Shown: positions 1 through 64,000 of the stretch, piece by piece
Numbering within the stretch: position 1 is the stretch's first letter
Layout: each line of letters opens with the position of its first letter
Source: Flavisolibacter sp.
GTDB lineage: Bacteria > Bacteroidota > Bacteroidia > Chitinophagales > Chitinophagaceae
Direction: 5' to 3'
Length of the DNA stretch: 64,000 nt
Assembly: GCA_028288675.1 (NCBI GenBank)
Contig: JAQBNG010000127.1
Span: 21,654 to 85,653, forward strand
Made by a program: the position numbers and the translations under genes
Notes under the pieces: generated by a model
Told to the model about the DNA's origin: nothing
The model's input: only the letters and a program-made list of their open reading frames with translations
Databases searched by the model: none

Positions 1-194
1 AATTTTTTACCTAACAGAAAACCTTCTTCGCTTAAAGGGTTTGCCGCAAAATTGTACTGGGGTTGTGGGAAGCCAGGTGGAACAGTGAAGTTGATCCTGG
101 TGAGATTCAATTCTGTTTTTTTGCAACTGTTCATCAGGACCGAAGATGCGGTTACAAAAAGAATAATGAAAAAGATAACGGCCCTGGATTTCAC
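1..194 (-). CDS. Cytochrome c peroxidase (MauG/MbnH-like) family lipoprotein, N-terminal part; gene runs off the window start
   Basis: Not in the ORF track. Manual translation from GTG at 194 gives MKSRAVIFFIILFVTASSVLMNSCKKTELNLTRINFTVPPGFPQPQYNFAANPLSEEGFLLGKK. It has a lipobox (MNSC) and the PxGFPxPxYxFxxNPL..G..LG pattern typical of Bacteroidota di-haem peroxidases. The haem motifs would lie outside the window. Confidence 0.7.
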   Translation of the reverse strand, partial: MKSRAVIFFIILFVTASSVLMNSCKKTELNLTRINFTVPPGFPQPQYNFAANPLSEEGFLLGKK

Positions 195-240
195 CGGAAA
201 TTGTTTGCTCTAAAGTAATAACAATTAAGATGGATGTATG

Positions 241-648
241 TTAAAAGAGGTCTTTAGGATTGAACTTCTTCCGGCCGCCTTTGATTTCTGAAGTACGTTT
301 TTTCCCTTCTATCCGTCTTTCTTTTGCGGCTTTGGAAGGCTTGGTAGCAATGCGGGGCTTTTTCTTTTTTACTGCATTACTTACTACCTCATTTACCTTT
401 TTAATTGCTTCTTCTTTATTGGCTAATTGGGTACGATGCGTTTGCGCTTTTAGTACCAGGTCCCCTTCGCTATTAATTCGGTTTGATAGTTTTTCCAGCA
501 CAAGCTGCTTCTGCTCCAGGGATAATAATTGCGATGCAGAAATATTGAAATAAGCGATGACCGCCGTTTCCACTTTATTTACGTTTTGTCCGCCGGCCCC
601 ACCGCTGCGCGTCGTCTGTAGTTTTATTTCAGAAGAGAAATCAAGCAT
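241..648 (-). CDS. arfB: Alternative ribosome rescue peptidyl-tRNA hydrolase ArfB (YaeJ)
   Basis: RSGGAGGQNVNKVETAV GGQ motif, RTQLANKEEA, and a basic C-terminal tail. Confidence 0.95.
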   Translation of the reverse strand: MLDFSSEIKLQTTRSGGAGGQNVNKVETAVIAYFNISASQLLSLEQKQLVLEKLSNRINSEGDLVLKAQTHRTQLANKEEAIKKVNEVVSNAVKKKKPRIATKPSKAAKERRIEGKKRTSEIKGGRKKFNPKDLF

Positions 649-653
649 AAATC

Positions 654-749
654 AAATACGAGTGCGAAGTTATAAGTACGAAGTGGAAGAGACAGAAATT
701 CCCGCAACATTCCCGATTTCGTACCTCGTATTTCTAACTTCGTATTTTG
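654..749. repeat. Imperfect inverted repeat of TACGA(A/G)-type roughly 7-bp units between divergent arfB and dtd
   Basis: Left arm AAATACGAGTGCGAAGTTATAAGTACGAAGT (654-684). Right arm ATTTCGTACCTCGTATTTCTAACTTCGTATTTT (716-748), reverse complement AAAATACGAAGTTAGAAATACGAGGTACGAAAT. Confidence 0.75.
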
Positions 750-753
750 TAGT

Positions 754-1206
754 ATGCGGGTAGTTATTCAAAGAGTAAGCAAAGCAAGCGTTAGTGTTGA
801 TAGCAATATAACCGGTATAATAAATACAGGGCTATTGGTGTTGTTAGGCATTGAAGATGCAGACGATGATGAGGACCTACAATGGTTATGTAATAAAATA
901 ACTAACCTTAGAATTTTTAATGATGATGATGGTGTGATGAATAAATCGGTGATGGATGTTGGTGGCGATATTTTATTGGTAAGCCAGTTTACATTACACG
1001 CTTCCACTAAAAAGGGCAACCGGCCCAGTTATATAAAAGCCAGCAAGCCGCATACTGCCATACCTATGTATGAAAAGATGATTAAACAACTGGAAAAAGC
1101 TTCAGGCAGGAAAATACAAACGGGAGTTTTTGGCGCTGATATGAAAGTTGAGCTATTGAATGACGGGCCCGTAACAATTATTATTGATACGAAGTACCGG
1201 GAATAA
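754..1206 (+). CDS. dtd: D-aminoacyl-tRNA deacylase
   Basis: MRVVIQRV start, SQFTL, GNRPS, FGADMKVELLNDGPVT motifs. Confidence 0.97.
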   Translation: MRVVIQRVSKASVSVDSNITGIINTGLLVLLGIEDADDDEDLQWLCNKITNLRIFNDDDGVMNKSVMDVGGDILLVSQFTLHASTKKGNRPSYIKASKPHTAIPMYEKMIKQLEKASGRKIQTGVFGADMKVELLNDGPVTIIIDTKYRE

Positions 1207-1482
1207 CCAGTGTATTTCAGAAAAGTGTATACCGCAACCGCAAAAACAACTTCAGCTATTACATTAGATACAATAACCCCTACACTATATTTCATATTGC
1301 TGATTTGAAAATCAACAGGTACGCAAACGCTATACCCTGCTATAAAATTTCAGCCCATTGATAGCCCTCAAATATCAACTGTCTGTATTTTTATATAACA
1401 ATTAAATGAGCGGTATAGCTTCTGTAGATGTTTTTTAGATGGCCTAAATTTATCAACCATTCCTTCAATTAAACTTACGTTC

Positions 1483-2475
1483 ATGAACAAAACTATAAAC
1501 AGCCAATTGCTAAAGTTTTATAAAAACCTTTCTCATAGCCGGCTCAGGAAACTACTTTATACAGTTTTCCTGCTTTTAAGTTTTTGCAATAAAAGCTTAC
1601 AGGCGCAGGTAGCAGATAGTACGGTTGAAGTAGTGCAGCAAAAACCCATTGCTGTTTCAATAACTGATGTGCAGCCTATATATAAAATAAACACGTTAAG
1701 AAGTGGCGTTTTCAGCATAGTAGCAACTGCCGCCAACTTGTATGCTATACCTACCATTATTCATGGTAAACGAGATATGACGGATGCTGAATTAAATGCC
1801 TTGAATCCTTTATCACCTAATGGAATTGAGCGGTGGGCCCTGAAACAAAACCCAGCTAACCGCGAAAGCTTTTCAAAAGCTTCGGACATTACATTGCCGG
1901 CCATTATTTTTTCCGCTGCCGCCTTAGGTTTCGATAAAAAAATCAGGAAGGATTGGGCAAAGCTCCTGTTGATGTATTACGAGATGCACGCCTTTACATT
2001 TGCCTTGTACGATTTTAGCCCGTTTGGGCCAGCCTTTCAAAATAAATTACGGCCTGTAGCCTACTACAACTATTTTTCGCCTGAAGAAAGAAAGCGGGGC
2101 AACAACCGCAACTCGCTTTACAGCGGGCATGTTGCCAGTGCGGCAGCCAGTACATTTTTTATGGTGAAAGTATACAGCGATTATCACCCCGAAATAGGCA
2201 ACAAACGTTTTTTACTTTATAGCCTTGCTGCGCTGCCTCCGCTTGTTGAAGGCTACCTTAGAGTGAAAGCATTGGCACATTTTCCATCCGATGTGGTAGT
2301 TGGCTTTATAATAGGTGCGGTATGCGGTGTAGGCTTGCCGGAAATGCATCGAAAGAAAGCACAACCGATTAAGTTAGGGTTGTATTCTAACGGGGAAAGT
2401 AACGGGTTAAAGCTGGCGTGGAATTTTACAACAAAGCAAAAAAATCTATATAAACCGCTTTACCCGGGAAATTAA
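1483..2475 (+). CDS. PAP2 (type 2 phosphatidic acid phosphatase) family membrane protein; start uncertain
   Basis: C1 KLRP, C2 YSGH and C3 RVKALAHFPSD motifs, with hydrophobic helices. Confidence 0.8.
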   Translation: MNKTINSQLLKFYKNLSHSRLRKLLYTVFLLLSFCNKSLQAQVADSTVEVVQQKPIAVSITDVQPIYKINTLRSGVFSIVATAANLYAIPTIIHGKRDMTDAELNALNPLSPNGIERWALKQNPANRESFSKASDITLPAIIFSAAALGFDKKIRKDWAKLLLMYYEMHAFTFALYDFSPFGPAFQNKLRPVAYYNYFSPEERKRGNNRNSLYSGHVASAAASTFFMVKVYSDYHPEIGNKRFLLYSLAALPPLVEGYLRVKALAHFPSDVVVGFIIGAVCGVGLPEMHRKKAQPIKLGLYSNGESNGLKLAWNFTTKQKNLYKPLYPGN

Positions 2476-2476
2476 T

Positions 2477-3463
2477 TTATGTTAATGGAGCGGCTATGTT
2501 TTCGGCCTTTTTATCTTTTAGCAGAAATACAGAAGCAGGGTAATAAGGCTCTCCAAGTAAATGCACCTGTATGGGATCTGTAACTCCTTTCATGGTTAGT
2601 AAAGCAGATGGGTAATCTTTGGTTTCGGCTTGTTTTAAAACATCATTCGAAAGAAGAAAACTATTATTCAAATCTTTGGTAGCCGATTGAATTCGCGATG
2701 CGATATTAACCGGCAAACCCATTACCGTTAAATTGTTATTGATACCCAGACCTACGTTACCTACAATTACATTACCGCAGTGCATGCCAATACCAATTTG
2801 AAAGCGGTGGCGAAAATACTTTTGAACATAGTCTCTATTAAAATTTTCCAGCTCTTTAAAAATAGCGAAGCCGGATTCAATAGCATTCATTGCAGCCGTT
2901 TCAGGACTGCACCGTAAACCAAAAACAGCGTACAAACCATCGCCCGCAGTTTCGATTATTTTACCACCGCCGGCCTCAATACAGGTTCTGCATATGCCAA
3001 ACAGCTTTCGCAAAATATGTATCACATCAAAGGCAAGGTAAGCTTCCATAAAAGGGGTAAAATCCCTGATGTCTAAAAAGAAAAGCACGAGCTCTTTTTC
3101 TTCTCCTAGTTCACTAAAGTCATTTTCGCTTTGGTCTATGTATAAGTCAACATCCGATACGTCGCGAATGATCCTGTGAATTGATACAGGGGCATTTTCT
3201 ACAAAAGTTTGACAGGCTAACCGAACATTCGATGGGAAAGTAAGTTGCTCCCTTAACGCAGCTTCCTTATCATTAATAGCGCTTAAGTGTTCCTTGCCTT
3301 TGCTTACCAATATCCGGCAGGTAGAGCATCGTGCATGGCCGCCGCAGGTATGATAATGTGGTATGCCGGCTTTTAAAGCCGCGTCTAAAACAGATTCCCC
3401 TTCCTCTATTGGAATTGTTTTTTCGCCTATAAATTCAATATGAAATGTTTTGTGCGCTGTCAT
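2477..3463 (-). CDS. [2Fe-2S] ferredoxin domain fused to a class III adenylate/guanylate cyclase
   Basis: CGGHARCSTC...RLACQ ferredoxin cysteines. Cyclase motifs FLDIRDFT, ETAGDG, GIGMHCG, VNIASR. Confidence 0.9.
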   Translation of the reverse strand: MTAHKTFHIEFIGEKTIPIEEGESVLDAALKAGIPHYHTCGGHARCSTCRILVSKGKEHLSAINDKEAALREQLTFPSNVRLACQTFVENAPVSIHRIIRDVSDVDLYIDQSENDFSELGEEKELVLFFLDIRDFTPFMEAYLAFDVIHILRKLFGICRTCIEAGGGKIIETAGDGLYAVFGLRCSPETAAMNAIESGFAIFKELENFNRDYVQKYFRHRFQIGIGMHCGNVIVGNVGLGINNNLTVMGLPVNIASRIQSATKDLNNSFLLSNDVLKQAETKDYPSALLTMKGVTDPIQVHLLGEPYYPASVFLLKDKKAENIAAPLT

Positions 3464-3661
3464 TTGCTATAGTGCTGTTGTTGCTTTATCGGCAGGAAGT
3501 TGTTTACATTTTGCGGTATCAGAAAAGGCTTCCTTCTATAGCAATGTACTACCAAACTATAATTAAGTTGAGTATTTTCTCCAAGCCCCGGAGGCTTACA
3601 CTTACATTATTGTAACCGGGATTGCGAATGGGTATCAGCAGCAAGAAATTGAGAAGCCTTA

Positions 3662-4765
3662 CTAATTAAAATCGTCCAACGTTTTATCTTCCCGTAAACC
3701 CTGGAAAGACGGGTGGCGCATCAAGCCATCTTTTGTCCGCTCTGTATATTTCACCTCGCAAACAAAATGGGGCTTTACCCACATAGTTGGCGCCCCGGTA
3801 TCTGGCTTAATGTTAAAAGGGCACTCGGAAGTAAACAAAGAATTCATTTTTTTAAAGATTTCCTTCTGCGTCCGTGCCGTAAAACCTGTTCCTACCTGGC
3901 CAATAAATTCAATGCCTTTCTCTGTGGGAACTCCAAGCACCAATGATGAAAAAAGGCGGTCGGTGTCTTTGTTTTTAGTATAGCCGCAAATGATTGCTTC
4001 ATGCCTTTCTTCTACTTTTATTTTGCACCAGTTTGTGGTACGGTAACCGGCTTGATAAATAGAATCTGCCCTTTTTGCCACAATACCTTCGAGGTTACCA
4101 CTTTTTGCAGCTTCAAAGAATTGCTTTCCATATTCATCAATTGAATCGCTGAACCGTATCAAACCTCCATCGGGAATTATCTTTTTAAGAATTTCTTTTC
4201 GCTGGTGCAATGGTTTCCTGGTCAGGTCAATTCCTTCCAGCCAAAGCAAATCAAACAGGTAATAAAACAAGTGGCCGTCTCCTGTGCGGCTCCATTGCTG
4301 AAGCCCTCCAAAATCAGGTTTCCCCTCGCTATCCAATACTACTATCTCGCCATCAACTACGGCATTTACCGGCCAGCCCTGTAGGGCCTCATACACCGGA
4401 AAAAATTTACGGTCGAAAGAGTTATTGTTTCTTGAACGGATAGAAACATCACCATCACTTAAATAAGATAAAGCCCTGTAGCCATCCCACTTAATTTCAA
4501 ATTGCCAGGCCGCATCATTAAACGGTTCTTCAATTACAGAAGCCAGCATGGGTTTTAGATTCGTTGGCATCGCCGATAATTCCCCGCCTTTAAAATCACG
4601 CAGGATAAAGTCAACAACGGTTTGAAGATCTTTACGGATCCCTGTTGCAATAACAAGGCTGCCGGGCTCTTTTGTAGTAGTAGCTCTTTTTTTTCCGGGT
4701 AAAGTTTTTAAACTTTTTCCGTTGAATAAAGTGTTGCTGTTGGAAGGCTTTTTTTGTACACTCAT
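3662..4765 (-). CDS. ligD: ATP-dependent DNA ligase, stand-alone LigD ligase plus OB domains (NHEJ type)
   Basis: LKPMLA, EIKWDGYRA (KxDG), DGEIV, FDLLWL, EGIVAKR, WCKIK, MRHPSFQGLREDK. No polymerase or phosphoesterase domain. Confidence 0.85.
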   Translation of the reverse strand: MSVQKKPSNSNTLFNGKSLKTLPGKKRATTTKEPGSLVIATGIRKDLQTVVDFILRDFKGGELSAMPTNLKPMLASVIEEPFNDAAWQFEIKWDGYRALSYLSDGDVSIRSRNNNSFDRKFFPVYEALQGWPVNAVVDGEIVVLDSEGKPDFGGLQQWSRTGDGHLFYYLFDLLWLEGIDLTRKPLHQRKEILKKIIPDGGLIRFSDSIDEYGKQFFEAAKSGNLEGIVAKRADSIYQAGYRTTNWCKIKVEERHEAIICGYTKNKDTDRLFSSLVLGVPTEKGIEFIGQVGTGFTARTQKEIFKKMNSLFTSECPFNIKPDTGAPTMWVKPHFVCEVKYTERTKDGLMRHPSFQGLREDKTLDDFN

Positions 4766-5061
4766 ACAAACACCGCCTCCAATTATATGCCTATGCCAGT
4801 GCGCTTTTTTAAGCGATACGCATAAACGGTTGAGCTTTAAATAGTTTGCAATTTATACACAGGATATACAGGGGAAAGCGGGAAAATGTGAATAATGCAG
4901 CTAAGTAATTAAAAGTCAATCCGTATATAATTTTTGTTGAATAGATAACGGCTGCCCTAATTGTAAGCTTATATTTTGGGCGTATCCCGGGGCGGGGCGG
5001 GCTATCCGCTTCAATCTTTTTGTACCGGTGCGGATACAAAAAGGATTTCTGCTTCTATCCC

Positions 5062-6378
5062 TTACGCAACAGCCGGCCCACCTGGATGGTTAGAATGGGC
5101 TGGCAGCAAAATTAAAAACCGGGCACCCTCCCCTTCTTTGCTATGTGCGGCAATTAGCCCATTGTGCTTCTCAACAATTTTTTTAGTGATGGCAAGGCCG
5201 ATGCCGGTTCCTTCGTAAGTTTCTTTTGAATGCAGGCGCTCGAAAAGCGAAAAGATTTTAGCCGCGTATTTTTCATCAAACCCGATGCCGTTGTCAGAGA
5301 TAGTAAGAAGGCAAAAAGCGCCTTCAGGATCTTCTTCGCTGTCGAATGATTTATCTCGTACCAGCTTTGCGGTTATGTCGATAATTGATGTCTTTTCTTT
5401 TCCTGCAAACTTCAGGGAGTTTGACAAAAGGTTTTGAAACATCTGGCGTATTTGTCCGCGGTTTACATATAAACAGGGTAGCTCGCCCACGTTAATCACC
5501 GCTTTTTTCTCAGCTATAAATAAATCAAAATCATCTAGTAATTCTTTTATCAACACATTCAAATCAATACATTCAAAAGGGTTATCGTTAGCCGATAGTT
5601 TGGAGTAATTAAGTACATCAATTATCAGCGCTTTCATACGGCCGGCCGAATAAATGATCTTCTCTAAATATTTTTTCGATTCGGGTGTTAGCTGCGCTCC
5701 GCCTCTGTCGTTTAGCAGGTTGCTGAACAATTGGATCTTTCGTAGCGGCTCCTGCAGATCATGCGATGCCACGGAAGCGAATTGCTGCAGATCGTGGTTG
5801 CTTAATTCAAGTGCATGATTAATTTCTGCCAACTGTTTGTTATTGGAGCTGAGTTGCTGCTGCACTTTTTTTTGGGCTGTCAGATCGGTAAGAATAATAC
5901 TTAGCGAAACCCCTTCCTCTAACGCTAATTTGGTAAGTGATAATTGCACCGGTGTAAAATGATCGCCAGCGGTTAATAACACTTCGCCTTTGCAATCCTG
6001 GGTCCAGCATCTTTCAAAAAGAGCCTGGTAATCATCTACATTTTCCGGTGCTATAAATTGATGGAAAGGCAAGCTTATTACATTAGACAAAGGCATCTTA
6101 ACCAGGGAAGCAAATTGGGAATTACAATATAAGATCGAACCTTTTGAATTGAGGGTCACCGCGCCTTCGGTCATCTTTTCTATAAAAACCCGAAAGGCCT
6201 GGTCAGCTGATCTGAGCGTATATAATTGGTGACCATTTGTACCTTCCACTACCAGCGCATCTACCTGGCCGGTGCGAATGGCTTCAATAGTTTCGTGCGC
6301 CTCTTGTAACTGCAGCTTTAATTCTTCTATCTCAGCTTGCAGGTCTTCGTTTAATCTTGTCACTGAATCTGTTTTCAT
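5062..6378 (-). CDS. Soluble PAS-domain sensor histidine kinase, last gene of the kai operon
   Basis: PAS region; H-box ASHDLQEPLRKI; N-box QMFQNLLSNSLKF; G1 DNGIGF; G2 GTGIGLAI. No transmembrane segment. The ATG directly abuts the upstream kaiB stop. Confidence 0.92.
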   Translation of the reverse strand: MKTDSVTRLNEDLQAEIEELKLQLQEAHETIEAIRTGQVDALVVEGTNGHQLYTLRSADQAFRVFIEKMTEGAVTLNSKGSILYCNSQFASLVKMPLSNVISLPFHQFIAPENVDDYQALFERCWTQDCKGEVLLTAGDHFTPVQLSLTKLALEEGVSLSIILTDLTAQKKVQQQLSSNNKQLAEINHALELSNHDLQQFASVASHDLQEPLRKIQLFSNLLNDRGGAQLTPESKKYLEKIIYSAGRMKALIIDVLNYSKLSANDNPFECIDLNVLIKELLDDFDLFIAEKKAVINVGELPCLYVNRGQIRQMFQNLLSNSLKFAGKEKTSIIDITAKLVRDKSFDSEEDPEGAFCLLTISDNGIGFDEKYAAKIFSLFERLHSKETYEGTGIGLAITKKIVEKHNGLIAAHSKEGEGARFLILLPAHSNHPGGPAVA

Positions 6379-6705
6379 TTACAACGACAGGCCAAGGCCC
6401 TTTAAAACTTTTTCGGTTTGCGACAGGTCGCCAATCAACCTTCGTTCAGGTAAAGGTTGTTTGCGAATTAGTAATGGCAGCGCAATTATCTGCTCACTTT
6501 GCGCAACTGCGGCCTGCTGATATACATCAATAATTTCCAGCGAATAATTGTTCTGCAAATGCTCCTCACATATCTGCTTTAAATTATTGATGGCACGAAT
6601 GGAATTGGGCGAAGTGCCGGTTACAAATAAGCGAAGAACATAGGCGCCCTCTTTAGGTGGAGAGTTGCCTGCATCATTCAAATCCTGTTCTTCTTTTTTA
6701 CGCAT
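6379..6705 (-). CDS. kaiB: KaiB family protein (second copy)
   Basis: LRLFVTGTSPNSIRAINNL...IIALPLLIRKQPLPERRLIGDLS. Confidence 0.92.
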   Translation of the reverse strand: MRKKEEQDLNDAGNSPPKEGAYVLRLFVTGTSPNSIRAINNLKQICEEHLQNNYSLEIIDVYQQAAVAQSEQIIALPLLIRKQPLPERRLIGDLSQTEKVLKGLGLSL

Positions 6706-6706
6706 G

Positions 6707-7048
6707 TTACTTTTTTACAGGCCTGATGTTCAAGCCTACCAATACTTTTTCCTCGTTGGACAAATCGCCAATTATTTTGCGTATGGGCACAGGCACTTTG
6801 CGCACTAAAGTAGGTATGGCCAATATCTGGTCGCCAGCTGCTAATTGCGGCTTTACCAACAAGTCAATTACTTCCAGTTTGTACTTGTCAACCAAATGCT
6901 CAGCGCAATATTTTTTAAGGTTGTTTATGGCGGCTACTGACTTAGGGGTATTGCCAGCTACATATAAACGCAGCTCCCAAAAATCTTCCTCCATTTTCGC
7001 CGTCTTTTTCCCTTTCGTTACCTTTTTTACTTTACTTTCTTTTACCAT
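6707..7048 (-). CDS. kaiB: KaiB family protein (first copy)
   Basis: [19 protein letters not shown]...[23 protein letters not shown]. Overlaps the kaiC stop by 17 nt. Confidence 0.95.
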
Positions 7049-8759
7049 GATCTGAATTATGCGAAGTTCTTAATTGCGTTAGCTGTTTGCGGTTTTGTTC
7101 CATAATCTCTTTCTTTAAATCTTCCTCCACATATACTTTATTCAACTGGTCCTGCACCGAGTCAAATTCCTCTTGCAAGGAACTAATCTTTGCTTCCAGC
7201 ACCATTCGCTTTCTTTGAATCTCCTTATCTTTTTGGGTAAGCGCATGTGTACGCAATGCGGCACCTGTAGTTTCACTCAATAGCTGTGCCTCACGTGCCG
7301 AGCCAATAAGAACACCCTCCTGCCCCAAATAAACATCCACTAAATCCAGGCCTTTATCTGTAATAATAAATTCACGTACCTGGTTGGAGTGCTTCATTCC
7401 CCGCGACTTCATAATGTACATTCCCCGGTTGCGTTCGCCATTCGATTCTATATCACGTACCTGCAACCACACATCTACCAGCGAGGAAACGCCTTCGTCT
7501 GTTTGCTCGTTTACTACTGTGTTCAAGCTTAAAGCGGTAAACAGTACTGTAATGTTTTCTCCCTGTAAAAAATCAATTAACCGTATAAGAAAAGACTTTA
7601 CCTCGCTTACTGTGCCCACCGTAACCAGGTTGGTGATGGGGTCGAGAATGACGGTGCGGGGCTTAAAGGCTTTTACTTTTTTATGAATAGCGGCAAGGTG
7701 CATTTCCAATCCGTTGAGTGTAGGCCTTGCCGAATGAATTTGCAGCAAGCCGCTCTCAATATGGGTATTAAGGTTAACGCCTATGGATTGCAGGTTCCGG
7801 ACTATTTGCAGTGGCGGTTCTTCAAAAGCGAAATAAATACATCGCTCTTTGCGGAGGCAGGTGGCATTAGCAAAAAATGCGGCAAGGCTTGTTTTACCGG
7901 TACCGGCCGTACCCGAAACCAAAATGGAGCTACCCCTATAAAAGCCCTTGCCGCCAAGCATATTATCCAATGCCGGTATGCCTGATGAAACTTTTTGGGT
8001 AGAAACAATGCCTTGTAATTGCAAGGAGGTAACCGGCAACACCGATATGCCGTCTTCATCAATTAAAAAAGGATATTCATTAGTGCCATGTAAAGAGCCG
8101 CGGTACTTTATTATTCGCAATAAGCGGGTAGAAATTTTATTGGCTACCCGATGGTCTAATAGAATTACACAATCGGAAACGTATTCCTCAAGCCCCTGCC
8201 TTGTTAGCGAGCCCTCGCCTTTTTCGCCGGTAATAATTGCTGTCACCCCTTTCTCCTTTAACCAGCCAAACAAGCGACGAAGTTCGGCCCGCAGAATACC
8301 CAAATTGTTTAGCCCTGCAAAAAGATTTTCAATGGTATCAAGCACCACCCTTTTTGCGCCAATGCTATCAATAGCGTAGCCCAACCTTATAAACAGGCCA
8401 TCTAAATCATACTCGCCGGTTTCTTCAATTTCGGTGCGGTCAATATGCACATGGTCAATGCGAATTTTACTCTCCTTCTGCAGCTTTTTTAAATCAAAGC
8501 CCAATGAGGTTACATTCATTTCCAACTCTTCAGCCTTTTCTTCAAAGGTCATAATTACTCCGGGTTCGCCAAACTCGGTAGCGCCACGAACAATGAATTC
8601 AATAGAGAAAAGAGTTTTGCCCGATCCGGCTTCGCCACAAATAAGCGATGGCCTTCCTTTGGGCAAGCCACCACCGGTTATTTCATCAAGCCCCGATATA
8701 CCGGTAGGCGTTTTAGGTAACGAAGCTTTTAGAGCAGTTTTGTTTGACTTTGAGGGCAT
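7032..8759 (-). CDS. kaiC: Double-domain KaiC ATPase/kinase with a C-terminal coiled-coil extension
   Basis: Two Walker A motifs ([16 protein letters not shown]), catalytic FEE pairs, arginine fingers KYRG and KSRG, phosphosite region VSSLVD. ATG at 8759 preferred over the ORF-track TTG at 8804. Confidence 0.95.
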
Positions 8760-8999
8760 AGTAATAAATTTAAAACAGGCAATAAATATAGAGCTTACCG
8801 TCAAAAAATGTTTCCTATTTATAAAGATGCATAGCCTAAAATTTCAAAAGAAATACATGTATTCATTAACGCCATTTTCCTGCCATTTTTTGTAAAGCGA
8901 TGAACATATGAAACGTGTAGCGATGTGAAAAAACAGGGCATAAGTCGTTGCTACTGTAGCTTTACTTCAATTTTTGGGTACAAGAACTCTGGTAAACTA

Positions 9000-9028
9000 A
9001 CTGGCCCGAACAACATGTTCAGGCCAGT
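9000..9028 (-). terminator. Hairpin downstream of the YciF-like gene, probable terminator
   Basis: ACTGGCC-C-GAACA / TGTTC-A-GGCCAGT stem with one mismatch and a weak U tract. Confidence 0.45.
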
Positions 9029-9049
9029 AAAAAGGTAACGGATATTAAT

Positions 9050-9601
9050 TTAGTCTTCCTCTTGTGCTGCCTCGTAGTTCACATTGTTTTCTGCAATGCC
9101 TGTCAGCAACAGATCGGTTTGTTTTTCTTCTTCCAGGGTGGTGCGCAAAATTTCAGCAACATCATCCAGCCCAAGTGTTATGGCCAATTGTGCTAACCCA
9201 CCGTAAGCAGCAATTTCGTAGTGCTCTACTTTTTGAGCCGATATGATCAGGCCTACATCACGGGTAGCAGTACCGGTTTCGGTTTCTTCAATAATGCCTT
9301 CGCCTTCTTTGGTGATACCTTCAATAGCCTCGCATTTTTTGCCTTTTGCTTTTTCGCCCAATAGTTCAAATACCTGCTCCAGGCGGCCTACCTGGTTAAT
9401 TGTCATTACGCGATGGTCTTCAAAAGCCTGCTTCAACTCGGTGGAGGTGGCCGCTTTTTTCATTTTAGGAAGTGTTTTAGCAATATGTTTTTCTGCATAA
9501 TACACGTCCTTAAGTCCATCAACAAAGAATTCTTTTAGCATAGAGTCGCCGGCGCCTGCGCCAACATTTAGTGCTTTTGATTTTTTTGAGGCTTTTGCCA
9601 T
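9050..9601 (-). CDS. YciE/YciF (DUF892) ferritin-like stress protein
   Basis: LKDVYYAEK, AFEDH, CEAIEGI, AQKVEHYEIAAYG, TLEEEKQTD. Confidence 0.92.
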   Translation of the reverse strand: MAKASKKSKALNVGAGAGDSMLKEFFVDGLKDVYYAEKHIAKTLPKMKKAATSTELKQAFEDHRVMTINQVGRLEQVFELLGEKAKGKKCEAIEGITKEGEGIIEETETGTATRDVGLIISAQKVEHYEIAAYGGLAQLAITLGLDDVAEILRTTLEEEKQTDLLLTGIAENNVNYEAAQEED

Positions 9602-9820
9602 GGTTTTAATTTTTTTAACTACTATAAAAATGGTGTGCCACTATAAATCGTTATAAATCATTGCCTCTTTTTTTAAATAAATTTCTAACTGAGGTATTCT
9701 TTGCACGAAGCCTTTTTAATTACACAAATGGATAGCTTGTCTTAAAAGAAAAAAAGTTTGATTGTTTGTATTCTTTTCTTAAATGACGAGCGGCATGATT
9801 GTTCCTTTTTGAAAAACTAT

Positions 9821-10582
9821 ATGATCGTTAACTACAGTGAAGACGGCTGGGAAGTAATTACGCAACGGGCCCATGGCATATTGGCCGCAGCATTTGCGCT
9901 GCACTGGAAAAAAGCGCAACGCCCTGACCGATGGATGGAAACCCTGCTTGCCATTGCCGAACACGATGATGCTGAAGTGGAACTTGATGGCGAAAACCTC
10001 CTGACCGAAAAGGGTGGTCCACTAAATTTTGACATGAAAGTTTTTGACCTGGCGCACTGCGAAAAACTAAGCCGGCTAACGGTTACCAAGAGCCGCTACA
10101 TTGCTTTGTTGACTTCTATGCATACCGAGTTTTTATACCGCAAGGAGGAGAAAGATAACAGTGAGGCCAAAGCATTTTTAGCGAAGCAACGAACGCTGCA
10201 AACGGCATGGAGAAAAGAATTAAAAATGAGCAAAGAAGAAGCGGAAAAAATTTACGCATTAATGGAATGGTGCGATGCCTGCTCCCTTATTGTTTGCCAG
10301 AAACAAATGCCACCCGAACAAAGAGCGGTCGAAATAAGTCATGGTCCGGATAAGGAAAAATATCGTTTATACCAGCTTAATAAAAACCAATTAACGCTGG
10401 AACCCTGGCCATTTGAAACACCATCATTCAAGGTGCAGTATGAGTCAAGAACAATCAGCCAGCTACAGTTTTCATCATCGCAAGAATTTAGAAAGGCTTT
10501 TTTAGAAGCGCCGGTTAAAGAAACGGAGTGGCAAATTGTACAAAGAAAAACACCGAAGAAACTAAAGATGACAAAAGTGTAG
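9821..10582 (+). CDS. DUF3891-like protein
   Basis: MIV...WEVITQRAHG...AIAEHDD...ALLTSMH metal-binding His/Asp pattern. ATG 9821 preferred over the track start at 9758. Confidence 0.65.
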   Translation: MIVNYSEDGWEVITQRAHGILAAAFALHWKKAQRPDRWMETLLAIAEHDDAEVELDGENLLTEKGGPLNFDMKVFDLAHCEKLSRLTVTKSRYIALLTSMHTEFLYRKEEKDNSEAKAFLAKQRTLQTAWRKELKMSKEEAEKIYALMEWCDACSLIVCQKQMPPEQRAVEISHGPDKEKYRLYQLNKNQLTLEPWPFETPSFKVQYESRTISQLQFSSSQEFRKAFLEAPVKETEWQIVQRKTPKKLKMTKV

Positions 10583-10675
10583 AAGCGGAATAACAATAGA
10601 GCGCAGTGATTAAGTATAAAAAAATGCTTATGAAAGATGGCAACCTTTTAAAAAGAGTAACGAGAGATGAAAAAC

Positions 10676-10975
10676 TTACAATAGCATCTGCTCTTCTTTC
10701 TTCAATTGTTTGTCAAATACAAATGTTCCGAAAGGAAGAAACGCTGCTACAAAAGCGGCCGCCAGCTTTTTAAACGGCCAACCTCTTTGATCGTATACCC
10801 GCAAGGCCATTAACATAAATAAAATAAACAAGGCTCCGTGTGCCCATCCAACAACTTTTACAGCACCTGGCTGGTTCCAGATATATTTTAAAGGCATGGC
10901 AATGAAAAGTAAAAGCAGTAACGAAATACCTTCTGCAAATCCAATACGGCGTAGCCACTTTAATGCGTTCATCAA
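10676..10975 (-). CDS. DUF3817 small membrane protein
   Basis: AEGISLLLLLFIAMPLKY...VGWAHGALFILF...AAFLPFGTF. Confidence 0.85.
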   Translation of the reverse strand: MMNALKWLRRIGFAEGISLLLLLFIAMPLKYIWNQPGAVKVVGWAHGALFILFMLMALRVYDQRGWPFKKLAAAFVAAFLPFGTFVFDKQLKKEEQMLL

Positions 10976-11447
10976 TTGAATAGTTTGTTATATAGAGTAC
11001 AAAACTAAGGGAGTATTCATGTGAAGAGGCATGTCATTCTTAATAACAAAGCATAAAAATAAGCGGACGTTAACTATGCATAACCAGGTATAAGCTGATT
11101 TCGATGCCACCCTTTTTAGGCTTGATTTTACTAGCGCAATTTTCAAAGTGTTACCTACAATATACCGGGAACCTGGATTAGAATAACCCTTTTTTCAGAG
11201 GTTTTATAACCGGAAGTAATTCAATGATGAATCCAACGTTTATTTAAAGAATGCCTTACTGCGTTTTGATGAGCGGGAAGATGAACAGCGCATTTAACCT
11301 GGACGACCGTGCCTGCTTTTTCAGCGTCTGCCGGCAACCCAAAAGTTTACCTGCGTTTGCCACTAGCCAGTTTTCCTAAAGGATAAAATAAGATTGGCTT
11401 TACACCGGTTAAAGGACAATGCTTATCTTCCAACAAACTTTTACAGC

Positions 11448-12791
11448 GTGAAAAAAACAATCACTTTACTATCCATTGTAACTCTATATTATAGTGCCAC
11501 TGCACAAAAAGATATGAGTGCCGCCTTCCAAACCGCCGCTGCCAAAATAGAACCTAAGTGCATTGCCTGGCGCAGACAATTACATGCTAATCCTGAATTA
11601 GGTAATCGTGAATTTAAAACAGCAAAGCTTATAGCCGATCATTTGCGTTCGTTAGGTATAGAAGTAAAAGAAGGCGTAGCGCATACCGGCGTGGTAGGTA
11701 TTCTCCGTGGCGGCAAACCCGGCCCGGTGATTGGCTTGCGTGCCGATATAGATGCACTGCCGGTAACAGAACGTAATACTGCTTTACCATTTGCTTCTAA
11801 ACAAAAAGCACAATACAACGGACAGGAAGTTGGCGTGATGCATGCCTGCGGTCATGATACGCATGTGGCCATGCTGCTAAGTGCTGCAGAAATTTTGGCC
11901 GGTATGAAAGCTGACTTGAGCGGCACTATAAAATTTGTTTTTCAACCGGCAGAAGAAGGCTCTCCAAAAGGCGAGGAAGGCGGCGCGGAATTAATGATTA
12001 AAGAAGGCGTAATGGAGAACCCTAAGATTGATGTGATGTTTGGCCTGCACATTAGTTCGCAAACCGAAGTAGGAAAAATTACTTATCGTCCCGGCGGGTT
12101 TTATGCGGGTGTAAATGATATGAAGATCACTGTAAAGGGACGTCAGTCGCATGGTGCCGCTCCCTGGAATTCTATTGACCCTATTGTTGTATCGGCGCAA
12201 ATTATCAATAGCCTGCAAACAGTTGTGAGCCGGAATTTAGACATCACAGAAAATGCCGGCGTGGTAACCATTGGTGCAATTAATGGAGGTAATCGCAGCA
12301 ACATTATTCCAGAGCAGGTAGAGATGTTAGGCACTGTAAGGTCTTTGACAAATGAAGATGAAAAGATGCTGATTGACCGGATAAAAACCATCGTTACTAA
12401 AACCGCAGAAGCGGCAGGGGCAACCGCCACAGCCGAAATTCCATACAGTTCGCATTATCCTGTCACTTATAATAACGAAGGGCTGACTGCTTTGATGTTG
12501 CCTTCGTTGCAACGGGCAGCAGGCACTGCAAATGTTTCTACCATTCCACCAAAAACCGGCGCAGAAGATTTCTCTTTCTATGGACAAAAAGTGCCGGCCT
12601 TGTTTTTTAATGTAGGCGGTATGCCAAAGGGAGGCGATAAAAAAACAACGCCTTCTCACCACACACCTGATTTTTTTATTGATGAAAGCGGCATGCAAAC
12701 CGGCATTAAAGCGTTTTTGTATTTGGTTACGGATTATATGAAGATGAGCAGCGATAAAAGCTTTACCAAACCTGCAGTAAAACCGGTTTAA
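11448..12791 (+). CDS. M20D family amidohydrolase, exported
   Basis: RRQLHANPELG, RADIDALP, MHACGHD, FQPAEE, AEDF, HH motifs. Signal peptide after GTG 11448 (the track starts at 11394). Confidence 0.9.
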   Translation: MKKTITLLSIVTLYYSATAQKDMSAAFQTAAAKIEPKCIAWRRQLHANPELGNREFKTAKLIADHLRSLGIEVKEGVAHTGVVGILRGGKPGPVIGLRADIDALPVTERNTALPFASKQKAQYNGQEVGVMHACGHDTHVAMLLSAAEILAGMKADLSGTIKFVFQPAEEGSPKGEEGGAELMIKEGVMENPKIDVMFGLHISSQTEVGKITYRPGGFYAGVNDMKITVKGRQSHGAAPWNSIDPIVVSAQIINSLQTVVSRNLDITENAGVVTIGAINGGNRSNIIPEQVEMLGTVRSLTNEDEKMLIDRIKTIVTKTAEAAGATATAEIPYSSHYPVTYNNEGLTALMLPSLQRAAGTANVSTIPPKTGAEDFSFYGQKVPALFFNVGGMPKGGDKKTTPSHHTPDFFIDESGMQTGIKAFLYLVTDYMKMSSDKSFTKPAVKPV

Positions 12792-13654
12792 TGAAGACTA
12801 TCCTTTTTCTTTTAGCGGCTTTTATTGCCGGCTTAAACCTATCTGCACAAAAGATAGATAAGAAGCTACAGAAGCAGGTAGAAGAATTATTGAAAGGCTT
12901 CAACGGTGACGTTGGCGTATATATAAAAAATTTGAAGAACGGAAAGACAGTTGCTATTAATGCTGATACGGTTTTTCCTACGGCCAGCATGGTGAAGATC
13001 CCGATACTGACTGGCGTGATGGAAAAGATGAATCGTGGTGAATTGGGTTATCATCAATCACTCACGTATAAAGATTCTTTGTTGTATGCCGGTGTAGATA
13101 TTTTGGGCTCGTTTAAGAATGAAGAGAAGATTGACCTAAGCAAAGTGTTGATGCTGATGCTGACGACCAGTGATAACACTGCCTCTCTTTGGCTGCAAAG
13201 CCTTGCCGGTGGTGGCAAACGAGTAAATGAAATTTTAGACAGTTTGGGCTTTGTTTCAACAAGGATAAACTCCCGCACACCGGGCCGCGAAGCTATCCGT
13301 AATATTTATGGCTGGGGCCAAACTTCGCCCCGGGAGATGGCGACGCTGATGGAAAGGCTTGTTAATGGAGAAATTATCAGCAAAGAACGCAGTGCACAAA
13401 TGCTTCGTTTATTAGGTAGAAATTATTGGGATGAACAAGCGGTTTCGCAAATACCATCAGATGTTTTTATAGCGAGTAAGAATGGTGCCGTAGATGAAAG
13501 TAGAAGTGAAGTGATTTTTGTGAATGGACGCAATGCGAGATATATTTTTTGTATTTGCACAAAAAGAATTAAAGATCAAAGTTGGGAACAAACGAATGAA
13601 GCCTGGGTGCTGACGAGGAAGTTATCGAAGATGTTATGGGAGAAGTTTGAGTGA
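12791..13654 (+). CDS. Class A beta-lactamase-like serine hydrolase
   Basis: SxxK (SMVK), SDN and KNG triad variant, signal peptide. TAATG overlap with the M20 gene. Confidence 0.85.
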   Translation: MKTILFLLAAFIAGLNLSAQKIDKKLQKQVEELLKGFNGDVGVYIKNLKNGKTVAINADTVFPTASMVKIPILTGVMEKMNRGELGYHQSLTYKDSLLYAGVDILGSFKNEEKIDLSKVLMLMLTTSDNTASLWLQSLAGGGKRVNEILDSLGFVSTRINSRTPGREAIRNIYGWGQTSPREMATLMERLVNGEIISKERSAQMLRLLGRNYWDEQAVSQIPSDVFIASKNGAVDESRSEVIFVNGRNARYIFCICTKRIKDQSWEQTNEAWVLTRKLSKMLWEKFE

Positions 13655-13769
13655 AAGCTCTCTTTTTTGAAGAGGAGGATATGTTTGTGTCGATTGCAAG
13701 CTTTTACATGACTAAGGGCTTCTACTTCTTCGAAAATTTCATTCATGGAACAAAAGATGGTTGAGAAGT

Positions 13770-13801
13770 ATATGCCGGCTGATTGTCATCGGCCGGCATA
13801 T
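13770..13801. terminator. 14-bp hairpin between convergent genes
   Basis: ATATGCCGGCTGAT-TGTC-ATCGGCCGGCATAT. Confidence 0.6.
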
Positions 13802-13828
13802 TGGCAATGTTGGCTGTTTCTATTCTTC

Positions 13829-14641
13829 TTACTGCGCTATCGCAACCGCTGATTGTTTACAAATTTCTTCTAATATCACTACTAACTTATCCGGCATAGA
13901 GAAGAAAGGCGAGTGGCTGCTTTTCAAAGTATAAATCTTTTTGCAAGGCACATTCGTGGCGATTTTGTTTTTATCAAAATCTTTTGCATCAGTACATAAG
14001 ATGTAATATTTGGGTATGGCTCCGTAATTTTTCTCTGTTACATTCACAGGAGTCAGTTGTGTTACCATTGGCTGTGCGCCCAGATTGGCTTTCGCATAAA
14101 CAACATCTGCCTCAGAACAATCGTGGTAAAGCAGGTCCTGAACTTTGTTTAGGTTTAGCGTACTGGATTTATTATCGGCTGAAAATATCATGCTTTCGGC
14201 CAGGGCCGCGCCTTTATTTGGATACTTTTCCACCAGCGAAAAAACGGTTTCACCGTTCTGTGGCATGAATGCGTCAAGGAAAACAAGTGACAAAACTTTT
14301 TCCAGCGTTAAGCGTTCTGCTGCCTGCGCGATGGGTAATCCGCTGCTGGAATGTCCTAGCAGGATAACAGGACCTTGTATGCTGTTTGCGGCATTAATCA
14401 CTTTATTCACGTAGTCATCAAATGTTACCGAAGCGACAGGCGTTTTGTCTGCTCCGTGGCTGGGCAAGTCAATAGCAATTGCCTTTATTCCTTTTTCTTT
14501 TAAAAGTGGCAGGACTTTGTTCCAACACCAGGCACCATGCCATCCGCCATGAACTAAAATAAATGTAGGGTTTGCCGGTTGTGCAAAGAGTTGGGTTGTC
14601 ATAAATAAACTTATTAAGGTGAAGACATAAATACATTTCAT
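13829..14641 (-). CDS. Exported alpha/beta hydrolase of the methylesterase/SABP2-like group
   Basis: LVHGGWHGAWCW, nucleophile elbow GHSSSG, FLDAF, HSPFFS. Confidence 0.85.
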   Translation of the reverse strand: MKCIYVFTLISLFMTTQLFAQPANPTFILVHGGWHGAWCWNKVLPLLKEKGIKAIAIDLPSHGADKTPVASVTFDDYVNKVINAANSIQGPVILLGHSSSGLPIAQAAERLTLEKVLSLVFLDAFMPQNGETVFSLVEKYPNKGAALAESMIFSADNKSSTLNLNKVQDLLYHDCSEADVVYAKANLGAQPMVTQLTPVNVTEKNYGAIPKYYILCTDAKDFDKNKIATNVPCKKIYTLKSSHSPFFSMPDKLVVILEEICKQSAVAIAQ

Positions 14642-14714
14642 AATTCAAAGGTTGAAGTACAAAGTTGAAATGGAAAGGGAGCAATGAGTGGTAAAAAAAG
14701 GACTTTTTCTATGT

Positions 14715-15572
14715 TTACAAAGAGCCTGTAAACCTGTTTCTGTAAATGGTTTTAGTCAGGCCCAATATATTTTCAGGCGACATGTTTTCCAGTGAATGAA
14801 GTTCTGGCGGTGTAAGGCCGTTGAACTCCTTATAATCTTTTGCAAGGTGTTGGTAGTCGCTATAGCCACATTGCACAGCAATGGCGTTCCAGGTTTTGCC
14901 AGGGTAACAATTCCGGATGTTATAGGCCCTGTTCAGCCGTAGTATCCTTGCATAGGTTTTTGGGTTGAGGCCGACCCTTTCTGCAAATTTCCGTTTGAAT
15001 TGCTTGGTGCTGTAACAAGCTTGTTTTGCCAGCCAATCCATTGATACATTACCGTGATTGCGCACTATTTGCTGGCACGCAGCATCTACTAAAATCAGCT
15101 CTTTTTTTGCCTTTACAACAAGGCTGGAAGTAAAGACTTCAACAATATTTATCATTTCCATATAATCCGTGGCCTCCCGCAATTGAAAAAAAGTAGACTG
15201 AACAGTCGTTGGGAAAATAAGCTTTGCCTCCAAAAATTGATTAGTTAATTCCGTTGCCGGTATGCCTGTCAGTTGAAAAACTGCAGAAGGTTGAAAGACA
15301 ATCTGGACATCAATAAAATTATGTGCGGTAAAATGGTTAGCGAGGGACGTTTGTTGTGCTGTAAACAGAATGGAAGGTGGTTGGTACTTGCTTCTTTCTT
15401 TTGTTTCGATGAGGAATGGTTCCTTCAGAAAAAAATGAAGCGTCTGTTCGGGTTTAGGAGGGTAAGCTTTGTAGGGAACGGGTTGAAGGGGGTCAAAACA
15501 AAAATGAATAATACGGAAGCATTTTACATACAGCCTGAGAGCAGGAGAAGGTAAGAAGTCCTTTAACAACAT
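14715..15572 (-). CDS. AraC family transcriptional regulator
   Basis: C-terminal double HTH: LAKQACYSTKQFKRKFAERVGLNPK...IAVQCGYSDYQHLAKDYKEFNG. Confidence 0.9.
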   Translation of the reverse strand: MLLKDFLPSPALRLYVKCFRIIHFCFDPLQPVPYKAYPPKPEQTLHFFLKEPFLIETKERSKYQPPSILFTAQQTSLANHFTAHNFIDVQIVFQPSAVFQLTGIPATELTNQFLEAKLIFPTTVQSTFFQLREATDYMEMINIVEVFTSSLVVKAKKELILVDAACQQIVRNHGNVSMDWLAKQACYSTKQFKRKFAERVGLNPKTYARILRLNRAYNIRNCYPGKTWNAIAVQCGYSDYQHLAKDYKEFNGLTPPELHSLENMSPENILGLTKTIYRNRFTGSL

Positions 15573-15758
15573 AAAGCACTTAGTTCAATTTGTAACTAAA
15601 GTTATTCTTATTTAGAAGGTCTTCCTAACATGCCCGTTAAGTGTTACTGACGCAACTTCTTGCTTAAGCTTTATTCATTCTTTCGATTCAAATAGAACAA
15701 GATGCTTTGCTCGATAGCGATAAGAACCCTGAAAGCAAAGCGGCACAAAGCAGTCTTT

Positions 15759-15956
15759 TTATTGTCTACGGATGCTTTTAGAAAAAAATCTTACTGAGAA
15801 AAAGAGTAGTGCAATTGCAACCGCAACAAACAAAAGCCCTTTTTCAGAAATCTTAACAGGAGCATTTAGAAAGGTTGTATTTAGTAAAACTACTAAGCCA
15901 GCGACAAGGAATACAACGCCAAGAAACAATTGTTTTTCAGAAGTTTTTGTACGCAT
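15759..15956 (-). CDS. Small two-helix membrane protein, hypothetical
   Basis: ATG start, two hydrophobic stretches, basic tail; fills the intergenic gap downstream of feoB. Confidence 0.5.
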   Translation of the reverse strand: MRTKTSEKQLFLGVVFLVAGLVVLLNTTFLNAPVKISEKGLLFVAVAIALLFFSVRFFSKSIRRQ

Positions 15957-16089
15957 AAAATGAGTTTCAATAAAAATACGAATTACTGAAACTTATCCCA
16001 ACTCGTATATAGTTACCGACGCAACAGATGCCTTATAGTAGCACTTCAACTGGGTACAAAAAGAAAAAACAAACCATCATTCCGTCTCC

Positions 16090-18231
16090 TCACTTCAACA
16101 ACTGGTACGCAATAAAACTCATTAAATAAGCTATCCCCGTCATGTAAATCAATTGTATCACCGGCCATTTCCAGGTTCTTGTTTCCCGCTTTACAATCGC
16201 TAATGTACTCATGCACTGCATGGCAAAAAGGTAAAAAACCATCAGCGATACACCACTGGCAACTGTAAATAAAGGAGTGCCGTCACTCTTTTTAGCAGTG
16301 GCCATTTTCTCACGGAGTAACATTCCCTCCTGCTCTTCTGATGCACTGAATAAAGTAGCCATCGTGCCTACAAAAACTTCTCTTGCGGCAAAGGAGGTAA
16401 CCAGCGCAATACCAATGCGCCAATCATAACCCAGTGGCTTCACTACCGGCTCTATGCTTTTACCTAAAATACCGGCAAACGAATTTTCGAGTTTGGCCGT
16501 GTTCAGTACCATTTGCAAAGAATCTTTTGCACCGGGGTTTTGGGCCATTTGCTGCTCATACTTTGTATCTAAATCAGCCATGCGGCCCGATGGCCCGAAG
16601 GAACTTAAGGCCCAAAGAATAAGGGAGATGACCATAATAATTTTACCGGCATCCACTACAAAAATGCGGGCCTTGCTGATCATAGTTTGCACCACGGTTT
16701 TTGCCCGTGGCGGACGATATGTGGGCAACTCCAGAATGAAAAAGCTCTTTTCTTTTATATGAATGAACCACTTGGCGATGTACGATACAAGCATGGCCAT
16801 TGCAAAGCCCAGTAAATAAAGTCCCATCATGATCATGGCCTGCAAACTAAAAAAGCCTAAGTAGTACGTATTAGGAATAACCAGCCCGATAAGGATCGTG
16901 TAAACCGGTAATCGTGCCGAGCAACTCATTAACGGGGTAATCAAAATAGTAAGCAACCGCTCCTTCCTGTTCTCAATATTACGGGCACTCATAATGGCTG
17001 GCACGGCGCAGGCAAAACCGCTTATCAGGGGCATCACACTTTTACCATTAAGGCCAACGCTGCGCATCAATCTATCCGTTAAAAAAGAAATGCGGGCCAT
17101 GTAACCCGTATCTTCTAAAATGGTAATCAATCCAAACAGGATCATGATCTGCGGCACAAAAATCATGATGCCGCTTAAGCCTGCTACAATTCCATTCACC
17201 AATAAATCACTAAACCAGCCAACAGGTAACAGGTTATTCAGCCAACTGCTGGCGTAAGAAAATCCTTCCTCTATCCAGGTCATGGGATATTGGGCTACAT
17301 AAAACACCATTTGAAAAAGCAGGAATAAAACAGAAAGCAAGATCAGGTACCCCCAGGTGCGGTGAAGCAGTATGTCATCCAGTTTAGCGGTAAAACGTTT
17401 TTGTTCTTTAGGGTCAGGCTCTGTTACCGACGACTGCATAATTTGCTTGATGCGCTGGTAGCGTTGAAGAATTTCGGTAGCCTGTGTTTTTGTATGATTG
17501 AAGGCATGTTTTTCTTCAATGCTTTCTATGGTGGTTTGTAAACGGCTGTCTAAGTCAAATTCTTCATGATTGATCAAATAATGAATGGCCGAATAATCGG
17601 ATGCACCGGGAATAGCAAGTTGCAGATCATCAATAGACGCAGCAGCTAATTCTTTGTTCTCAATAAAATCACGAACAGGTATTTTGTATTGATTGGAAGC
17701 TGTGAGTTCAATGGTTCTTTTTAACTGCGTAATCCCTTTGTTCTTTCTTGGGTTCACGGCTACCACCGGTACGCCTAATTCTCTTTCCAGTTGCGGCAGG
17801 TCTATTTCAATCCCTTTTCTTTTGGCAATATCCGCCATGGTTAAAACAACCACCACCGGCATTTTCAAATCCATGATCTGCGAACAAAAAAGCAGGTTAC
17901 GTTTCAGGTTGCTGGCATCTACCACCACCACAAATACATCGGCCTTAATGTCTTTATCCTGGTTTAATAATACGCGGTAGCTTACCCATTCATCTAACCG
18001 CTTTGGGTACAGGCTATACGTTCCGGGCAGGTCAATAATATTACCCGTAATAGCAGAAGAGATGGAACTTGATCCTGTTTTTTTATCAACCGTTACACCC
18101 GGAAAATTTCCCGTGCGCTGGTTTAGGCCGGTAAGAACATTGAATAAAGAAGTCTTCCCGCTGTTGGGGTTACCGACTAAAGCTATATGAACAATTTTTT
18201 TCGTCACGGTGAAGCTTGCAAATTTAGCCAC
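16090..18231 (-). CDS. feoB: Ferrous iron transporter FeoB
   Basis: GNPNSGKT, NFPGVTV, DLPG G-motifs; GFACAVPA and MSCSARLPVY gate motifs; AAREV. The start may be GTG 18207. Confidence 0.97.
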   Translation of the reverse strand: MAKFASFTVTKKIVHIALVGNPNSGKTSLFNVLTGLNQRTGNFPGVTVDKKTGSSSISSAITGNIIDLPGTYSLYPKRLDEWVSYRVLLNQDKDIKADVFVVVVDASNLKRNLLFCSQIMDLKMPVVVVLTMADIAKRKGIEIDLPQLERELGVPVVAVNPRKNKGITQLKRTIELTASNQYKIPVRDFIENKELAAASIDDLQLAIPGASDYSAIHYLINHEEFDLDSRLQTTIESIEEKHAFNHTKTQATEILQRYQRIKQIMQSSVTEPDPKEQKRFTAKLDDILLHRTWGYLILLSVLFLLFQMVFYVAQYPMTWIEEGFSYASSWLNNLLPVGWFSDLLVNGIVAGLSGIMIFVPQIMILFGLITILEDTGYMARISFLTDRLMRSVGLNGKSVMPLISGFACAVPAIMSARNIENRKERLLTILITPLMSCSARLPVYTILIGLVIPNTYYLGFFSLQAMIMMGLYLLGFAMAMLVSYIAKWFIHIKEKSFFILELPTYRPPRAKTVVQTMISKARIFVVDAGKIIMVISLILWALSSFGPSGRMADLDTKYEQQMAQNPGAKDSLQMVLNTAKLENSFAGILGKSIEPVVKPLGYDWRIGIALVTSFAAREVFVGTMATLFSASEEQEGMLLREKMATAKKSDGTPLFTVASGVSLMVFYLFAMQCMSTLAIVKRETRTWKWPVIQLIYMTGIAYLMSFIAYQLLK

Positions 18232-18341
18232 CGGCTACCGCATAGCTTTACGAGATTGGAAGTTTTAAGGCCGCATTAGGGAAAATAAACGGATGAAAAA
18301 AATGTGGTTTATCGCTGTCAAACCTTTGAAGGACGGTATTT

Positions 18342-20027
18342 TTGCCGTCCGCTATTATAAAATCAATCATCGTGTTTACAAGAATTATTTTCTGCTTTTT
18401 TATTTTTGCAGGCTGCGCTACACAAAAGAGTGCCACAAGTGTAACCGAACCCGCCATTGCTAATTTAAAAAGTCATATTGAATACCTGGCAAGCGACAGC
18501 CTTGAAGGCCGCCGTACGGGAACGGCAGGCGAAAAGCTTGCTGCCACCTACATTGCAGCGCAATTTGAAAAAGCCGGTCTGCAGCCAAAAGGAACTAATA
18601 GATTTTATCAGCGCTTTAATGTAGCCGAAGGAAAAGAGATCGCTTCTTCAACCATTTTATCAATCAACGATAAAACGTTAACTCTAAACAATGATTTTTT
18701 TCCGCTGGTTTATAGCGCCAATAGCACCATCAATGCCAGGCCTTCTATTTCTTTAATGGAAAGAGGCGAGCCGTGGTTTTTTAATTTAAGCGAAACGTTG
18801 AATGAGAATAAAGCCAACCCGCATTTTAATGTGGCCGATGCCATCATAAGTAAAGCGAAGGATGCCGCACAAAAAGGCGGCACTGCTTTGTTTGTTTATA
18901 ACACATCCAAACAGGATGACGGTGTAAAGTTTGAAGCAAAGGATAAAACCGAAACCCTTTCTATCCCCATTATTTATATTACCAAAGATGCCGCTAAAAA
19001 ATATTTTAGTGATGCTTCTGCTTCCCTGAAAATATCGGCAACGGTTGCTGTAAATGAAGCCAGCCGCAACGGTTCTAACGTAGTTGGCTACATTGATAAC
19101 GGCGCTGCCAGTACTGTTGTTATCGGCGCCCACTTCGACCACCTGGGTTACGGCGAGGACCACAATTCAAGATTTACAGGAACCGATAAACAAATACATA
19201 ACGGCGCCGATGATAATGCAAGCGGAACCGCAGCCCTGATAGAATTAGGAAGGGTACTGAAAGTTTCCGGCTTAAAAAACAGCAACTATTTATTAGTCGC
19301 TTTTTCTGGCGAAGAATTAGGTCTCTATGGTTCAAAATATTTTACGCAAAATCCTACTGTTGATCTAAGCAGCATCAACTTTATGATTAACATGGACATG
19401 GTTGGGCGATTAAACGATTCAACCAAAACAATAACCGTTGGCGGTTACGGCACATCACCAACATGGGGTGAATTATATAACCGAACCGGAACCGAAGGCT
19501 TATTTGAAGCGGCGCAATACCGCTTCGACAGCAGCGGCACAGGCCCAAGCGATCATACTTCTTTCTACTTAAAAAATATCCCGGTGCTTTTTTATTTCAC
19601 CGGCCTGCATACCGATTATCATAAGCCCACAGATGATTTTGACAAGATCAACTACAACGGCGAAGCGGCTATTGTAAAACATATTTACAGCTTGCTGCAG
19701 GCAACCGATAAGATGAATGCCAAACTGCTTTTTACAAAAACAAGGGAAACGCAAACAGGTACTACGGCAAGGTTTAGCGTAACACTTGGCATTATGCCCG
19801 ATTATACGTTCAATGGAATTGGCGTACGTGCCGATGGAGTAAGCGAAGGCAAGCCGGCGCAAAAAGCAGGCTTACAGGCCGGTGATATTATTACCGCCAT
19901 TGGTGATTATAAAACAGTAACGTTAGAAAGCTATATGCAAACGCTTGGCAAGTTTAAAAAAGGAGAGAAAACAACAATTACTTACACAAGGGCAGGAAAA
20001 GCTTTTGTAACTACAGCAGAGTTTTAG
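18342..20027 (+). CDS. M28 family aminopeptidase lipoprotein with C-terminal PDZ domain
   Basis: AHFDH, NGADDNASG, GEELG, DMVG, SDH, YH motifs; LGIMPDY PDZ; lipobox FAGC. Confidence 0.9.
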   Translation: MPSAIIKSIIVFTRIIFCFFIFAGCATQKSATSVTEPAIANLKSHIEYLASDSLEGRRTGTAGEKLAATYIAAQFEKAGLQPKGTNRFYQRFNVAEGKEIASSTILSINDKTLTLNNDFFPLVYSANSTINARPSISLMERGEPWFFNLSETLNENKANPHFNVADAIISKAKDAAQKGGTALFVYNTSKQDDGVKFEAKDKTETLSIPIIYITKDAAKKYFSDASASLKISATVAVNEASRNGSNVVGYIDNGAASTVVIGAHFDHLGYGEDHNSRFTGTDKQIHNGADDNASGTAALIELGRVLKVSGLKNSNYLLVAFSGEELGLYGSKYFTQNPTVDLSSINFMINMDMVGRLNDSTKTITVGGYGTSPTWGELYNRTGTEGLFEAAQYRFDSSGTGPSDHTSFYLKNIPVLFYFTGLHTDYHKPTDDFDKINYNGEAAIVKHIYSLLQATDKMNAKLLFTKTRETQTGTTARFSVTLGIMPDYTFNGIGVRADGVSEGKPAQKAGLQAGDIITAIGDYKTVTLESYMQTLGKFKKGEKTTITYTRAGKAFVTTAEF

Positions 20028-20053
20028 TAGCTTACCTTTTATACCCTATCGTT

Positions 20054-20488
20054 ATGAAATTTACTTTGGACAATAAGGACCTGACGGACGGCTTCTTTGA
20101 AGACGCCAGGTTGCTGGGCATCATGGCTCCTATAAAAGATTACCTTTTTTGCTGGCAGGTAAATAGCCTTCTCGGTGTTGACTTTCGTATTAATAACGAG
20201 CTGGAAATAGAACTGAAGAAAAAAGGCCGCAACTATTTTTTCCCCTTGTACGAGTATGCGCAGCCCTCCACTTGTCTTATGCATTATTTATACAATAATC
20301 AGCACGATGGCGAATACTTATTGCCCGAATTTAAGCACCTTGATTTTTTGTGGCTATTAAAGGATGATCATGTACCGGAAGATTATGTAAGCGATCTTAT
20401 TTATTCACTGAAGTCTATTAATGGTGTGCAGTTGGTAGTGGAACTTACAAACGAAAAAATTAAGAATAAAGAGCATTTGGTGTTTTAG
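20054..20488 (+). CDS. IPExxxVDY family protein
   Basis: Typical N-terminal acidic patch and LLGI, with YLLPEFKHLDF as a variant of the family motif. Confidence 0.8.
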   Translation: MKFTLDNKDLTDGFFEDARLLGIMAPIKDYLFCWQVNSLLGVDFRINNELEIELKKKGRNYFFPLYEYAQPSTCLMHYLYNNQHDGEYLLPEFKHLDFLWLLKDDHVPEDYVSDLIYSLKSINGVQLVVELTNEKIKNKEHLVF

Positions 20489-20502
20489 GAAATTAGCAAA
20501 AA

Positions 20503-20682
20503 ATGAAAATTGCAGCAAAAGAAGGGGAAGAAACGCAATACTGGTTACAGCTATGTATTTATTCTAAAAATTAGCCAGACTGCAACACAGTGGAAGAGAT
20601 TAATAAATTATTAGGAAAGATTATCTCTACATCAAAACGAAACAATCCATTTTCTTATTTATTAAGTTTCTTCATTTTATAA
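20503..20682 (+). pseudogene. 3' remnant of a four-helix-bundle (23S rRNA IVP / TIGR02436-like) gene with an in-frame stop
   Basis: Manual translation: KMKIAAKEGEETQYWLQLCIYSKN*PDCNTVEEINKLLGKIISTSKRNNPFSYLLSFFIL*. KIAAKE.EET.YWL is the family signature. TAG at 20572-20574; the N-terminal two thirds are missing. Confidence 0.8.
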
Positions 20683-20727
20683 AACCATTTTCACAATTTC
20701 ATATTGCTAATTTTCAAATTATTCATC

Positions 20728-20955
20728 ATGTGGAAGGAAATTGACAACACACTTTATCAAAAATTTACTTTCAAAGACTTCAGCGAAGCCTTTGCTTTTA
20801 TGACAAGAGTTGCGCTGCTTGCAGAGAAAATGGATCATCATCCCCGTTGGACCAATGTTTGGAATACTGTAGAAATCTGGTTAAATACCCATGATGCCGG
20901 AAACACCATAACAGATAAAGACAGAAAGCTGGCAAAACAAATTGATGCTTTATAA
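20728..20955 (+). CDS. phhB: Pterin-4-alpha-carbinolamine dehydratase
   Basis: [11 protein letters not shown]...[15 protein letters not shown]...THDAG.ITDKD. ATG 20728 preferred. Confidence 0.92.
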
Positions 20956-21055
20956 CTCCGGAGTTCCGGCATAAACTTGTATATCCGGCCGTAGCATTCT
21001 ACATTAGCCGCCGGTCATCGGCCGAACTAATAGCTAACCAATCAATCTACCAATT

Positions 21056-21820
21056 ATGCCATTGAAATTTGTTGTATTTATTTTCTTTCTTATTTTTTTC
21101 AGTAAAAATTCAGGCGCACAAATAAATCACTCCACTAACGATGAAGCGCATCGTTTTAATTTGGTAAAAGTCAACATTACTTCGCTACCTCTGAAAAATC
21201 TTTCAATGCAGTATGAAAGAATTTTATCAGGAAGAGTTTCTGTTGCCATTGGCGTTCGCTACATGCCTTCCACGAGTATTCCATTTAAAAATACAGTGGC
21301 GAATATTGTGGATGGAGATGAGGACGTAACGGCTTTAATTACAAAAATGAGGCTTAGCAATTTTGCCGCTACACCAGAAGTACGTTTTTACCTTGGCAAG
21401 GGCTATGGTCAAGGCTTCTATATTGCTCCCTACTACCGTTATGTACGATTTTCAACCGATGTAGTGCCCGTAAATTATACGGCTACAACCGGCGTTAACA
21501 GAAGTGTAGAACTAAGCGGCGACTTTAGTGCTAACACCGGTGGAATTATGTTGGGTGCCCAATGGCTGAAGGGTAAACATCTCACATTTGACTGGTGGAT
21601 CATTGGCGCCCATTATGGCTCTGGCAGTGGTAATTTTACAGGGGTGCCCGGTGCGCCGCTTACACCTGGCGAGCAGAATGCAATACGCCAAACCCTGGAA
21701 GAAATTGATATACCACTGGTAGAGAAAACTATTTCGGTAACAGCTAACCAGGTAGCTGCAAAATTTGACGGGCCGTTTGGCGGTTTGCGGGCTGGTATAC
21801 TATTAGGGTTTAGGTTTTAA
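21056..21820 (+). CDS. DUF3575-like outer-membrane beta-barrel protein
   Basis: Signal peptide, NLVKVNI...QYERI, PEVRFY, C-terminal GILLGFRF. Confidence 0.7.
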   Translation: MPLKFVVFIFFLIFFSKNSGAQINHSTNDEAHRFNLVKVNITSLPLKNLSMQYERILSGRVSVAIGVRYMPSTSIPFKNTVANIVDGDEDVTALITKMRLSNFAATPEVRFYLGKGYGQGFYIAPYYRYVRFSTDVVPVNYTATTGVNRSVELSGDFSANTGGIMLGAQWLKGKHLTFDWWIIGAHYGSGSGNFTGVPGAPLTPGEQNAIRQTLEEIDIPLVEKTISVTANQVAAKFDGPFGGLRAGILLGFRF

Positions 21821-21843
21821 TCAAATTTTGAGACCAATGCTTT

Positions 21844-22890
21844 CTATGCAAGCACTTTAATACATTTTTCAGTTTTAGAAACGCATCTTCCAATAGGTGA
21901 TAAATAATCTGCAAGTCCTGCATTGTTGAATACAGCTTGCAGGGCTTCTGCATTTTTAGCAGCAATCAGCAACCCTCCATTTGTTTGGGGATCGGGCAAA
22001 ACATTGAGTGCTTCTGCTAAATCCACACTATCGTCTATTTGTACTTTACTGCCATAGCTGTTCCAGTTGCGGGAGGTAGCGCCGGGAATAGTACCATGGT
22101 TCAAATAATCTTTTAGCCCCATAATTTTTGGCAACGCGGAGTACCTTAGCTCTATACTCACATTGCTGCCTTCAGCCATTTCAACCAGGTGACCCATCAG
22201 CCCAAAACCGGTAACATCGGTCATGGCATGAACATCATCCAGGCCGCCTAATAATTCACCAACCTTGTTTAAGGTTGTCAATTGTTTCAACAAAACCGTA
22301 TAGTGTTCTGCCTGCAGTAAACCCCTTTTTATTGCGGTTGACAAAACTCCTACGCCAAGTGGTTTGGTAAGAAAGAGCAGGTCGCCTTCTTGTGCTGCAT
22401 TGTTCTTTTTTATATGCGCCGGATGTACAGTTCCGGTTACAGCTAAACCAAAAATAGGTTCAAGGGAATCAATTGTATGGCCGCCAGCCAACGGAATGCC
22501 GGCTTCAGCACAAATACTTCTGCCACCCTCTAAAACCTGTTGCGCTACCTGGGGCGAAAGCTTGTTTACCGGCCAGCCAAGAATAGCAATTGCCATCAGT
22601 GGCTTTCCTCCCATGGCATATACATCACTGATGGCATTGGCTGCAGCAATGCGTCCAAAAGCAAAAGCATCATCCACAATCGGCATAAAAAAGTCAGTGG
22701 TTGAAATGATGGCCGTTTCATCGTTGATCTGATACACTGCTGCATCATCGCTGCTTTCATTACCTACCAACAAGGAGGCAAATGAACTTTTGTCTTCGGT
22801 TTTCAACATTTGCTGCAAAACCGATGGCGCTATTTTACAGCCGCACCCACCGCCTTTTGAAAACTGTGTAAGCTTTATTTCTTCCTGCAT
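21844..22890 (-). CDS. selD: Selenide, water dikinase (Cys form)
   Basis: GGGCGCKI, SDDAAVY, TTDFFMP, NAISDVYAMGG, GGHT, TDVTGFGL, DPQTNGGLL. Confidence 0.97.
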   Translation of the reverse strand: MQEEIKLTQFSKGGGCGCKIAPSVLQQMLKTEDKSSFASLLVGNESSDDAAVYQINDETAIISTTDFFMPIVDDAFAFGRIAAANAISDVYAMGGKPLMAIAILGWPVNKLSPQVAQQVLEGGRSICAEAGIPLAGGHTIDSLEPIFGLAVTGTVHPAHIKKNNAAQEGDLLFLTKPLGVGVLSTAIKRGLLQAEHYTVLLKQLTTLNKVGELLGGLDDVHAMTDVTGFGLMGHLVEMAEGSNVSIELRYSALPKIMGLKDYLNHGTIPGATSRNWNSYGSKVQIDDSVDLAEALNVLPDPQTNGGLLIAAKNAEALQAVFNNAGLADYLSPIGRCVSKTEKCIKVLA

Positions 22891-22895
22891 AAAAT

Positions 22896-24038
22896 TTATT
22901 GGGTTACCTGAACGTGCGAAATTATGAAAGCATTTTTAGGTGTTACGGTTTCGCATGCAATGGTGGTAAGTAAAGCATCCAGGCTTTGCCGGGAATGCAA
23001 ACCTTTCAAATAGTGTTTATCATAATAATGTAACAGAATACGAAAGCACTCTTTTACATTATTTTCTTCCAAATGTTGCAAAGCTGTTTTTGTTTCTAAT
23101 GGCCCCAGACGCTTTTTGATTCGTTCAATGGCATCGGATAATTTCTCTTTTTCACACTGGCTGTATTCTTCAGTAATATGTTGAAGGCGCTCTTCAAACG
23201 GAATGTCTAAAAAGTAAATAGGTGATCCCCGCATATTTTGCCACAGGCCACCGGGAATATTCAGGTTGCCGATGCGCTGGCTTTCATCTTCTAACCACAA
23301 AGAGTTTGGAGTTTGGAGTTTAGGGTTTGGGGTTATCTCCGCAGGTTCATCATTCACTATTGGCCAATTACATCTCTCATGGCTCACGGCTAAAAGCTCT
23401 AAGCTGAGCCTGTTCTCAAACATTTCCTGCGATGGCTGCATAGGCATATTAATACTGCCGAATGCAGAACCTTTATGTGAAGCGAGACCTTCTAAATCTA
23501 TCACTGCTTCACCAGCTTGTTGCAGTTGTTGAAGCACTTCTGTTTTACCTGAACCAGTGTAGCCGCCCAAGATTTTAAAAGGGTAAGGTTGTTCAAAAGA
23601 TTTTAATACATAGTTGCGAAAAGCCTTGTAGCCACCTGCCAAAACCGTTACGTTAAACCCGTACATATTTAGCAACCACGAAACAGCACCACTACGCATA
23701 CCACCCCGCCAGCAGTAGAGAAATACGCATTTAGCAATTGGCAACTGGCAATTTTTTTCGATGCTTATTGCAGATTGCTTATTGCCAATTAATCTCTCCA
23801 CTTCCTCCACCATCCCCCGCATCTTAGGACCAAAATAATCAAGGCCTATTTTGATAGCATCTTCCCTGCTTCTTTGCTTATAAGCAGTACCTACAACCCG
23901 CCGTTCTTCATCGGTAAACAAGGGGAAACTTATAGCACCGGGAATGCAGGCATGATTGTATTCCGATGGCGAACGCACATCGAGTAATAGACCCTCACTG
24001 CTTCCCTTTAAAAATTCTTCAACCTGTGTCCGCCTCAT
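22896..24038 (-). CDS. selU: tRNA 2-selenouridine(34) synthase with two in-frame repeat-derived insertions
   Basis: DVRSPSEY rhodanese domain, YCWRGGMRS, GGYKAFR, GYTGSGKT P-loop, DLEGLASHKGSAFG, EDESQRIG. Confidence 0.95.
   Translation of the reverse strand: MRRTQVEEFLKGSSEGLLLDVRSPSEYNHACIPGAISFPLFTDEERRVVGTAYKQRSREDAIKIGLDYFGPKMRGMVEEVERLIGNKQSAISIEKNCQLPIAKCVFLYCWRGGMRSGAVSWLLNMYGFNVTVLAGGYKAFRNYVLKSFEQPYPFKILGGYTGSGKTEVLQQLQQAGEAVIDLEGLASHKGSAFGSINMPMQPSQEMFENRLSLELLAVSHERCNWPIVNDEPAEITPNPKLQTPNSLWLEDESQRIGNLNIPGGLWQNMRGSPIYFLDIPFEERLQHITEEYSQCEKEKLSDAIERIKKRLGPLETKTALQHLEENNVKECFRILLHYYDKHYLKGLHSRQSLDALLTTIACETVTPKNAFIISHVQVTQ
23302..23400 (-). repeat. In-frame heptamer repeat block inside selU
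   Basis: Five tandem 7-mers GAGTTTG GAGTTTG GAGTTTA GGGTTTG GGGTTAT (23302-23336), plus degenerate TTCA.. and CTCA.. periodic units. Translated as LLAVSHERCNWPIVNDEPAEITPNPKLQTPNS. Confidence 0.75.
23731..23792 (-). repeat. In-frame heptamer inverted repeat (NNGCAAT units) inside selU
   Basis: Sense strand TGGCAAT AAGCAAT CTGCAAT AAGCAT cgaaaaaa ATTGCCA GTTGCCA ATTGCTA. Encodes LIGNKQSAISIEKNCQLPIAK. Confidence 0.85.
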
Positions 24039-24043
24039 GTAAA

Positions 24044-24051
24044 CAAATGTA
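24044..24051 (-). promoter_or_regulatory. Bacteroidota -7 promoter box upstream of selU
   Basis: TACATTTG matches TAnnTTTG and sits 5 nt before the ATG. Confidence 0.55.
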
Positions 24052-24056
24052 TTGAT

Positions 24057-24083
24057 AAAAAGAAAGGCCCCGTAATGGGGCCT
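24057..24083 (-). terminator. Intrinsic terminator of the lipoprotein gene
   Basis: AGGCCCC/GGGGCCT stem followed on the minus strand by TTCTTTTT. Confidence 0.7.
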
Positions 24084-24119
24084 GCGTTATTTAATAAGGT
24101 TCGTAATACTAAAATGATT

Positions 24120-24761
24120 TTAATCCTGTTTCACTTTTCCGTTTTCATCAATCTTTGTTTTCTCGCCTGTTTTTTTATCCTTTATTTTCATTTTACCATC
24201 CGTTTCAAGCTTGATCTTTGTATCCTCGTCTTTCATTTTTACATCTCCATCTGTTTCAGTTTTTACCTTCATGCCATCGGTGGATTCCTTCCACTTTTTT
24301 TCCATATCGGTGTCTTCTGTTTTCCAACGGGTGTCATAATCTACCCACTTATCGCCATCGCCTTTATATCTCAGGCTGTTACCTTCCATTTGAGCTTCTC
24401 CCACCTGGTTCCAGTTTTCGCCACCATATACCCACCAGTTGCGGTTGTCAACATAGCGCCAAACTGGCTCACCGGCATCATCGGTAATGCTACCGGTACT
24501 GCGGTCAACCTTCAAACTTTTATACGCTTTACCGGTTCTTGGGTTGAGATAATACCCTTGCTGGCTATTTCTTTCCACACTATCAGCCATAGCAGCGTAC
24601 CTGCTTTCACTTGTAGTTGAAGTTACCGGTGTAGTAGCAGAACTAGCAGTAGTCGTACTACTCGAATCGGTTGTTCCTGATGTTGTACCTGTATCGTTGC
24701 ATGCGGTAAAACTTATGGCTACAGCGGCTGCAGCGCAAAAGCTTAAAAATTTTCTTTTCAT
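24120..24761 (-). CDS. Hypothetical lipoprotein with Ser/Thr linker and Lys/Asp-rich tail
   Basis: Lipobox FTAC, T/S-rich linker, Trp-rich core, KxKxExDG-like repeats at the C-terminus. Confidence 0.8.
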   Translation of the reverse strand: MKRKFLSFCAAAAVAISFTACNDTGTTSGTTDSSSTTTASSATTPVTSTTSESRYAAMADSVERNSQQGYYLNPRTGKAYKSLKVDRSTGSITDDAGEPVWRYVDNRNWWVYGGENWNQVGEAQMEGNSLRYKGDGDKWVDYDTRWKTEDTDMEKKWKESTDGMKVKTETDGDVKMKDEDTKIKLETDGKMKIKDKKTGEKTKIDENGKVKQD

Positions 24762-24815
24762 AATTAATACGATTTGTTTCTACCTGAGCTTACAAAAATG
24801 AGACCAATGGCAGAG

Positions 24816-24920
24816 CAGCAATCAGCAATAAGCAATTTACAATGGGCAAGCGTAAAATTAAATAGGCAAAGAAATCAGTCATTTCAACCTGATTTATTTG
24901 CCTATTGCTTATTGCCAATT
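24816..24920. repeat. NNGCAAT heptamer inverted repeat with an inner 18-bp stem, downstream of rho
   Basis: CAGCAAT CAGCAAT AAGCAAT TTACAAT ... ATTGCTT ATTGCCA ATT. Inner stem AATAGGCAAAGAAATCAG / CTGATTTATTTGCCTATT pairs at 17 of 18 positions. Confidence 0.8.
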
Positions 24921-24931
24921 TCTTATTAGTC

Positions 24932-26650
24932 TTACCTGTTCATCGAAGCCAAAAATTCTTCGTTGCTCTTCGTACCCCGCATACGCTTCAACAATTCATT
25001 CATTGCTTCTTCCGCATTCATATCATTAAGGTAAACACGCAGCAGGTTCATGCGTTGGAGCACTTCTTTATCCAGCAATAAATCATCGCGGCGGGTTGAT
25101 GAAGAGACTAAATCTATAGCGGGGAAAACTCTCCTGTTTGAAAGGCGGCGGTCTAACTGCAATTCCATGTTACCGGTTCCTTTGAATTCCTCAAAAATCA
25201 CCTCGTCCATTTTAGAACCGGTATCAACCAGGGCTGTGGCGATAATGGTTAATGAACCGCCATGTTCAATTTTACGGGCAGCGCCAAAAAACTGTTTTGG
25301 CTTCTGCATCGCATTGGCTTCCACACCACCAGACAATACTTTACCCGATGAAGGCGCCACCGTATTATGGGCACGGGCCAGGCGGGTAATAGAGTCTAAC
25401 AGAATAACTACGTCGTGCCCGCACTCAACCAAACGCTTTGCTTTTTGCAGCGCCACCGTAGAAACTTTTACGTGCTTTTCAGCAGGCTCGTCAAAAGTAG
25501 AGGCGATAACTTCGGCCCGTACACTACGTTCCATATCGGTAACTTCCTCAGGACGTTCATCTACCAATACCACCATCAGGTAACACTCAGGATGGTTTTT
25601 TGCAATGGCATTGGCCACTGCTTTCAGCAACATAGTTTTACCTGTTTTTGGCTGCGCCACAATTAGTCCGCGCTGGCCTTTACCAATAGGCGTGAACAGG
25701 TCCATAATGCGGGTGCTGTAATTATTGGCTTCATCAAAAAGGTTCAGCTTTTCGTAAGGGAAAAGTGGAGTGAGGTAATCGAATGGAATACGATCCCTTA
25801 CTTCTTCGGGGCTTTTACCGTTAATGCTTTCCACCTTTAATAAAGCAAAATATTTTTCGCCTTCTTTTGGCGGACGAACAGAACCCGTAACGGTATCGCC
25901 GGTTTTTAAACCAAAGAGTTTTATTTGTGAAGGTGATACGTAAATATCATCGGGAGAGGACAGGTAGTTATAATCAGAGGAGCGAAGGAAACCATAGCCA
26001 TCGGGCATCATTTCCAATACGCCTTCGGCCATAATGATACCATCAAACTCAATATTGAATGCCTGCTCCCGGCGTTGTGGTTGTTGTAATTGTTGTGGTG
26101 GCTGTTGTTGTTGCGGAAAAAATTTATTGATCTGGCTGCCTCTTTCCGGTATTTCAACGGGTGTCGATTCGGTTTGAGGTCCCTGTACTTTTTCCTCAGT
26201 TGAAGCATCGGTTGCCGGCACGTCGGTTACATTGCCATCTGGAACTTTGTTGTCAAATATTTCAGGCTGCTCCTCTTCGTGTTTTTTGCGGCCGCGTTTT
26301 AAAGGAGGCTTTTCCTGTGTTTTGCCCGCTGCCTTTTTAGCAACAACAGGTCTTTTTATTTCTTCTGTTACGGGTGGCGGAGGTGCCGGGGCCGGCTCAG
26401 AAGTATCTTCTACCACAGCCTCTTCAGTGGAGTTTGCAGTAGTTGCTTTTATTATACGCCTACGCTTGGGTTTATCGTCTGTTGCAGCCGCAGAAGCTTT
26501 TTGATTGCTGCCTCCAATAGCCTGCTTATCAAGAATCTTATAGACTAGTTCCTGCTTTGGTGATTTTTTGAAATTTTCAATTTTTAATGCTTCGGCTACA
26601 TCCTGCAATTCGGGGAGCAGCATGTCGTTCAACTGCAAAATATCGTACAT
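24932..26650 (-). CDS. rho: Transcription termination factor Rho with a long N-terminal insertion
   Basis: [52 protein letters not shown]. Confidence 0.98.
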
Positions 26651-26934
26651 AGAAAGTGTGATTTAAAAAGGGCTAATCAAACCCGGATCTGTTGTTTAAA
26701 AGTTGATTGATTATTGAACGGAACTTTGTGAAAAACAGTGCTTGTAAGAGTATGAGGTTATAGCGCCTTTGGCCTGTTTCTGCTGCAAGTTTACGGTGAA
26801 AAGCGGAAAATGGAAAAATTTTTTTTAATGCTAGGCGTTAAAAATAGAAATGTGTTGGGGAAGAAAGCGGTTGAATAAAGTTCTGCGGGACGAAACGGTG
26901 TGGTGGAGTTCGCTGCTGTTTTTCGCATTGTCAT

Positions 26935-27726
26935 TTACTGTTCAGCAGCAAGGGATTGAGGCAGCATTAAAAGAAAAGGAATTGACTGTGAATAGTCAGG
27001 CATTTCATATTCCAACCCTAACATCCGGAGATTTTTATAATAGGTTTGATGATTCAGGTAATAGGATTTTTCCGATTGTATCAGCCAGGCTTTTTCTCCC
27101 AGCTTTTCCGCTAAAAACCATTTTTCTATAAGCCTTGAGGTTCGTCCGTTACCATCATCAAATGGATGAATTTTTACAAAGACAAGATGCAGTAAAGAAG
27201 CAAAGAAAAATGTTTCCTGAACTGACAACTGCATATTGATCAGAATTGCAAGATCGTTAAATAGTTTTTCCAATTCCTTTTCAACTGCAAAAGGCGAGGC
27301 AGCCACGTATTCAATTTTTCCATCGGGTGTAGTTACATACATATTGCCGGTTCTAGTTTTGCCCCCTCTTTTATCCGGTAAAATATTTTTCGTCAGCGTT
27401 TTATGTATCTGTATGATATTCTCTTTATTGCACCGGGCTGTTTTGGCAAACTGGTAAGCATTGTATAAGTCATCGATCTTACGGGTGTAATCAGGCAAAA
27501 ATTCTACGCCAAACCTTTTGTGTTTTATATAAGAGTCCAATTCAATGTTTTCGCCTTCAATTTTTGAAGAAAAAACGGCTGCTACAGAAGTTTAAAAACT
27601 AAATGTGTTTACAGACAATTCGCTTTCTTCCAATTGCTCATATCTTTTTAGAAGGGTATCATCTACAGCGCTACAATAAGCTTCTAAAACTGTTGTCGGC
27701 AATATTTCGAATCGGGTGTTTTTCAT
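26935..27726 (-). pseudogene. Fic family protein interrupted by an in-frame TAA
   Basis: From ATG 27726: MKNTRFEIL...NTFSF*TSVAAVFSSKIEGENIELDSYIKH..., in frame with track ORF 26935..27540. TAA at 27592-27594. Intact catalytic motif HPFDDGNGRTSR and inhibitory motif SSKIEG. Confidence 0.85.
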
Positions 27727-27881
27727 TAATTAAAAAAGGATACTTTTTGGCTCAATTTAAAAATAAAAATACGCCTTCCTGTACACTGCCTAGTAAGTGA
27801 ACAATATCTCCCTGTACTTGTCTGCTGTCAACCTGGGCTTTCTCAGATATAAACCTGTTTACAATTCAACCTGCCAACGGC

Positions 27882-27889
27882 TATCTTTG
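27882..27889 (+). promoter_or_regulatory. -7 promoter box for asnS
   Basis: TATCTTTG, 18 nt upstream of ATG 27908. Confidence 0.6.
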
Positions 27890-27907
27890 CCGCCTTTAAA
27901 ACGGCTT

Positions 27908-29344
27908 ATGTTCAACAAACGAATCAAAATAAAAGAGCTTTTAAATACAGCACCACAAGAGCAACAGGTAACCGTAATGGGCTGGGTGCGCACCTTTCGC
28001 AACAACCAGTTTGTAGCATTAAATGATGGCTCAACTAATAATAATTTACAAATTGTATTAGAGCTGGGAAAGCACGATGAGGAACTGCTGAAACGCATCA
28101 CAACATCGGCTTCTTTAAAAGTAACAGGCACTCTAATTGAATCGTTAGGCAAAGGACAAAAAGTGGAGGTAAAGGCAGAGGCAGTGGAAATATTAGGCGA
28201 TAGCGATGCAGAAAAATATCCGTTACAACCCAAAAAACATAGCCTTGAATTTTTGCGGGAGAAAGCGCATTTGCGTTTTCGCACCAATACGTTTAGCTCC
28301 GTATTCCGGGTACGTCATTCGCTGGCATTTGCCACACATAAATTTTTTAATGATAAGGGTTTCTTCTACCTGCATACGCCTATCATCACGGCATCCGATG
28401 CAGAAGGCGCCGGCGAAACATTCAGGGTATCTACATTGCCATTTGATAATCCGCCACGGGCTGAAGACGGCAGCATTAATTATAGTGAAGATTTTTTTGG
28501 ACGTGCTACTAACCTTACCGTAAGCGGACAATTGGAAGGCGAATTAGGTGCAACTGCATTGGGTGAAGTTTACACTTTCGGCCCAACTTTTAGGGCTGAA
28601 AATTCCAACACTGCCCGCCACCTTGCGGAGTTTTGGATGATAGAACCAGAGATGGCTTTTTGCGATTTAGAAGATAACGCCAACCTTGCTGAAGAATTTA
28701 TTCAATACATCATTCGCTATGCGATGGAGCATAATGCCGATGATTTGGAGTTCCTTCGCCAACGTTTATTAGAGGAAGAAAAAAGCAAGCCGCAAACAGA
28801 AAGAAATGAATTGGATCTACTACAAAAACTTCAATTAGTAGTGGATAATAAGTTTGAGCGAATTACCTACACGGAAGCGATTGATATCTTACTGCAAAGC
28901 AATCATTATAAAAAGAAAAAATTTCAGTACGATGTGAGTTGGGGCATTGATATGCAAAGCGAACACGAACGCTATTTGGTGGAAAAGCATTTTAAAAAAC
29001 CGGTGATCGTTACGGGCTATCCAAAAGAAATAAAGGCCTTTTACATGCGTCAGAATGAAGATGGGAAAACCGTAGCGGCTATGGATATTTTAGCGCCGGG
29101 CATTGGCGAAATCGTAGGCGGCAGCCAACGCGAAGAACGCTATGATAAACTGGTGGAGAGAATGAAAGAAATGCATGTACCGGTAGATGAACTCTGGTGG
29201 TATTTAGATACCCGCCGTTTTGGTACCGTGCCTCATGCCGGCTTTGGCTTAGGCTTTGAACGCATGGTGCAATTTGTAACGGGCATGGGTAATATCCGGG
29301 ATGTGATCCCTTTTCCAAGAACGCCGAAGAATGCGGAGTTTTAG
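27908..29344 (+). CDS. asnS: Asparagine--tRNA ligase
   Basis: [53 protein letters not shown] 27908 preferred over the track start at 27797. Confidence 0.98.
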
Positions 29345-29422
29345 ATACGTATTTATAAGCCGAGGAGTTCCCTTGAAGTAATCAAGATATTTCTGCGGGA
29401 GACTTATCTCAGAAGAATAGCT

Positions 29423-29445
29423 GTTGACGGCAGGTGGCCGTCAAC
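29423..29445. terminator. Hairpin between convergent asnS and usp
   Basis: GTTGACGGC-AGGTG-GCCGTCAAC. Confidence 0.55.
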
Positions 29446-29456
29446 TCTACCTTATC

Positions 29457-30263
29457 TTATGCATTAATACAAACCACAGGCAGCGAAACTTCGCCTACAA
29501 TTTCCGACGTGTGTCCTTTAAGAAACAACCGCTCGTATAAATTGTGTTTGTGTGGCAGCAGCATTAATAAATCAGCCCCGCTTTGCGATAAATAATTTGT
29601 AATTCCCTCAGTAACATCCTTGCTTTTTATTGCATGGTAAGTTGTTGGCAACGGTGCAAACAGGTCTATTAGACTTTGTTGCGATGTAGATACTTCTTCT
29701 TCATCGGTTTCTACATGCACAATATGCAGTTGTGCCTTTAATGCAGTAACAAAAGAAGAAATTTTTTGTACCGGTATTTTGTCTGCACCAGTGCTATCAA
29801 CAGCCACTACAATATTTTTCGGTGCAGTGGCTCTACTGCCTTCGGGCACTGCAATTACAGGGTTCGAAGAATTTTTCATCAGTGGTACCGTATCATTCCC
29901 CAGCAAAAACTTTTCTAAGCCGCTTTGCTTCTGCGTACCTGTTACAATGCACAATGTATCCCGCTCTTTTACAATGGCTTCTATCGCATCTGCGGTATCA
30001 CCCAACCGGCTTTCGGTTTCAAATTGTACAGCAGTAAACTTTTTTTGCGCTTCGGCTTTTATTCCGCTTAATCCTGCTTCGGCAGCGTTTTTTAAATCAT
30101 CAACCGATACCATCAGCACCGGGAAATCGTTCATGCTTACGGGCAATTGATATACATTAAGTAAAAGTATTTTACTGCCTGTAACGGTTGCCAGGCTTAC
30201 GGCATAAGAGATGGCCACATCTGTTGCGGGAGAAAAATCGGTTGAAACAATAATTGTCTTCAT
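29457..30263 (-). CDS. Tandem-domain universal stress protein
   Basis: MKTIIVSTDFS, second domain NIVVAVD, SLPVVCI. ATG 30263 preferred. Confidence 0.9.
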   Translation of the reverse strand: MKTIIVSTDFSPATDVAISYAVSLATVTGSKILLLNVYQLPVSMNDFPVLMVSVDDLKNAAEAGLSGIKAEAQKKFTAVQFETESRLGDTADAIEAIVKERDTLCIVTGTQKQSGLEKFLLGNDTVPLMKNSSNPVIAVPEGSRATAPKNIVVAVDSTGADKIPVQKISSFVTALKAQLHIVHVETDEEEVSTSQQSLIDLFAPLPTTYHAIKSKDVTEGITNYLSQSGADLLMLLPHKHNLYERLFLKGHTSEIVGEVSLPVVCINA

Positions 30264-30338
30264 ACTGCAAAGGTGGAAAGATTGGAAAGAAGTTTCGTTC
30301 ATACCCTTATTTAATTATTCCCACTTCATAAGATCCCC

Positions 30339-31955
30339 TTATTCTGCTTTATAATACAGCAGTACAAAAGGCTGTACCGTATCCATTGAAACCAATTTTT
30401 GCGCAGGGAAAATTTTTAAAACCGCAGAATCCTGCAAATGTGTTGCAAGGAGTAGGCGGCTTCCTTTTTTCATCCATGATAAAGAAGCAGGTTGGCCCGA
30501 AAAGCTATAAGCCGCCTGGCCGTTTACCAAAGCATAACGCCGTAGGCCATTATCTGTAGTCACCAGCGCCCAGCCACCTTCTTTTTTATTCAATACAGTA
30601 AGATTTGAAACAACTTTTTTTACAGGACTGCTTACCCGGTTATAACTTCTTATTTCACCGGCATTTACTGTTTGCTTTATCGTAAAATAAATGCCATGGA
30701 AACATTCAAACACAAACAGTAAAAAAAAGCCGTTCCTTATAATTTTGAAGCCGTTGAATTTGAATACAAAAAGGAACAAGACCAGTTGCAACGCTATCAT
30801 AGGAATTAAAAACGAACGGGCATCGGTTACAAAAGTCCATAAGCCTGCAGCCGATTTATATGAGAACGATTGATAGGTAAGCGACAGGTAAAAGGCAATA
30901 CCGGCAAGTGTAGCCGCAACGGCTGTAATGATGCGGATGATTTTACGCACCGGTCTTTTTCTATAGAGAAGCAAAGTTGCCATTAAAGCTGTAAACAGCA
31001 ATACATCTATTACTCTGAATGCTATCATTATTTTACTGAAAGGAACACGTAAAATCTTTTCTAACTGCACGCCCCAAAAGTTAGTATTGATAAAAGAAGA
31101 ACTGATAAAAGGATATGTGGATAGAAGGTTTTGCGGATAAAATCCTTTAATGGAAACACTGCCGTCGTTTGTTGCCGCAGATGCGTGAAAAGGGGGCAAC
31201 TGCTGTGCAGGAAGAAGAATTAAATAATACGCACTAACCGCGGTAAGTGACAGCAGGAGTAGCAGGCAGGCAAACTGAAGCCAGGCAGCCTTTCTTTTTT
31301 TTTCTATCAGCCAAATAAACAAGGCAGAAAGAAAAACACCAACCAGCGGAGCGTAAATTAGTTTGGTAAGGCACACGCAGCTAATAGAAAGAGCCAGCAA
31401 CAACGTAATAACAAACCGGTTAGGAGATTGTATAAAACGATAGCTGTAATAAATGCTCCATAATGTAAACGCGGCAGCAAAAGTGTCTTTAGGGCCGGCA
31501 TCCAGCTCATGCGGATACAAGAAAAAAGCCGTGCAAAGGATAAATAAATTTGTAAGCCAGGGTTTGGCAAAAACAACCATGGCTACTTTATAGATCGCTG
31601 TAAAAAAGAGCGTCCATCCTAAAAAAGAAAGAAGTAGTTGTGTAATATAGTAAGAGGAGGTAAGCCATAAAAAAGGCGCGGCAAGCAGCGAATATAACGG
31701 CGAATAAACAGCAGGATTATACACCTGTCTTGTAACGCCGTTTTCAATCAGGCTAACAGGTTCAGAAAGTATGCTTGTCTGTCTGAAGCTTTCCGCGAAT
31801 AACAGGTACAAAGATTTATCACCGTCAAGGTTACTATATATCCATGCAATTAAACATTTGGCTACTACTGCAACTGCAATACATAAAAGGCTTACCCGTC
31901 GGGTATTAAAAGCTGATTTTACAAAAGATAACCAGAGGTTTTTTGATGAAAACAT
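30339..31955 (-). CDS. Multi-pass membrane protein, possibly a GT-C-fold glycosyltransferase
   Basis: About 12 hydrophobic segments with an acidic first loop (DGDKSLY) and a soluble C-terminus. Function unconfirmed; the track starts at 32012. Confidence 0.45.
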   Translation of the reverse strand: MFSSKNLWLSFVKSAFNTRRVSLLCIAVAVVAKCLIAWIYSNLDGDKSLYLLFAESFRQTSILSEPVSLIENGVTRQVYNPAVYSPLYSLLAAPFLWLTSSYYITQLLLSFLGWTLFFTAIYKVAMVVFAKPWLTNLFILCTAFFLYPHELDAGPKDTFAAAFTLWSIYYSYRFIQSPNRFVITLLLALSISCVCLTKLIYAPLVGVFLSALFIWLIEKKRKAAWLQFACLLLLLSLTAVSAYYLILLPAQQLPPFHASAATNDGSVSIKGFYPQNLLSTYPFISSSFINTNFWGVQLEKILRVPFSKIMIAFRVIDVLLFTALMATLLLYRKRPVRKIIRIITAVAATLAGIAFYLSLTYQSFSYKSAAGLWTFVTDARSFLIPMIALQLVLFLFVFKFNGFKIIRNGFFLLFVFECFHGIYFTIKQTVNAGEIRSYNRVSSPVKKVVSNLTVLNKKEGGWALVTTDNGLRRYALVNGQAAYSFSGQPASLSWMKKGSRLLLATHLQDSAVLKIFPAQKLVSMDTVQPFVLLYYKAE

Positions 31956-32133
31956 AAACGGGCGAAAGATACTATGAATGAAAGGAAAGAACTGATGGCG
32001 CAGGATGAACAATTAGTTTTTTACAATGCTCCATGCATTAGCTTGTTTATAAAAATAAATATATGCCCTTCACTTTCCCAAGAGCAGTTGTGGAAATGCT
32101 TTATAAAACCATCTTACTCACAAATCAACTTTT

Positions 32134-32646
32134 ATGGCTGCTATTCAACCGCACTCCTCTTCATCAAAACAAAAGTCGCATTCGCTGAAAATTGACATGA
32201 CTCCAATGGTTGATCTCGGCTTTCTACTTATTACATTTTTCATCTTTACCACCTCTATGGCGGAGCCCAAAATTATGAAACTGATGATGCCGGCTAATGG
32301 CGAACCAGCTCCCGTAAAGGAAAGCAAAACCGTTACAGTGCTGCTTGATAAAGACAAAGTGTACCTGTACGCCGGTGCATGGAAAGATGCACTGGCAACG
32401 AACACCATCCTTGAATCAAACTATCATGTAAAGACAGGCCTTGGAAACTTTATCCGGCAAAAACAAAAAAGCCTGGAACAAAAAGGGCAGAAGGAAGACC
32501 TGGTATTTATCATCAAGCCGTTGCCTTCTTCCTGTTACCAAAATATAATAGCCGCTTTGGATGAAGTGCTTATTAATAACCTGCATTATTATGCCATTGT
32601 GGATATAACTGAGGAGGAAAAAAGCTTTGCTGAAAAGAAGCGCTAA
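32134..32646 (+). CDS. exbD: ExbD/TolR family biopolymer transport protein
   Basis: KIDMTPMVDLGFLLITFFIFTT. Confidence 0.9.
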   Translation: MAAIQPHSSSSKQKSHSLKIDMTPMVDLGFLLITFFIFTTSMAEPKIMKLMMPANGEPAPVKESKTVTVLLDKDKVYLYAGAWKDALATNTILESNYHVKTGLGNFIRQKQKSLEQKGQKEDLVFIIKPLPSSCYQNIIAALDEVLINNLHYYAIVDITEEEKSFAEKKR

Positions 32647-32732
32647 GCATCGCTTTTAATAGAACATGCCGTTTGTATTTTGTGTGCAGCATCGGCTGTA
32701 AATTTGAAGTTCATTAGTAAAAAATTGCTTTT

Positions 32733-33674
32733 ATGAACATACCCGTAGTTGACCTGGCTGATTTTTTAAGTGGCGATGAAAGCCGCAAGCAAAGCTTTGT
32801 ACAATCCTTAGGCAAGGCATATGAAGAAGTTGGCTTTGTAGCAGTAAAAAACCACGGCATTCCTGATGATTTGATTGCCGACTTATACAAATACGTACAA
32901 CAGTTTTATGCCCAATCCGATGATGTGAAACTTAGTTACGAGAAAAAAGAACTGGCCGGGCAGCGGGGCTACACTTCTTTTGGCCGTGAACATGCCAAAG
33001 GTTTTGATGCGCCGGACTTAAAAGAATTCTTTCAATACGGACAGGAAGTGGCAGACGGTGAAAAGACAGAAGACTACCCCGATAATGTAACCGTAAACGA
33101 GATACCGCAATTCACACCGACTCTTCATGAGGCTTACAGGGCTTTTGAAAAAAGCGGTACCGCTTTGCTGCAGGCCATCGCTATTTATTTAGGGTTGGAT
33201 GAACATTATTTTGATAAGTGGGTGCATAATGGAAATTCTATTTTAAGAGCCATTCATTACCCGCCAATTAAGGGAGAACCAAAATCGGCCATCCGTGCAG
33301 AACAGCATGAAGACATTAACCTGATTACTTTATTAGTAGGCGCTTCTGCCGATGGGTTACAAATACTTACCAAGCAAGGCGAGTGGGTTGGCGTAACCTC
33401 TTTACCTGAACAAATTGTAGTAAACGTTGGCGATATGCTGCAACGTTTAACCAATAATAAATTGCGTTCTACCACCCACCGTGTGGTGAACCCGCCAAGA
33501 GAGCTTTGGGGCACATCCCGCTTTTCTATTCCTTTCTTTTTGCATCCTAAAAGCGAAATGAGCCTGGCATCGCTGGAAAGCACCATTGATGAAAGCCATC
33601 CAAAGGCATATGAAGACGCAACGGCGGGAGAGTATTTGGATGAGAGGTTGAGAGAGATTGGATTAAAAAAATAA
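32733..33674 (+). CDS. Isopenicillin N synthase family 2-oxoglutarate/Fe(II) dioxygenase
   Basis: HEDINLITLL (HxD), NVGDMLQ, THRVVNP, RFSIPFF (RxS). Confidence 0.9.
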   Translation: MNIPVVDLADFLSGDESRKQSFVQSLGKAYEEVGFVAVKNHGIPDDLIADLYKYVQQFYAQSDDVKLSYEKKELAGQRGYTSFGREHAKGFDAPDLKEFFQYGQEVADGEKTEDYPDNVTVNEIPQFTPTLHEAYRAFEKSGTALLQAIAIYLGLDEHYFDKWVHNGNSILRAIHYPPIKGEPKSAIRAEQHEDINLITLLVGASADGLQILTKQGEWVGVTSLPEQIVVNVGDMLQRLTNNKLRSTTHRVVNPPRELWGTSRFSIPFFLHPKSEMSLASLESTIDESHPKAYEDATAGEYLDERLREIGLKK

Positions 33675-33698
33675 ATACATAACCAGCCTTATTAAATT

Positions 33699-33726
33699 AA
33701 AAAGCGCCATCGAAGGCGCTTTTTTC
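33699..33726 (+). terminator. Intrinsic terminator
   Basis: AAAAAGCGCC-ATCGAA-GGCGCTTTTTT. Confidence 0.8.
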
Positions 33727-33854
33727 ATTGCCGTTTGTCAAGTTATTCTACCAGATAAAAATTTCCAATAATTTTTTATTTCGCCTAAAGCGTTAGTAAT
33801 CAACCCTTAGTTACCCAGAACAGTAATTTGCTTCCTAAGCAACTATAAAAAATA

Positions 33855-33897
33855 TGGTACTATATTTTGTATAGTACCAAACGTAACCATATCTTTG
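33855..33897 (+). promoter_or_regulatory. padR promoter (-33 TTTG, 20-nt spacer, -7 TATCTTTG) overlapped by a perfect palindromic operator
   Basis: TGGTACTATA-TTTTG-TATAGTACCA (33855-33879). TTTG at 33866-33869, TATCTTTG at 33890-33897. Confidence 0.75.
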
Positions 33898-33981
33898 CCT
33901 TGTCAATCAATCAACATATATCAGCCGAACCTGGGAACTCTGCAAAACGCAGAGTTGGAGGGGAAGCAAAAAAAAGAAATC

Positions 33982-34326
33982 ATGAACATTGAAAATACAC
34001 AGAGCCAGATGAAGAAGGGCATTTTGGAGTTCTGCATTCTCTCTATAATCCGCCGGGGCGAGGCCTACCCCAGTGATATTGTGGAAGAAATGCGGGGAGC
34101 CAACATGAGCATCCTGGAAGGAACGCTTTACCCCTTACTAACCCGGTTAAAAAATGCAGAAATGCTAACCTACCGCTGGGAAGAAAGCAATTCCGGTCCT
34201 CCACGTAAATACTTCTCCTTAACTGAAAAGGGTGGAGCATTTTACAAAGAGCTGCAGGAAACCTGGATAGAACTTTCCAACGCGGTGAATGCCTTAACCA
34301 AAAAAACAGAAGAACCCCATTCCTAA
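33982..34326 (+). CDS. PadR family transcriptional regulator
   Basis: QMKKGILEFCILSII, EGTLYPLLTRL, GPPRKYF. ATG 33982 preferred because the track start lies inside the promoter. Confidence 0.93.
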   Translation: MNIENTQSQMKKGILEFCILSIIRRGEAYPSDIVEEMRGANMSILEGTLYPLLTRLKNAEMLTYRWEESNSGPPRKYFSLTEKGGAFYKELQETWIELSNAVNALTKKTEEPHS

Positions 34327-34345
34327 CAACTTCAACCAACCACAA

Positions 34346-36535
34346 ATGAAAAAGATTATCAACATAAATTTATACGGAAGGGTAATTCCTATTGAGGATG
34401 CCGCTTACGATAGTTTGCAACGTTATATAGAAAGTTTGCGCCGCTATTTTGCTAAGGAAGAAGGCCGCGATGAAATTATCAATGATATTGAAAGCCGCAT
34501 TTCGGAGCTGATGAATGATAAAATAAAGAAAGGCGCTCCTTGTATTACCGAAACAGATATAGCTGAAATTATCGGGGCAATGGGAAGGGTAGAAGATTTT
34601 GAAGCTGCCGACCGCAATGAAAGCATGGGAGCTTCGGAAAATACCACCGGTACCACCGGTCCTTCATCAACTTATTACCAGCAAAGCGAAAGAAAAAGAT
34701 TTACCGGCCGCTTGTACAGAGATGGCAACGATAAATTTCTCGGTGGTGTGTGCAGTGGAATTGCTGCCTATATGAATGTAGATCCCACAGTGGTTCGTTT
34801 AATTTTTGGCATTATCACTTTCGGTGGCTTCGGCCTTGGTATTCCGGTGTATTTGCTACTTTGGATTGTACTGCCCATTGGCAATAGTGGTGGTTATGTA
34901 GGCAAGCGCTTCTTTCGTAACCCCGACGACCAGATATTAGGTGGTGTTTGCGGCGGCCTGGCGGCTTACTTCAATAAAAGCGCTGCTACCATTCGCCTCA
35001 TATTTGCCGCACCACTTATTTTAAATATTGTCATCAGTGTACTTAACGGCATTTTCAACTTTGGCGATTTTGATTTCGGCGTAGTTGATATTGCTTTCGG
35101 CTCACTTACATCAACCTTTATTATTGCTTACATTATTCTTTGGATAGTACTGCCAATGGCACGCAGCCCGTATGACAAAATGGAAATGCGTGGAGAGAAA
35201 GTGGATGTAAACCGTATTCGTCAAAATGTGCAGGAAGGCATGGGCGATTTTAAAACCCGTGCAAAAGACTGGGGCGATGAGGTAAGAAGCGCAGCACAAA
35301 AAATGAGTGCGAGGGCACAGGAATTTACCCGCACACAAGGCGCCGATTTTGCGTCAGACTTTAAAAACACCGCCAGACCAATAGGCAATGGTATTGGTCA
35401 TGCCATCGGCGTGCTTTTTAAGTCCTTTTTCTTATTTATTGCCGGTGTTATTGCGTTCTTCCTTTTTGTAGTGGTGTTAATTTTTGTCTTTGGTGGTGTA
35501 GCCAAGCCTGTAAACAGTTATCTGCTGGACGGCCTTTGGCAGAAAGTTTCCATGTGGGGAGTAGTGATTTTCTTTTTGGCCGTACCATTGATAGCTATCA
35601 TTACTTGGATTATTCGCCGGATAATGAAAGTCCGTTCTCAAAAAAGCTACTTGGGCTGGACGTTTGGTGGCTTATGGACGATAGGCTGGATTTGCCTTCC
35701 CATCTTTGTTTCAAGCTTGGTAAGAGACTTCACCCGTTATATAGAACGCACCGAAACGCCGATAGCTCTTGTACAACTTGGTATGAATAAAATGATAGTG
35801 CAGGTACCCGGCGATCCTGTGCAATATAGTGGCAACTTTTCTTGGATAACATTCGATAACGATAATACCGGTTGGGATATTACTGATGACTCACTCAAAC
35901 TTTCCAACATACGTATAGAAGTGCAAAAAAGCGAGGATAGTTTATACCATGTAACCGTACTTAAATACAGCGCAGGCCTCAACCGGAATGTAGCACTGCA
36001 GCGTGCCGATAAGATTGCCTACACCGTTACCAATATAGATAGTGTTCTTCAATTAGGCAGCGGCTTTGGTATCAGCGAAGGTGAAAAATTCCGCGGCCAA
36101 AGAGTGCTGGTGGAAATTAAAGTACCCGTTGGCAAACAAATCCGCTTCGACAACTCGGTGGGCGAAAAACTTAACCCATATGATATTCGTGTGGGGGAAA
36201 CTGAAAACTATAACAGAAGGCGCAATTGGAATCGCAGGGACTTTCGTTTTGAATGGGATAACAACCGCTATTACGATTGGCAACCCGATACAGATTATTA
36301 TATGACAGCCAGCGGGGATCTTAAACAAGTGGGAATGCCTGAAACTGAAAAACCAGCTGTACCGGATAGCGACCAAAGAGATTCTATCTACAAAATATTA
36401 CTGGATTCTTTAATAAAGAGTAAGCAACAGGACACCTATGTGCAGCCCGAAGATGAAGAAACCACCAAAACAAAGGCAATTGGCGGCGATTTACCTACCC
36501 CGGTATCAATGCCTTTTATACCCACAATATTTTAA
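34346..36535 (+). CDS. PspC-domain membrane protein of the Bacteroidota envelope-stress type
   Basis: N-terminal MKKIININL...EIINDIESRISEL domain, two PspC repeats (RLYRD...LGGVCSG; RFFRN...LGGVCGG), extra TM helices and an extracytoplasmic domain. Confidence 0.88.
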   Translation: MKKIININLYGRVIPIEDAAYDSLQRYIESLRRYFAKEEGRDEIINDIESRISELMNDKIKKGAPCITETDIAEIIGAMGRVEDFEAADRNESMGASENTTGTTGPSSTYYQQSERKRFTGRLYRDGNDKFLGGVCSGIAAYMNVDPTVVRLIFGIITFGGFGLGIPVYLLLWIVLPIGNSGGYVGKRFFRNPDDQILGGVCGGLAAYFNKSAATIRLIFAAPLILNIVISVLNGIFNFGDFDFGVVDIAFGSLTSTFIIAYIILWIVLPMARSPYDKMEMRGEKVDVNRIRQNVQEGMGDFKTRAKDWGDEVRSAAQKMSARAQEFTRTQGADFASDFKNTARPIGNGIGHAIGVLFKSFFLFIAGVIAFFLFVVVLIFVFGGVAKPVNSYLLDGLWQKVSMWGVVIFFLAVPLIAIITWIIRRIMKVRSQKSYLGWTFGGLWTIGWICLPIFVSSLVRDFTRYIERTETPIALVQLGMNKMIVQVPGDPVQYSGNFSWITFDNDNTGWDITDDSLKLSNIRIEVQKSEDSLYHVTVLKYSAGLNRNVALQRADKIAYTVTNIDSVLQLGSGFGISEGEKFRGQRVLVEIKVPVGKQIRFDNSVGEKLNPYDIRVGETENYNRRRNWNRRDFRFEWDNNRYYDWQPDTDYYMTASGDLKQVGMPETEKPAVPDSDQRDSIYKILLDSLIKSKQQDTYVQPEDEETTKTKAIGGDLPTPVSMPFIPTIF

Positions 36536-36576
36536 GCTAGGTTGAAGTTGGTCATGCAAGGGCATGAGAACTTGAG

Positions 36577-36603
36577 GCTCCCAAGAAATTGGGAGCTTTT
36601 TTT
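36577..36603 (+). terminator. Intrinsic terminator after the PspC gene
   Basis: GCTCCCAA-GAAA-TTGGGAGC-TTTTTTT. Confidence 0.85.
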
Positions 36604-36763
36604 AACCACGGATTAGTGAGATTTTTAGCAGGATTAGCAGGAGTGTACAAAGTGTTTATTTTTTTACTATTCAAATCGTATCGCTATAATGATACCACAT
36701 AAAGACTATTTTGCTTTAAAGGACATCCGCTAATCTTTTTTCAATCCTGCTAATCAGCGGTTA
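36603..36763. mobile_element. MITE-like miniature inverted-repeat element with GGATTAGCA units
   Basis: Left end TAACCACGGATTAGTGAGATT versus reverse-complemented right end TAACCGCTGATTAGCAGGATT (16 of 21 identical). Internal GGATTAGCA repeats; no ORF. Confidence 0.6.
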
Positions 36764-36769
36764 TTTTTG
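36762..36769 (+). promoter_or_regulatory. -7 promoter box for gcvT
   Basis: TATTTTTG, 16 nt before the ATG, overlapping the right end of the inverted-repeat element. Confidence 0.55.
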
Positions 36770-36785
36770 CCTCCAAATTTTATAC

Positions 36786-37874
36786 ATGAAGAGTACACCT
36801 TTCACCCAAAAGCATATTGAACGCGGCGCTAAAATGGCGGAGTTTGCAGGATACAATATGCCTATAAGTTACAGTGGTATCAACGAGGAGCACCATGCTG
36901 TTCGCCGCAATGCCGGTGTGTTTGATGTAAGCCACATGGGTGAATTTATTTTAAAAGGTGAGAACGCATTGGACCTTATTCAAAGAGTTACTACAAACGA
37001 TGCCTCAAAGCTTACTGCCGGTAAAGCGCAATACAGTTGCCTGCCTAATAAGGAAGGCGGCATTGTAGATGATTTGTTGATCTACTGTGTTGAAGAGAAC
37101 AAAGTTTATATGATTGTAGTGAACGCCAGCAACATTGAAAAAGACTGGAACTGGATTCAGCAGCATAACGATAAAGGCGTGGAGATGCACAACATTTCTG
37201 AAGCGACGTGTTTGCTTGCCATACAAGGGCCAAATGCGACAAAGATCTTGCAGTCGTTGACAGAGATGGATATCTTGAACTTAAAATATTACACGTTTAC
37301 AAAAGGCGAATTTGCCGGTGTAAAAAATGTGCTGGTTAGCGCCACAGGTTATACCGGCGCCGGTGGCGTTGAAATTTATTTTGAAGACAAGGATGGCGCT
37401 GCCGATAAAATATGGAACGCCATTTTCAGCGCAGGAGAGGCACAAGGTTTAAAACCAATTGGACTGGCTGCAAGAGATACGCTTCGTTTAGAAATGGGCT
37501 TTTGCTTATACGGAAATGATATAGACGATACCACTTCTCCCTTAGAAGCTGGCTTAGGCTGGATAACAAGACTGGCTAAGGAAAGCTTTACGTCTAAAGA
37601 GATATTCCAGGCACAAAAAGAAGAAGGCATCAAGCGCAAACTGGTAGGTTTTGAAATGGTTGATAAAGGCATTCCGCGTAACCATTATGAGATTTGCGAT
37701 AAAGACGGGACGGCTATCGGCTATGTAACATCCGGTACGCAATCGCCAAGTTTAGGTAAAGCAATTGGGATGGGCTATGTGCAGATGGCACAGTCATCAA
37801 TTGACTCTACTATTTATATAAAAGTGCGGGATAAGTTGTTGCAGGCGAAGGTGGTAAAAATGCCGTTTGCGTAA
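36786..37874 (+). CDS. gcvT: Glycine cleavage system aminomethyltransferase T
   Basis: [41 protein letters not shown]. Confidence 0.98.
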
Positions 37875-37904
37875 AGGCATGATTACATTCGGTAAATTTG
37901 ATTC

Positions 37905-38141
37905 ATGGAAAATTTATTAAGCAGAATAACGATAGATCCTGAAATATGTAATGGCAAGCCAATCATCCGAGGTAAGCGAATTACAGCTTCTACTATTTTG
38001 GAATTTCTATCTGCAGGTGAATCGCATGAAGAAATATTAAAACAATATCCTTCGTTAGAGGAAGCTGATATTGCTGCTTGCCTGTTTTTTGCTTCTCAAA
38101 TACTGAAACATAACTACACCATCCATAATCTCGTTGCCTGA
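37905..38141 (+). CDS. DUF433 antitoxin-like protein
   Basis: RITIDPEICNGKPIIRGKRIT...EEILKQYPSLEEADI. Confidence 0.9.
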   Translation: MENLLSRITIDPEICNGKPIIRGKRITASTILEFLSAGESHEEILKQYPSLEEADIAACLFFASQILKHNYTIHNLVA

Positions 38142-38482
38142 TGCCTGTCTATTTAGTAGACGTAAACCTGCCCTATTATTTTTCTCTTTGGCATACTGCC
38201 GATTTTGTTTTTGTAAGAGATTTGAATGATGAATGGAAAGACAGTACCATCTGGAATTATGCTTTGGAAAATAAGCTGATCATCTTAACAAAAGATACCG
38301 ACTTTTTTGACCGCGTGCTGGTAGCGAAGGTCCATCCGAAGGTGATTCACATTTCCTTCGGTAATGTGTTAATGAAAGAATTTTTCTCGATCATAGAAAA
38401 AGTATGGACTCAAATTTTGGCGCTTGAAAATCAATATCACCTAATTAAAGTGTACAAAGATAAAATCGTGATTATAAAATAA
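38141..38482 (+). CDS. DUF5615 PIN-like putative toxin
   Basis: YLVDVNLP, DSTIW, ILTKDTDF. TGATG coupling to DUF433. Confidence 0.85.
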   Translation: MPVYLVDVNLPYYFSLWHTADFVFVRDLNDEWKDSTIWNYALENKLIILTKDTDFFDRVLVAKVHPKVIHISFGNVLMKEFFSIIEKVWTQILALENQYHLIKVYKDKIVIIK

Positions 38483-39210
38483 TGAATAAACCAACTCTCC
38501 ATACCTGCCTCTCCCCTGCGCTTTTACATTTATACGATGTAAAGAACACGGTTGTTGTAGTTATTGATATACTCCGTGCCACATCAACTATCGCCACTGC
38601 TTTGTACAATGGCGCAAAAGAAATAATACCCGTTGACAGTATAGAAAGATGCATTCAGCTAGGAACCCAAATTGAATGTATCACAGCCGGCGAACGCGAT
38701 GGACAAATTGCTGCGGGATTGCAATATGGCAACTCATCATTTGAATATCCTGAGAGTTTTATCAAAGGAAAAGTTTTAGTGCTTACAACAACCAATGGCA
38801 CTAAGCTTTTACATATGGCCCTGGCCAAAGGCGCAACGGAAATTATTACCGGAGCCTTCTTAAACCTATCGGCAGTTTGCGATCATTTGATAGCCATGAA
38901 TAAGAATGTGATACTTGGCTGCGCCGCCTGGAAGGATAAGCCAAATATTGAAGACACCCTTTTTGCCGGCGCTGTTGTAGCAAGAATAAAAGAACATTTT
39001 AGCATGAACTGCGATGCTTCTCATATTGCAGAACACCTATACAATTTTGCCAAAGGTGATATGTACGAATTTATGAAGACGAATGACGCTTCGCATTACC
39101 ATCGCTTAACCAATTTTGGACTGGAAAAAGACATCCGGCATTGCTTAACTATTGATGTGGCAAATGTGTTACCGGAGTATGTGGATGGGAAGCTGGTAGT
39201 TCAGAAATAA
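38482..39210 (+). CDS. 2-phosphosulfolactate phosphatase (ComB) family protein
   Basis: VVIDILRATST, AGERDG, GNS, LTTTNGT, EDTLFAG. Confidence 0.9.
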   Translation: MNKPTLHTCLSPALLHLYDVKNTVVVVIDILRATSTIATALYNGAKEIIPVDSIERCIQLGTQIECITAGERDGQIAAGLQYGNSSFEYPESFIKGKVLVLTTTNGTKLLHMALAKGATEIITGAFLNLSAVCDHLIAMNKNVILGCAAWKDKPNIEDTLFAGAVVARIKEHFSMNCDASHIAEHLYNFAKGDMYEFMKTNDASHYHRLTNFGLEKDIRHCLTIDVANVLPEYVDGKLVVQK

Positions 39211-39317
39211 CCTATTCCTCCAGCTGTTTCCTTAAAGAAATTTAACGGTAAAATAGTATCAATTCATTCCACTTTACGGCAAAGTTTCATTTAGTTTTGT
39301 CGATTGGCCTTTTTGGT

Positions 39318-39370
39318 CAATTGGCAATAAGCAACCCTTTTGTCAATTGCAAATTGCCGATTGCAAATTG
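39318..39370. repeat. NNGCAAT heptamer inverted repeat upstream of the SNF2 gene
   Basis: CAATTGGCAATAAGCAAC ... ATTGCAA ATTGCCG ATTGCAA ATTG. Confidence 0.75.
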
Positions 39371-39375
39371 ATTCC

Positions 39376-42300
39376 ATGGCGTTACCTCATTTACTTAAAT
39401 ACGTTTACACACACGGCTCTGATGAAGTCATTCGCCGTGGTAAAAAAATACATGCTATCGGCTTTGTGGAACTGGCAGAACATGACGACCTTTTTGGCTC
39501 TGCAGTATTCCGTGTAAAGGATGATAGCTATGCAACGTTTTACAATGTTTTTATTCAAAACTATAAAGACCCTAAAACGGTTTCGCTCCGTTGCTCCTGT
39601 CCATACAACCTTGGCGACATTTGCCGCCACGAAGCGGCTTCCCTTATTCGCCTGCAGGAGATGATGGACAAAGGCCAGTTGATGGCCGATAACGCGGCTT
39701 ACGACCAGCGGCATACCGTGGCGAAAATGAAAACCATTGACTTAAAAACTATTCATCTTTTATCAAGCCACGATATAGTTGACGAAGCAGAAAAAAATCT
39801 GCAGAAGAGGAAGCCCCAGATTGAAACTGCCAAAGAAGAAACAGTAAAGGCAAGCGTTACCATTGATGGTCATGAGTACTCGGTTCTTATTCGCCGCAAC
39901 GATGAAAGAAACTTCGATACAAGCTCCGATTACGAAGACACGGAGCACCTGCTTTGCCTGCCCAAAGTGATCGTGTTCCTGCACTTGTTGCAAACAAAAG
40001 GACAGCATTATTTTGAAACCATCCGCAACTGGGATAAAGAAAAAAATAAGTTGCTTGAGGCATACGGGTATTCGTTAAAAGATGATCTAAAAGGCAAGTT
40101 TGAATTCAGCTATAAAGATGGCAAGCCCTATTTAAGAGTGTTGAACAGTTCTATAAAAAGAATAGTGGCGCCAGCCCCGCCATCGGTGCCCCGGTATGAA
40201 AGAGTAGAGGTAGCCGAGGAAGACCCGAAGCCGGTCGAACATATTATTACAAAGCGCCTCGGTATTGTTTTCAATTTCAATAAAGCAGTATACCCCTTCT
40301 TCAGCATTGATGTAATAGAAGGCGAAATGGATGAAGAAGGTTCCTTTGCCGGCAATGTAGAAAAGCTGGAACTGGCCCGCTATGTAGAAACAGAACAGTA
40401 TGGCGATGTTGATAAGGCAATATTAACCCACATTCGCAAGTTGCAGGATACGGAGATCAATAAATACGTAAGCCGTAACTCGCCTTTCGCCGGCTTTTGG
40501 GAAAACATCGTGCAGCAGGAAGGCGATGAATTGCCCGAAGAAACAAAGAGCCTGATCGCCGAATATCTTTTACCACGGCTAAAAAAACTCTTTGCTGATT
40601 TTACTGCCGTACCTTCTTTCTCCCTTTTAAAAAACACGACATTTAAAACTTCTAATCTTCAAAAAGTAGAAGTAAGCAATCAATACCTGACGCCTTATTT
40701 TAATGTAGCCCGGCAAGGAGACTATTTTGAATTTGAATGTTATGTAAAGCCGGGTAGCGTACCCCATTCCCTGGCCGAAAACGAAGTACCGTCGGCTCTT
40801 ATTTATTTGTACAATCACCAGTTGTATTTGTGGGAAAATAAAGAGGCTGTAGAAATAGCCGGGAGCTTTCCTGAAAGTGGTACACAAAAAATTAAAGGGG
40901 CCGACTGGCCGCAGACTTTGCTGCGTACGGTGATGCCGCTTACAAAGGAATACAATGTTCATTTTGACCGCACACTGATTGATGAAGTAAAGGACGGAGA
41001 ACCGGAAACCAAGCTCTTTTTACAAGAGAAAGGCGAGTACCTGGTTTTTAGCCCCATTTATACCTACAAAGGGTTTGATGTAAAAGGGAAAGACCGCGGC
41101 GAGTTGATTATTCCGCAGGGCGATAAAGTAGTTGTAGTGCATCGTAACCGCGAAGCGGAAAAAGATTTTCTTCATAAGCTGCAAATACTGCACTCCAACT
41201 TTGTGCCTTTTGATGATGACGCTGCCCTGGCCCTCAGAGGCGCCGAAGTGTTGCGCAACAACTGGTTCTTTCTTTTTGTAGATGCCATGAAGGAAGCGAA
41301 GGTGCCGGTGTTTGGTTTTGAATCGCTTAAGAACTTTCGTTTTAATACCGCGAAGCCACAAACGCATATTTATATTTCGTCGCATACCGATTGGTTTGAT
41401 GCCAAGGTGGACATACTTTTTGGCGATCAGAAGGTAACAGTGGCAGAGGTAAAAAAAGCCATTGCCGCCAAGCAACAATTTGTACAACTGAACGATGGCA
41501 CATTGGGAATTTTGCCTGAAGAGTGGCTGAAAAAATATTCCTTGCTGTTTAGAGTGGGCGAAGGAAAAACCGACAAATTAAAACTATCACGGTATCATTT
41601 AAGTGTGATAGATGAGCTCTACGAAAACCGCAATGCGGAGGAGCTTACTATTCGGTTAGAAGAAAAATATGAGCGGATAAAGGAGTTTAATACAATTAAG
41701 GAAATTCCGCCGCCCGGTAACCTGGAACCTATTCTGCGCCCTTATCAAATCGCCGGTTTTCAGTGGCTGAATTATTTAAGCGAAGTAGCATGGGGCGGTA
41801 TTTTAGCCGATGATATGGGTTTGGGTAAAACTGTGCAGGCCCTTTCCTTTTTACAGCATTACTATGAAAGCCACAATGGCGAAATGAAGGCGCTGGTGGT
41901 ATGTCCCACAACGCTGATTTATAACTGGGAGAACGAGATAAAAAAGTTCACGCCATCATTAGAATATTATATTCATCACGGCTCTTTACGCAGCCGTAAT
42001 GTTGAAGAATTATTAAAGCATCATGTCATTATCACTACATATGGCACCTTGCGCAGCGACATTAAACTCTTCACACAAATCAAACTGGATTATGTGATTC
42101 TCGATGAATCGCAGGCCATAAAAAACCCATCAAGTAAGGTAACTAAAGCCGCTTCTTTGCTTAACGCAAAAAGCCGTTTGTGCATGAGCGGTACACCGCT
42201 TCAAAACAATACGTTTGATATTTATGCGCAAATGAATTTTCTTAACCCCGGCATGTTAGGTTCTATTGAATTCTTCAGGCAGGAGTTTGCAATACCCATT

Positions 42301-43125
42301 GATAAGTTTGGCGAGCCAGAGCAAAAAGAGCATCTTAAAAAGATACTGTATCCTTTTATTCTTCGGCGTACCAAGGAGCAGGTAGCAAAAGATCTACCGG
42401 ACAAAACAGAAACCATTTTGTTCTGCGAAATGGAAGATGAACAGCGAAAAATTTATGACGCTTACCGCAACGATTTCCGGGCAAAGATCATGGGCACCAT
42501 TGAAGAACAGGGCATACAAAAATCGCAGCTTACTATCTTGCAGGGCCTGATGAAACTGCGCCAGATCTGCGACTCCCCGGCTATCTTAAACGAAGATGAA
42601 AAACTTCCTAATCACTCTATTAAACTGGAGGAATTATCAAGAGAAATTTCAGAAAACATCGGCAACCATAAAGCCCTTGTGTTCTCGCAGTTCCTGGGCA
42701 TGTTGGCCTTAATTAAAACCAAGCTGGATGAATTAGGGGTGAAGTACGAATACTTTGATGGCAGCACGTCTGCACCTGACCGTCAAAAAGCTATAGAAGC
42801 TTTCCAAAATGATGAGGAGACAAGAGTGTTTCTTATTTCTTTAAAAGCCGGCGGTGTGGGCTTAAACTTAACTGCCGCTGATTATGTATATATCGTTGAT
42901 CCGTGGTGGAACCCAGCGGTGGAGCAGCAGGCCATTGACCGTACGCACCGCATTGGTCAAACCAAAAACATTTTCGCTTATCGTATGATTTGCAAGGATA
43001 CCATTGAAGATAAAATCATTCTGTTGCAGGATAAGAAACGGGCTTTGGCAAAAGATCTTATTTCTGACGACAGTACGTTTGTGAAAGCATTGACAAGAGA
43101 AGACGTGGAGTACTTGTTTAGTTAG
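39376..43125 (+). CDS. SWIM zinc-finger SNF2/SWI2 family helicase-like ATPase
   Basis: CSCPYNLGDICRH, ADDMGLGKT, DESQ, SGTPLQN, FSQF, SLKAGGVGLNLT, DPWWNP, QAIDRTHRIGQ. ATG 39376 preferred; the track start lies inside the repeat. Confidence 0.93.
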   Translation: MALPHLLKYVYTHGSDEVIRRGKKIHAIGFVELAEHDDLFGSAVFRVKDDSYATFYNVFIQNYKDPKTVSLRCSCPYNLGDICRHEAASLIRLQEMMDKGQLMADNAAYDQRHTVAKMKTIDLKTIHLLSSHDIVDEAEKNLQKRKPQIETAKEETVKASVTIDGHEYSVLIRRNDERNFDTSSDYEDTEHLLCLPKVIVFLHLLQTKGQHYFETIRNWDKEKNKLLEAYGYSLKDDLKGKFEFSYKDGKPYLRVLNSSIKRIVAPAPPSVPRYERVEVAEEDPKPVEHIITKRLGIVFNFNKAVYPFFSIDVIEGEMDEEGSFAGNVEKLELARYVETEQYGDVDKAILTHIRKLQDTEINKYVSRNSPFAGFWENIVQQEGDELPEETKSLIAEYLLPRLKKLFADFTAVPSFSLLKNTTFKTSNLQKVEVSNQYLTPYFNVARQGDYFEFECYVKPGSVPHSLAENEVPSALIYLYNHQLYLWENKEAVEIAGSFPESGTQKIKGADWPQTLLRTVMPLTKEYNVHFDRTLIDEVKDGEPETKLFLQEKGEYLVFSPIYTYKGFDVKGKDRGELIIPQGDKVVVVHRNREAEKDFLHKLQILHSNFVPFDDDAALALRGAEVLRNNWFFLFVDAMKEAKVPVFGFESLKNFRFNTAKPQTHIYISSHTDWFDAKVDILFGDQKVTVAEVKKAIAAKQQFVQLNDGTLGILPEEWLKKYSLLFRVGEGKTDKLKLSRYHLSVIDELYENRNAEELTIRLEEKYERIKEFNTIKEIPPPGNLEPILRPYQIAGFQWLNYLSEVAWGGILADDMGLGKTVQALSFLQHYYESHNGEMKALVVCPTTLIYNWENEIKKFTPSLEYYIHHGSLRSRNVEELLKHHVIITTYGTLRSDIKLFTQIKLDYVILDESQAIKNPSSKVTKAASLLNAKSRLCMSGTPLQNNTFDIYAQMNFLNPGMLGSIEFFRQEFAIPIDKFGEPEQKEHLKKILYPFILRRTKEQVAKDLPDKTETILFCEMEDEQRKIYDAYRNDFRAKIMGTIEEQGIQKSQLTILQGLMKLRQICDSPAILNEDEKLPNHSIKLEELSREISENIGNHKALVFSQFLGMLALIKTKLDELGVKYEYFDGSTSAPDRQKAIEAFQNDEETRVFLISLKAGGVGLNLTAADYVYIVDPWWNPAVEQQAIDRTHRIGQTKNIFAYRMICKDTIEDKIILLQDKKRALAKDLISDDSTFVKALTREDVEYLFS

Positions 43126-43193
43126 GGCAACTGCATACTCTGGTCTGCAGTAAGCAGAGAGCATTAGGCTACAAAGACTAATAATATAATTTT

Positions 43194-43226
43194 AAAACTC
43201 AATCATTATTTTGATTGAGTTTTTTC
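43194..43226 (+). terminator. Intrinsic terminator
   Basis: AAAACTCAATCA-TTATTT-TGATTGAGTTTT followed by T. Confidence 0.7.
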
Positions 43227-43512
43227 TTTTTATACCAAGCTAAATACTACTATGAAGCTTTACTTGCGTCGCACTCTTGTACGCTTTGTTTGCTATGAAA
43301 CAGTCATACCTAATCTTATAAATAAGGGCTCGGCAAAGGCTATTTATCATAAACCAGTGTACCAGCTTTTACCTTGTACTTCTATAAGGAATTACGCACA
43401 CTTTCATTGTCATTGTTTACCAGCACATCTTTAACAGCAGTGTGGAAATTTCAATTTTTAATCTGCATACTTATTGATGTTGTTGTTCTTTTTTAACCTA
43501 AAAAACACAAAT

Positions 43513-44451
43513 ATGAAAAAGCTAATATTCTCCTGCCTGCTGGTAGGCTTTGTAGTTGCTACCTCGGCACAAAACACTCAAACCGGCACCGGCACCCAGG
43601 GCAGTAACCAAACCACTAATAAAAAAAGTACGGGTAAAAAAGCAAAGAAAGGAACAAAGTCCTCTTCCTCTTCTCACAAGGCAAAAGCCCGAAGCACTTC
43701 CGCAGACAGTACGAACAATGGCCAGTCCTCAACGGATAATTCAGGTATGTCCTCTGGAAATATGAATAATACTAATAGCAACTCCCGAAGTACCCTAAAT
43801 AACGGAACCGGAAATCAAACCGGTAATGGAAGCGGCAATCAGAAGAATACTAATAAAGCAACCAAAAGTTCATCATCTTCCAACCAGGGAAACTCAGGCA
43901 ACGGGTCTAATAATACAAATGGCAATCAATCTTCTTCACAAGGTTCAAACGTATCGGGAACAATGGATACCACGAACCGCATGAGTGGTACCCTGAACAG
44001 CACCAGTACAAATAATGGAATGGGAAACAACGGCACAAGTGGAACAACCGGCGGTTTAACAGATACGAGCAGAACAGGAAACCAGGCCAATACTACATCG
44101 GGTACAGGCACAGATACCAGCGGCATGAATTCAGGTACTTCAGGTACAACTAATAGAAATAACAGTTCTAATAATACTGGCACAAATAATAGCAACAACT
44201 CCAACAATACAACAGGAGGCACAATTAACGACTCTACCGGTACAAGTACTATGAATAATGGAAGTACTACTTCAGGAACTACAGGCAACGGAACTGGGAA
44301 TGCAGATTCTACCGGAAATGGAACTAACAGTGGTACAACAGGTAATGGAAGTCCTAAAATAAAAACAAAGATCAAAACAGCAGATGGTAAAGTCATCAAA
44401 ACAAAAACAAAGAATGGGGAAACTAAAACAAAAACTAAAGGGGGAGAGTAA
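43513..44451 (+). CDS. Secreted Asn/Ser/Thr/Gly-rich low-complexity protein
   Basis: Signal peptide MKKLIFSCLLVGFVVATSA, then about 260 aa nearly free of hydrophobic residues and a Lys/Thr tail. Followed by a strong hairpin. Confidence 0.8.
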   Translation: MKKLIFSCLLVGFVVATSAQNTQTGTGTQGSNQTTNKKSTGKKAKKGTKSSSSSHKAKARSTSADSTNNGQSSTDNSGMSSGNMNNTNSNSRSTLNNGTGNQTGNGSGNQKNTNKATKSSSSSNQGNSGNGSNNTNGNQSSSQGSNVSGTMDTTNRMSGTLNSTSTNNGMGNNGTSGTTGGLTDTSRTGNQANTTSGTGTDTSGMNSGTSGTTNRNNSSNNTGTNNSNNSNNTTGGTINDSTGTSTMNNGSTTSGTTGNGTGNADSTGNGTNSGTTGNGSPKIKTKIKTADGKVIKTKTKNGETKTKTKGGE

Positions 44452-44470
44452 GTAGAGGACGAAAAAGTGC

Positions 44471-44530
44471 ATGGGTTTCTGTCTATCCTGTAAGGTTGAT
44501 AAAAACAGGATAGACAGAAACCCATTTATT
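44471..44530 (+). terminator. 21-bp perfect hairpin terminator
   Basis: ATGGGTTTCTGTCTATCCTGT / ACAGGATAGACAGAAACCCAT with a 13-nt loop, then TTATTTTT. Confidence 0.85.
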
Positions 44531-44769
44531 TTTCCTATTTCATTTTATCACCTTCCGGCCTCATGCTCTAAACAGGGATGCCACCGGAGTTTATAAAACA
44601 CGCAAGGGCTCAGGTAGTGTCATTCAATCTTTATTTATTTGGGAATCCCGTGCTTCTACTCCTGCACTTTGGACTGAGGTAAAGGCACAAGCTATAGTTT
44701 TAGATGGAAAATGTAAGCGGGTTAGATTAATGGTGAGAAACCATCTGCATATATGTTTGTTACATTCAT

Positions 44770-45288
44770 ATGCCAGATGACTCTCCACTTATTGTTACGC
44801 TTTCACTGGATGAAGCATCTTTCCAATTTTTCGACAACCTTCACAAACAATACTTTCCGCCAGAAAGAAACTTTTTACTAGCGCACCTAACGCTCTTTCA
44901 TCATCTGCTACCGGCCAAGCCAAAAATAAAAGAGAACTTATATAAATGGAGTAAAGAAATAGAGCCATTAGTGTTGCAGGTAGTTGAAATAATAAGCATC
45001 GGCAAAGGCGTAGCATATAAAATAGAATGTGAACCATTACTACAATTGCATCGCATCATGCAAAAGGAATGGCAAGACTGGCTACAGCCTCAAGACAAAC
45101 AAAAGTTATGGCCGCATGTAACGGTTCAAAATAAAGTAACACCAGCTAAAGCAAAGGAAACGCTGGAAGAATTGAAAACTACATTCAAGCCGTTTACCGC
45201 AATAGGAACAGGCTTTAGTTTATGGAGTTATGAAGGCGGCCCGTGGGAGTTTATAGAAAGCTTTCCTTTTTTAATTCTGTTGGCATAA
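44770..45288 (+). CDS. 2H phosphoesterase (2'-5' RNA ligase-like) family protein
   Basis: Two HxT motifs: AHLTLFH and PHVTVQN. Confidence 0.85.
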   Translation: MPDDSPLIVTLSLDEASFQFFDNLHKQYFPPERNFLLAHLTLFHHLLPAKPKIKENLYKWSKEIEPLVLQVVEIISIGKGVAYKIECEPLLQLHRIMQKEWQDWLQPQDKQKLWPHVTVQNKVTPAKAKETLEELKTTFKPFTAIGTGFSLWSYEGGPWEFIESFPFLILLA

Positions 45289-45303
45289 AATGAAAGTTCG
45301 CAA

Positions 45304-45362
45304 TTAGTAGTTTCCGGTTGGCAATGAAGGTGCAAATTCCAAACTGGAAACTGCCAACTAAT
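45304..45362. repeat. Heptamer-periodic (NNNAACT) imperfect inverted repeat
   Basis: TTAGTAGTTTCCGGTTGGCAA ... TTCCAAACT GGAAACT GCCAACT AA. Confidence 0.6.
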
Positions 45363-45471
45363 GGTTTAATGACACATTGAATAAGAATCTCACCGCTCGT
45401 CCTTCGCTTAACCTAAATTAACTACAGATCATCAACTATCCGAATATCTTCGTATTCATCAATCAAAGCTT

Positions 45472-48378
45472 ATGAAGAAAACATACTTCGCCCTGCTGGT
45501 GCTTATCTCTTTCTCCGCATCGGCGCAAAAAATTTCGGGCACGGTAAAAGGAAGCTTACAGGATTCCACATCGGCCACACTCTTAAGCGATGCAACAGTT
45601 TCTGTAGTGAGCCTTCCCGACTCCTCCCTTATTTCTTTTACGCTTACCCGCAGCAATGGCTATTTCGAAATTAAAAACTTAGCCGCCGGCAACTACCTTT
45701 TAGTGGCTTCGTTCAGCGGGTTGCAAACCAAAAAAAAGGCTTTCACCATCAGTGCCGAAAAGGCTACCGAGGATTTCAGTATCATAAAAATGGATAGAGC
45801 ATACAAGGGCATGCAGGAAGTTGTTATTACCGATCAGTCTCCCGTAAAAATTAATGGCGATACCATCTCTTTTAACGCCAATATGTTCAAGACAAAACCA
45901 AATGCTACAGTAGAAGATTTGCTGAAGAAGCTACCGGGCATGCAGGTAGAAAAAGACGGCACTGTAAAAGCGCAGGGCGAAACTGTACAAAAAGTTTATG
46001 TTGATGGAAAAGAATTTTTTAATAACGATCCTAAACTGGCTACAAAGAATTTATCGGCTGATATGGTGGACGCGGTAGAAGTGTTTGATGATATGAGTGA
46101 GCAGGCCAAGTTTAATAAAATTGATGATGGCAGCCGTACCAAAGCGCTCAATTTAAAATTGAAAAAAGATAAAAAGAAAGGTGTCTTTGGAAAAGTATAT
46201 GCAGGCTACGGAACCGACAAACGTTATGATGCAGGATTATCAACCAACTTTTTTAAAGGCGCAACACAAACATCGGTGATTGCAAAAGCCAATAACACGA
46301 GCAACATTGGCTTTACACTTGGCGATATGCTGGGCATGTTCAACGGCCCTGGCGGCGGCGGCATAATGGGCGCTATGGGCGGTGGTTCATTAGGCGGAAG
46401 CAGCGGCAGCGGAAGTTTTGGTGGGGGTTCCGGCGCAATGGGTGGAATGAATATGATTCGTGCCGGTGGTTCCGGTGGTGGCAGCAACCTTGGTGGATTT
46501 AATCTTGGTTCAACAGGTGGCGGCGTTACGGCTTCATCCCAGGTTGGTATTAATTACCGCGATACCTGGAGCAAGTATTTTGAAGTGAACGGCAGTTATT
46601 TTTTCAACCATGCGCAAACCGAAAATGACCGTTATAGCTTTCGACAAAATATAGCTGCGGATTCTTCTATTAACACGGCTGACAGAACCTATTCTAAAAC
46701 CCGCAACAATAATCACCGGTTCAACCTGAATATGGTTTATACCATTGATTCGTTTAACTCCATCATCTATCAGCCCAATTTAAATTTTCAGAGCTCGCAG
46801 TCATTTAGCGATGACACATTAAACAGCGCCGTGGTGAAGAACGGTTCTTCATATACCAATGCAGAAAACCGTACACTCACAAACAATTCCGGCGATGGCT
46901 ACAATTTCAGCAACAATTTAATCTGGCGGAAACGTTTTCGTAAACCGGGCCGCACTTTATCGGTAAACGTTTCTAATACATGGAGCGATAACAACCGTGA
47001 TGCGTATAGCATTATCACCTCTAGATTTTATACCCCAAACGGCTTTAAGTGGATGGACCGCCTGTCGGATTTCGTTACCCGTACGGAAAGCAACACCAAC
47101 AATTACAGCGCAGGCTTTTCTTATACCGAACCTATCGCAAGGGATAAGGTAATGGAGTTTAATTATACCCATAACGATAACCACAGCAATTCGGACAGGA
47201 AAACTTTCAATAAGAATATAGCAAGCGGTACTTACGATGCCCTTGTTGATTCGCTTACCAATCGTTTTGAAAACAGCAATATATACGACCGTATCGGAAC
47301 CAACTTTAGAGTGGTAAAAAAGAAATATAATTACCAGTTAGGTTTTGCCGTGCAGCAAACTTCATTAGAGAGCGACAACCTTTCAAAAGGCAAAAACATT
47401 TTACAGAAAAATACAAACCTGTTTCCAACAGCCTCGTTTAATTACCAGTTCCAACGCAGCCGTAGCTTACGCATTAATTATCGCGGCCGTACGGCCCAAC
47501 CTACTATCTCGCAACTGCAGGATGTAACGGATTACAGCAGCTATCCCTATATATCAAAAGGAAATCCTTCCTTAACCCAGGAGTTCTCGCACAATGTAAC
47601 ACTGAGTTATAATTTCTTCGACATGATCAAATTTCGCAACTTGTTTGCTTTTGTCACCTACAGCACTACGCAAAATAAGATTGCAAATGCTATACAAAAC
47701 CTGCCGGGGGGAGTTCAGTTAACCTCGCCTGTAAATGTAGAGGGTGTATATGCGGTGTCGGGTAATTTCAATATCGGCTTTCCCATTAAACAAATGAAGG
47801 GAGGAAATTTTAATGCTACCAGCCGCATTGGCTATAACCAGGATGCAAGTATTGTAGACAGGATAAAGAATTTCACCCGTAATTTATCGTTAGGTGAAGA
47901 CCTCCGCTTAAGCTACAACAAAGACAAATTAGATCTCGGCATATCGGCCAGCATCAGTTATAACCAGGTAAAGTACAGTTTGCAGGAACGCAACAATACG
48001 TCTTACTTCATGCATGTATATTCTGCCGATGCTACTTATACCTTACCTAAAAATTTCATCCTGTCAACCGATTTTGATTATACGTTCAATACAGGCCGTA
48101 CCGATGGCTTTAACCAGAATTACGCCATATGGAATGGCAGCATTGCCAAACAGGTTTTAAAAAATAAGCGGGGAGAAATAAAGGCTTCGGTGTTTGATAT
48201 CCTAAACCAAAACACCAGCGTTTATCGTAACGTGGCACAGAACTATATCGAAGATGTGCAAAACAGTGTATTGAAACGGTACTTCATGCTGACCTTTACT
48301 TACAACATTAACCGCATGGGTGGAAGAAGCATGCCGCCGATGATGGAAAGAGCGACAAAAGGGATAAGACTTAATTAG
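45472..48378 (+). CDS. Outer-membrane beta-barrel (TonB-receptor-like) protein with an N-terminal carboxypeptidase-regulatory-like domain and a Gly-rich insert
   Basis: Signal peptide, GDTISFNA...EDLLKKLPG, VDGKEFF, PxxxQLQDV, RYFMLTFTYN. Confidence 0.8.
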   Translation: MKKTYFALLVLISFSASAQKISGTVKGSLQDSTSATLLSDATVSVVSLPDSSLISFTLTRSNGYFEIKNLAAGNYLLVASFSGLQTKKKAFTISAEKATEDFSIIKMDRAYKGMQEVVITDQSPVKINGDTISFNANMFKTKPNATVEDLLKKLPGMQVEKDGTVKAQGETVQKVYVDGKEFFNNDPKLATKNLSADMVDAVEVFDDMSEQAKFNKIDDGSRTKALNLKLKKDKKKGVFGKVYAGYGTDKRYDAGLSTNFFKGATQTSVIAKANNTSNIGFTLGDMLGMFNGPGGGGIMGAMGGGSLGGSSGSGSFGGGSGAMGGMNMIRAGGSGGGSNLGGFNLGSTGGGVTASSQVGINYRDTWSKYFEVNGSYFFNHAQTENDRYSFRQNIAADSSINTADRTYSKTRNNNHRFNLNMVYTIDSFNSIIYQPNLNFQSSQSFSDDTLNSAVVKNGSSYTNAENRTLTNNSGDGYNFSNNLIWRKRFRKPGRTLSVNVSNTWSDNNRDAYSIITSRFYTPNGFKWMDRLSDFVTRTESNTNNYSAGFSYTEPIARDKVMEFNYTHNDNHSNSDRKTFNKNIASGTYDALVDSLTNRFENSNIYDRIGTNFRVVKKKYNYQLGFAVQQTSLESDNLSKGKNILQKNTNLFPTASFNYQFQRSRSLRINYRGRTAQPTISQLQDVTDYSSYPYISKGNPSLTQEFSHNVTLSYNFFDMIKFRNLFAFVTYSTTQNKIANAIQNLPGGVQLTSPVNVEGVYAVSGNFNIGFPIKQMKGGNFNATSRIGYNQDASIVDRIKNFTRNLSLGEDLRLSYNKDKLDLGISASISYNQVKYSLQERNNTSYFMHVYSADATYTLPKNFILSTDFDYTFNTGRTDGFNQNYAIWNGSIAKQVLKNKRGEIKASVFDILNQNTSVYRNVAQNYIEDVQNSVLKRYFMLTFTYNINRMGGRSMPPMMERATKGIRLN

Positions 48379-48403
48379 CAAAAGGCAATATGCAATTGGC
48401 AAT
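48376..48403 (+). repeat. Single arm of NNGCAAT heptamers directly after the beta-barrel stop codon
   Basis: TAGCAAA AGGCAAT ATGCAAT TGGCAAT. Confidence 0.7.
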
Positions 48404-48804
48404 AAAAAACGATCAGAGATCGGAGTAATGAAAGAAGCAATTGATAGGGAACTTTGAATTTGAGCGACCAACTCCCTACAGATTCGCTGGAGATAATATC
48501 CATAAAAAAGAAACCCTCAGTTGAGGGTTCTATCTGATCATGCGCTTTTTTGAAGGGAGGTAACTAACGGTTGACGAACCGTAAATTACGACGCCTAAAA
48601 TTGATTTCATGAAGCGCCATACGTTGTAGGATGGTTTGTACGAGCTGCTGTAAATCTGTGCAGCCTGTTTTGCGTACTCAATGTCTCTGTTTTTCATGCA
48701 GGTTATTTTAGTTTGTGGAAAATAGGTGGATAAACTTAGTCATTTACATTGAAATAACGAAGCCTTTGCCTATTTTGTTGTCGAAAACTTTTAATATCCA
48801 CTCT

Positions 48805-49395
48805 ATGAAACTGAAGATCACACAACTTCTATCCGTACTTGCTTTGTCTGCTTTTATCAACCTATCACATGCACAGTTAAAATTGCCTGGCGCCGGCAAC
48901 CCCGATGTGCGCAATGCTTTAGAAAAAGTAATTGCCGATTACCCGAAAGAGTTTGCCAACCTGAAAGGTGAAGTGCTGAACACCAATCCACAAACAGTAG
49001 AGTATGAATCGCTGCTGCCTTTTAAAAGTGCTGAGCATAACACTATTACGGAGTACTCGGGTAAACACCCCGTTTACAGTTGGCAGGCCCTTATGTTTAC
49101 AGCCGAAGAATTTGAAGATGCTGCTAAAAAATACAAAGCCCTGTACCAGCAGCTAAAAGGGATGAACTTAAAGTTGAACAGGGATTATGATTACAGCTTA
49201 TCAGGTGAGTATGATGCACCTGATGAAAGCAAAAAATTTAGTACCACCATTTTTGGCTTATCGCCAAACGCCTCTAATCTTCCTAAAGTAAAAGTGGAAC
49301 TTTCCATGCAATACGAACTACTGGAATGGAAAATTTATTTGCTGGTATATCAAAAAGAAAAAGAAGATAATGAAAGGGGGAGGATAGAGGAATAA
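48805..49395 (+). CDS. Hypothetical exported protein
   Basis: Signal peptide after ATG 48805, followed by a 24-bp hairpin. Confidence 0.7.
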   Translation: MKLKITQLLSVLALSAFINLSHAQLKLPGAGNPDVRNALEKVIADYPKEFANLKGEVLNTNPQTVEYESLLPFKSAEHNTITEYSGKHPVYSWQALMFTAEEFEDAAKKYKALYQQLKGMNLKLNRDYDYSLSGEYDAPDESKKFSTTIFGLSPNASNLPKVKVELSMQYELLEWKIYLLVYQKEKEDNERGRIEE

Positions 49396-49444
49396 CTAAA
49401 AGCAGTAAGCCATCTTAAATAAGATGGCTTACTGCTTTTAGTTA
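49393..49444. terminator. 24-bp perfect hairpin, probably bidirectional terminator
   Basis: TAACTAAAAGCAGTAAGCCATCTT-AAAT-AAGATGGCTTACTGCTTTTAGTTA between convergent genes. Confidence 0.85.
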
Positions 49445-49450
49445 ACTTTA

Positions 49451-50056
49451 TTATTTCGCCTTCCCAAAATGTTCACTCACTTTATTCCAGTTGATCACAT
49501 TCCAGATAGCTTCCAAATAAGCAGGACGTTTGTTTTGGTACTTTAAGTAGTACGCATGTTCCCAAACATCAATGCCTAAGATAGGTTGCCCTTTTACTTC
49601 GGCTACTTCCATCAATGGGTTATCCTGGTTAGGTGTAGAAGTTACTTCAAGCTTGCCGTCTTTTACAATCAGCCATGCCCAACCACTGCCAAAGCGGGTT
49701 GTACCAGCAGCATTCATTTTTTCTTTCAATCCATCTAAGGTGCCAAAGGTGCTGTTTATAGCATCCGCTAATGCTCCTGCCGGCTGACTATTACTTGCAG
49801 GACCTAAAATTTCCCAAAAGAAAGAATGGTTCCAATGGCCGCCACCATTGTTCCGGACAGCAGGTGATATTGAACCAGCATTCTTTACCAGTTCTTCTAA
49901 GCTTTTATTTTCATGTTCGGTTCCGGCAATGGCTTTATTTAAATTATCTACATAAGCCTGGTGGTGTTTGCCATGATGTATCTGCATCGTTTGTGCGTCA
50001 ATGTGGGGTTCTAATGCTTCGGGTGCATACGGTAATGCGGGGAGTGTGAATGCCAT
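49451..50056 (-). CDS. sodA: Superoxide dismutase, Mn-type signature
   Basis: [37 protein letters not shown]. Confidence 0.95.
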
Positions 50057-50142
50057 AACTGTTGTTGATTTTTAGGTTGAGAATTTATTTTCACTGCATC
50101 AAAACTCTGGAAGTAGCGAAAATTGATTGCCATTTAAGACAA

Positions 50143-50150
50143 CAAATTTA
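50143..50150 (-). promoter_or_regulatory. -7 promoter box for sodA
   Basis: TAAATTTG on the minus strand, about 87 nt upstream of the ATG. Confidence 0.5.
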
Positions 50151-50383
50151 CTGGCTATGTTTCGTAATTACCCACAACAAAATATCTTTCCACATCTCGT
50201 CAATAGCAGGCAAACTATTTTAAAACATATATGCAGCATCAAATGGTTTTTCCAAGTCTTTAAATAATTGTTAATTAATTTAAAAGTTAGTAGTCTTGCA
50301 ATCGTTCTTAAAATTTCCCTCCCCAGAAAACTACAGCCTTAGCCAGTATTCCTGTGATTTAATTTTCCAACTTTTTTAAAAAC

Positions 50384-53300
50384 ATGCACATGAGAAAAAC
50401 AGTTCTACTTATTACTGTGATGCTATGCTCAGTAATGGCGTTTAGCCAGCAAGCCATCAGGGGAAGGGTAACCGACGATGCTAACAAGCCGGTACCTTAT
50501 GCCAGTATCAAAATCAAAGGATCAGACGTTGGCACAGCAGCCGATGCCAATGGAAATTTTAGCATTAGTGCTAGAAGTGGCGCCGTTTTGGTTATTTCAG
50601 CAGTGAATTTTACTGAAAAGGAAGTTACGGTTGGTACTTCTTCAAATGTTGATGTGTCTTTAGCTTCTACCGCCGGAACTATTGATGAAGTAGTAGTAAC
50701 AGCGCAAGGAATCAGGCGAAAGGCAAAAGAATTAGGTTATTCCGTAGGCAGGGTTAGCAATGCTGAAATAACCAATGGGCGTTCACCACAATTAGCCCAA
50801 AGCCTTTCAGGTAAAGTATCGGGGTTAGCCGTTTTTAATGTAAATAATTCTGTTGACCCTTCTACGAAAATTACATTAAGAGGTTACCGTTCACTTACCG
50901 GAAGCAATGATGCCCTGATAGTAGTGGATGGGTTACAGCAGCCTCCTGGATCTTCTACCTTGCTTAATCTTTTAAACCCAAATGACATTGAAAGTATATC
51001 CATATTGAAAGGCGGGCAAGCCGCTACTTTGTATGGGTCGGATGGTGTGAACGGGGCAGTTGTTATTACAACTAAAAAAGGTAGTCCAGGTCAAACACGT
51101 ATTTCTTTTAATCATTCTACTAACATAGAAAAGCTAAACCAGCTTGCACAGTTCCAGGATAAGTTCGGGAGCGGTTCGCACTATGCTACCAGTTTTGGCG
51201 GCGCAGGTTATAAAACAAATTACTTGGAGCGAATGAAAGATAACTGGCGCTCTTACGAGAACCAACAATTTGGCGATGCTTATGATGGTTCATTACGACC
51301 TGTAGGCCGTACATTAGAAGATGGCAGTGTGAACACATTACCTTATTCAGCTATTCCGGGTGAAAGGGACAGGATATGGAACACTGGCTTTACAACCAAT
51401 AACCAGGTATCAGTAAGCGGCGGTGCCGGCCAGAATACTTTTTTCCTTTCTGCGGAAAACAATATCACACATGGTATCGTACCTGCTGATAAAAGCGATA
51501 GAACCGGTCTCCGCTTTGCTGCCACCACAGAGGCCGGACGTTTCCGCGCTGGTTTTAATGCGGCGTATGTTCAGGCAAATTTCGACCGCACCACGTTCGA
51601 CTTTTATAACGAGACCATCAACCAGGCTGCTCATATTCCCTTGTCGCAATACAGAGACTGGCGTAATAATAAGTTCGCCCACCCGAATGCTTTCTATAAC
51701 GACTATTTTACCAACCCTTTTTTCCGGTTGGATAACGACCGCCAGGTATATACCGATAATAACATCAGCGGTAATCTTGAATTAAATCTTAAGCTGACCT
51801 CATGGCTTAATATCTACGACAGGATAGGCGCTATGAGCAATACCCGCCAGCGTACCAATACTGTTGCGCAATTCTTCCACAGCGATTGGGCTAAATCAAA
51901 AGCAGTAGTACCAGCTCCTTTTGATAAGGGTGATGGAAGTGGAATTACAAGGGCTTTGACTGATTTACAAGGTAGTGTGCTTGATCGGACCACTGTAGAA
52001 AACCTGATCAGCAATGATCTGCATGCCCAGTTTAATAAAGATTTTGGTGTATTCAGTACCAGGGGTTTAATAGGGTTTAGCCTTTACGACCGCAAAAGCA
52101 GGTTTGTAGAAGCGAGTTCCAGCTCTATTGTAGTGCCTGATGTTTATAACGTAAGCAACCGTCGTGGCGAATTAGGCGGTGGAGAAGAAAATGTGGGAAA
52201 TCGTAAATACGGATATTATGCAGATGCCACTACCGGCTGGAATGATAAAATCTTTCTGCATGCTTCTATACGTTACGATGGAACATCAAGGTTTTATAAA
52301 TCCAACCGTGATAAAAGCCTATACACGTACACATATTATGGAGTCGATGTTTCTGCTATACTGACAGACTTATTGCCTTCCTTAAAAAATAATGTTTTAA
52401 CCTATGCCAAATTAAGGGCTGGCTGGAATAAAAACGGCAATGATAATATCGGGGCCGGTGTAGATTATGGTTTAGACCTTTCCTTTCCAAATGCAGGCGG
52501 GTTCCCTTATGGCAATAACGTAGGTATTACAGTTGGCGATGTATTACCTGATGTTAACTTAAAGCCTGAGTTTGTAAAATCATGGGAAGTAGGCGGTGAG
52601 TTTCAATTTTTGAAAAACCGCATAAGTCTTGATGCTACCTATTACAGCCAAAGAAGTGAAGGATCGGTAATTACAGTTAAAATTCCTAACTCTACTGGTT
52701 TTTCAAGCCTTCGTGTGAATGTAGGCAATACAAAAAACTGGGGTTATGAATTAGATTTAAGAACACAAATTATTCGTAACCGCAATTTCAATTGGGATGT
52801 AAGTGTACGCTATTCCATGAATGATAATAAAGTACTAACTCTTTACCAGGGTGTGCCTGAATTTTCTTATGGCGCATTTACTTATGCAGCTCCTTATGCT
52901 ATCGTGAATCAGTCATTTCCGGCATTAAAAGCTATCTCTTACTTCCGTGACACTGCTACTGGAAGAGTGTTGGTTAGTCCTACTACAGGTTATCCACTTA
53001 TCAATGGGCCTCTGAAAAATTTTGGAAGAACAACACCTAAGCATATGTTAGGTGCCGGCACTAGACTAAATTATAAAGCCCTTACACTAAATACCAATTG
53101 GGAGTACCGGGGCGGCAATGTAATTTATAGTGATCTGGGGCGCCAAATGACCTTTACCGGCTCTGGTAAATGGACCGAAGACCGTGCGCCGCATATCTTC
53201 CCTAATTCTGCTTACCGTGATCCTGCCACAGGCAAGGTGGTGACAAATACAACAGTTAACACCCGTGAATCCGAATATGCTTTGTGGGTTGACTCTTATC

Positions 53301-53584
53301 GTTTGATTGCTGAAAACTTTGTTGTACCAGGATGGTTTATTAAACTTAGAGATATCAACTTGTCTTACGATATCCCTCAAAGTTTTGTAGCAAAGTCACG
53401 TGTCTTCTCTACCGCTACCATTTCTCTTTATGGTCGTAACCTTATAACTATTGTAGATGAAGCCAATGATTTTACCGATCCTGAGTTCAGCTTTACCAGT
53501 GGTAATGGAATAGGTGTTAGCACAACAGCACAATCACCACCCGTTAAGCAGTATGGTGTTACACTGAACATTAATTTCAAATAA
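50384..53584 (+). CDS. susC: SusC/RagA family TonB-dependent transporter (pair 1)
   Basis: DEVVVTAQG, LSGKVSG, NPNDIESISILKG..AATLYG...NGAVVITTK, C-terminal Phe. Confidence 0.95.
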   Translation: MHMRKTVLLITVMLCSVMAFSQQAIRGRVTDDANKPVPYASIKIKGSDVGTAADANGNFSISARSGAVLVISAVNFTEKEVTVGTSSNVDVSLASTAGTIDEVVVTAQGIRRKAKELGYSVGRVSNAEITNGRSPQLAQSLSGKVSGLAVFNVNNSVDPSTKITLRGYRSLTGSNDALIVVDGLQQPPGSSTLLNLLNPNDIESISILKGGQAATLYGSDGVNGAVVITTKKGSPGQTRISFNHSTNIEKLNQLAQFQDKFGSGSHYATSFGGAGYKTNYLERMKDNWRSYENQQFGDAYDGSLRPVGRTLEDGSVNTLPYSAIPGERDRIWNTGFTTNNQVSVSGGAGQNTFFLSAENNITHGIVPADKSDRTGLRFAATTEAGRFRAGFNAAYVQANFDRTTFDFYNETINQAAHIPLSQYRDWRNNKFAHPNAFYNDYFTNPFFRLDNDRQVYTDNNISGNLELNLKLTSWLNIYDRIGAMSNTRQRTNTVAQFFHSDWAKSKAVVPAPFDKGDGSGITRALTDLQGSVLDRTTVENLISNDLHAQFNKDFGVFSTRGLIGFSLYDRKSRFVEASSSSIVVPDVYNVSNRRGELGGGEENVGNRKYGYYADATTGWNDKIFLHASIRYDGTSRFYKSNRDKSLYTYTYYGVDVSAILTDLLPSLKNNVLTYAKLRAGWNKNGNDNIGAGVDYGLDLSFPNAGGFPYGNNVGITVGDVLPDVNLKPEFVKSWEVGGEFQFLKNRISLDATYYSQRSEGSVITVKIPNSTGFSSLRVNVGNTKNWGYELDLRTQIIRNRNFNWDVSVRYSMNDNKVLTLYQGVPEFSYGAFTYAAPYAIVNQSFPALKAISYFRDTATGRVLVSPTTGYPLINGPLKNFGRTTPKHMLGAGTRLNYKALTLNTNWEYRGGNVIYSDLGRQMTFTGSGKWTEDRAPHIFPNSAYRDPATGKVVTNTTVNTRESEYALWVDSYRLIAENFVVPGWFIKLRDINLSYDIPQSFVAKSRVFSTATISLYGRNLITIVDEANDFTDPEFSFTSGNGIGVSTTAQSPPVKQYGVTLNINFK

Positions 53585-53605
53585 ATAACCTTAGAAAAAA
53601 ATAGT

Positions 53606-55114
53606 ATGAAATTTAAAATAATTATTTGCGCCGCATTTTTTGCACTTGCTTTTGCCGGGTGTAAAAAATCATGGCTTGACGTAAATACCAACCCCAATCA
53701 ACTACCTACTTCTACTCCTGACTTTGTGTTTACTTCGGGTGTAGCAAGAACTGTGGCCTATCTTACTCCTAACGAGACAGGCTCCTATTGGTCCGGGCAG
53801 TGGACGCAATCCAACACTTACATTATTGATCCCGCCCGCTTTCAATACCAGTTTAATAATACCAACTTCAATTTCTGGGATACGTGGTATGACATCATTG
53901 AAGACTTTCAATTTGTAATAAACAACGCATCTGACAAAGGGCAACCTTTTTTTAAAGGCCCTGCCCGTATAATGAAAACCTATATAATGCAGCAGGTAGT
54001 AGATGCTTATGGTGATGCACCTTATACCGACGCTTTTAAAGGGGTGGCTGCTATTGCACCAAAATTTGATGATCAAAAGGCTATTTATGAAGATTTAATA
54101 AAAGTTCTCGACACAGCTATTACGGATCTTAGAGCCAACCAGGCAACTAACGCACAAAAACCTGCAGATATAGTATTTGCGGGAAGTACAAGCAACTGGA
54201 TACGTTTCGCCAATAGCTTAAAAATGCGTATCCTGATTCGTCAAAGCCGCGTAGCAGGTCGCAGTGCTTACATAACCACTGAGATTAATAAAGCCGCTGC
54301 CACTACAGAAGGCTTTCTTACTGTAGGGCTGGATGTAACTGCCAATCCGGGTTACGTAGCGTCTGCCGGCAAGCTTAATCCATTTTATGAAAATTGGGGC
54401 TATAATGCCGCCGGGGGCGCACAAGCTTTAGCTCGTTTTCCAAGGCCCACCACTTATTTATTCAGCACTCTTATTGCAACCAATGATACCTTTCGTCTGA
54501 AACGCCTGGCTTATCCAAAAGGAGGTGAAGGCGTAAACCCGGAAATTATCAGCAATTATGTAGGTGTTCCTTTTGGGGCTTCTTCTGGTTATTTGTCGCA
54601 GGGCACATCTTATCTTGGCCCATCGGTTATTAAAAAAGGCGAATTTGGAAGGCCTATGTATATTATGTTAGCAGCTGAAAGCTTTTTGCTGCTTGCTGAA
54701 GCAAAGCAATTGTATGGAGCTGCAGTAAACTTGCCGCTAACAGCACAGGCATATTATGAAACAGGTGTACAGGAATCTTTTCGTACCACAGGCGCCACTG
54801 CAGCTTATGGTGCCGACAAAGCAACTACCTTACTCGCCAGCGGAAAAGATTTAGCCGATTGGACTGCTTCGCCTGATAAATTAAAAGCAATATGGATGCA
54901 GAAATGGATTGCCCTAACCAACTTTAGCGGCATGGAAGCGTGGAGCGAATTTCGCAGAACCAATTTCCCTCCAACACCAATATCGGCATCGGCAACAGCC
55001 GGGTCTAAATTACCGTTGCGATTATTTTACCCAAGCACAGAAGAAGGGTCAAATCCGAATGTACCAAAGGGAGTAGATGTGTTTACTACAAGAATTTTCT
55101 GGGATGTAGATTAG
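53606..55114 (+). CDS. susD: SusD/RagB family lipoprotein (pair 1)
   Basis: Lipobox FAGC, NTNPNQ, YGDAPY, QKWIA, WSEFRRT, PLRLFYP, IFWDVD. Confidence 0.9.
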   Translation: MKFKIIICAAFFALAFAGCKKSWLDVNTNPNQLPTSTPDFVFTSGVARTVAYLTPNETGSYWSGQWTQSNTYIIDPARFQYQFNNTNFNFWDTWYDIIEDFQFVINNASDKGQPFFKGPARIMKTYIMQQVVDAYGDAPYTDAFKGVAAIAPKFDDQKAIYEDLIKVLDTAITDLRANQATNAQKPADIVFAGSTSNWIRFANSLKMRILIRQSRVAGRSAYITTEINKAAATTEGFLTVGLDVTANPGYVASAGKLNPFYENWGYNAAGGAQALARFPRPTTYLFSTLIATNDTFRLKRLAYPKGGEGVNPEIISNYVGVPFGASSGYLSQGTSYLGPSVIKKGEFGRPMYIMLAAESFLLLAEAKQLYGAAVNLPLTAQAYYETGVQESFRTTGATAAYGADKATTLLASGKDLADWTASPDKLKAIWMQKWIALTNFSGMEAWSEFRRTNFPPTPISASATAGSKLPLRLFYPSTEEGSNPNVPKGVDVFTTRIFWDVD

Positions 55115-55136
55115 TGCAGCAACTGATAATTTTCTT

Positions 55137-55190
55137 TAGACTATAATTTAAAGAGCCGCTCAAATGAGCGGCTCTTTAAATTATAGTCTA
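55137..55190. terminator. 25-bp perfect hairpin after susD
   Basis: TAGACTATAATTTAAAGAGCCGCTC-AAAT-GAGCGGCTCTTTAAATTATAGTCTA. Confidence 0.75.
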
Positions 55191-55661
55191 TGTGCTGTCA
55201 ACTGTTTACTATAAACATCTCAGCCCTGTCTCTTGCTTCTTAACCCTTCATCACAGTTACTGCCTACTGTCCTACTGATCCATCTACGGTGTTTTTATTG
55301 TTTAAAATGGTAATGCACTTCTTCTATTATTTTCTATCTAAGAAGAGCGAATGCCATAATAATATTTGTTCTTGGTTTACAATTGAAGATTTGTTTTAAT
55401 AGTAAACAAACATAAAGAACCTTCTTACACTTTATAGGCAAAAGCACTTACTTCAGTTACAGAAAGCAAAACCTTTCATGCAGCACTTGTTCAATGTTTT
55501 ATCTCTAATTAAAAGAAGAAAATCTTTTTGCGGGTATAGCTTCATATAGTGTTTTATATGTATTTTTTGGGTTGATTTCAAGATATCGATTTTCACTAAT
55601 CTGCTCCCCGCCGAAAACTACTGTCACTTTAATAACCATTTTTAAAATAAATATTCGCATT

Positions 55662-58600
55662 ATGAGAAAATCACTGCTTCTTGCGTGGATCGTTCTGCTT
55701 CTTTCTGCGCCGTTCTTTGCCTTTAGTCAAACCCGGCAAATTACCGGTAGTGTTACTGACGAAAATGGAGTTCCTCTATCAGCTGTTTCTGTTGTTCAAA
55801 AAGGCACAACAAATGGTACGGTAACCGGTGAAAGCGGAACCTTTGTTATTTCTGTTACCGGTTCAAATCCTGTTCTTCTTTTTTCTTACTCAGGCAGACA
55901 AACAAGGGAACTTGCGATTGCCACTGCTACTACTTATAATATTAGTTTGAGCGCCGCCGGAGATTTATCGGAAGTAGTAGTAACAGCGTTTGGTATTTCC
56001 CGGGAAAAGAAGGCACTGGGGTATGCAACACAGGAAGTGAAAGCCATTGAGTTGAACCGTAACCATCAACCAAATATTGTTAATGCGCTACAAGGTAAAG
56101 TTGCAGGTGTAACTATTTCCAGTGTTGGCGGCGGACCTGGTCAGGGTGCCTCTATTCGTATAAGGGGAATTAATTCAATTGATGTAAACCAATCTAACGA
56201 ACCGCTTTTTGTTATTGACGGAATTATTTTAGATAATTCTACTTCTACTTTAGGTTCAGGTTCAGGTTTTAATGTAAGGTCGGTTGGTAACAGGGCATCG
56301 GATATTAATCCCGAAGACATTGAAACCATCAACGTTTTAAAAGGGGGTGCTGCTACGGCATTATACGGTTTACGAGGTGCTAACGGCGTTGTTGTTATTA
56401 CCACTAAAAAAGGAAGAGGTACTGGCGTTCGGGTGAACTTTAGCTCTACCTACGGATTTGAGAATATCAATAAAACTCCTGACATTCAACAAACTTATAC
56501 GGCAGGCATACTGGGTGTTTATACACCAATTGGCTTAGGCCCTGCATGGGGGCCCACCATTGCAGAAGTGAAAGCAGGTACTGGTCCTGGTAATGTTGCG
56601 GCTGATCCTACCCACCAGGATTTTATTTACGACAATTACAAGCAGGCCTATCGCACAGGCAAACAAATGCGCAACTCCATCAACATGTCTGGCGGCTCAG
56701 AAGCAATCAGGTTTTATTCTTCCCTTTCTTATTTTGACCAGGAAGGAATTTTACCCTTCACGGATTATAAAAATATTTCGGGTCGGCTGAATACGGATAT
56801 CACTATCAGCTCAAAGCTTAAATCTTCCATCAATATGAGTTATACTAATTCGGGTGGTTACCGGTATGATGCCGACCGTTTTGGAGAAAGCCTTGCTTAT
56901 TTTTCCGGCAGATGGAATGTTAAGGATTACCTGAACCCCGATGGTACGCAATTATGGAGGGGCACTAATAACCCTATTTATGGTGCATTTACAAATAAAC
57001 TAAAAGACAATGTGAATCGTTTTGTGGGTGGTATTTCATTAGGCTATACACCTTTCTCCTGGCTTAGTTTAAGCTACCGTGTTGGTGGTGATATTTATAC
57101 TGATAACCGGTACCGTACTGCTCCTGGACTGAGAGGAATTACCAACGAAAGATCATACGATAATGCCGAAGGTTTTGTTGGCGAATACAACACAAATTTC
57201 AGAGCTGTCAACGCAACTTTCATTGCTACACTTACTAAAAATCTGACAAAGGATATTACATCAACCCTGCGCCTTGGGCATGAACTGCTTGACAGGAAAA
57301 TTACATCAAGAGGTGTGCTTGGGTCAAAGCTCAATGTGTATGATTGGTTTAATTTAAGAAATGCTGCGGTGCTGGAAGCTAGTGATAATACAAGCGAATA
57401 CAGGCTTATGGGTTTTTTTGGCGAAGCCACATTTGATTATAAGGCCTTTTTGTTTTTATCGCTTACCGGAAGAAATGATGTGACCTCCACCTTGAATAAG
57501 CCAAATAACTCTTTCTTTTATCCATCAGCCAGTCTTAGCTATTTGTTTTCAGAACAGCTAAGACTTCCGAATGTGATCAGCAATGCCAAAGCCCGGATTT
57601 CTTATGCAAAAATTGGTAAAGATGCATTGCCTTACAGCACTGCTACCGGCTATGCTGCGTATGCGGGTTTGCCGGCCGGTGTGACCGGTTTTACAAGAGG
57701 TTCTAATTTAGGCGACCCTGCCTTACGGCCTGAGTTCACTAATACAATTGAAGGTGGATTAGAGATAGGATTTTTCAAAAACCGGCTAAGCCTTGATGCG
57801 ACTTATTATCACTCTGTCAGCAAAGACCAGATCATCCTGGCAAACGTTTCTTCGGCCACAGGTTACGTACGTGCCGCTATTAATTCAGGCAGCATGCGTA
57901 ATAAGGGAATTGAATTAATACTGCGGGGAACGCCGGTAAAAACAGCAAATTTTAGCTGGGATGCCAGTCTGAATTTCTCTGCCAATAAAAATAAAGTACT
58001 AAGTATTAAAGAAGGCCTTACAGAAATACCATACGGTGGTACAAGCGGTGGTTATTTAAACTCACCGGTAACTATGAAGCTGATACCCGGAGAAGCTTAT
58101 GGAAATATTTATGGAACGCACTATGTACGCTATTACGGTAGCGCTAAAGAAGATCCTGTGAGAACGGATAAATCAAGGCCGATGGTTATTGGCGCCAATG
58201 GATTTCCACTGTTAGCTCCTGTTTCGAGTCAAAAGCTTTTAGGTAATTCGCAACCCGACTGGATTGGTGGCTTAAGTAACAGCTTCACCTATAAAAATTT
58301 AACGCTTTCAACGCTTATAGACGCACGTTGGGGCATGGAACGTTTTAACCGGCTTGAGAATTTCTTTGCCGCATTTGGTATAGCCGACTATACGGCTGAC
58401 CGCAGGGAATTTAAAGTATTTCCTGGAGTGCTGGCCGATGGTACCCCAAATACAAAACAAGTTTGGTTAGGGCAGGGAACCGGCCCCGATGGCATTGCTT
58501 ATGGCGAAGGATATTACCGCACTAATTACCGTGCTATCTCCGAGCCTTTTGTTAACGACGCTTCATGGATACGCTTACGTTCGGCAAGCATTGCTTACTC

Positions 58601-58805
58601 TTTACCTGCTAAATGGTTGCCAAAAAATTTCATTCGTACGGCGTCATTCTCCGTTACGGGTAATAACTTATGGCTTCATACCAACTATTACGGGCTAGAT
58701 CCTGAATCACTTTCCGCTGATAGCGGCAGTAATGTAGACGGCGCTTCAGGATTTACATATCCTGCCGCCAGGGCTTTTTTATTCACCCTTAATGTTGGCT
58801 TCTAA
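55662..58805 (+). CDS. susC: SusC/RagA family TonB-dependent transporter (pair 2)
   Basis: SEVVVTAFG, LQGKVAG, DINPEDIETINVLKGGAATALYG...ANGVVVITTK. ATG 55662 preferred. Confidence 0.95.
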   Translation: MRKSLLLAWIVLLLSAPFFAFSQTRQITGSVTDENGVPLSAVSVVQKGTTNGTVTGESGTFVISVTGSNPVLLFSYSGRQTRELAIATATTYNISLSAAGDLSEVVVTAFGISREKKALGYATQEVKAIELNRNHQPNIVNALQGKVAGVTISSVGGGPGQGASIRIRGINSIDVNQSNEPLFVIDGIILDNSTSTLGSGSGFNVRSVGNRASDINPEDIETINVLKGGAATALYGLRGANGVVVITTKKGRGTGVRVNFSSTYGFENINKTPDIQQTYTAGILGVYTPIGLGPAWGPTIAEVKAGTGPGNVAADPTHQDFIYDNYKQAYRTGKQMRNSINMSGGSEAIRFYSSLSYFDQEGILPFTDYKNISGRLNTDITISSKLKSSINMSYTNSGGYRYDADRFGESLAYFSGRWNVKDYLNPDGTQLWRGTNNPIYGAFTNKLKDNVNRFVGGISLGYTPFSWLSLSYRVGGDIYTDNRYRTAPGLRGITNERSYDNAEGFVGEYNTNFRAVNATFIATLTKNLTKDITSTLRLGHELLDRKITSRGVLGSKLNVYDWFNLRNAAVLEASDNTSEYRLMGFFGEATFDYKAFLFLSLTGRNDVTSTLNKPNNSFFYPSASLSYLFSEQLRLPNVISNAKARISYAKIGKDALPYSTATGYAAYAGLPAGVTGFTRGSNLGDPALRPEFTNTIEGGLEIGFFKNRLSLDATYYHSVSKDQIILANVSSATGYVRAAINSGSMRNKGIELILRGTPVKTANFSWDASLNFSANKNKVLSIKEGLTEIPYGGTSGGYLNSPVTMKLIPGEAYGNIYGTHYVRYYGSAKEDPVRTDKSRPMVIGANGFPLLAPVSSQKLLGNSQPDWIGGLSNSFTYKNLTLSTLIDARWGMERFNRLENFFAAFGIADYTADRREFKVFPGVLADGTPNTKQVWLGQGTGPDGIAYGEGYYRTNYRAISEPFVNDASWIRLRSASIAYSLPAKWLPKNFIRTASFSVTGNNLWLHTNYYGLDPESLSADSGSNVDGASGFTYPAARAFLFTLNVGF

Positions 58806-58815
58806 AATTATAATC

Positions 58816-60234
58816 ATGCTAAAAAATTATAAATATATTTTACTGATAGCGGTCCTGTTTGTAGTGATGCAAAGCTGTAAAAAAGATTACTTCGACTTAA
58901 GCGAAAACCCGAACCAGGTAACAACGCCATCGCTGGCTTCCCTGCTAAGTACGGCCACACATAAAACAGGCATCAACAATTTTAATGTTGGCAGCATCAC
59001 TTCAAATTATGTACAGTATACGGCAAATCCATCTGCCGCCGCAGCTTCTGATATTTACCAGGAAGTAGATCAATCCGGTACCTGGGATGCCTTGTATTAT
59101 GCTATGGCCGATATAAGTGACATGAAGCGACTGGCCATTCAACAAGGCTCAAGCGAGTACCTGGGAGTAGCCAATGTGCTGTTAGCTTACCATTTAAATT
59201 TAGTGAACGATTTATGGGGCAGCGCACCTTTTTCCGATGCCTTCAACTCAGCCACACTTATACCGAAATACGATACACAGGAAGACCTGTATAAAACAAG
59301 CAATGCCTTGCTGGATTCCGCTATTGCGCAATTAGCAATAACTACGGCTACATTAAAATTATCTACTACCAACGATGTCATTCATAAAGGTGTAAGAACG
59401 GCCTGGCTAAAAACAGCGTATGCATTAAAAGCAAGAAATCTAATTAAGGTGAGCAAGACAACATTGTACAATGCTGCCGCTGTTTTATCAGCAATAGATA
59501 ATTCTTATACTTCCAATGCCGATGATGCAGGTATGGCTTCATTTTTTCTAAGGAATCCATGGGCCACTGTTGCAGTAAATAATGCCGGCAACACGCTGGG
59601 AGGATGGTTATCGGAACAACTTGTAGATCATCTAAACGGCACAACCTATGGAGTATTTGATCCACGCATCAGGAAAATTACCGACCCCACTGCTGTTGCA
59701 GCAATACCATGGATTGGAACTGTTAATGGGGCTGGCAACCGCCCTCCCGGTGCTAACACCAGTAAGGATGAAAACTATATCGCTATCAGTTCTCCGTGGA
59801 CAAGTAATACAGCGCCAATACTTATTGTAACCTATGCCGAATTAAAATTTATTGAAGCAGAAGCTGCATTACCTACAAATCCGGCAAGAGCCTATTCCGC
59901 TTATTTAGCAGGAATAAACGCCAACATGGATAAGTTACAAGTGCCTGCCGGTGCGGAACGTACTGCTTATATTGCCGTTGCTTCGGTGGGTGCAGCCAGT
60001 TTAACAAGAGCTTTGATATTGAAAGAAAAATATGTTGCTACTTATCTTAACCCCGAAGCATGGAATGATGCACGCCGGTTTGATTATGCTTATAAAGATT
60101 TTACGCTGCCGGTAAATGCAGCGCTGCCAGCTTTTATCCGCAGGTTATCTTATCCTTCCGTTGAAAGAAGTGAGAATGGATCAAATATTCCAAACATTAG
60201 TTCGCAAAGCGAAAGATTGTGGTGGGATAAGTAG
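58816..60234 (+). CDS. susD: SusD/RagB family lipoprotein (pair 2)
   Basis: Lipobox MQSC, ENPNQ, WGSAPFS, EAWNDARR, RRLSYP, LWWDK. Confidence 0.9.
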   Translation: MLKNYKYILLIAVLFVVMQSCKKDYFDLSENPNQVTTPSLASLLSTATHKTGINNFNVGSITSNYVQYTANPSAAAASDIYQEVDQSGTWDALYYAMADISDMKRLAIQQGSSEYLGVANVLLAYHLNLVNDLWGSAPFSDAFNSATLIPKYDTQEDLYKTSNALLDSAIAQLAITTATLKLSTTNDVIHKGVRTAWLKTAYALKARNLIKVSKTTLYNAAAVLSAIDNSYTSNADDAGMASFFLRNPWATVAVNNAGNTLGGWLSEQLVDHLNGTTYGVFDPRIRKITDPTAVAAIPWIGTVNGAGNRPPGANTSKDENYIAISSPWTSNTAPILIVTYAELKFIEAEAALPTNPARAYSAYLAGINANMDKLQVPAGAERTAYIAVASVGAASLTRALILKEKYVATYLNPEAWNDARRFDYAYKDFTLPVNAALPAFIRRLSYPSVERSENGSNIPNISSQSERLWWDK

Positions 60235-60249
60235 AGGTAGTTGCTAGTA

Positions 60250-60293
60250 AATAATAGGTTGGTAAGTTAGAAGCTTTCCAACCTATTATTTTT
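60250..60293. terminator. 13-bp hairpin terminator between convergent genes
   Basis: AATAATAGGTTGG / CCAACCTATTATT followed by TTT. Confidence 0.7.
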
Positions 60294-60586
60294 AAGCCGG
60301 TGCAGCTTCTTTCCTTTTTCTGTGAACACTTTTATTACGCCTCTTGCCTGCATGTCATTTTTTACAGTTACGCTATACCAACCAACCCGTCAAACTTTGT
60401 TTTCTGTTGTTTGAAGCAATCCTGAATGCCTTCAGTTAATTGCGTGAAACTGATAGCCCCTTCTTTTTTCAACACATAATAAATAGCTTTTGAAAAAAGA
60501 TCATACGTGGCTTCATCAATGTTCATGCGGCCACCCGTATTTGGGTTCAGGCATTCAGTTTTTTGTGGTTTGATCGCTATTGCCAT
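60267..60586 (-). pseudogene. DUF6958-like small protein with a frameshift
   Basis: The track ORF ends ...FDGLVGIA*. Shifting frame near 60387 restores VGWYSVTVKNDMQARGVIKVFTEKGKKLHRL, matching the family pattern FDGSVxWY..TVK.D..ARG. Confidence 0.7.
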
Positions 60587-60588
60587 GA

Positions 60589-61026
60589 TTATCTTTTTTG
60601 TTGAAAGAACGATCTAATTAAAAAGGCACATTCCTCTTTCATGATGCCTTTTGTCAAGCTGGTTTTTGGATGAAAAGGCGAGGTGTCTTTTGTAATATGA
60701 AGGTACCCGTTCTTCTCATCGGAAGCACCGTACACTACGCGGCCGATCTTACTCCAATACAAAGCGCCGGCGCACATTAAACACGGTTCAACCGTAATAT
60801 AAATCGTTGCATCGGGCAGGTACTTGCTGCCTAAAAAATTAAAGGCCGATGTAAGTGCAATGATCTCAGCATGAGCCGTCGGATCGGCTAGTTTTTCTAC
60901 CTGGTTATAACCCCTGGAAATGATCTTATTATCAATCACTATAACAGCGCCAACAGGTACTTCATCGCCCTCAAATGCAGTTTGCGCCTGCCGTAAAGCC
61001 TGGGCCATAAAGTGTTCATCATTCAT
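60589..61026 (-). CDS. tadA: tRNA adenosine(34) deaminase / nucleoside deaminase
   Basis: EVPVGAV, DPTAHAE, TVEPCLMC. ATG 61026 preferred. Confidence 0.9.
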   Translation of the reverse strand: MNDEHFMAQALRQAQTAFEGDEVPVGAVIVIDNKIISRGYNQVEKLADPTAHAEIIALTSAFNFLGSKYLPDATIYITVEPCLMCAGALYWSKIGRVVYGASDEKNGYLHITKDTSPFHPKTSLTKGIMKEECAFLIRSFFQQKR

Positions 61027-61041
61027 AAAGTGAAAGTAGGA

Positions 61042-61116
61042 ACTCTTCGGCAAGCTTAGAGTAACAACAGAATATTAAACAGATGAAGAACGTCCTTAGG
61101 CTATGCTGAGGATGAC
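61042..61116 (+). repeat. Two degenerate direct copies of a CCTTCG-N-GCTCAGGRTGAC-type REP-like motif
   Basis: ACTCTTCGGCAAGCTTAGAGTAAC (61042-61065) and GTCCTTAGGCTATGCTGAGGATGAC (61092-61116). Confidence 0.5.
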
Positions 61117-61192
61117 AAGATGAATAGCAAAATGAAAGGCTGTATCAAAGAACCCCAAACCAATCTTCCTACATTTGTTTCAAATAATTTTT

Positions 61193-61540
61193 ATGGGAAT
61201 TCTTATTAAGATTTTAGTTACTGCCGTTGCTGCTTATGTAGCCGCCTACTTTTTACCCGGTGTAGCAATTGCCAGTGTGCAAAGTGCTGTTATTGTTGCA
61301 GTGGTCCTGGCCATATTAAACGCCATTTTAAAACCAATTCTTATTATTCTTACTATACCAATCACCATTCTTACCCTTGGATTATTTCTGCTTATTATCA
61401 ATATCATTATTGTAAAGCTGGCCGATTATTTTGTTGATGGCTTTACGGTGAGTAGCTGGCTCTCTGCCCTGCTTTTTAGCTTGATCGTTTCTTTGGTGAG
61501 TACTATTTTGAATGCAATTCTTAGTAAAGACAAAGATTGA
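61193..61540 (+). CDS. YvlD/DUF360-like ('phage holin family') four-TM membrane protein
   Basis: LNAILKPIL..LTIPITILTLGLFLLIIN...F.V.SW..ALLFS. A TACATTTG box lies at 61170-61177. Confidence 0.85.
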   Translation: MGILIKILVTAVAAYVAAYFLPGVAIASVQSAVIVAVVLAILNAILKPILIILTIPITILTLGLFLLIINIIIVKLADYFVDGFTVSSWLSALLFSLIVSLVSTILNAILSKDKD

Positions 61541-61949
61541 TCTTGCTATAATTTATTTTTCTTTTTAAAATTGGAATCTTTCGCAGGGCAGCCTCTTTGT
61601 TCCATTCGGCTGCCGCAGTAATCAAAGCAGGTACTTCCAATTTGCTGGTGTCGCTCATTTGATAAAGTGTAACGGAAGCTATGGAGGCCCGTGCCTTTTG
61701 CTCTAATTGTGGGAACAACTCCAGCAGATCTTTGCCACGGCAAACACAAAAATTAATGCACTCTCTACCGGCATGAATGTAACAGAACATGCCATAGTGG
61801 TGATAGAAAGGCAGGCGGAAACTAAAGCGTTCTTCAATTTGTGGTACGGTGGCAAACAACAGCTTTCTTATTGTATGCGCCGGGCTTTGTTCATTTTGGG
61901 TTAAGGCATCTATGTAATCATTTACCTTGTGGCTTGCGGTAAAATTCAT
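61521..61949 (-). CDS. DUF1801 (YdhG-like) protein
   Basis: VNDYIDAL....AHTIRKLL...P.IEERFSFRLPFY. Confidence 0.7.
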   Translation of the reverse strand: MNFTASHKVNDYIDALTQNEQSPAHTIRKLLFATVPQIEERFSFRLPFYHHYGMFCYIHAGRECINFCVCRGKDLLELFPQLEQKARASIASVTLYQMSDTSKLEVPALITAAAEWNKEAALRKIPILKRKINYSKINLCLY

Positions 61950-62024
61950 GGTAATCTAAAGTTAGGTACAGGATTTATTCATCGGTAAAGAAGGCTCACT
62001 ACATTCGCTGCTATAATTGTTCCC

Positions 62025-64000
62025 ATGACCTTTCATAGAAATAATCTTTCGGATAATGAACTGCTTTCTCTTTATAAAAATTTATTGTGGCCGCGACTGA
62101 TCGAAGAAAAAATGCTGCTGCTCCTTCGGCAGGGACGCATCTCTAAATGGTTTAGCGGCATTGGCCAGGAAGCCATTTCCGTAGGTGCAACTATGGCTTT
62201 GCAGGATGATGAATGGATCATGCCTTTGCATAGAAACCTTGGCGTATTTACATCCCGAAACATGCCTTTACATAAGCTATTTAAGCAATGGCAGGGCGCA
62301 CAGGATGGCTATAGCAAAGGGCGGGAAAGAAGCTTTCATTTTGGCAGCAAAGAACATCATATCTGCGGAATGATTTCTCATTTAGGACCCCAGCTAGCCA
62401 TTGCTGATGGTGTAGCATTAGCCTATAAATTAAAAAAGCAAAACAAAGTATCGCTTGCCTTTACAGGTGATGGAGGCACCAGCGAAGGAGATTTCCATGA
62501 AGCATTGAATACTGCTGCCGTTTGGGATTTACCTGTCATCTTTATTATTGAAAACAATGGTTATGGGTTAAGCACGCCAACAAGTGAACAATACCGCTGC
62601 GAAAGTTTAGCTGACAGGGCAAAGGGCTACGGAATGGAATCAGTCATCATTGATGGCAATAACATTCTATCAGTTTATGATACGATAAAAGGTGTTCGGG
62701 ACTATTGCATAAAAAACCAAAAACCTTATTTAATTGAGTGCCTCACCTTTCGTATGCGTGGCCACGAGGAAGCCAGCGGAACAAAGTATGTTCCGAAAGA
62801 GTTGTTTGATGCGTGGCAGGTAAAAGACCCCATTAAAAATTACGAAGAATGGCTGGTGAAAGAAGGGTTATTGAATGATGCAATTGTTGCTTCGGTACGA
62901 GAAGAAATGAAAGCAAAGATTGAACAGGAGTTAAAGATTGGGTTTGATAGTAAACCAATTGTTGTGAACGTTGAAGAGGAGTTAAAGGATATGTATTCCC
63001 CCAAGCCCCCCGAAGGGGAGTTTGCCATAGCACAGCCCTTGCTTAACCAAAATGTTTTGTTTCATACAGCTTCATCGCAAAGTAAGGAGCGTAGCGCCGA
63101 TAGCCTTCCCGACGGGAAGGTCGGGATGGGCCGTTCGTTGCGTTTGCTTGATGCCATCAAAGAAGGCTTGTTTCAATCTATGCAACAACATTCTAACCTG
63201 GTATTAATGGGACAGGACATTGCAGAATATGGCGGCGCTTTTAAAATAACCGAAGGCTTTGTGCAGGAATTTGGAAAGGCACGGGTGCGCAATACGCCAC
63301 TTTGCGAAAGCGCTATTGTTGGTGCTGCACTGGGTTTATCATTAGAAGGTTTTAAGAGTATGATGGAAATGCAGTTTGCCGATTTTGCGACTGTAGGCTT
63401 TAACCAGATCATTAACAACCTCGCAAAGATTCATTACCGGTGGGGACAAAATGCTGATGTGGTTATTCGTATGCCAACAGGCGGTGGTGTAGGCGCCGGG
63501 CCCTTTCACAGTCAAAGTAATGAAGCCTGGTTTGTACATACACCTGGATTAAAAGTGGTGTATCCATCTACGCCTTATGATGCAAAAGGTTTGCTGATCG
63601 CCGCTATTAATGATCCTAATCCGGTGATGTATTTTGAACATAAAGCGTTGTACAGAAGCATCACCGGGCAAGTGCCTTCAGATTATTATGAAGTGGAAAT
63701 TGGTAAAGCCAGAGTGGTACAAACCGGCGATGATATTTCCATTATAACCTATGGCGCCGGCGTGCATTGGGCCGAAGATTATGCGATGGAAAACACCCAT
63801 ATTTCCATTGATATTTTAGACCTCCGAACGCTACTGCCTTTAGATTATGAAGCTATTGCCGCTTCCGTTAAAAGAACCGGGAAAGTCTTGCTTTTGCATG
63901 AGGATACGATGATCGGCGGCATTGGCGGAGAGATAGCGGCATGGATTGGAGAAAACTGTTTTTCTTATTTAGATGCGCCGGTACTGCGGTGCGCTTCGCT
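62025..64000 (+). CDS. Fused alpha/beta 2-oxoacid (branched-chain-type) dehydrogenase E1; runs off the window end
   Basis: Not in the track because it has no stop in the window. Manual translation from ATG 62025: WFSGIGQEAI, TGDGGTSEGDFHEALN (ThDP motif), IENNGYGLS, RMRGHEE, then MGQDIAEYGGAFK, TPLCESAI, GPFHSQS. Frame checked continuous across the 63.0-63.1 kb linker. Confidence 0.93.
   Translation, partial: MTFHRNNLSDNELLSLYKNLLWPRLIEEKMLLLLRQGRISKWFSGIGQEAISVGATMALQDDEWIMPLHRNLGVFTSRNMPLHKLFKQWQGAQDGYSKGRERSFHFGSKEHHICGMISHLGPQLAIADGVALAYKLKKQNKVSLAFTGDGGTSEGDFHEALNTAAVWDLPVIFIIENNGYGLSTPTSEQYRCESLADRAKGYGMESVIIDGNNILSVYDTIKGVRDYCIKNQKPYLIECLTFRMRGHEEASGTKYVPKELFDAWQVKDPIKNYEEWLVKEGLLNDAIVASVREEMKAKIEQELKIGFDSKPIVVNVEEELKDMYSPKPPEGEFAIAQPLLNQNVLFHTASSQSKERSADSLPDGKVGMGRSLRLLDAIKEGLFQSMQQHSNLVLMGQDIAEYGGAFKITEGFVQEFGKARVRNTPLCESAIVGAALGLSLEGFKSMMEMQFADFATVGFNQIINNLAKIHYRWGQNADVVIRMPTGGGVGAGPFHSQSNEAWFVHTPGLKVVYPSTPYDAKGLLIAAINDPNPVMYFEHKALYRSITGQVPSDYYEVEIGKARVVQTGDDISIITYGAGVHWAEDYAMENTHISIDILDLRTLLPLDYEAIAASVKRTGKVLLLHEDTMIGGIGGEIAAWIGENCFSYLDAPVLRCAS
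62998..63130 (+). repeat. GC-rich hairpin-ended miniature element translated in frame within the E1 alpha/beta linker
   Basis: Left end CCCCCAAGCCCCCCGAAGGGGAG; right end CCTTCCC-GAC-GGGAAGG-TCGGGATGGG. Encodes SPKPPEGEF...SLPDGKVGMG. Confidence 0.65.

Follow-up and report, generated by a model that had tools for sequence, protein, structure and literature searches.

Cyanobacterial genomes contain heptameric repeats called STRR, reportedly described by Mazel and colleagues in 1990 (cited in PMC4692102). Over-represented heptamers, inverted pairs included, have been described in many bacteria (Rehm et al. 2015, PMC4692102; see also Mrazek et al. 2007, cited therein). In Xanthomonas campestris, arrays of the GGGAATC heptamer occupy 186 sites, 70 as inverted pairs, and 83% of the sites hold their gene context between species with varying length (PMC4692102). 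The 23S rRNA intervening sequence (IVS), an insert considered either selfish or neutral, has a terminal stem (28 bp in Coxiella) with the S23p ORF in its loop and is excised by RNase III (Warrier et al. 2016, PMC4990558). In REPIN–RAYT systems, a single vertically inherited gene is flanked by its own genome's repeats, which have a genome-specific sequence and are dispersed as inverted-pair hairpins (Bertels and Rainey 2011, PMC3116915).

The 64-kb stretch of Chitinophagaceae DNA analyzed here (the window) contained roughly nine short tandem arrays with 7-nt units, spread over six places and mostly arranged as inverted pairs with long, imperfect hairpin folds (Table 1). Like the Xanthomonas and cyanobacterial repeats, these arrays consist of 3–14 copies with period 7 above the neighboring periods, are mostly intergenic with some in coding sequence, are often arranged as convergent inverted pairs that can fold into stem-loops, and keep their gene context between related species as length and sequence vary. 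They differ in having A/T-rich units (NNGCAAT and others) that cannot form G-quadruplexes, in their Bacteroidota host, and in the coexistence of several unit types within 64 kb. We regard them as a Chitinophagaceae case of these known repeats.

Table 1. Repeat features of the window and their neighboring genes (z, RNA fold stability relative to shuffles)
Feature	Position	Strand	Context and basis	Folded interval; z
Imperfect hairpin	657..751	.	fills divergent spacer between ArfB-like RF-1-domain gene (241-648, -) and dtd (754-1206, +)	650-752; -4.5
Left-arm remnant of 4HB cassette, GGAAATTAGCAAAAA	20488..20502	+	abuts stop codon of ORF 20054-20488	
Four-helix-bundle (4HB) pseudogene	20503..20682	+	C-terminal half (~residues 66-129), PF05635 / TIGR02436-type	
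Right arm of 4HB cassette	20685..20727	+	five tandem units, period 8, read from sequence	
selU	22896..24038	-		
Two period-7 arrays	23298..23405	-	in frame, variable linker 2 of selU; TRF and period scan	23296-23410; +0.4
Hairpin, inverted NNGCAAT / ATTGCNN arrays	23731..23790	-	in frame, variable linker 1 of selU	23725-23795; -2.65
Compound hairpin	24818..24923	-	between rho stop codon (24932) and start of next gene (24761)	24806-24932; -4.7
Hairpin, NNGCAAT / AATTGCN arrays	39317..39371	+	between comB (38482-39210) and SNF2 helicase gene	39310-39378; -1.9
Heptamer-array hairpin	45304..45362	+	directly past stop codon of 2'-5' RNA ligase-family gene (44770-45288)	45296-45368; -2.3
Single NNGCAAT array, four units	48376..48405	+	overlaps stop codon of outer-membrane beta-barrel gene (45472-48378); TRF and period scan	48376-48405; -1.1
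Marginal array, units TTACTGC CTACTGT CCTACTG	55257..55278	+	spacer past susD-like gene; TRF score 31	55257-55278; -0.5

With a criterion of ≥15 matches per 21 nt, the window contained 10 period-7 runs, compared with 0.62 ± 0.83 in dinucleotide shuffles (n = 40). The 7-bp periodicity proposed in the initial annotation thus stood up against shuffled sequence, although three of the sites listed there fell short: periodicity was weak at 654–749 and marginal at 55257–55278, and the relic's arm has period 8. Periods 5, 8, 10, 11, and 13 gave 0–1 runs each (for period 8, 1 run versus 0.6 expected), and periods 6, 9, and 12 gave 3–4 runs each because of codon periodicity; besides period 7, no non-codon period was enriched. 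TRF independently identified period-7 arrays at 23302–23334, 23762–23785, 24816–24836, 24898–24920, 39345–39370, and 48378–48404. Allowing ≤1 mismatch, GCAATNNGCAAT occurred 29 times, compared with 10.7 ± 3.5 expected (none of 100 shuffles reached 29), with clusters at 23727–23785, 24818–24922, 39317–39371, and 48378–48403; the NNGCAAT unit was common to four sites. A further period-7 run at 32220–32247, inside exbD and without a fold, looked like chance.

RNA folding against shuffles revealed imperfect hairpins at five sites. The proposed hairpin architecture therefore held for these but not for the two arrays in selU linker 2 (GAGTTTG ×4.7 at 23298–23337 and GCTNNNN ×4 at 23371–23405), which did not pair with each other, nor for the array at 48376–48405, a single arm without an inverted partner. 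At 654–749, the claimed element proved to be a strong hairpin (arms ~657–690 and 716–751; 0 of 200 shuffles equally stable), but its weak periodicity, with units T..AAG, escaped the period-7 scan even at ≥14/21 matches. The hairpin next to rho (−37.5 kcal/mol) has an inner terminator-like stem, GGCAAA...TTTGCC, lengthened on both sides by NNGCAAT/ATTGCNN units. The hairpin at 45304–45362 reads TAGTTTC/CGGTTGG ... CAAACTG GAAACTG CCAACTA, with a period-7 run at 45331–45360, and that in selU linker 1 encodes the peptide LIGNKQSAISIEKNCQLPIAK. For the SNF2 helicase gene, the ATG at 39377 is probably the true start.

The period-7 arrays of the window kept their positions in relatives 55–80% identical, with the sequence altered in place, and therefore are not recent insertions. 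In selU linker 1, the array hairpins of the window, L002, L004, and L005 were orthologous, the latter three sharing the right arm CAACTGCCAATTGCTAAA, and the arms of L003 had co-varied to GGAAT/ATTCC. The array was absent from eight other relatives; array-less alleles (L007, L009–L017) measured 66–78 nt and gave z ≥ +0.35, compared with −1.9 to −3.1 for array alleles. In linker 2, loop length ranged from 48 to 123 nt across 15 orthologues, and L002 had a left array homologous to that of the window with a different right unit (NNTCAAC). At rho, the inner stem was conserved in L002 and L021 with variable heptamer extensions; the outer arms were clear in the window and L021 (NNNCAAT) and degenerate in L002, and L011 had only the plain terminator. 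At the site corresponding to 39317–39371, L011 likewise had no more than a short ATTGC...GCAAT stem. Other units (GAGTTTG, GGAAACT, GGAAT, and GTGAATG) occurred in the window and relatives with unchanged period and symmetry. The selU arrays resemble the Rickettsia palindromic elements reportedly described by Ogata and colleagues in 2000, which are said to lie in frame within protein genes, in that palindromic repeats are tolerated in variable, dispensable segments of conserved proteins. Those elements are ~100–150-bp copies of a defined consensus, whereas the selU inserts are short, lineage-specific unit arrays apparently evolving in place.

The 4HB relic recognized in the initial annotation was confirmed: it matched 15 PF05635 proteins named 'four helix bundle protein' at 54–79% identity (E down to 6e-15) and aligned to positions 66–129 of a class-A profile built in this analysis (E 1e-24). 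It reads in one frame, interrupted by a TAG stop at 20572–20574, and its N-terminal half is deleted. Its arms had been described as 7-bp arrays, but the right arm, consisting of CATTTTCA CAATTTCA TATTGCTA ATTTTCAA ATTATTCA and running up to the ATG of the pterin-4a-carbinolamine dehydratase (PCD) gene (20728–20955), has period 8 and belongs to the type seen on the right side of the L024, L059, and L080 cassettes. The left-arm remnant matches TTGCTAATTTTC at 20705–20716 in inverted orientation; left arms of the AATTAGCAAAT type occur in intact cassettes, for example L024 and L059. Compared with the window, a strain in run X5 lacks 19 nt at 20495 and has 12 extra nt after 20590.

The suggested unit of arm, 4HB gene, and arm proved widespread. 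About 85 intact relatives of the relic in Bacteroidota are flanked by inverted tandem-repeat arms whose period is nearly always 8; cassette flanks were internally periodic, and were inverted repeats in 55 of 66 loci, and period 7 was best in none of ~140 Bacteroidota flanks. The same layout surrounded classical PF05635 genes in Gillisia, Chryseobacterium, a soil contig, and four Xanthomonadales genomes. Arms were more complementary within than across loci (median 17 versus 10, p = 3e-16), and whole-cassette RNA folds were closed by the arms (L225, z −7.3; L046, z −4.2). The 4HB gene of Xanthomonas, Stenotrophomonas, and Dyella (XCC0516 family) lies between period-7 inverted arms of the GGGAATC heptamer, which is dispersed genome-wide, with gene-less inverted GGGAATC pairs within 10 kb. 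The bracketing of the PF05635 gene XCC0516 by one repeat pair is unremarked in PMC4692102, although the left arm appears in its supplement as no. 15 of the 186 repeats. With 4HB genes of two phyla found between such repeat arms, the function of both genes and arrays becomes testable.

With guarded confidence, we favor the view that two kinds of feature, related yet distinct, are present in the window: period-7 heptamer arrays that grew by slippage as fixed residents, and one decayed period-8 4HB cassette. The arrays are long-term residents of fixed spacers and two dispensable protein linkers, and would lengthen and shorten locally in 7-nt steps through replication slippage, with growth perhaps often beginning at a pre-existing stem such as the rho terminator. 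Arm complementarity may be kept by selection on a transcribed stem or by hairpin-templated correction, and transcribed arrays would serve as extended terminator, processing, or stabilizing stems. The relic represents a decayed cassette of periodic arm, PF05635 gene, and inverted periodic arm, the non-ribosomal counterpart of the 23S IVS. Both the cassettes and the IVS of Leptospira and Coxiella have a small PF05635 gene, with ORF decay observed, in the loop of a long terminal-inverted-repeat stem (~25–35 bp in cassettes, 28 bp in Coxiella). Unlike the IVS, which lies in rRNA helices 9, 25, or 45, the cassettes occupy spacers of mRNAs (accB|accC, upstream of a PCD gene, upstream of rsmI) and have internally periodic arms (8 or 7 nt). 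In the folded cassette RNA, a stem closes the structure and the gene occupies its loop, which would make the RNA an RNase III-type substrate. Arrays and cassette are linked at the family level because 4HB genes reside inside such hairpins, and common descent is possible since cassette arm units and NNGCAAT both begin with an AAT anchor (AATNTGCT versus AATNNGC); derivation from, or dependence on, a 4HB gene was not demonstrated for the window's period-7 arrays.

Independent local slippage fails to account for the GCAAT core shared by four sites in 64 kb, or for GGGAATC at 186 Xanthomonas sites; such sharing calls for some dispersal or for a sequence-specific partner acting across the genome. 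A rival reading, which we consider possible though rather unlikely, is a REPIN/RAYT-like arrangement in which a PF05635 protein, encoded by a vertically inherited gene at a fixed site (e.g., accB|accC) and bracketed by cognate arrays, binds its own genome's short-period arrays in trans, aiding their maintenance, homogenization, or occasional dispersal; the NNGCAAT arrays of the window would then be served by a 4HB gene at another place in the genome. The Xanthomonadales genes with their genome-dispersed flanking repeat fit this arrangement, as do Bacteroidota gene-less period-8 arrays, which matched same-contig 4HB arms above the arms of 81–82 other loci (rank 0 for L047 and L101, 1 for L090, 4–12 for L072). 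As with RAYTs, 4HB genes are vertical at each locus, and arm units differ among related cassettes (GCTAAT versus GATAAT inside the rsmI clade). However, the units of period-7 arrays in Bacteroidota contigs did not match co-resident 4HB arms, and no cognate gene for NNGCAAT was seen in the relatives examined or in the window, the 64 kb of the source genome that this analysis covered. Moreover, (GCAATNN)×4 arrays occurred in >120 viral-collection contigs with no 4HB gene within 1 Mb of sequence. RAYT is a Y1 transposase and REPs measure 20–25 nt, whereas here the protein is a four-helix bundle, a fold with no known catalytic activity, the units are tandem 7–8-mers, and any mobility would be hypothetical.

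The initial annotation had inferred that the arrays are gene-less derivatives of an arm–4HB–arm element spreading without a recognizable transposase, possibly via a structured RNA. On this model they would be non-autonomous and MITE-like, with transposition possibly through an RNA intermediate. We judge this unlikely, although the cassette part of the proposal fared better than the array part. The cassette layout is general, one cassette type occupies at least four host loci (accB|accC, PCD, rsmI, and others), and the relic's locus presents a decay series among relatives: an empty site (L009), intact genes (L021, L022, and L027), the truncated copy in the window, and gene-less arm pairs (L004–L007). 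A gene-less class-A hairpin also lies at L072 7823–7946, and L077 (78%) and L098 (74%) are nearer to the relic than are L027, L022, and L021 (68, 61, and 59%), which are syntenic with it. Against this, cassette borders at the relic's locus showed no target duplication in the window or relatives, the middles of gene-less versions contained no 4HB remnant by class-A profile search, and the gene tables placed no reverse transcriptase beside any cassette. 4HB genes grouped by host locus in monophyletic clades, which argues for vertical descent rather than frequent movement. The arrays differ from the relic's arm in period and units, hold their positions among relatives, and belong to an already described class; 258 kb from related genomes, bearing 20 period-7 arrays, contained no 4HB gene, contrary to the expected association. 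The arrays thus resemble long-established repeats of a type already known from bacteria, evolving locally, and are not a proven new mobile element.

That the arrays are tandem sites for a DNA- or RNA-binding regulator of GCAAT at 7-nt spacing, with incidental hairpin symmetry, is very improbable: the core shared by four sites and the heptameric direct repeats known as operators of some regulators (PMC5930380) would suit it, but the diversity of unrelated units with equal period and symmetry argues against it, as do the two arrays within coding sequence and the co-varying arms, expected where pairing matters.

The marginal array past the susD-like gene has weak units and formed no hairpin; it resembles a CTTACTG/CATACTG array at L021 6470–6507.

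Tandem Repeats Finder recovered six of the places listed in the initial annotation as period-7 arrays in the window, and a period-by-period self-match scan detected 10 period-7 runs against 0.62 ± 0.83 expected from 40 dinucleotide shuffles. In the same scan, periods 5, 8, 10, 11 and 13 gave 0–1 runs each; the 3–4 runs at periods 6, 9 and 12 are codon periodicity, and the period-7 run in exbD is probably due to chance. Together, the two methods delineated nine arrays with 3–4.7 copies of 7-nt units. With one mismatch allowed, GCAATNNGCAAT occurred 29 times, mostly at four window sites, against 10.7 ± 3.5 expected, a count reached in no shuffle. The excess extended to relatives (258 kb), in which period 7 gave 20 runs compared with 2–9 at periods 5, 8, 10 and 11. 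Chance or a codon artefact as the source of the window arrays was ruled out by the shuffles, both for the period-7 runs and for the GCAATNNGCAAT count. The initial list of arrays was therefore largely right, but it included three weak members and one wrong period.

RNA folding compared with shuffles (z scores) backed hairpins at five window sites. The proposed hairpin architecture was thus upheld at these sites but not at 23296–23410 (z +0.4), 48366–48440 (a single arm) or 55240–55300; folding gave no hairpin at 32200–32270 either. The site at 654–749 formed a strong hairpin with weak 7-nt periodicity. The TTG given as the start of the SNF2 helicase ORF falls within a heptamer hairpin (39340–39377); ATG 39377 appears to be the likelier start because it aligned with the start in the related contig L011.

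Periodic arrays, hairpins and arms of four-helix-bundle (4HB) gene cassettes (positions are those of the window)
Feature	Position or source	Context	Evidence or units
Hairpin	650–752		RNA fold z -4.5
Hairpin	657–751	occupies divergent spacer, RF-1-domain gene / dtd	
Period-7 runs	23298–23337, 23371–23405, 23722–23755, 23762–23790	four arrays in frame in selU (domains Rhodanese and AAA_SelU)	self-match scan
Hairpin	23725–23795		RNA fold z -2.65
Hairpin	24806–24932		RNA fold z -4.7
Period-7 runs	24813–24845, 24898–24927, 39337–39372, 45331–45360, 48376–48405		self-match scan
Period-7 run	32220–32247	inside exbD	self-match scan
Hairpin	39310–39378		RNA fold z -1.9
Hairpin	45296–45368		RNA fold z -2.3
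Compound hairpin		spacer between rho and next gene	
Other arrays		co-directional spacers: by comB / SNF2 helicase; 3' of 2'-5' RNA ligase-family gene	
Array		at stop codon of outer-membrane barrel gene	
Cassette arms	L046		AATTAGCT AATGTGCT AATTTGCT ... CATTAGCA x3
Cassette arms	L078		AATGTGAA x7 ... ATTTTCAA x4
Classical 4HB gene, left arm	L047	between rfbB and rfbA	CGTAAAGG
Right arm	L047		CGACTTA x6 (period 7) + CGACTTAA (period 8)
Classical 4HB arms	Gillisia		CTGTGAAG / CAACTTAA
Classical 4HB arms	Chryseobacterium		period 8

The 4HB relic at 20503–20682 occupies one frame with a single TAG stop. Its read-through peptide had 15 protein matches (54–79% identity, PF05635, named "four helix bundle protein") and aligned with positions 66–129 of a profile of intact relatives (E 1e-24), confirming the initial identification as a 4HB relic; it represents the C-terminal half of a PF05635 protein, the N-terminal half being gone. 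In a strain from another soil sample, the relic carried a 19-nt deletion and a 12-nt insertion, as expected of a pseudogene undergoing decay. Of the arms, the window retains just the right one and a 15-nt remnant of the left; the right arm (20685–20727), annotated as period 7, is in fact of the period-8 type seen in intact cassettes. The class-A loci L077 (78%) and L098 (74%) resemble the relic more closely than the syntenic L027, L022 and L021 do (68, 61 and 59%), a ranking for which just 58 pseudogene residues were available. A known relative of such cassettes is the 23S rRNA intervening sequence (IVS) of Coxiella and Leptospira, whose 28-bp terminal stem carries an S23p (PF05635) ORF in its loop and which RNase III excises (PMC4990558). 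The relic shares the PF05635 / 23S_rRNA_IVP family ORF but not the insertion in 23S rRNA helix 9, 25 or 45: it lies between two protein genes, and there is no rRNA in the window. We conclude that the relic represents an IVS-type cassette in decay, its arms having period 8.

The relic lies in the spacer between a gene ending ...KNKEHLVF and the pterin-4a-carbinolamine dehydratase (PCD) gene. This spacer is empty (about 20 nt) in the relative L009, contains intact 4HB cassettes in L021, L022 and L027, a truncated 4HB gene with its right arm in the window, GATAAT/ATTATC-type arms around 50–150 nt of non-coding sequence in L004–L007, and decayed remnants in L018, L016 and L008. Presence/absence variation among relatives was thus seen at a period-8 cassette locus, where the empty site sought by the initial annotation was found in L009 and its gene-less periodic hairpins at cassette sites do occur, for period-8 arms at least. 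The target duplications it had also looked for were not seen at the cassette borders when the empty L009 was compared with the filled L021, L022 and L027; the cassette takes up the entire spacer between the stop codon and the ATG. A search with two profiles (E up to 10) revealed no hidden 4HB remnants in the gene-less middles, and those of L004–L007 and L018 had no Rfam match at the gathering threshold. The gene-less pairs of L004 (14100–14210), L005 (13990–14130) and L006 (14290–14440; all on the reverse strand of the loci) enclose 100–150 nt of non-coding sequence, 73–77% identical between L004 and L005, and since neither a 4HB remnant nor an Rfam match was found, this segment may be other cargo or a small RNA.

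Intact cassettes were sampled in a metagenome scan covering 80 loci with intact genes of about 120–130 codons, from more than 500 candidates that exist. Inspected by eye, nearly all intact genes of class A, a divergent 4HB subfamily of Chitinophagaceae-like contigs, were bracketed by inverted arms of tandem units. With a strict cut, period 8 was the best flank period at 25 of 70 upstream and 40 of 72 downstream flanks and period 7 was never best; 2 of 363 control windows passed the same cut. In 55 of 66 loci, the inverted-repeat match between upstream and downstream flanks exceeded that of every shuffle, so that the proposed unit of arm, 4HB gene and arm is real. A locus's own arms were more complementary to each other than to arms from other loci (median score 17 vs 10, Mann-Whitney p 3e-16), indicating that cassette arms co-vary, and the RNA of one Chitinophagaceae cassette folded with the arms as the closing stem (z -4.2). 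Class-A proteins matched PDB 2rld (E 2.5e-23), and intact 4HB relatives matched PF05635 (E 3e-24 and 4e-35) and PDB 2gsc (E 4e-19). A hydrophobic C-terminal tail (...KRKSPFSYLLSFFIF*) is present in many class-A proteins (L021–L100) and in the relic (window 20647–20682) and missing from other copies; T-rich DNA just 5' of the right arm encodes it. Classical PF05635 genes (L047, Gillisia, Chryseobacterium) have the same architecture. In Sphingobacterium (L103 8730–9280, and L104), by exception, the 4HB gene is flanked by a direct repeat of ~60 nt instead of inverted arms, and this repeat (TCTTTCGCAAA...CAGAAGAACAAAAACAC...ACAT-ATG) copies the leader of the downstream ugd-like gene.

Among 79 class-A genes, accB and accC were both identified beside 55 and one of the two beside 11 more; five preceded rsmI, three occupied the PCD locus and five were at other sites. 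The genes grouped by host locus in a neighbour-joining tree, which indicates that they are old, vertically inherited paralogues rather than frequently moving elements. Within the rsmI clade, the arm units differ (GCTAAT vs GATAAT), so the arms evidently change without leaving their site.

A direct link between the window's period-7 arrays and these cassettes is contradicted by several observations. The arrays differ from the relic arm in both period and unit, the 258 kb of related sequence around selU with its 20 period-7 arrays contained no 4HB gene, and no further 4HB genes were found in the window or in the selU-region relatives L002–L019. On contigs with a 4HB gene, gene-less period-8 arrays often fitted that gene's arms over those of 81–82 other loci (rank 0 for L047 and L101, 1 for L090 and 4–12 for L072); period-7 arrays on such contigs matched the resident gene's arms no better. 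L047 carries three adjacent gene-less period-8 arrays on one contig (791–828, 1110–1214), two matching the arm unit of the classical 4HB gene 6 kb away (CGCCTTTA vs CGTAAAGG) and one of the class-A arm type (CATTGAGC). A search of a viral collection for (GCAATNN)x4, a pattern that imposes period 7, gave more than 120 matches in contigs L105–L224 (GC 0.25–0.71), with no 4HB gene in 1.05 Mb; this shows that such arrays are ubiquitous and that the scan is uninformative on the source genome. The viral-contig arrays often adjoin a second, unrelated heptamer array (L108, L128, L170, L183), and some are hairpins (L110, L111, L200).

We then compared the period-7 arrays among relatives. The nearest in the genome collection, L002 and L018, are two contigs of one Flavisolibacter sp. 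MAG (~80–82% nucleotide identity); other Chitinophagaceae are 63–78% identical to the window. In selU, the array regions fall in two linkers, which range over 66–174 nt and 48–123 nt among 15 orthologues. Linker 1 holds orthologous hairpins in the window, L002, L004 and L005, with a conserved right arm (CAACTGCCAATTGCTAAA); in L003 both arms are altered in concert to GGAAT/ATTCC, and in eight orthologues linker 1 is short and array-free. Array alleles of this linker folded at z -1.9 to -3.1 and array-free alleles at z +0.35 or higher. In protein linkers, arrays whose arms co-vary can thus be maintained in frame, which bears on the coexistence of non-coding structure and coding sequence. Downstream of rho, the window, L002 and L021 have a conserved inner stem of terminator-like form (GGCAAA...TTTGCC). 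The heptamer units extending it can be read clearly in the window and in L021 and are degenerate in L002; L011 lacks them. These units look like the stem they extend, which suggests that they may have arisen by local reiteration. The rho gene itself (24932–26650, minus strand) has a (GTT)n / 18-nt repeat at 26074–26113 in its N-terminal insertion region, which differs between strains, since the copy on one soil-sample contig is rearranged and holds 22 additional letters. The site upstream of the SNF2 gene has just a short ATTGC/GCAAT stem in L011.

At selU loop 1 and downstream of rho, gene context and pair type were kept in L002, L004, L005 and L021 while length and sequence varied. Empty alleles were confined to distant relatives, and filled alleles were orthologous. 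The source genome is present in several soil metagenomes (eight runs, all soil-metagenome, typed as probable DNA, "DNA?"); strain-level contigs had no length difference at 649–753, and the metagenome contigs were too fragmented at the arrays for 7-nt steps to be read. In run X1, loose contig ends fell at 23299–23333 and 23727. Other contigs in this run matched the GAGTTTG array alone (23299–23333) or began at the NNGCAAT array (23727), with flanks diverging on both sides, suggesting that the window array types recur in other contexts in those soils. Judged from these alignments, the period-7 arrays appear to be old and to evolve in place; several tests, among them the orthology of filled alleles and the conserved positions of array regions, speak against recent insertion.

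The literature on heptameric tandem repeats goes back to 1990 (cyanobacterial STRR); to our knowledge, they have no accepted origin or function. The arrays of the window share with the Xanthomonas–STRR class the 7-nt tandem units, the period-7 excess and the kept gene context. Heptameric repeats are over-represented in many bacterial genomes (Mrazek 2007, as cited in PMC4692102). In Xanthomonas campestris, 186 GGGAATC arrays were counted, of which 70 belong to convergent inverted pairs (Rehm et al., PMC4692102); 83% hold their gene context between two species with varying length, some Xanthomonas heptamer arrays lie in coding regions, and polymerase slippage has been suggested as the cause (PMC4692102). 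Unlike the GGGAATC subclass, the A/T-rich window arrays cannot form G-quadruplexes, as the units NNGCAAT, GAGTTTG and GGAAACT lack G3 tracts. The window arrays are therefore best filed with the known, unexplained heptameric repeat pairs. On balance, we favour the explanation that they are mostly shaped locally: slippage in 7-nt steps would change the arrays, the two arms would stay complementary during this change, and the arrays would serve as transcribed stems.

A REPIN/RAYT-like role of the 4HB protein toward the arrays is a more tentative possibility. PDB 2gsc is XCC0516 of X. campestris, whose family members occupy the accB|accC spacer in Xanthomonas, Stenotrophomonas and Dyella. Their arms are inverted and of period 7 (left CGGGAATCGGGAGTGGAGAATCGGGAATCGG, right CCCATTCCCCATTCTCGACTCCCTATTCCC), and none of the 6.3-kb Xanthomonas loci has any other period-7 run; the XCC0516 left arm is repeat no. 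15 of 186, beside "conserved" XCC0516 (supplement, PMC4692102). Gene-less inverted pairs of the XCC0516-arm heptamer occur within 10 kb in Stenotrophomonas and Dyella, and in the RNA of a whole Xanthomonadales cassette the arms close the fold with one mismatch per 7-nt unit (z -7.3). The Xanthomonadales 4HB gene is thus bracketed by its own genome's dispersed heptamer, the same logic by which RAYT was identified as the REPIN partner. A single gene in its own dispersed repeat is found here and, for period-8 arrays, on L047, L072, L090 and L101; the RAYT gene, however, is a Y1 (IS200/IS605-like) transposase, whereas the cassette gene encodes a PF05635 four-helix bundle. Units common to dispersed sites require dispersal or a sequence-specific partner, which keeps such a role under consideration. 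The tie between hairpins and 4HB genes drawn initially therefore stands at the family level, in two phyla, but neither cassette derivation nor mobility was demonstrated for the window's period-7 arrays. The accB|accC spacer hosts PF05635 4HB genes of two subfamilies in these phyla, classical with period-7 arms in Xanthomonadales (L225–L228, L233, L234; about 2920–3380 or 9985–10430) and class-A with period-8 arms in Chitinophagaceae-like contigs (L023–L100).

PF05635 proteins number in the thousands and have solved structures (pentamer); we know of no role for these "23S rRNA intervening sequence" proteins outside diversity-generating retroelements, and among the papers listed by a literature search on PF05635, TIGR02436 or the family name, none deals with repeats according to its title and abstract. 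The broader proposal, which we likewise consider rather doubtful, is that PF05635 4HB proteins are the trans-acting partner of over-represented bacterial 7–8-nt tandem arrays, window NNGCAAT included. It would cover Xanthomonas GGGAATC, Bacteroidota octamer and heptamer arrays and perhaps cyanobacterial STRR. Each genome's 4HB gene would lie in the hairpin loop of its own cognate arrays, the pentameric protein would bind these in DNA or RNA form and cause them to homogenise or spread, and the window NNGCAAT hairpins would be clients of an unseen 4HB gene in the source genome. If true, this would be a two-part system with REPIN-RAYT logic without a recognisable nuclease or transposase. The bracketed PF05635 genes of Bacteroidota and Xanthomonadales join two old puzzles into one testable question, for which X. 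campestris (with XCC0516) or Flavobacterium and Chitinophaga species are examples of tractable organisms.

The initial proposal that the arrays are MITE-like, gene-less derivatives of a mobile element seems quite improbable: MITE borders carry target-site duplications, absent at the PCD-locus cassette, and MITEs are alike over their whole length, whereas the window sites share a 5-nt unit core only and differ in spacers and unit numbers. A diversity-generating retroelement was rejected for the cassettes, with no reverse-transcriptase family in the gene tables around ten 4HB loci and bAvd matches of 4HB proteins weak and below the cut-off (E 5e-4). A known RNA family was also rejected as the identity of the arrays, an Rfam scan of the window at the gathering threshold giving Flavo-1 as the sole match, away from the arrays. 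This Flavo-1 RNA (RF01705; 4991–5072, minus strand; 53.6 bits vs a gathering score of 42) lies upstream of the ORF at 3662–4765.

What the first reader, a model, noticed from the sequence alone, without database searches (positions are those of the whole stretch)
5062..8759. KaiA-less kaiC-kaiB-kaiB-histidine kinase operon in a non-photosynthetic Bacteroidota
Seen in sequence: four tightly coupled genes (17-nt overlap, 1-nt gap, stop abutting ATG). KaiC has both ATPase domains intact, an SS phosphosite pair (VSSLVD versus cyanobacterial ST) and a roughly 70-aa coiled-coil tail. The two KaiB copies are divergent. The soluble PAS kinase begins with a coiled coil (EELKLQLQEAHETIEAIRTGQVDALVV) rather than a SasA KaiB-like domain. 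No kaiA and no cognate response regulator are adjacent. Established: KaiBC-only systems with coiled-coil KaiC tails occur outside cyanobacteria, e.g. in Rhodobacter. Inference: an hourglass timer or ATP/ADP sensor that outputs through a dedicated kinase to a stress regulon, with the two KaiBs perhaps dividing the roles of KaiC regulator and kinase adaptor.
Basis: partly seen in the sequence, partly recalled or inferred. Interest (0 to 1): 0.7.

Follow-up and report, generated by a model that had tools for sequence, protein, structure and literature searches.

The report
KaiC timer with two KaiBs
A soil Bacteroidota bacterium carries a four-gene KaiC–KaiB–KaiB–kinase cassette of the known KaiA-free "hourglass" type; the cassette is widespread, and its two KaiB copies are ancient paralogues predicted to adopt the two alternative KaiB folds.

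Summary
Four tightly coupled minus-strand genes (8759–5062) encode KaiC, two KaiBs and a soluble PAS histidine kinase. All four are intact and under purifying selection.

It is not an oddity of this genome. KaiC is 57% identical to the Rhodobacter (Cereibacter) sphaeroides hourglass KaiC. It has the same Ser-Ser phosphosite and the same long C-terminal tail. The gene order kaiC–kaiB–kaiB–effector recurs across Bacteroidota and several other phyla, and kaiC–kaiB–PAS/HK operons are already described in the literature.

- **Two KaiB clades.** The two KaiBs belong to two old clades fixed by gene position.
- **Two predicted folds.** The first KaiB is predicted in the canonical "ground" fold. The second is predicted in the thioredoxin-like "fold-switched" fold, and it carries charged residues at the two sites whose mutation flips R. 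sphaeroides KaiB.
- **A Kai-linked effector module.** Only the first ~190 residues of the kinase are conserved between phyla: a helix, the motif AIRxGxVDALVV and a PAS domain. In a pattern-only metagenome scan, 87–92 of 95 testable genes with this motif had kaiB just upstream.

No response regulator lies in the 64 kb. Verdict: a new variant of a known kind, of moderate interest.

The parts
7032..8759 (-). kaiC (575 aa), KaiC2 class. It has two RecA-like ATPase domains: Walker A at nt 8636–8613 (CI) and aa 283–290 (CII), with catalytic EE pairs at aa 73–74 and 313–314.
   Evidence: Pfam PF06745 twice; NF006799 at 731 bits against cutoff 408. It is 57% identical to C. sphaeroides KaiC. Motifs. 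dN/dS is 0.074 against L038. A 235-nt soil metatranscriptome contig lies at 7315–7545.
7482..7487 (-). Codons for S425/S426, the Ser-Ser phosphosite pair in GVSSLVD.
   Evidence: They align column for column with the EE of the KaiC-RS S413E/S414E mutant 8FWI and the SS of wild-type 8DBA.
7035..7292 (-). KaiC C-terminal extension (aa 490–575), homologous to the coiled-coil tail of KaiC-RS.
   Evidence: The phmmer alignment to 8DBA continues to residue 547, whereas cyanobacterial KaiC alignments stop at 489. The coiled-coil/dodecamer function is taken from PMC10076222 and was not tested here.
6707..7048 (-). kaiB-a (113 aa), the canonical clade-A KaiB, predicted in the ground-state fold.
   Evidence: PF07689 E = 1e-24. 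It is 64% identical to KaiB-RS and sits in clade A with KaiB-RS and cyanobacterial KaiB. The AlphaFold2 C-terminal half is helix-helix-strand at pLDDT 69. Best Foldseek matches are ground-state KaiB crystals at rmsd about 1.0 Å. It has hydrophobic I and V at the switch sites.
6379..6705 (-). kaiB-b (108 aa), the clade-B paralogue, predicted in the thioredoxin-like fold-switched fold.
   Evidence: PF07689 E = 2e-23. It clusters with all 71 second-position KaiBs. AlphaFold2 gives strand-strand-helix at pLDDT 72. Best Foldseek matches are Legionella KaiB 4KUN, fsKaiB 5JYT/5JWO and KaiC-bound KaiB-RS 8FWJ, with SasA-N lower in the list. E87 and K102 occupy the sites whose I68R and V83D mutations flip KaiB-RS. 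dN/dS is 0.14.
5062..6378 (-). Soluble sensor histidine kinase (438 aa): N-terminal helix plus motif, PAS, HisKA, HATPase_c.
   Evidence: Pfam. H-box SHDLQEP at aa 205–211 (His206), with N, G1 and G2 boxes intact and no membrane segment. dN/dS is 0.084.
6244..6354 (-). Codons for aa 9–45: amphipathic helix ending in the motif AIRTGQVDALVV, a marker of Kai-linked effectors.
   Evidence: The motif occurs only in the gene downstream of kaiB in 1.1 Mb of loci. In a pattern-only metagenome scan, 87 of 95 testable occurrences have kaiB directly upstream and 5 more have it nearby. It is present in the C. sphaeroides kinase next to KaiB-RS.
5869..6195 (-). PAS domain (aa 62–170) of the kinase, the second half of the conserved N-terminal module.
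   Evidence: PAS_9, PAS and PAS_4 hits. Residues ~10–200 are the only part conserved across phyla, while the output domains vary.
5098..5790 (-). HisKA (aa 197–263) and HATPase_c (aa 309–427) catalytic core.
   Evidence: Pfam; motifs.
8760..9000 (-). Intergenic region upstream of kaiC, the presumed promoter region. A −7-like box TATATTTA lies at 8790–8783.
   Evidence: A block just upstream of the ATG is conserved with L038. The box differs by one base from the Bacteroidota −7 consensus, which I recalled from memory. No convincing −33 element and no sigma-70-type site were found. This assignment is weak.
9001..9027 (-). Hairpin just after the DUF892 stop codon, a likely terminator that would mark the 5' boundary of the kai operon.
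   Evidence: Read from the sequence. The hairpin and its flanks are nearly identical in L038, with differences only in the loop, while the rest of the spacer has diverged.

Best explanation
This is a KaiA-independent, KaiC2-class KaiBC phospho-timer. It most likely works as an hourglass or ATP:ADP sensor like the Cereibacter sphaeroides system, and it is hard-wired to a soluble PAS histidine kinase.

**Shown by sequence.**
- KaiC has both ATPase sites, the Ser-Ser phosphosite and the long C-terminal tail. In KaiC-RS that tail replaces KaiA by holding the A-loops open.
- The four genes form one conserved, tightly coupled cassette under purifying selection.

**Inferred, step 1.** KaiC autophosphorylates at S425/S426 when ATP is plentiful. 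KaiB-a is a canonical metamorphic KaiB that rests in the ground fold. It slowly switches fold, binds the CI ring and drives dephosphorylation when ATP:ADP falls.

**Inferred, step 2.** KaiB-b is an ancient paralogue biased to the fold-switched, thioredoxin-like state. It would therefore bind without the hours-long delay. Its role would resemble the free-standing equivalent of the KaiB-like domain of SasA: it either seeds KaiB-a binding or bridges KaiC to the kinase.

**Inferred, step 3.** The kinase docks through its N-terminal helix–AIRxGxVDALVV–PAS module. The precedent is KidA, whose PAS domains bind fold-switched KaiB. The kinase then changes its autophosphorylation with the KaiC state and signals to an orphan response regulator encoded elsewhere in the genome.
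For: **Family assignment.**
- KaiC matches 8DBA at E = 6.5e-185, is 57% identical to KaiC-RS, and its SS aligns with S413/S414 with the tail included.
- It passes NF006799 but fails the cyanobacterial equivalog TIGR02655.
- The hourglass mechanism, tail function and ATP:ADP dependence of KaiBC-RS come from PMC10076222.

**Cassette.**
- kaiC–kaiB–kaiB–effector is present in essentially all Bacteroidota loci among the 80 genomes examined. It also occurs in Planctomycetota, Nitrospira, Acidobacteriota, Chloroflexota and Alphaproteobacteria.
- Only these four genes are conserved; the flanks are not.
- dN/dS is 0.07–0.14 for all four genes.
- kaiC RNA was detected in a soil metatranscriptome.

**Division between the KaiBs.**
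- A clean two-clade tree follows gene position: 78 of 79 first-position and 71 of 71 second-position KaiBs.
- AlphaFold2 with orthologue-only alignments gives the ground fold for KaiB-a and the fold-switched fold for KaiB-b. Foldseek confirms this.
- At the two sites where I68R and V83D flip KaiB-RS by NMR, first-position KaiBs are hydrophobic in 79 of 79 cases. Second-position KaiBs are mostly E/R/K/Q and K/R/N/Q/T.
- Both keep the three prolines that limit the switching rate.

**Kinase coupling.**
- Only the N-terminal ~190 aa are conserved, while the outputs vary: HisKA, HisKA_3, HWE, hybrid kinases with a receiver, and PAS-only proteins.
- The motif is almost exclusive to genes just downstream of kaiB.
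- The same module sits next to the experimentally studied KaiB-RS.
- KidA PAS domains bind fold-switched KaiB.
Against: - No biochemistry exists for any Bacteroidota Kai protein.
- The AlphaFold2 models have only moderate confidence (pLDDT 69–72). Whether AlphaFold2's choice of KaiB state reflects thermodynamics is disputed: I saw the titles and abstracts of PMC10836070 and 10.1101/2023.11.21.567977 but did not read them.
- KaiB-b keeps all three switch prolines and the GDLS…KVL motif, so it may still switch fold.
- Single-KaiB cassettes, including C. sphaeroides, carry the same kinase module. KaiB-b therefore cannot be required for kinase docking.
- A distance-matrix co-evolution test did not favour KaiB-b over KaiB-a as the kinase partner: partial r was 0.26 against 0.39.
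- No KaiB–kinase gene fusions were found.
- A few cassettes appear to have a KaiC without the tail.
- The direction of signalling, output or input, is not determined by any result here.
Confidence: 0.6

Rival explanations
1. The kinase is an input rather than an output. Its PAS domain senses redox state, oxygen or a metabolite. The kinase then acts on the Kai complex, by binding or by phosphorylation, to set or reset KaiC. Output would occur by another route.
For: A redox-input role was proposed for the PAS kinase next to kaiBC in R. sphaeroides (PMC5520375; PMC10931921). The PAS domain is the conserved part of the protein. No cognate response regulator is encoded nearby.
Against: What varies between lineages is the transmitter end: HisKA, HisKA_3, HWE, hybrid kinase with receiver, or none. 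That pattern is expected if a constant Kai-docking head drives interchangeable outputs. The PAS shows no recognised cofactor signature; I saw no LOV-type NCRFLQ motif by eye. Cyanobacterial precedents (SasA, CikA, KidA) dock on KaiB/KaiC to read its state (and my own knowledge for SasA and CikA).
Confidence: 0.2
2. The cassette is a non-timing stress-response module like Legionella KaiBC. KaiC would act as a stress-responsive ATPase or signalling hub with no interval-measuring role. The two KaiBs would simply tune its activity.
For: Legionella KaiBC is implicated in stress response rather than rhythms, and its KaiB crystallised in the fold-switched state. KaiB-b's best structural match is that protein. 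The host is a non-phototrophic soil bacterium. In this lineage the neighbours are a DUF892 protein and an NHEJ-type ligase, which I take to be stress-associated gene families.
Against: KaiC is far closer to the hourglass KaiC-RS, with its SS site and tail. A canonical ground-state-type KaiB-a with the rate-limiting prolines is conserved more strongly than KaiC itself (mean distance 0.31 against 0.45). That argues the slow switch matters. The flanking stress genes are not conserved with the cassette. The two readings are not mutually exclusive.
Confidence: 0.2
3. The second kaiB is a redundant or decaying tandem duplicate with no distinct function.
For: It evolves about 2.4 times faster than kaiB-a (mean distance 0.75 against 0.31). 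It is absent from some lineages.
Against: It forms its own clade across at least five phyla, always in second position. It has 24 invariant columns among 100 orthologues and a dN/dS of 0.14. The two-KaiB form is the majority: 52 of 69 metagenome loci with enough upstream sequence.
Confidence: 0.03

Closest known systems
Cereibacter (Rhodobacter) sphaeroides KaiBC hourglass (KaiC-RS/KaiB-RS; PDB 8DBA, 8FWI, 8FWJ; plasmid pB kaiC–kaiB–HWE kinase)
   Same: KaiC is 57% identical, with the SS phosphosite at the same columns and a homologous C-terminal tail. There is no KaiA. The gene order is kaiC then kaiB. The downstream kinase starts with the same helix–AIRxGDVDALVV–PAS module.
   Different: C. 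sphaeroides has a single KaiB, of clade A. Its kinase core is HWE type with a second PAS. The kinase was not discussed in the reconstitution paper, which has no mention of "histidine kinase".
Rhodopseudomonas palustris kaiC–kaiB–PAS/HK operon (proto-circadian timer)
   Same: A KaiA-less kaiC–kaiB–PAS/HK operon, predicted to run from a single promoter (PMC4794148). It is the only relative with an in vivo fitness phenotype.
   Different: It has one KaiB and the host is a phototroph. I did not examine its sequences here.
Cyanobacterial KaiABC oscillator with SasA output kinase
   Same: A double-domain KaiC, a metamorphic KaiB and a histidine kinase that reads the clock. SasA's N-terminal domain has the same thioredoxin-like fold as the one predicted for KaiB-b (hits 1T4Y and 6X61).
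   Different: The window system has no KaiA and an SS rather than ST site. It falls below the cyanobacterial equivalog cutoffs for KaiC and both KaiBs. Its kinase has no fused KaiB-like domain; a separate KaiB-b gene sits immediately upstream of it instead.
Legionella pneumophila KaiB (Lpp1115, PDB 4KUN) and KaiB-TV-4 (8UBH): KaiBs that rest in the fold-switched state
   Same: They are the best structural matches to the KaiB-b model (TM about 0.8). They set the precedent that some KaiB lineages favour the fold-switched state.
   Different: Neither has been described as the second member of a ground-type/FS-type pair in one operon. By sequence, the KaiB-b clade profile scores cyanobacterial KaiBs higher than Lpp1115.
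KidA (S. elongatus multi-PAS protein)
   Same: N-terminal PAS domains bind fold-switched KaiB directly and tune the clock (PMC9478674). This is the closest functional analogue for the helix–PAS head of the kinase.
   Different: KidA has four PAS domains with GGDEF/EAL output, and the paper describes no linkage of its gene to kai genes. No sequence relationship to the window module was tested.

Membership tests
KaiC2-class KaiA-independent KaiBC system (R. sphaeroides type) | Double RecA-like KaiC with Walker A and catalytic glutamates in both CI and CII | tested here: met
   PF06745 matched twice. GEAGSGKT at 42, GTAGTGKT at 283, and FEE at 72 and 312.
KaiC2-class KaiA-independent KaiBC system (R. 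sphaeroides type) | Ser-Ser phosphosite pair in place of the cyanobacterial Ser-Thr | tested here: met
   GVSSLVD aligns with GLSSLMD of 8DBA and GLEELMD of the S413E/S414E mutant 8FWI. The class definition is from PMC10076222.
KaiC2-class KaiA-independent KaiBC system (R. sphaeroides type) | C-terminal extension of about 50 aa that forms a coiled coil and a dodecamer | tested here: inconclusive
   The extension is present and aligns with the KaiC-RS tail to residue 547. Coiled-coil and dodecamer formation were not tested; both structure-prediction jobs went to the KaiBs.
KaiC2-class KaiA-independent KaiBC system (R. sphaeroides type) | kaiB adjacent to kaiC and no kaiA | tested here: met
   Two kaiB genes lie directly downstream. 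None of the flanking genes is kaiA. KaiA is confined to Cyanobacteria according to PMC5520375. The whole window was not scanned with a KaiA model.
KaiC2-class KaiA-independent KaiBC system (R. sphaeroides type) | KaiB- and ATP:ADP-dependent phosphorylation/dephosphorylation (hourglass behaviour) | not testable with these tools
   This needs reconstitution with purified proteins.
Cyanobacterial KaiABC circadian oscillator | KaiA present; KaiC and KaiB reach the cyanobacterial equivalog models | tested here: not met
   TIGR02655 scores 343 bits against cutoff 546. TIGR02654 scores 93 and 83 bits against cutoff 145. NF006798 scores 97 and 86 against cutoff 110. No adjacent kaiA.
SasA-type clock output kinase | N-terminal KaiB-like thioredoxin-fold domain fused to a HisKA kinase | tested here: not met
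   The kinase N-terminus is helix plus PAS. NF006800 matches only the core (aa 173–429), at 84 bits against cutoff 342. No KaiB–kinase fusions were found in any locus.
Two-component sensor histidine kinase (HisKA class) | H-box histidine and N, G1, G2 boxes of the ATP-binding domain | tested here: met
   SHDLQEP (H206), LLSNSLKF, DNGIG and GTGIGL. PF00512 and PF02518. The cognate regulator is not identified: there is no receiver domain in 64 kb.
Metamorphic (ground-state-resting) KaiB | C-terminal half in helix-helix-strand topology; hydrophobic residues at the switch sites; three conserved prolines | tested here: met
   This applies to KaiB-a only and is a prediction: the AlphaFold2 model and Foldseek matches to ground-state crystals, I and V at the switch sites, and the prolines present.
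Fold-switched-state-resting KaiB (Legionella Lpp1115 / KaiB-TV-4 type) | Thioredoxin-like strand-strand-helix C-terminal half as the dominant state | tested here: inconclusive
   For KaiB-b, the AlphaFold2 model (pLDDT 72) and Foldseek support it. So do E87 and K102 at the sites of the fold-flipping mutations. Populations can only be settled by NMR or CD.

The most novel reading that the evidence does not exclude
The common form of the KaiA-less Kai system would be a four-part device, not the three-part one studied in Rhodobacter. Its parts would be:
- KaiC;
- a slow, metamorphic KaiB (clade A);
- a KaiB paralogue locked or biased in the fold-switched state (clade B), acting as a free-standing SasA-like adaptor or as a seed for cooperative KaiB loading;
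- an effector carrying a dedicated Kai-docking head, the helix–AIRxGxVDALVV–PAS module.

Evolution would have grafted this head onto HisKA, HisKA_3, HWE and hybrid kinases and onto PAS-only proteins. It would then be a general, previously unnamed output adaptor of non-cyanobacterial Kai systems.
Probability: 0.3. Interest if true: 0.75.

Novelty: new variant of a known kind. Interest (0 to 1): 0.5.

Why it matters
KaiBC systems outside cyanobacteria are widespread, yet only two have been examined functionally, both from purple bacteria with a single KaiB. How they connect to gene expression is unknown.

If the clade-A/clade-B split reflects a ground-state and a fold-switched KaiB working together, it would be a natural experiment. 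Evolution would have separated the two conformations of a metamorphic protein into two genes. It would also explain how a timer without KaiA or SasA recruits its output.

The helix–AIRxGxVDALVV–PAS module gives a concrete and easily testable handle on the missing output (or input) link. It is present in the Cereibacter sphaeroides system, for which structures and assays already exist.

For this window itself, the finding is an ordinary, intact member of a common cassette.

Tried and rejected
- **Co-evolution test.** I compared distance matrices across 53 loci, controlling for KaiC, to ask which KaiB partners the kinase head. Both gave positive partial correlations (0.39 for KaiB-a, 0.26 for KaiB-b), so the test does not discriminate.
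- **Gene fusions.** I looked for KaiB–effector fusions as evidence for a "split SasA". None were found in 200 loci.
- **Conserved neighbours.** I looked for a response regulator or other conserved neighbour. The flanks are conserved only with the nearest relative (L038), and there is no receiver domain in the window. Receivers appear only as fused domains of hybrid kinases outside Bacteroidota.
- **Promoters and terminators.** The sigma-70-type scan found no more sites than in shuffled sequence. The Bacteroidota-type search gave only a one-mismatch −7 box without a −33 element.
- **Flavo-1 RNA.** It sits at the 3' end of the kinase gene and might have belonged to the cassette. It does not: it is absent from the 10 nearest loci and from all 1.68 Mb held.
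- **Legionella KaiB placement.** I tried to place it in the two-clade tree, but its sequence was not among the printed alignments.
- **My own prior.** From memory I expected the "GEVDALVV" motif to be a generic PAS N-cap. The metagenome scan rejected that idea.
- **RNA evidence.** It is limited to one short metatranscriptome contig in kaiC. Operon structure could not be shown.

Full report
**1.

Four genes lie head to tail on the minus strand:
- kaiC, 8759–7032
- kaiB-a, 7048–6707
- kaiB-b, 6705–6379
- a histidine kinase, 6378–5062

The junctions are a 17-nt overlap, a 1-nt gap, and a TAA stop directly followed by ATG.

KaiC matches Pfam KaiC twice. It matches NCBIfam NF006799 at 731 bits against a cutoff of 408. 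It stays below the cyanobacterial equivalog TIGR02655 (343 against 546). Both KaiBs match Pfam KaiB but fall below the cyanobacterial KaiB equivalogs.

KaiC has Walker A motifs at residues 42 and 283 and FEE catalytic pairs at 72 and 312. The kinase has intact H, N, G1 and G2 boxes and no membrane segment. The two KaiBs are 51% identical.

The adjacent genes are DUF892, DUF3891, a LigD-type ligase domain and a ferredoxin–nucleotide cyclase fusion. No receiver domain was detected anywhere in the 64 kb, using three receiver queries.

**2. Origin of the sequence**

The sequence comes from a soil metagenome. The nearest cassette is in a Flavisolibacter MAG (family Chitinophagaceae). Its proteins are 89% (KaiC), 85% (KaiB-a), 81% (KaiB-b) and 83% (kinase) identical. 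It is the only locus that also shares the flanking genes.

The rest of the window is ordinary chromosome: FeoB, Rho, a class II aminoacyl-tRNA synthetase, PspC, an SNF2 helicase and outer-membrane β-barrel (receptor-like) proteins.

One soil metatranscriptome from the same study contains a 235-nt contig inside kaiC at ≥99% identity. This is weak evidence of expression.

**3. Which Kai system it is**

The best solved relative of KaiC is Rhodobacter (Cereibacter) sphaeroides KaiC, PDB 8DBA, at E = 6.5e-185 and 57% identity. The alignment runs into the C-terminal tail, to residue 547. Alignments to cyanobacterial KaiC stop at residue 489.

The SS of GVSSLVD falls on the exact columns that are EE in the S413E/S414E mutant 8FWI.

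Pitsawong et al. (PMC10076222) define this KaiC2 subgroup by the Ser-Ser pair and a tail of about 50 aa. In KaiC-RS the tail forms a coiled coil that joins two hexamers and keeps the A-loops exposed. This allows KaiA-independent autophosphorylation. KaiB accelerates CI ATPase activity and dephosphorylation according to the ATP:ADP ratio, giving an hourglass.

Much of the finding is already published:
- Schmelling et al. (PMC5520375) noted that Bacteroidetes encode only KaiB2/KaiC2-type proteins.
- Ma et al. (PMC4794148) describe a kaiC–kaiB–PAS/HK operon in R. palustris and R. sphaeroides.
- De Luca et al. (PMC3164672) noted that, outside cyanobacteria, kaiC–kaiB is nearly always followed by a kinase or a GGDEF/EAL protein.

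The core of the finding is therefore a new member of a known kind.

**4. The cassette is widespread and self-contained**

A genome scan returned 576 KaiC relatives, and I examined the best 80 loci.

Essentially every Bacteroidota locus has kaiC, kaiB, kaiB and a downstream effector in that order. These include Chitinophagaceae, Sphingobacteriaceae, Spirosoma, Dyadobacter, Larkinella, Hymenobacter, Flavobacterium and Bacteroidales. The same order occurs in MAGs of Planctomycetota, Nitrospira, Pyrinomonadaceae, Limnocylindria and Proteobacteria. Some Acidobacteriota and Gemmataceae have a single kaiB.

Nothing outside the four genes is conserved. All four genes are under purifying selection, with dN/dS of 0.07–0.14 against L038.

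**5. The two KaiBs are ancient paralogues**

A neighbour-joining tree of 155 KaiBs splits cleanly by gene position:
- 78 of 79 first-position copies group with the window's KaiB-a, KaiB-RS and cyanobacterial KaiB.
- All 71 second-position copies group with KaiB-b.

KaiB-a is the slowest-evolving protein of the cassette and KaiB-b evolves about 2.4 times faster. Mean distances are 0.31 for KaiB-a, 0.45 for KaiC, 0.75 for KaiB-b and 1.13 for the kinase head.

Three lines of evidence suggest the paralogues prefer different KaiB folds.

*AlphaFold2 models.* I used orthologue-only alignments of 100 sequences each, which is close to the approach validated in PMC10808063.
- KaiB-a is predicted with a helix-helix-strand C-terminal half (pLDDT 69).
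- KaiB-b is predicted with strand-strand-helix (pLDDT 72).
- These are the ground and fold-switched topologies as defined for KaiB-RS.

*Foldseek matches.*
- The KaiB-a model matches ground-state KaiB crystals (1WWJ, 2QKE, 1R5P, 4KSO) at about 1.0 Å.
- The KaiB-b model matches Legionella KaiB 4KUN, fold-switch-stabilised KaiB (5JYT, 5JWO), KaiC-bound KaiB-RS (8FWJ), KaiB-TV-4 (8UBH) and, lower in the list, the SasA N-domain.

*Switch residues.* The mutations I68R, V83D and N84A flip KaiB-RS to the fold-switched state by NMR. After correcting a +1 numbering offset, the two hydrophobic sites behave as follows:
- First-position KaiBs are hydrophobic at both sites in 79 of 79 cases.
- Second-position KaiBs are mostly E/R/K/Q (50 of 72) and K/R/N/Q/T (55 of 72).
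- The window has I and V in KaiB-a, and E87 and K102 in KaiB-b.

Both paralogues keep the three prolines whose isomerisation limits the switching rate.

Caveats apply. Model confidence is moderate, the meaning of AlphaFold2's KaiB state choice is debated (titles seen, papers not read), and no populations have been measured.

**6. The kinase's conserved part is its head**

Across phyla, only residues ~10–200 of the downstream protein align. This region is an amphipathic helix ending in AIRxGxVDALVV, followed by a PAS domain.

The C-terminal output varies:
- HisKA plus HATPase, as here
- an extra PAS, in Sphingobacteriaceae
- HisKA_3, in Acidobacteriota
- HWE, in C. sphaeroides
- hybrid kinases with a receiver, in Planctomycetota, Nitrospira, Pyrinomonadaceae and Pararhizobium
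- PAS-only proteins of about 240 aa, in Bacteroidales

Within the 1.1 Mb of genome loci, the motif occurs only in the Kai-linked gene.

To remove the selection bias of those loci, I scanned metagenome contigs with a degenerate DNA pattern for the motif alone. The outcome for the 120 hits:

| Category | Count |
|---|---|
| In frame in an ORF | 99 |
| Of these, enough upstream sequence to judge | 95 |
| kaiB directly upstream | 87 |
| kaiB within about 500 nt, or masked by an over-extended ORF | 5 |
| No kaiB | 3 |

Among loci with at least 1 kb upstream of the motif, 52 of 69 have two KaiBs: 46 in the order A then B, 5 classed AA and 1 AAA.

The head is therefore a near-exclusive marker of Kai-linked effectors.

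It is also present in the model system. On C. sphaeroides 2.4.1 plasmid pB, kaiC is followed by WP_002725098.1. That is the very KaiB-RS used in the structural and NMR papers. Next comes an HWE kinase that begins …EETLKAIRQGDVDALVV… followed by PAS.

A Pararhizobium plasmid carries the full two-KaiB form with a hybrid kinase.

I found no paper in the library that describes either the paired KaiB clades or this head module. The library is incomplete, so this is not proof of novelty.

**7. Mechanism**

The best-supported reading is a KaiC2-type hourglass or energy sensor coupled to a signalling protein through a dedicated docking head.
- KaiB-a would be the slow metamorphic regulator.
- KaiB-b would be a paralogue that is always competent to bind.
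- KidA provides a precedent: its PAS domains bind fold-switched KaiB.
- SasA provides a precedent for a thioredoxin-fold KaiB-like domain occupying the KaiB site on KaiC (hit 6X61).

Points against a strict "adaptor" role for KaiB-b:
- Single-KaiB cassettes keep the same head.
- The co-evolution test does not discriminate between the two KaiBs.
- No fusions exist.

Whether the kinase is an output or an input remains open, as does whether the module measures time or only reports energy or stress state. The "stress regulon" idea has no support beyond neighbours that are specific to this lineage.

**8. Operon boundaries**

A hairpin at 9001–9027, just after the DUF892 stop codon, is nearly identical in L038 apart from its loop, while the rest of the spacer has diverged. 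A short block before the kaiC ATG is also conserved and contains a −7-like TATATTTA box.

Downstream, a Flavo-1 RNA motif spans 5072–4991 on the same strand and overlaps the kinase stop codon. It scores 53.6 bits against a gathering score of 42. It is absent from the related loci, and the spacer is about 85 nt shorter in L038. It is a lineage-specific addition and not part of the cassette.

**9. Verdict**

The finding as written is an ordinary member of the published KaiC2/KaiB2 class. The cassette's conserved ground-type/fold-switched-type KaiB pair and its Kai-specific effector head make it a new variant worth a bench test. I score interest at 0.5.

Noticed in passing
window 4991-5072 (-): A Flavo-1 RNA motif (Rfam RF01705, 53.6 bits against gathering score 42) lies on the same strand as the kinase gene and overlaps its stop codon. 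It is the only Rfam hit in the 64 kb. It is absent downstream of the Kai cassette in the 10 nearest loci, and the spacer is about 85 nt shorter in the closest relative. It therefore looks like a lineage-specific insertion.
   Followed up: partly
window 1-64000: No response-regulator receiver domain was detected in the entire 64-kb window with three receiver queries, so the Kai-linked kinase is an orphan here.
   Followed up: yes
window 2477-3463 (-): An unusual fusion of an N-terminal 2Fe-2S ferredoxin domain with a class III adenylate/guanylate cyclase catalytic domain (328 aa). It lies two genes downstream of the kinase, and among the loci examined a homologue was found only in the closest relative, L038.
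   Followed up: no
window 3662-4765 (-) and 4780-4960: A stand-alone LigD-type ATP-dependent ligase domain reaches the NHEJ ligase model TIGR02779 (271 bits against 228). Its upstream region contains long blocks identical to L038, such as CCTGTGTATAAAT and ATTTAAAGCTCAAC, which suggests a conserved promoter or operator.
   Followed up: no
window 9050-9601 (-) and 9758-10582 (+): A DUF892 protein sits immediately upstream of kaiC and a divergent DUF3891 gene lies beyond it. The DUF892 gene has a 231-nt contig in the soil metatranscriptome, at higher depth than kaiC.
   Followed up: partly
L046:7323-8051, L060:8447-9199, L068:8502-9224, L080:6110-6817: In Bacteroidales-type MAGs the Kai-linked effector is only about 240 aa. 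It has the helix–motif–PAS head plus about 70 unassigned C-terminal residues and no kinase domain.
   Followed up: partly
L037, L048, L056 (KaiC ORFs of 499-501 aa): Three Chitinophagaceae MAG loci appear to encode a KaiC without the C-terminal tail but keep both KaiBs and the effector. This could be real tail loss or an assembly or ORF-calling artefact.
   Followed up: no
L093, L158, L160: These are the only three metagenome occurrences of the AIRxGxVDAxVV motif with no kaiB in the upstream sequence available. They may be rare stand-alone copies of the module.
   Followed up: no
window 30339-32012 (-), 43474-44451 (+), 48715-49395 (+): Three sizeable ORFs (557, 325 and 226 aa) have no Pfam match at E ≤ 1e-5.
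   Followed up: no

Follow-up and report, generated by a model that had tools for sequence, protein, structure and literature searches.

In the window, a stretch of 64,000 nucleotides of Flavisolibacter DNA analysed as a whole, the gene selU/mnmH is followed 5 nt downstream by the co-oriented gene selD, a synteny that is kept in L098 and L100 (loci used for comparison carry L numbers; coordinates are collected in Table 1). The product of 22896-24038 is SelU/MnmH: it passes the curated NCBIfam cut-offs of NF008750 (352 bits, cut-off 241, E 3e-105) and TIGR03167 (325 bits, cut-off 220, E 7e-97), and the rhodanese domain was detected with Pfam. The protein bears the rhodanese motif C109WRGGMRS, the P-loop GGYTGSGKT and the motif WLEDESQRIG, and C109WRGGMRS, G159-T166 and E250-G257 are unchanged across 45 orthologues. 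In the AlphaFold (AF2) model (pLDDT 82.6, pTM 0.81), the fold is confident apart from two loops, as pLDDT falls below 50 solely at residues 86-102 (loop 1) and 223-243 (loop 2), and both loops are predicted to be disordered. Superposition of the rhodanese core on PDB 3g5j gave a TM score of 0.92. A frameshifted or pseudogenised selU was ruled out by the intact ORF and the invariant motifs, and an intein or intron by the lack of such domains and the size of the inserted peptide (21 aa).

Table 1. Features of the selU-selD locus and of the related heptamer arrays in the window.
Feature	Position	Strand	Basis, residues or context
selU/mnmH, tRNA 2-selenouridine(34) synthase, 380 aa	22896-24038	minus	NCBIfam, Pfam, AF2
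selD, selenophosphate synthetase, Cys type	21844-22890	minus	Pfam AIRS/AIRS_C
Loop-1 5' arm, TTAATT + GGCAATA AGCAATC TGCAATA AGC(ATCG)	23763-23792	minus	L83-S92 (LIGNKQSAIS)
Loop-1 A-rich apex, ATCGAAAAAAA region	23754-23762	minus	I93-K95
Loop-1 3' arm, ATTGCCA GTTGCCA ATTGCTA AATGCGT	23726-23753	minus	N96-C104 (NCQLPIAKC)
Loop-2 right array, (CCAAACN)x4-5 on coding strand	23300-23334	minus	T236-N245 (TPNPKLQTPN)
Loop-2 left part, decayed GTGAATN-type array AATTGGCCAATAGTGAATGATGAA	23346-23372	minus	C223-E231
Intergenic heptamer hairpin, GCAATNN arms around inner stem, -46 kcal/mol	24816-24922	unstranded	
Intergenic GCAATNN/ATTGCNN hairpin	39317-39371		Between 2-phosphosulpholactate phosphatase and SNF2 helicase genes
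Intergenic half-array GCAAAAG GCAATAT GCAATTG GCAATA	48378-48404		Follows an outer-membrane beta-barrel gene directly at its stop codon

Loop 1 is encoded by an in-frame segment of selU (23726-23792) in which an A-rich spacer separates four GCAATNN units from four ATTGCNN units. On the coding strand, 23792-23726 reads TTAATT GGCAATA AGCAATC TGCAATA AGCATCG AAAAAA ATTGCCA GTTGCCA ATTGCTA AATGC and codes for L83-K103 (LIGNKQSAISIEKNCQLPIAK), which is flanked by ...MVEEVER and C104-VFLY-C109WRGGMRS. A repeat search delimited inverted-repeat arms of 17 nt with 82% complementarity (23736-23752 / 23774-23790); in the resulting hairpin the conserved 5-nt cores are paired, with 2x2 internal loops at the variable dinucleotides, and the outermost pairing extends into the VER and FLY codons. 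The 81-nt fold reached -18.2 kcal/mol with z = -1.65 in dinucleotide shuffles, and the 66-nt fold z = -4.1 in mononucleotide shuffles. Because the fold is only moderate and the variable dinucleotides lie in internal loops, the hairpin in the window is a somewhat decayed copy. The statistical strength of this element lies in its heptamer motif rather than in its folding energy. In the model, loop 1 connects helix 58-84 to strand 105-108; it adds ~15-17 residues relative to short-loop orthologues and PDB 3g5j and lies 5 residues before the catalytic Cys109 in sequence.

The motif GCAATNNGCAATNNGCAAT, with at most 2 mismatches, matched the window 17 times compared to 0.34 expected matches, and none of 100 shuffles contained as many, which ruled out chance as the source of the arrays. 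All matches are confined to 23720-23792, 24818-24922, 39317-39371 and 48378-48403, the last three being intergenic. Loop 1 thus belongs to a family of heptamer-array hairpins (GCAATNN/ATTGCNN) dispersed in this genome. The original prediction, namely that an inverted repeat with the same unit as at 24816, 39318 and 48376 is read in frame within the rhodanese domain of SelU, was confirmed at exactly these places, with the ORF intact, and the proposed position in a surface loop agrees with the predicted disorder in the model. Its placement of the insertion next to the active site holds for the sequence; in the model, the loop precedes the strand leading to Cys109 and has a pLDDT below 50. The hairpin at 24816-24922 is located just 3' of rho and before a gene for a 213-aa lipoprotein-like product; orthologous hairpins are present in L098 and L100, and at this site L081 carries heptamer arrays built from other units, without a hairpin of this type. 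A search of the window against Rfam at gathering thresholds revealed no family at any hairpin, the sole match being Flavo-1 (4991-5072), and tRNA genes were not found in the window.

The second heptamer-derived loop, which like the link to rRNA intervening sequences described below was not part of the original prediction, connects helix 204-222 to the Walker-B strand. Its left and right arrays in the window consist of different, non-complementary units, so that this copy is not a hairpin; in L098, both arms of loop 2 are of the GTGAAT / TCACYAC type. In the source soil metagenomes, the CCAAACN unit proved to be a dispersed repeat, with 4-15x the depth of the flanks and matches to other contigs on both strands. 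No indel or unit-number variants of either loop array were found in contigs of eight soil metagenomes, although contigs drop rare variants and slippage may thus have escaped notice. The sequence was recovered from soil metagenome DNA contigs but from no RNA run.

Loop 1 was longer than 13 aa in 145 of 185 scorable SelU sequences (Flavisolibacter-like Chitinophagaceae expanded). It measures 19-63 aa in the Flavisolibacter-like clade and 5-11 aa in most Chitinophagales, in other Bacteroidota and in PDB 3g5j, and all catalytic motifs are kept in orthologues with a short loop. Where DNA was available, an expanded loop 1 was usually encoded by a heptamer hairpin, the unit of which differs by genome (GGCAATN, GGCAGTN, GGCCGTT, GGGAGTC and others); within each sequence, both arms share the core (GCAAT, GCAGT, GTTGG, CGTTG or GAGTC). 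Near-perfect stems of ~30 bp occur in L001, L019 and L033, with the L001 loop folding at -44.9 kcal/mol (z = -9.2). Nested inserts are present in L082 and L100, and the loops of the clade members L083, L087, L005, L007, L011 and L013 are decayed, non-folding or short. Between the window and L099, SelU shows about 76% amino-acid identity, and nucleotide identity of selU amounts to 77% outside the loops, 74% in loop 2 and 26% in loop 1. The idea of an insertion that is recent or private to the genome of the window therefore had to be abandoned, since close orthologues have equally long heptamer-hairpin loops, often with another unit, and a simple comparison of insertion-plus and insertion-minus alleles among close relatives falls away with it. 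These long loops consist of heptamer-hairpin DNA and not of non-repetitive DNA, in line with the repeat origin that had been proposed. On a neighbour-joining tree of SelU (326 columns, loop flavours assigned by crude regex classes), 56 flavour changes were observed compared to 71 expected at random, a difference that is merely indicative. The mean distances of SelU units to arrays of their own locus and of other loci were 2.25 and 2.07, respectively (8 loci, non-significant). Similarity of SelU units to their own flanking intergenic units was seen anecdotally in the window, L001 and L098.

Perfect (GGCAATA)n and (GGCAGTA)n arrays contain TAG in every frame. In the SelU copies, TAG is absent from the used frame and no other frame is open, and of the intergenic L001 arms the left one (GGCAGTA orientation) has stops in 3/3 frames and the right one in 0/3. 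Codon choice within the loops tracks the heptamer core (72/105 vs 369/952), a comparison that is partly circular. When a composite peptide of GCAAT-type hairpins was compared with a set of 5.8 billion proteins, the matches listed were hypothetical ORFs of 42-134 aa, and the one Pfam-bearing match (130 aa) had E = 3. As SelU orthologues scored below the matches listed, this result speaks neither for nor against other host proteins. Short ORFs derived from GCAAT arrays were found in Microcoleus, Oscillatoriales and Taibaiella. In SelU, 56 arrays were detected, which are not independent events, compared to a handful in other long ORFs within 1.5 Mb of flanks comprising ~1000 neighbouring genes. 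A purely neutral passenger model alone leaves this excess unexplained.

Identical arrays were found next to genes for four-helix-bundle proteins. In L001, the segment 3933-4431 consists of inverted GGCAGTA arrays that enclose a PF05635 / TIGR02436 gene (3990-4379), and the orthologous position is unoccupied in L100 as well as in the window, with sharp boundaries. PF05635 genes with the same arrays occur in L001, L101, L103-L107, L110 and L111. Such genes have inverted arrays on both flanks at 5 of 8 independent sites and on a single flank at 2 others, compared to a chance background of 0.037 for being located no more than 200 nt from any array. Among the genomes represented by these sites are one of Cyclobacteriaceae and a Deltaproteobacteria MAG, with the units GGCAGTT/GGCAATT and TTTGGAT, and identical units, even with the same termini GAGTAGGCAGTA...TACTGCCTACTC, are shared by unrelated loci and by different phyla. 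At some of these genes (L074, partly L106) the arrays are in direct and not inverted orientation. PADLOC contained no model matching the four-helix-bundle protein, and literature searches retrieved neither an account of heptamer hairpins in Chitinophagaceae nor a description of stand-alone four-helix-bundle genes bordered by heptamer arrays.

This arrangement resembles the intervening sequences (IVSs) of 23S rRNA. These have been known for 30 years, and a selfish or mobile nature has long been suspected; in Leptospira, Coxiella, Xanthomonas and Brucella they occur with an S23p / four-helix-bundle ORF, which is present in some IVSs and absent from others. The IVS of Coxiella has a 28-bp terminal stem and an S23p ORF, adjoined by tandem heptameric repeats of the unit GACAGAT in strain-variable number (PMC4990558). 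Shared with the family described here are the stem-loop with terminal inverted repeats, which in loop 1 of the window are represented by arms of 17-28 nt with 71-82% complementarity, the occurrence of ORF-less forms, and the heptamers beside the S23p ORF, comparable to the inverted arrays around PF05635 / TIGR02436 genes. In contrast, the units differ from that of Coxiella, and the copy in the window is ORF-less and resides in a protein-coding gene, not in a helix of 23S rRNA: Rfam revealed no rRNA gene in the window, and a PF05635 / four-helix-bundle homologue was likewise not found within the 64 kb.

The 62-nt segment in selU is probably an ORF-less stem-loop element of the IVS type which is tolerated in permissive loops of SelU. 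It would represent a somewhat decayed copy of a dispersed stem-loop, the arms of which are inverted tandem 7-nt arrays, each unit having five conserved and two variable bases. As removal by RNase III would destroy the selU mRNA, the element is presumably translated, yielding a disordered peptide that would be tolerated and not used. Arrays of this kind have occupied loops 1 and 2 throughout the Flavisolibacter-like clade, presumably from an early ancestor onwards, and would be constantly renewed by concerted unit change on both arms, replacement of an arm and nesting at the apex, while selection would merely keep the array length a multiple of three and purge the stop codons of perfect arrays. 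The family would be of the same kind as the 23S rRNA IVSs, and the identical arrays in related genomes enclose an S23p / four-helix-bundle (Avd-like) gene in the manner of terminal inverted repeats. Direct results of the analysis are the anatomy of the element, its place in the repeat family of the window, the occupied site in orthologues, the disorder predicted for both loops, the avoidance of stops and the association of arrays with four-helix-bundle genes, one empty site included; translation, neutrality, the age of the occupancy and the way in which the element spreads and is homogenised are inferred. Against this reading count the weak fold of the hairpin in the window, the lack of a hairpin in loop 2, the non-significant unit matching at 8 loci and the direct-orientation arrays at some four-helix-bundle genes. 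A transposase or another enzyme that could mobilise the element did not come to light in this analysis, and the window lacks a four-helix-bundle gene; both points also weigh against this reading. As a tentative extension, the heptamer hairpins might be the non-autonomous form of a selfish element that crosses phyla and is the same entity as the 23S IVS. Its full form would carry the pentameric S23p/Avd-like gene, the 7-nt units would reflect the binding register of this protein, and the element would home to stem-loops and could build in-frame disordered segments. Such homing would account for the occurrence in rRNA helices as well as for the repeated re-colonisation of the SelU loops.

It is rather unlikely that the arrays originated and are maintained in place without mobility, i.e., by slippage and fold-back template switching, with slippage homogenising the units and a shared mutational bias producing the arrays elsewhere. 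Such a process would account for one-base flavour shifts that affect all units in the same frame, as in GGCAGTT vs GGCCGTT (WQLA vs WPLA), and for the exchange of a single arm of loop 2 between lineages; single-base variants applied to all units fit homogenisation in place as well as re-insertion. The unit number also varies among Coxiella strains (PMC4990558), and according to a passage of PMC4679880 that refers to Mrazek 2007, long simple-sequence repeats of bacteria most often have a period of seven. The recurrence of the same units and termini at unrelated loci and in different phyla argues against it, as do the sharply bounded filled and empty orthologous sites and the many metagenome contigs recruited on both strands by the loop-2 unit.

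Improbable, too, is a selected RNA or DNA structure that regulates the selU-selD operon via mRNA processing (e.g., by RNase III), ribosome pausing or a heptamer-binding protein. The unit sequences are unconserved, the loops of many clade members are decayed, non-folding or short, the copy in the window folds weakly, and the same elements are ordinary intergenic repeats. Nevertheless, hairpins with co-changing arms persist at the same two codon positions despite ~55-60% identity, synonymous-site identity between the window and L081 is 13/16 in loop 1 and 0.55 in the rest of the gene, and L004 and L005 have extra arrays at the selU-selD junction or the SelD N-terminus; the abundance of arrays in SelU points in the same direction, with the counts being non-independent. 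An adaptive loop, the extra Cys of which (NCQLPIAKC) modulates sulfur/selenium transfer or tRNA binding near Cys109, is highly improbable: the loop is kept in most of the clade, closely precedes the catalytic Cys in sequence and has one or two Cys in nearly all GCAAT-/GCAGT-type versions, but its pLDDT is low, CGTTGGC-type loops of close relatives (VDRWPLAE...TNDQRST) lack Cys and are dissimilar to the other flavour, residue conservation follows the DNA unit (conserved residues correspond exactly to the 5-nt core, variable ones span NN), and short-loop orthologues retain all catalytic motifs.

The deep comparative series of SelU sequences provides information on how such a segment stays open, is renewed and is exchanged. 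The IVS-type reading joins period-7 repeats of Bacteroidota and cyanobacteria, stand-alone TIGR02436 genes and 23S IVSs, which have hitherto been treated separately; the TIGR02436 'four helix bundle protein' genes, stand-alone and with many copies per genome, are themselves unexplained. If the link holds, it becomes possible to test directly what S23p / Avd-like proteins do and where IVSs come from. For practical purposes, heptamer arrays break metagenome assemblies and yield spurious small ORFs, and they should be masked in protein annotation and alignment.

Several known repeat systems share single features with these elements. The STRR heptamer repeats of cyanobacteria, reportedly described by Mazel in 1990, are likewise tandem, dispersed and mostly intergenic 7-nt units; they have been described as tandem arrays, and literature searches revealed no STRR hairpin with a four-helix-bundle cargo or in-frame residence in a conserved enzyme. 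REPINs are usually extragenic, essentially excluded from coding sequence and tied to RAYT (Y1) transposases. REP/REPIN elements and the heptamer hairpins are both dispersed, usually extragenic short hairpin repeats, each tied to one small gene family, whereas here the partner is the four-helix-bundle Avd-like gene (PF05635) and not a Y1 transposase, and the arms are tandem heptamers. Nostoc SDRs, very small repeats which Elhai and co-workers are said to have found in 2008 nested in each other and inside or beside tandem heptameric repeats, recall the nested loop-1 inserts of L082 and L100, but belong to another taxon and have other sequences. Rickettsia palindromic elements (RPEs), with which the original prediction had drawn the analogy, are 100-150-bp repeats with family consensus sequences that are not known to show 7-nt periodicity or to occur outside Rickettsia; their presence in protein-coding genes was reportedly shown by Ogata and co-workers in 2000. 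The analogy holds for the outcome: a short palindromic repeat that is intergenic as well as in frame in a conserved gene, where it adds a peptide at a predicted surface position without destroying the protein. SelU would provide a second, independent example of read-through of a palindromic repeat in a conserved enzyme, beyond those of Rickettsia. In contrast to RPEs, the arms are heptamer arrays, the site is occupied clade-wide with changing units, a form carrying an ORF exists and the hosts are Chitinophagaceae. IVS-type elements, through their link to four-helix-bundle genes, are the closer comparison. The kind of element is known, and its heptamer form in SelU is a new variant.

The loop-1 hairpin (residues ~83-103) lies in a 380-aa protein with a rhodanese domain (Pfam) and a match to the NCBIfam equivalog of MnmH/SelU tRNA 2-selenouridine(34) synthase (352 bits; cut-off 241), with its closest homologues in Flavisolibacter and other Chitinophagaceae. 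The selD gene follows 5 nt downstream of selU. Between MVEEVER and C104-VFLY-C109WRGGMRS, residues L83-K103 (LIGNKQSAISIEKNCQLPIAK) are encoded by 23792-23726, where the coding strand reads TTAATT GGCAATA AGCAATC TGCAATA AGCATCG AAAAAA ATTGCCA GTTGCCA ATTGCTA AATGC. A triple-unit GCAAT pattern matched 17 times in the window vs. 0.34 expected, and the matches were confined to 23720-23792 and to the three intergenic elements in the table. Thereby, the original prediction of a heptamer repeat in frame within SelU, sharing its unit with three intergenic sites, proved correct. Folding of the hairpin was only moderate (-18.2 kcal/mol; z = -1.65, dinucleotide shuffles), with z = -4.1 for loop 1 taken alone; the 5-nt cores are paired and the variable dinucleotides unpaired. 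The stem is extended by the largely complementary flanking codons of V80-E81-R82 (GTGGAGAGA, 23795-23803) and F106-L107-Y108 (TTTCTCTAC, 23717-23725), with weaker versions in the related loci L081, L098, and L082. This pairing could be due to chance, or the element may have been drawn to a small stem-loop already in place.

For comparison, 45 close SelU orthologues were aligned and the region was taken from 100 DNA loci and 120 database proteins. The stretch linking the ...VEEVExL helix to the strand preceding the catalytic Cys is 5-11 residues long in most Chitinophagales and other Bacteroidota (e.g. LKSDT in Flavihumibacter), and the solved rhodanese domain 3g5j has 15 residues fewer at loop 1. 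In the Flavisolibacter-like clade the loop comprises 19-63 residues, and it exceeds 13 residues in 145 of 185 scorable sequences. The indel expected among SelU orthologues was thus seen against distant short-loop sequences, but not against close ones, whose loops are equally long. Where DNA of close orthologues was available, this loop was usually again a heptamer hairpin, often of other units (see table), and not non-repetitive DNA. Each species carries one core on both arms in opposite orientation, and several stems are near-perfect (L001, -44.9 kcal/mol, z = -9.2; L033, z = -7.5). The apex holds extra nested sequence in L082, L100, and several database proteins. Between window and L099, SelU is ~76% identical in amino acids, and nucleotide identity of selU is 77% outside the loops, 74% in loop 2 (residues ~223-245), and only 26% in loop 1. 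Loop-1 peptide flavours barely clustered on a neighbour-joining tree (56 changes vs. 71 with shuffled labels, a crude measure). Some flavours are one base apart, with the change present in every unit, as expected from tandem-array homogenisation; GGCAGTT to GGCCGTT, for instance, turns ...WQLA... into ...WPLA... without altering the frame.

Features detected in the window and in related loci
Feature	Locus	Position	Strand	Remark
selU/mnmH ORF	window	22896-24038	minus	380 aa, NCBIfam equivalog match
Loop-2 heptamer-derived segment	window	23300-23372		residues 223-245, predicted disordered
Intergenic GCAAT element	window	24818-24922		3′ of rho
Intergenic GCAAT element	window	39317-39371		upstream of SNF2 helicase gene
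Intergenic GCAAT element	window	48378-48403		after outer-membrane barrel gene
selU-selD junction array	L004	6089-6148
selU-selD junction array	L005	13064-13096
Four-helix-bundle gene in array pair	L001	3933-4431		in these pairs, arrays usually inverted
Four-helix-bundle gene in array pair	L101	1444-1950
Four-helix-bundle gene in array pair	L103	1449-1923
Four-helix-bundle gene in array pair	L104	1463-1956
Four-helix-bundle gene in array pair	L106	1449-2064
Four-helix-bundle gene in array pair	L110	around 1001-1486
Four-helix-bundle genes in array pairs	L111	4-443 and 906-1495
Loop-1 unit GGCAATN	window, L081, L098, L003, L019
Loop-1 unit GGCAACA	L002
Loop-1 unit GGCAGTA	L001, F. longurius BT320
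Loop-1 unit GGCAGTT	L033, L082, L100
Loop-1 unit GGCAGTC	L004
Loop-1 unit GGGAGTC	L088, L009
Loop-1 unit CGTTGGC / ATCAACG	L099
Loop-1 unit GTACGAA	L012, L092
Loop-1 unit GTTACGG	L025

At loop 2, the right part consists of (CCAAACN)4-5, encoding TPNPKLQTPN, and the left part of a decayed GTGAATN array, so that the two arms are of different units. L098 has a GTGAAT / TCACYAC hairpin at this position; in other lineages just one of the arms differs, and orthologues carry full hairpins or other arm combinations. In soil metagenomes holding the window's genome, the CCAAACT / AGTTTGG array matched many other contigs on both strands at a depth 4-15x that of its flanks and is therefore a dispersed repeat. 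Among soil metagenome contigs, which drop rare variants, neither loop array showed an indel or a change in unit number. The fetched loci, 1.5 Mb in all, contain 56 arrays inside SelU (counts that are not independent events) and only a handful of convincing ones in other long ORFs; SelU is clearly an unusual host. Two of the latter are located at the selU-selD junction or the SelD N-terminus (L004, L005). In L004, the array is preceded by the sole in-frame ATG, so that SelD seems to begin with ~20 residues encoded by the array, ahead of the conserved LTQFSHGAGCGCK. Also, four ACAAGNN units (L017 2617-2643) are in frame (KQGTRHKKQD) inside a 346-aa ORF as a tandem array that lacks a partner arm for a hairpin; the SelU loop of this genome is short.

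In the window (24816-24922), L098 (100-200), and L100 (9134-9230), the rho 3′ spacer contains a heptamer hairpin whose inner stem is GGCAAAGAA...TTCTTTGCC-like; in L081 (2034-2160) it contains heptamer arrays of other units (GTGAATN, AAATCCG) without this hairpin; the site persists and the arrays change. This hairpin may serve as rho terminator. Rho itself (24935-26650, minus; 572 aa) has ~160 low-complexity residues (P/E/K/Q-rich), not heptamer-derived, between its Rho_N and RNA-binding domains. Downstream of a 213-aa lipoprotein-like ORF without Pfam match (24120-24761, minus; C-terminal half K/D/E/T-rich) and directly upstream of selU lies a terminator-like hairpin rich in GC (24065-24083), and selU-selD are therefore probably under their own promoter. 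The sole Rfam match in the window was a Flavo-1 RNA (RF01705; 4991-5072, minus; 53.6 bits vs. gathering score 42). In a protein database search, GCAAT-type array peptides were found as hypothetical ORFs of 42-134 aa in many metagenomes and in Microcoleus, Oscillatoriales, and Taibaiella; hardly any of these ORFs has a Pfam domain. They probably represent false gene calls across intergenic arrays; the Microcoleus and Oscillatoriales matches place the unit in cyanobacteria, too.

An AlphaFold model of SelU built on the 45-sequence alignment was confident (pLDDT 82.6, pTM 0.81), and its only segments below pLDDT 50, residues 86-102 and 223-243, are exactly the two heptamer loops. The rhodanese core superposes on 3g5j (TM 0.92), and the catalytic motifs are invariant in all 45 close orthologues. 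Loop 1 precedes the β-strand leading to Cys109. In the rhodanese fold, the active-site loop comes after the C-terminal end of this strand; the insertion, described as next to the active site, is therefore so in sequence, yet in space would lie at the opposite strand end. TAG recurs every 21 nt in all frames of a perfect (GGCAATA)n or (GGCAGTA)n array, and in SelU copies the variable dinucleotide is altered exactly where TAG would fall (Q-S-A, Q-L-A). The SelU arrays of window and L001 are open solely in the frame used. In the L001 intergenic arrays, the left arm (GGCAGTA orientation) leaves none of the three frames open and the right arm (TACTGCC orientation) is stop-free in every frame. Such stop avoidance in the SelU frame is a signature of selection for read-through. 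The conserved loop residues (G, N, Q, A, I / C, L, P) are those wholly encoded by the 5-nt core, codon choice in the loop follows the core (72/105 vs. 369/952, a partly circular comparison), and window and L081 share a synonymous identity of 13/16 in loop 1 vs. 0.55 elsewhere. Therefore, conservation is at the DNA and not the peptide level.

The GGCAGTA unit of the L001 SelU loop recurs in L001 in inverted intergenic arrays (3933-3965 / 4399-4431). These enclose a 130-aa ORF for a 23S rRNA intervening sequence (IVS) / four-helix-bundle protein (PF05635, E 2e-33; TIGR02436) with weak similarity to DGR Avd. Homologues were fetched with genomic context, and among 8 independent sites scored, arrays bordered the gene on both sides at 5 and on a single side at a further 2; the background probability that an array occurs within 200 nt is 0.037. 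The left and right flanks pair with duplex energies of -30 to -85 kcal/mol. Array-flanked sites extend to a Cyclobacteriaceae genome (L110) and a Deltaproteobacteria MAG (L111), whose units GGCAGTT / GGCAATT and TTTGGAT belong to the families of window loops 1 and 2. The junction between Usp and class-II tRNA synthetase genes holds the full array-gene-array unit in L001, L101, L104, and L105 and is empty in L100 (4752-4775, a 23-nt spacer) and the window (29345-29456), which identifies a discrete insertion. In L074, the GGTGAAT-type arrays that surround a more distant four-helix-bundle gene (18080-18720) are direct, not inverted. Many homologues are on contigs only 0.5-2 kb long, consistent with assemblies breaking at flanking repeats. 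No transposase was seen; a four-helix-bundle gene is absent from the 64-kb window. In Coxiella burnetii, the IVS of 23S rRNA is a selfish stem-loop of 428 nt that comprises a 28-bp terminal stem, an S23p ORF, and tandem heptameric repeats (GACAGAT) of strain-variable copy number, and is excised by RNase III (PMC4990558). Because of this precedent and the array-flanked four-helix-bundle genes, we read the window hairpins as putative ORF-less members of an IVS-type family.

Taken together, the element is probably a tolerated passenger in two permissive SelU loops. In this reading, an early ancestor of the Flavisolibacter-like clade already carried the element, which would since have been refreshed time and again, whether through homogenisation driven by slippage, through exchange with copies elsewhere, or through new insertion into the stem-loop already present; selection would act on frame and stops only. 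A purely local origin by slippage, which accounts for the concerted single-base changes, is rather unlikely, as it leaves shared termini at unrelated loci, cross-phylum units, and the filled/empty site pair unexplained. Persistence, paired changes on both arms, and enrichment in the selU-selD operon would also follow from a selected regulatory hairpin of this operon; the many decayed or short loops inside the clade and the ordinary intergenic copies make this improbable. An adaptive peptide is very unlikely, given the predicted disorder of the loop and the unrelated flavours of close relatives.

Our literature search found no published description of heptamer hairpins in Chitinophagaceae, of arrays around stand-alone four-helix-bundle genes, or of IVS-type heptamer elements inside protein genes. 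Both the clade-wide occupancy of two sites in one enzyme by rapidly turning-over units and the link of heptamer arrays to four-helix-bundle genes, based on tens of loci and not whole genomes, are surprising. In outcome, the element behaves like Rickettsia palindromic elements, and anatomically it is similar to cyanobacterial STRR / period-7 repeats, but with a hairpin arrangement. Its associations place it with 23S rRNA IVSs, from which it differs in lacking an rRNA host and, in this copy, an ORF; it is therefore classed as a variant and not as a member of any single known kind.
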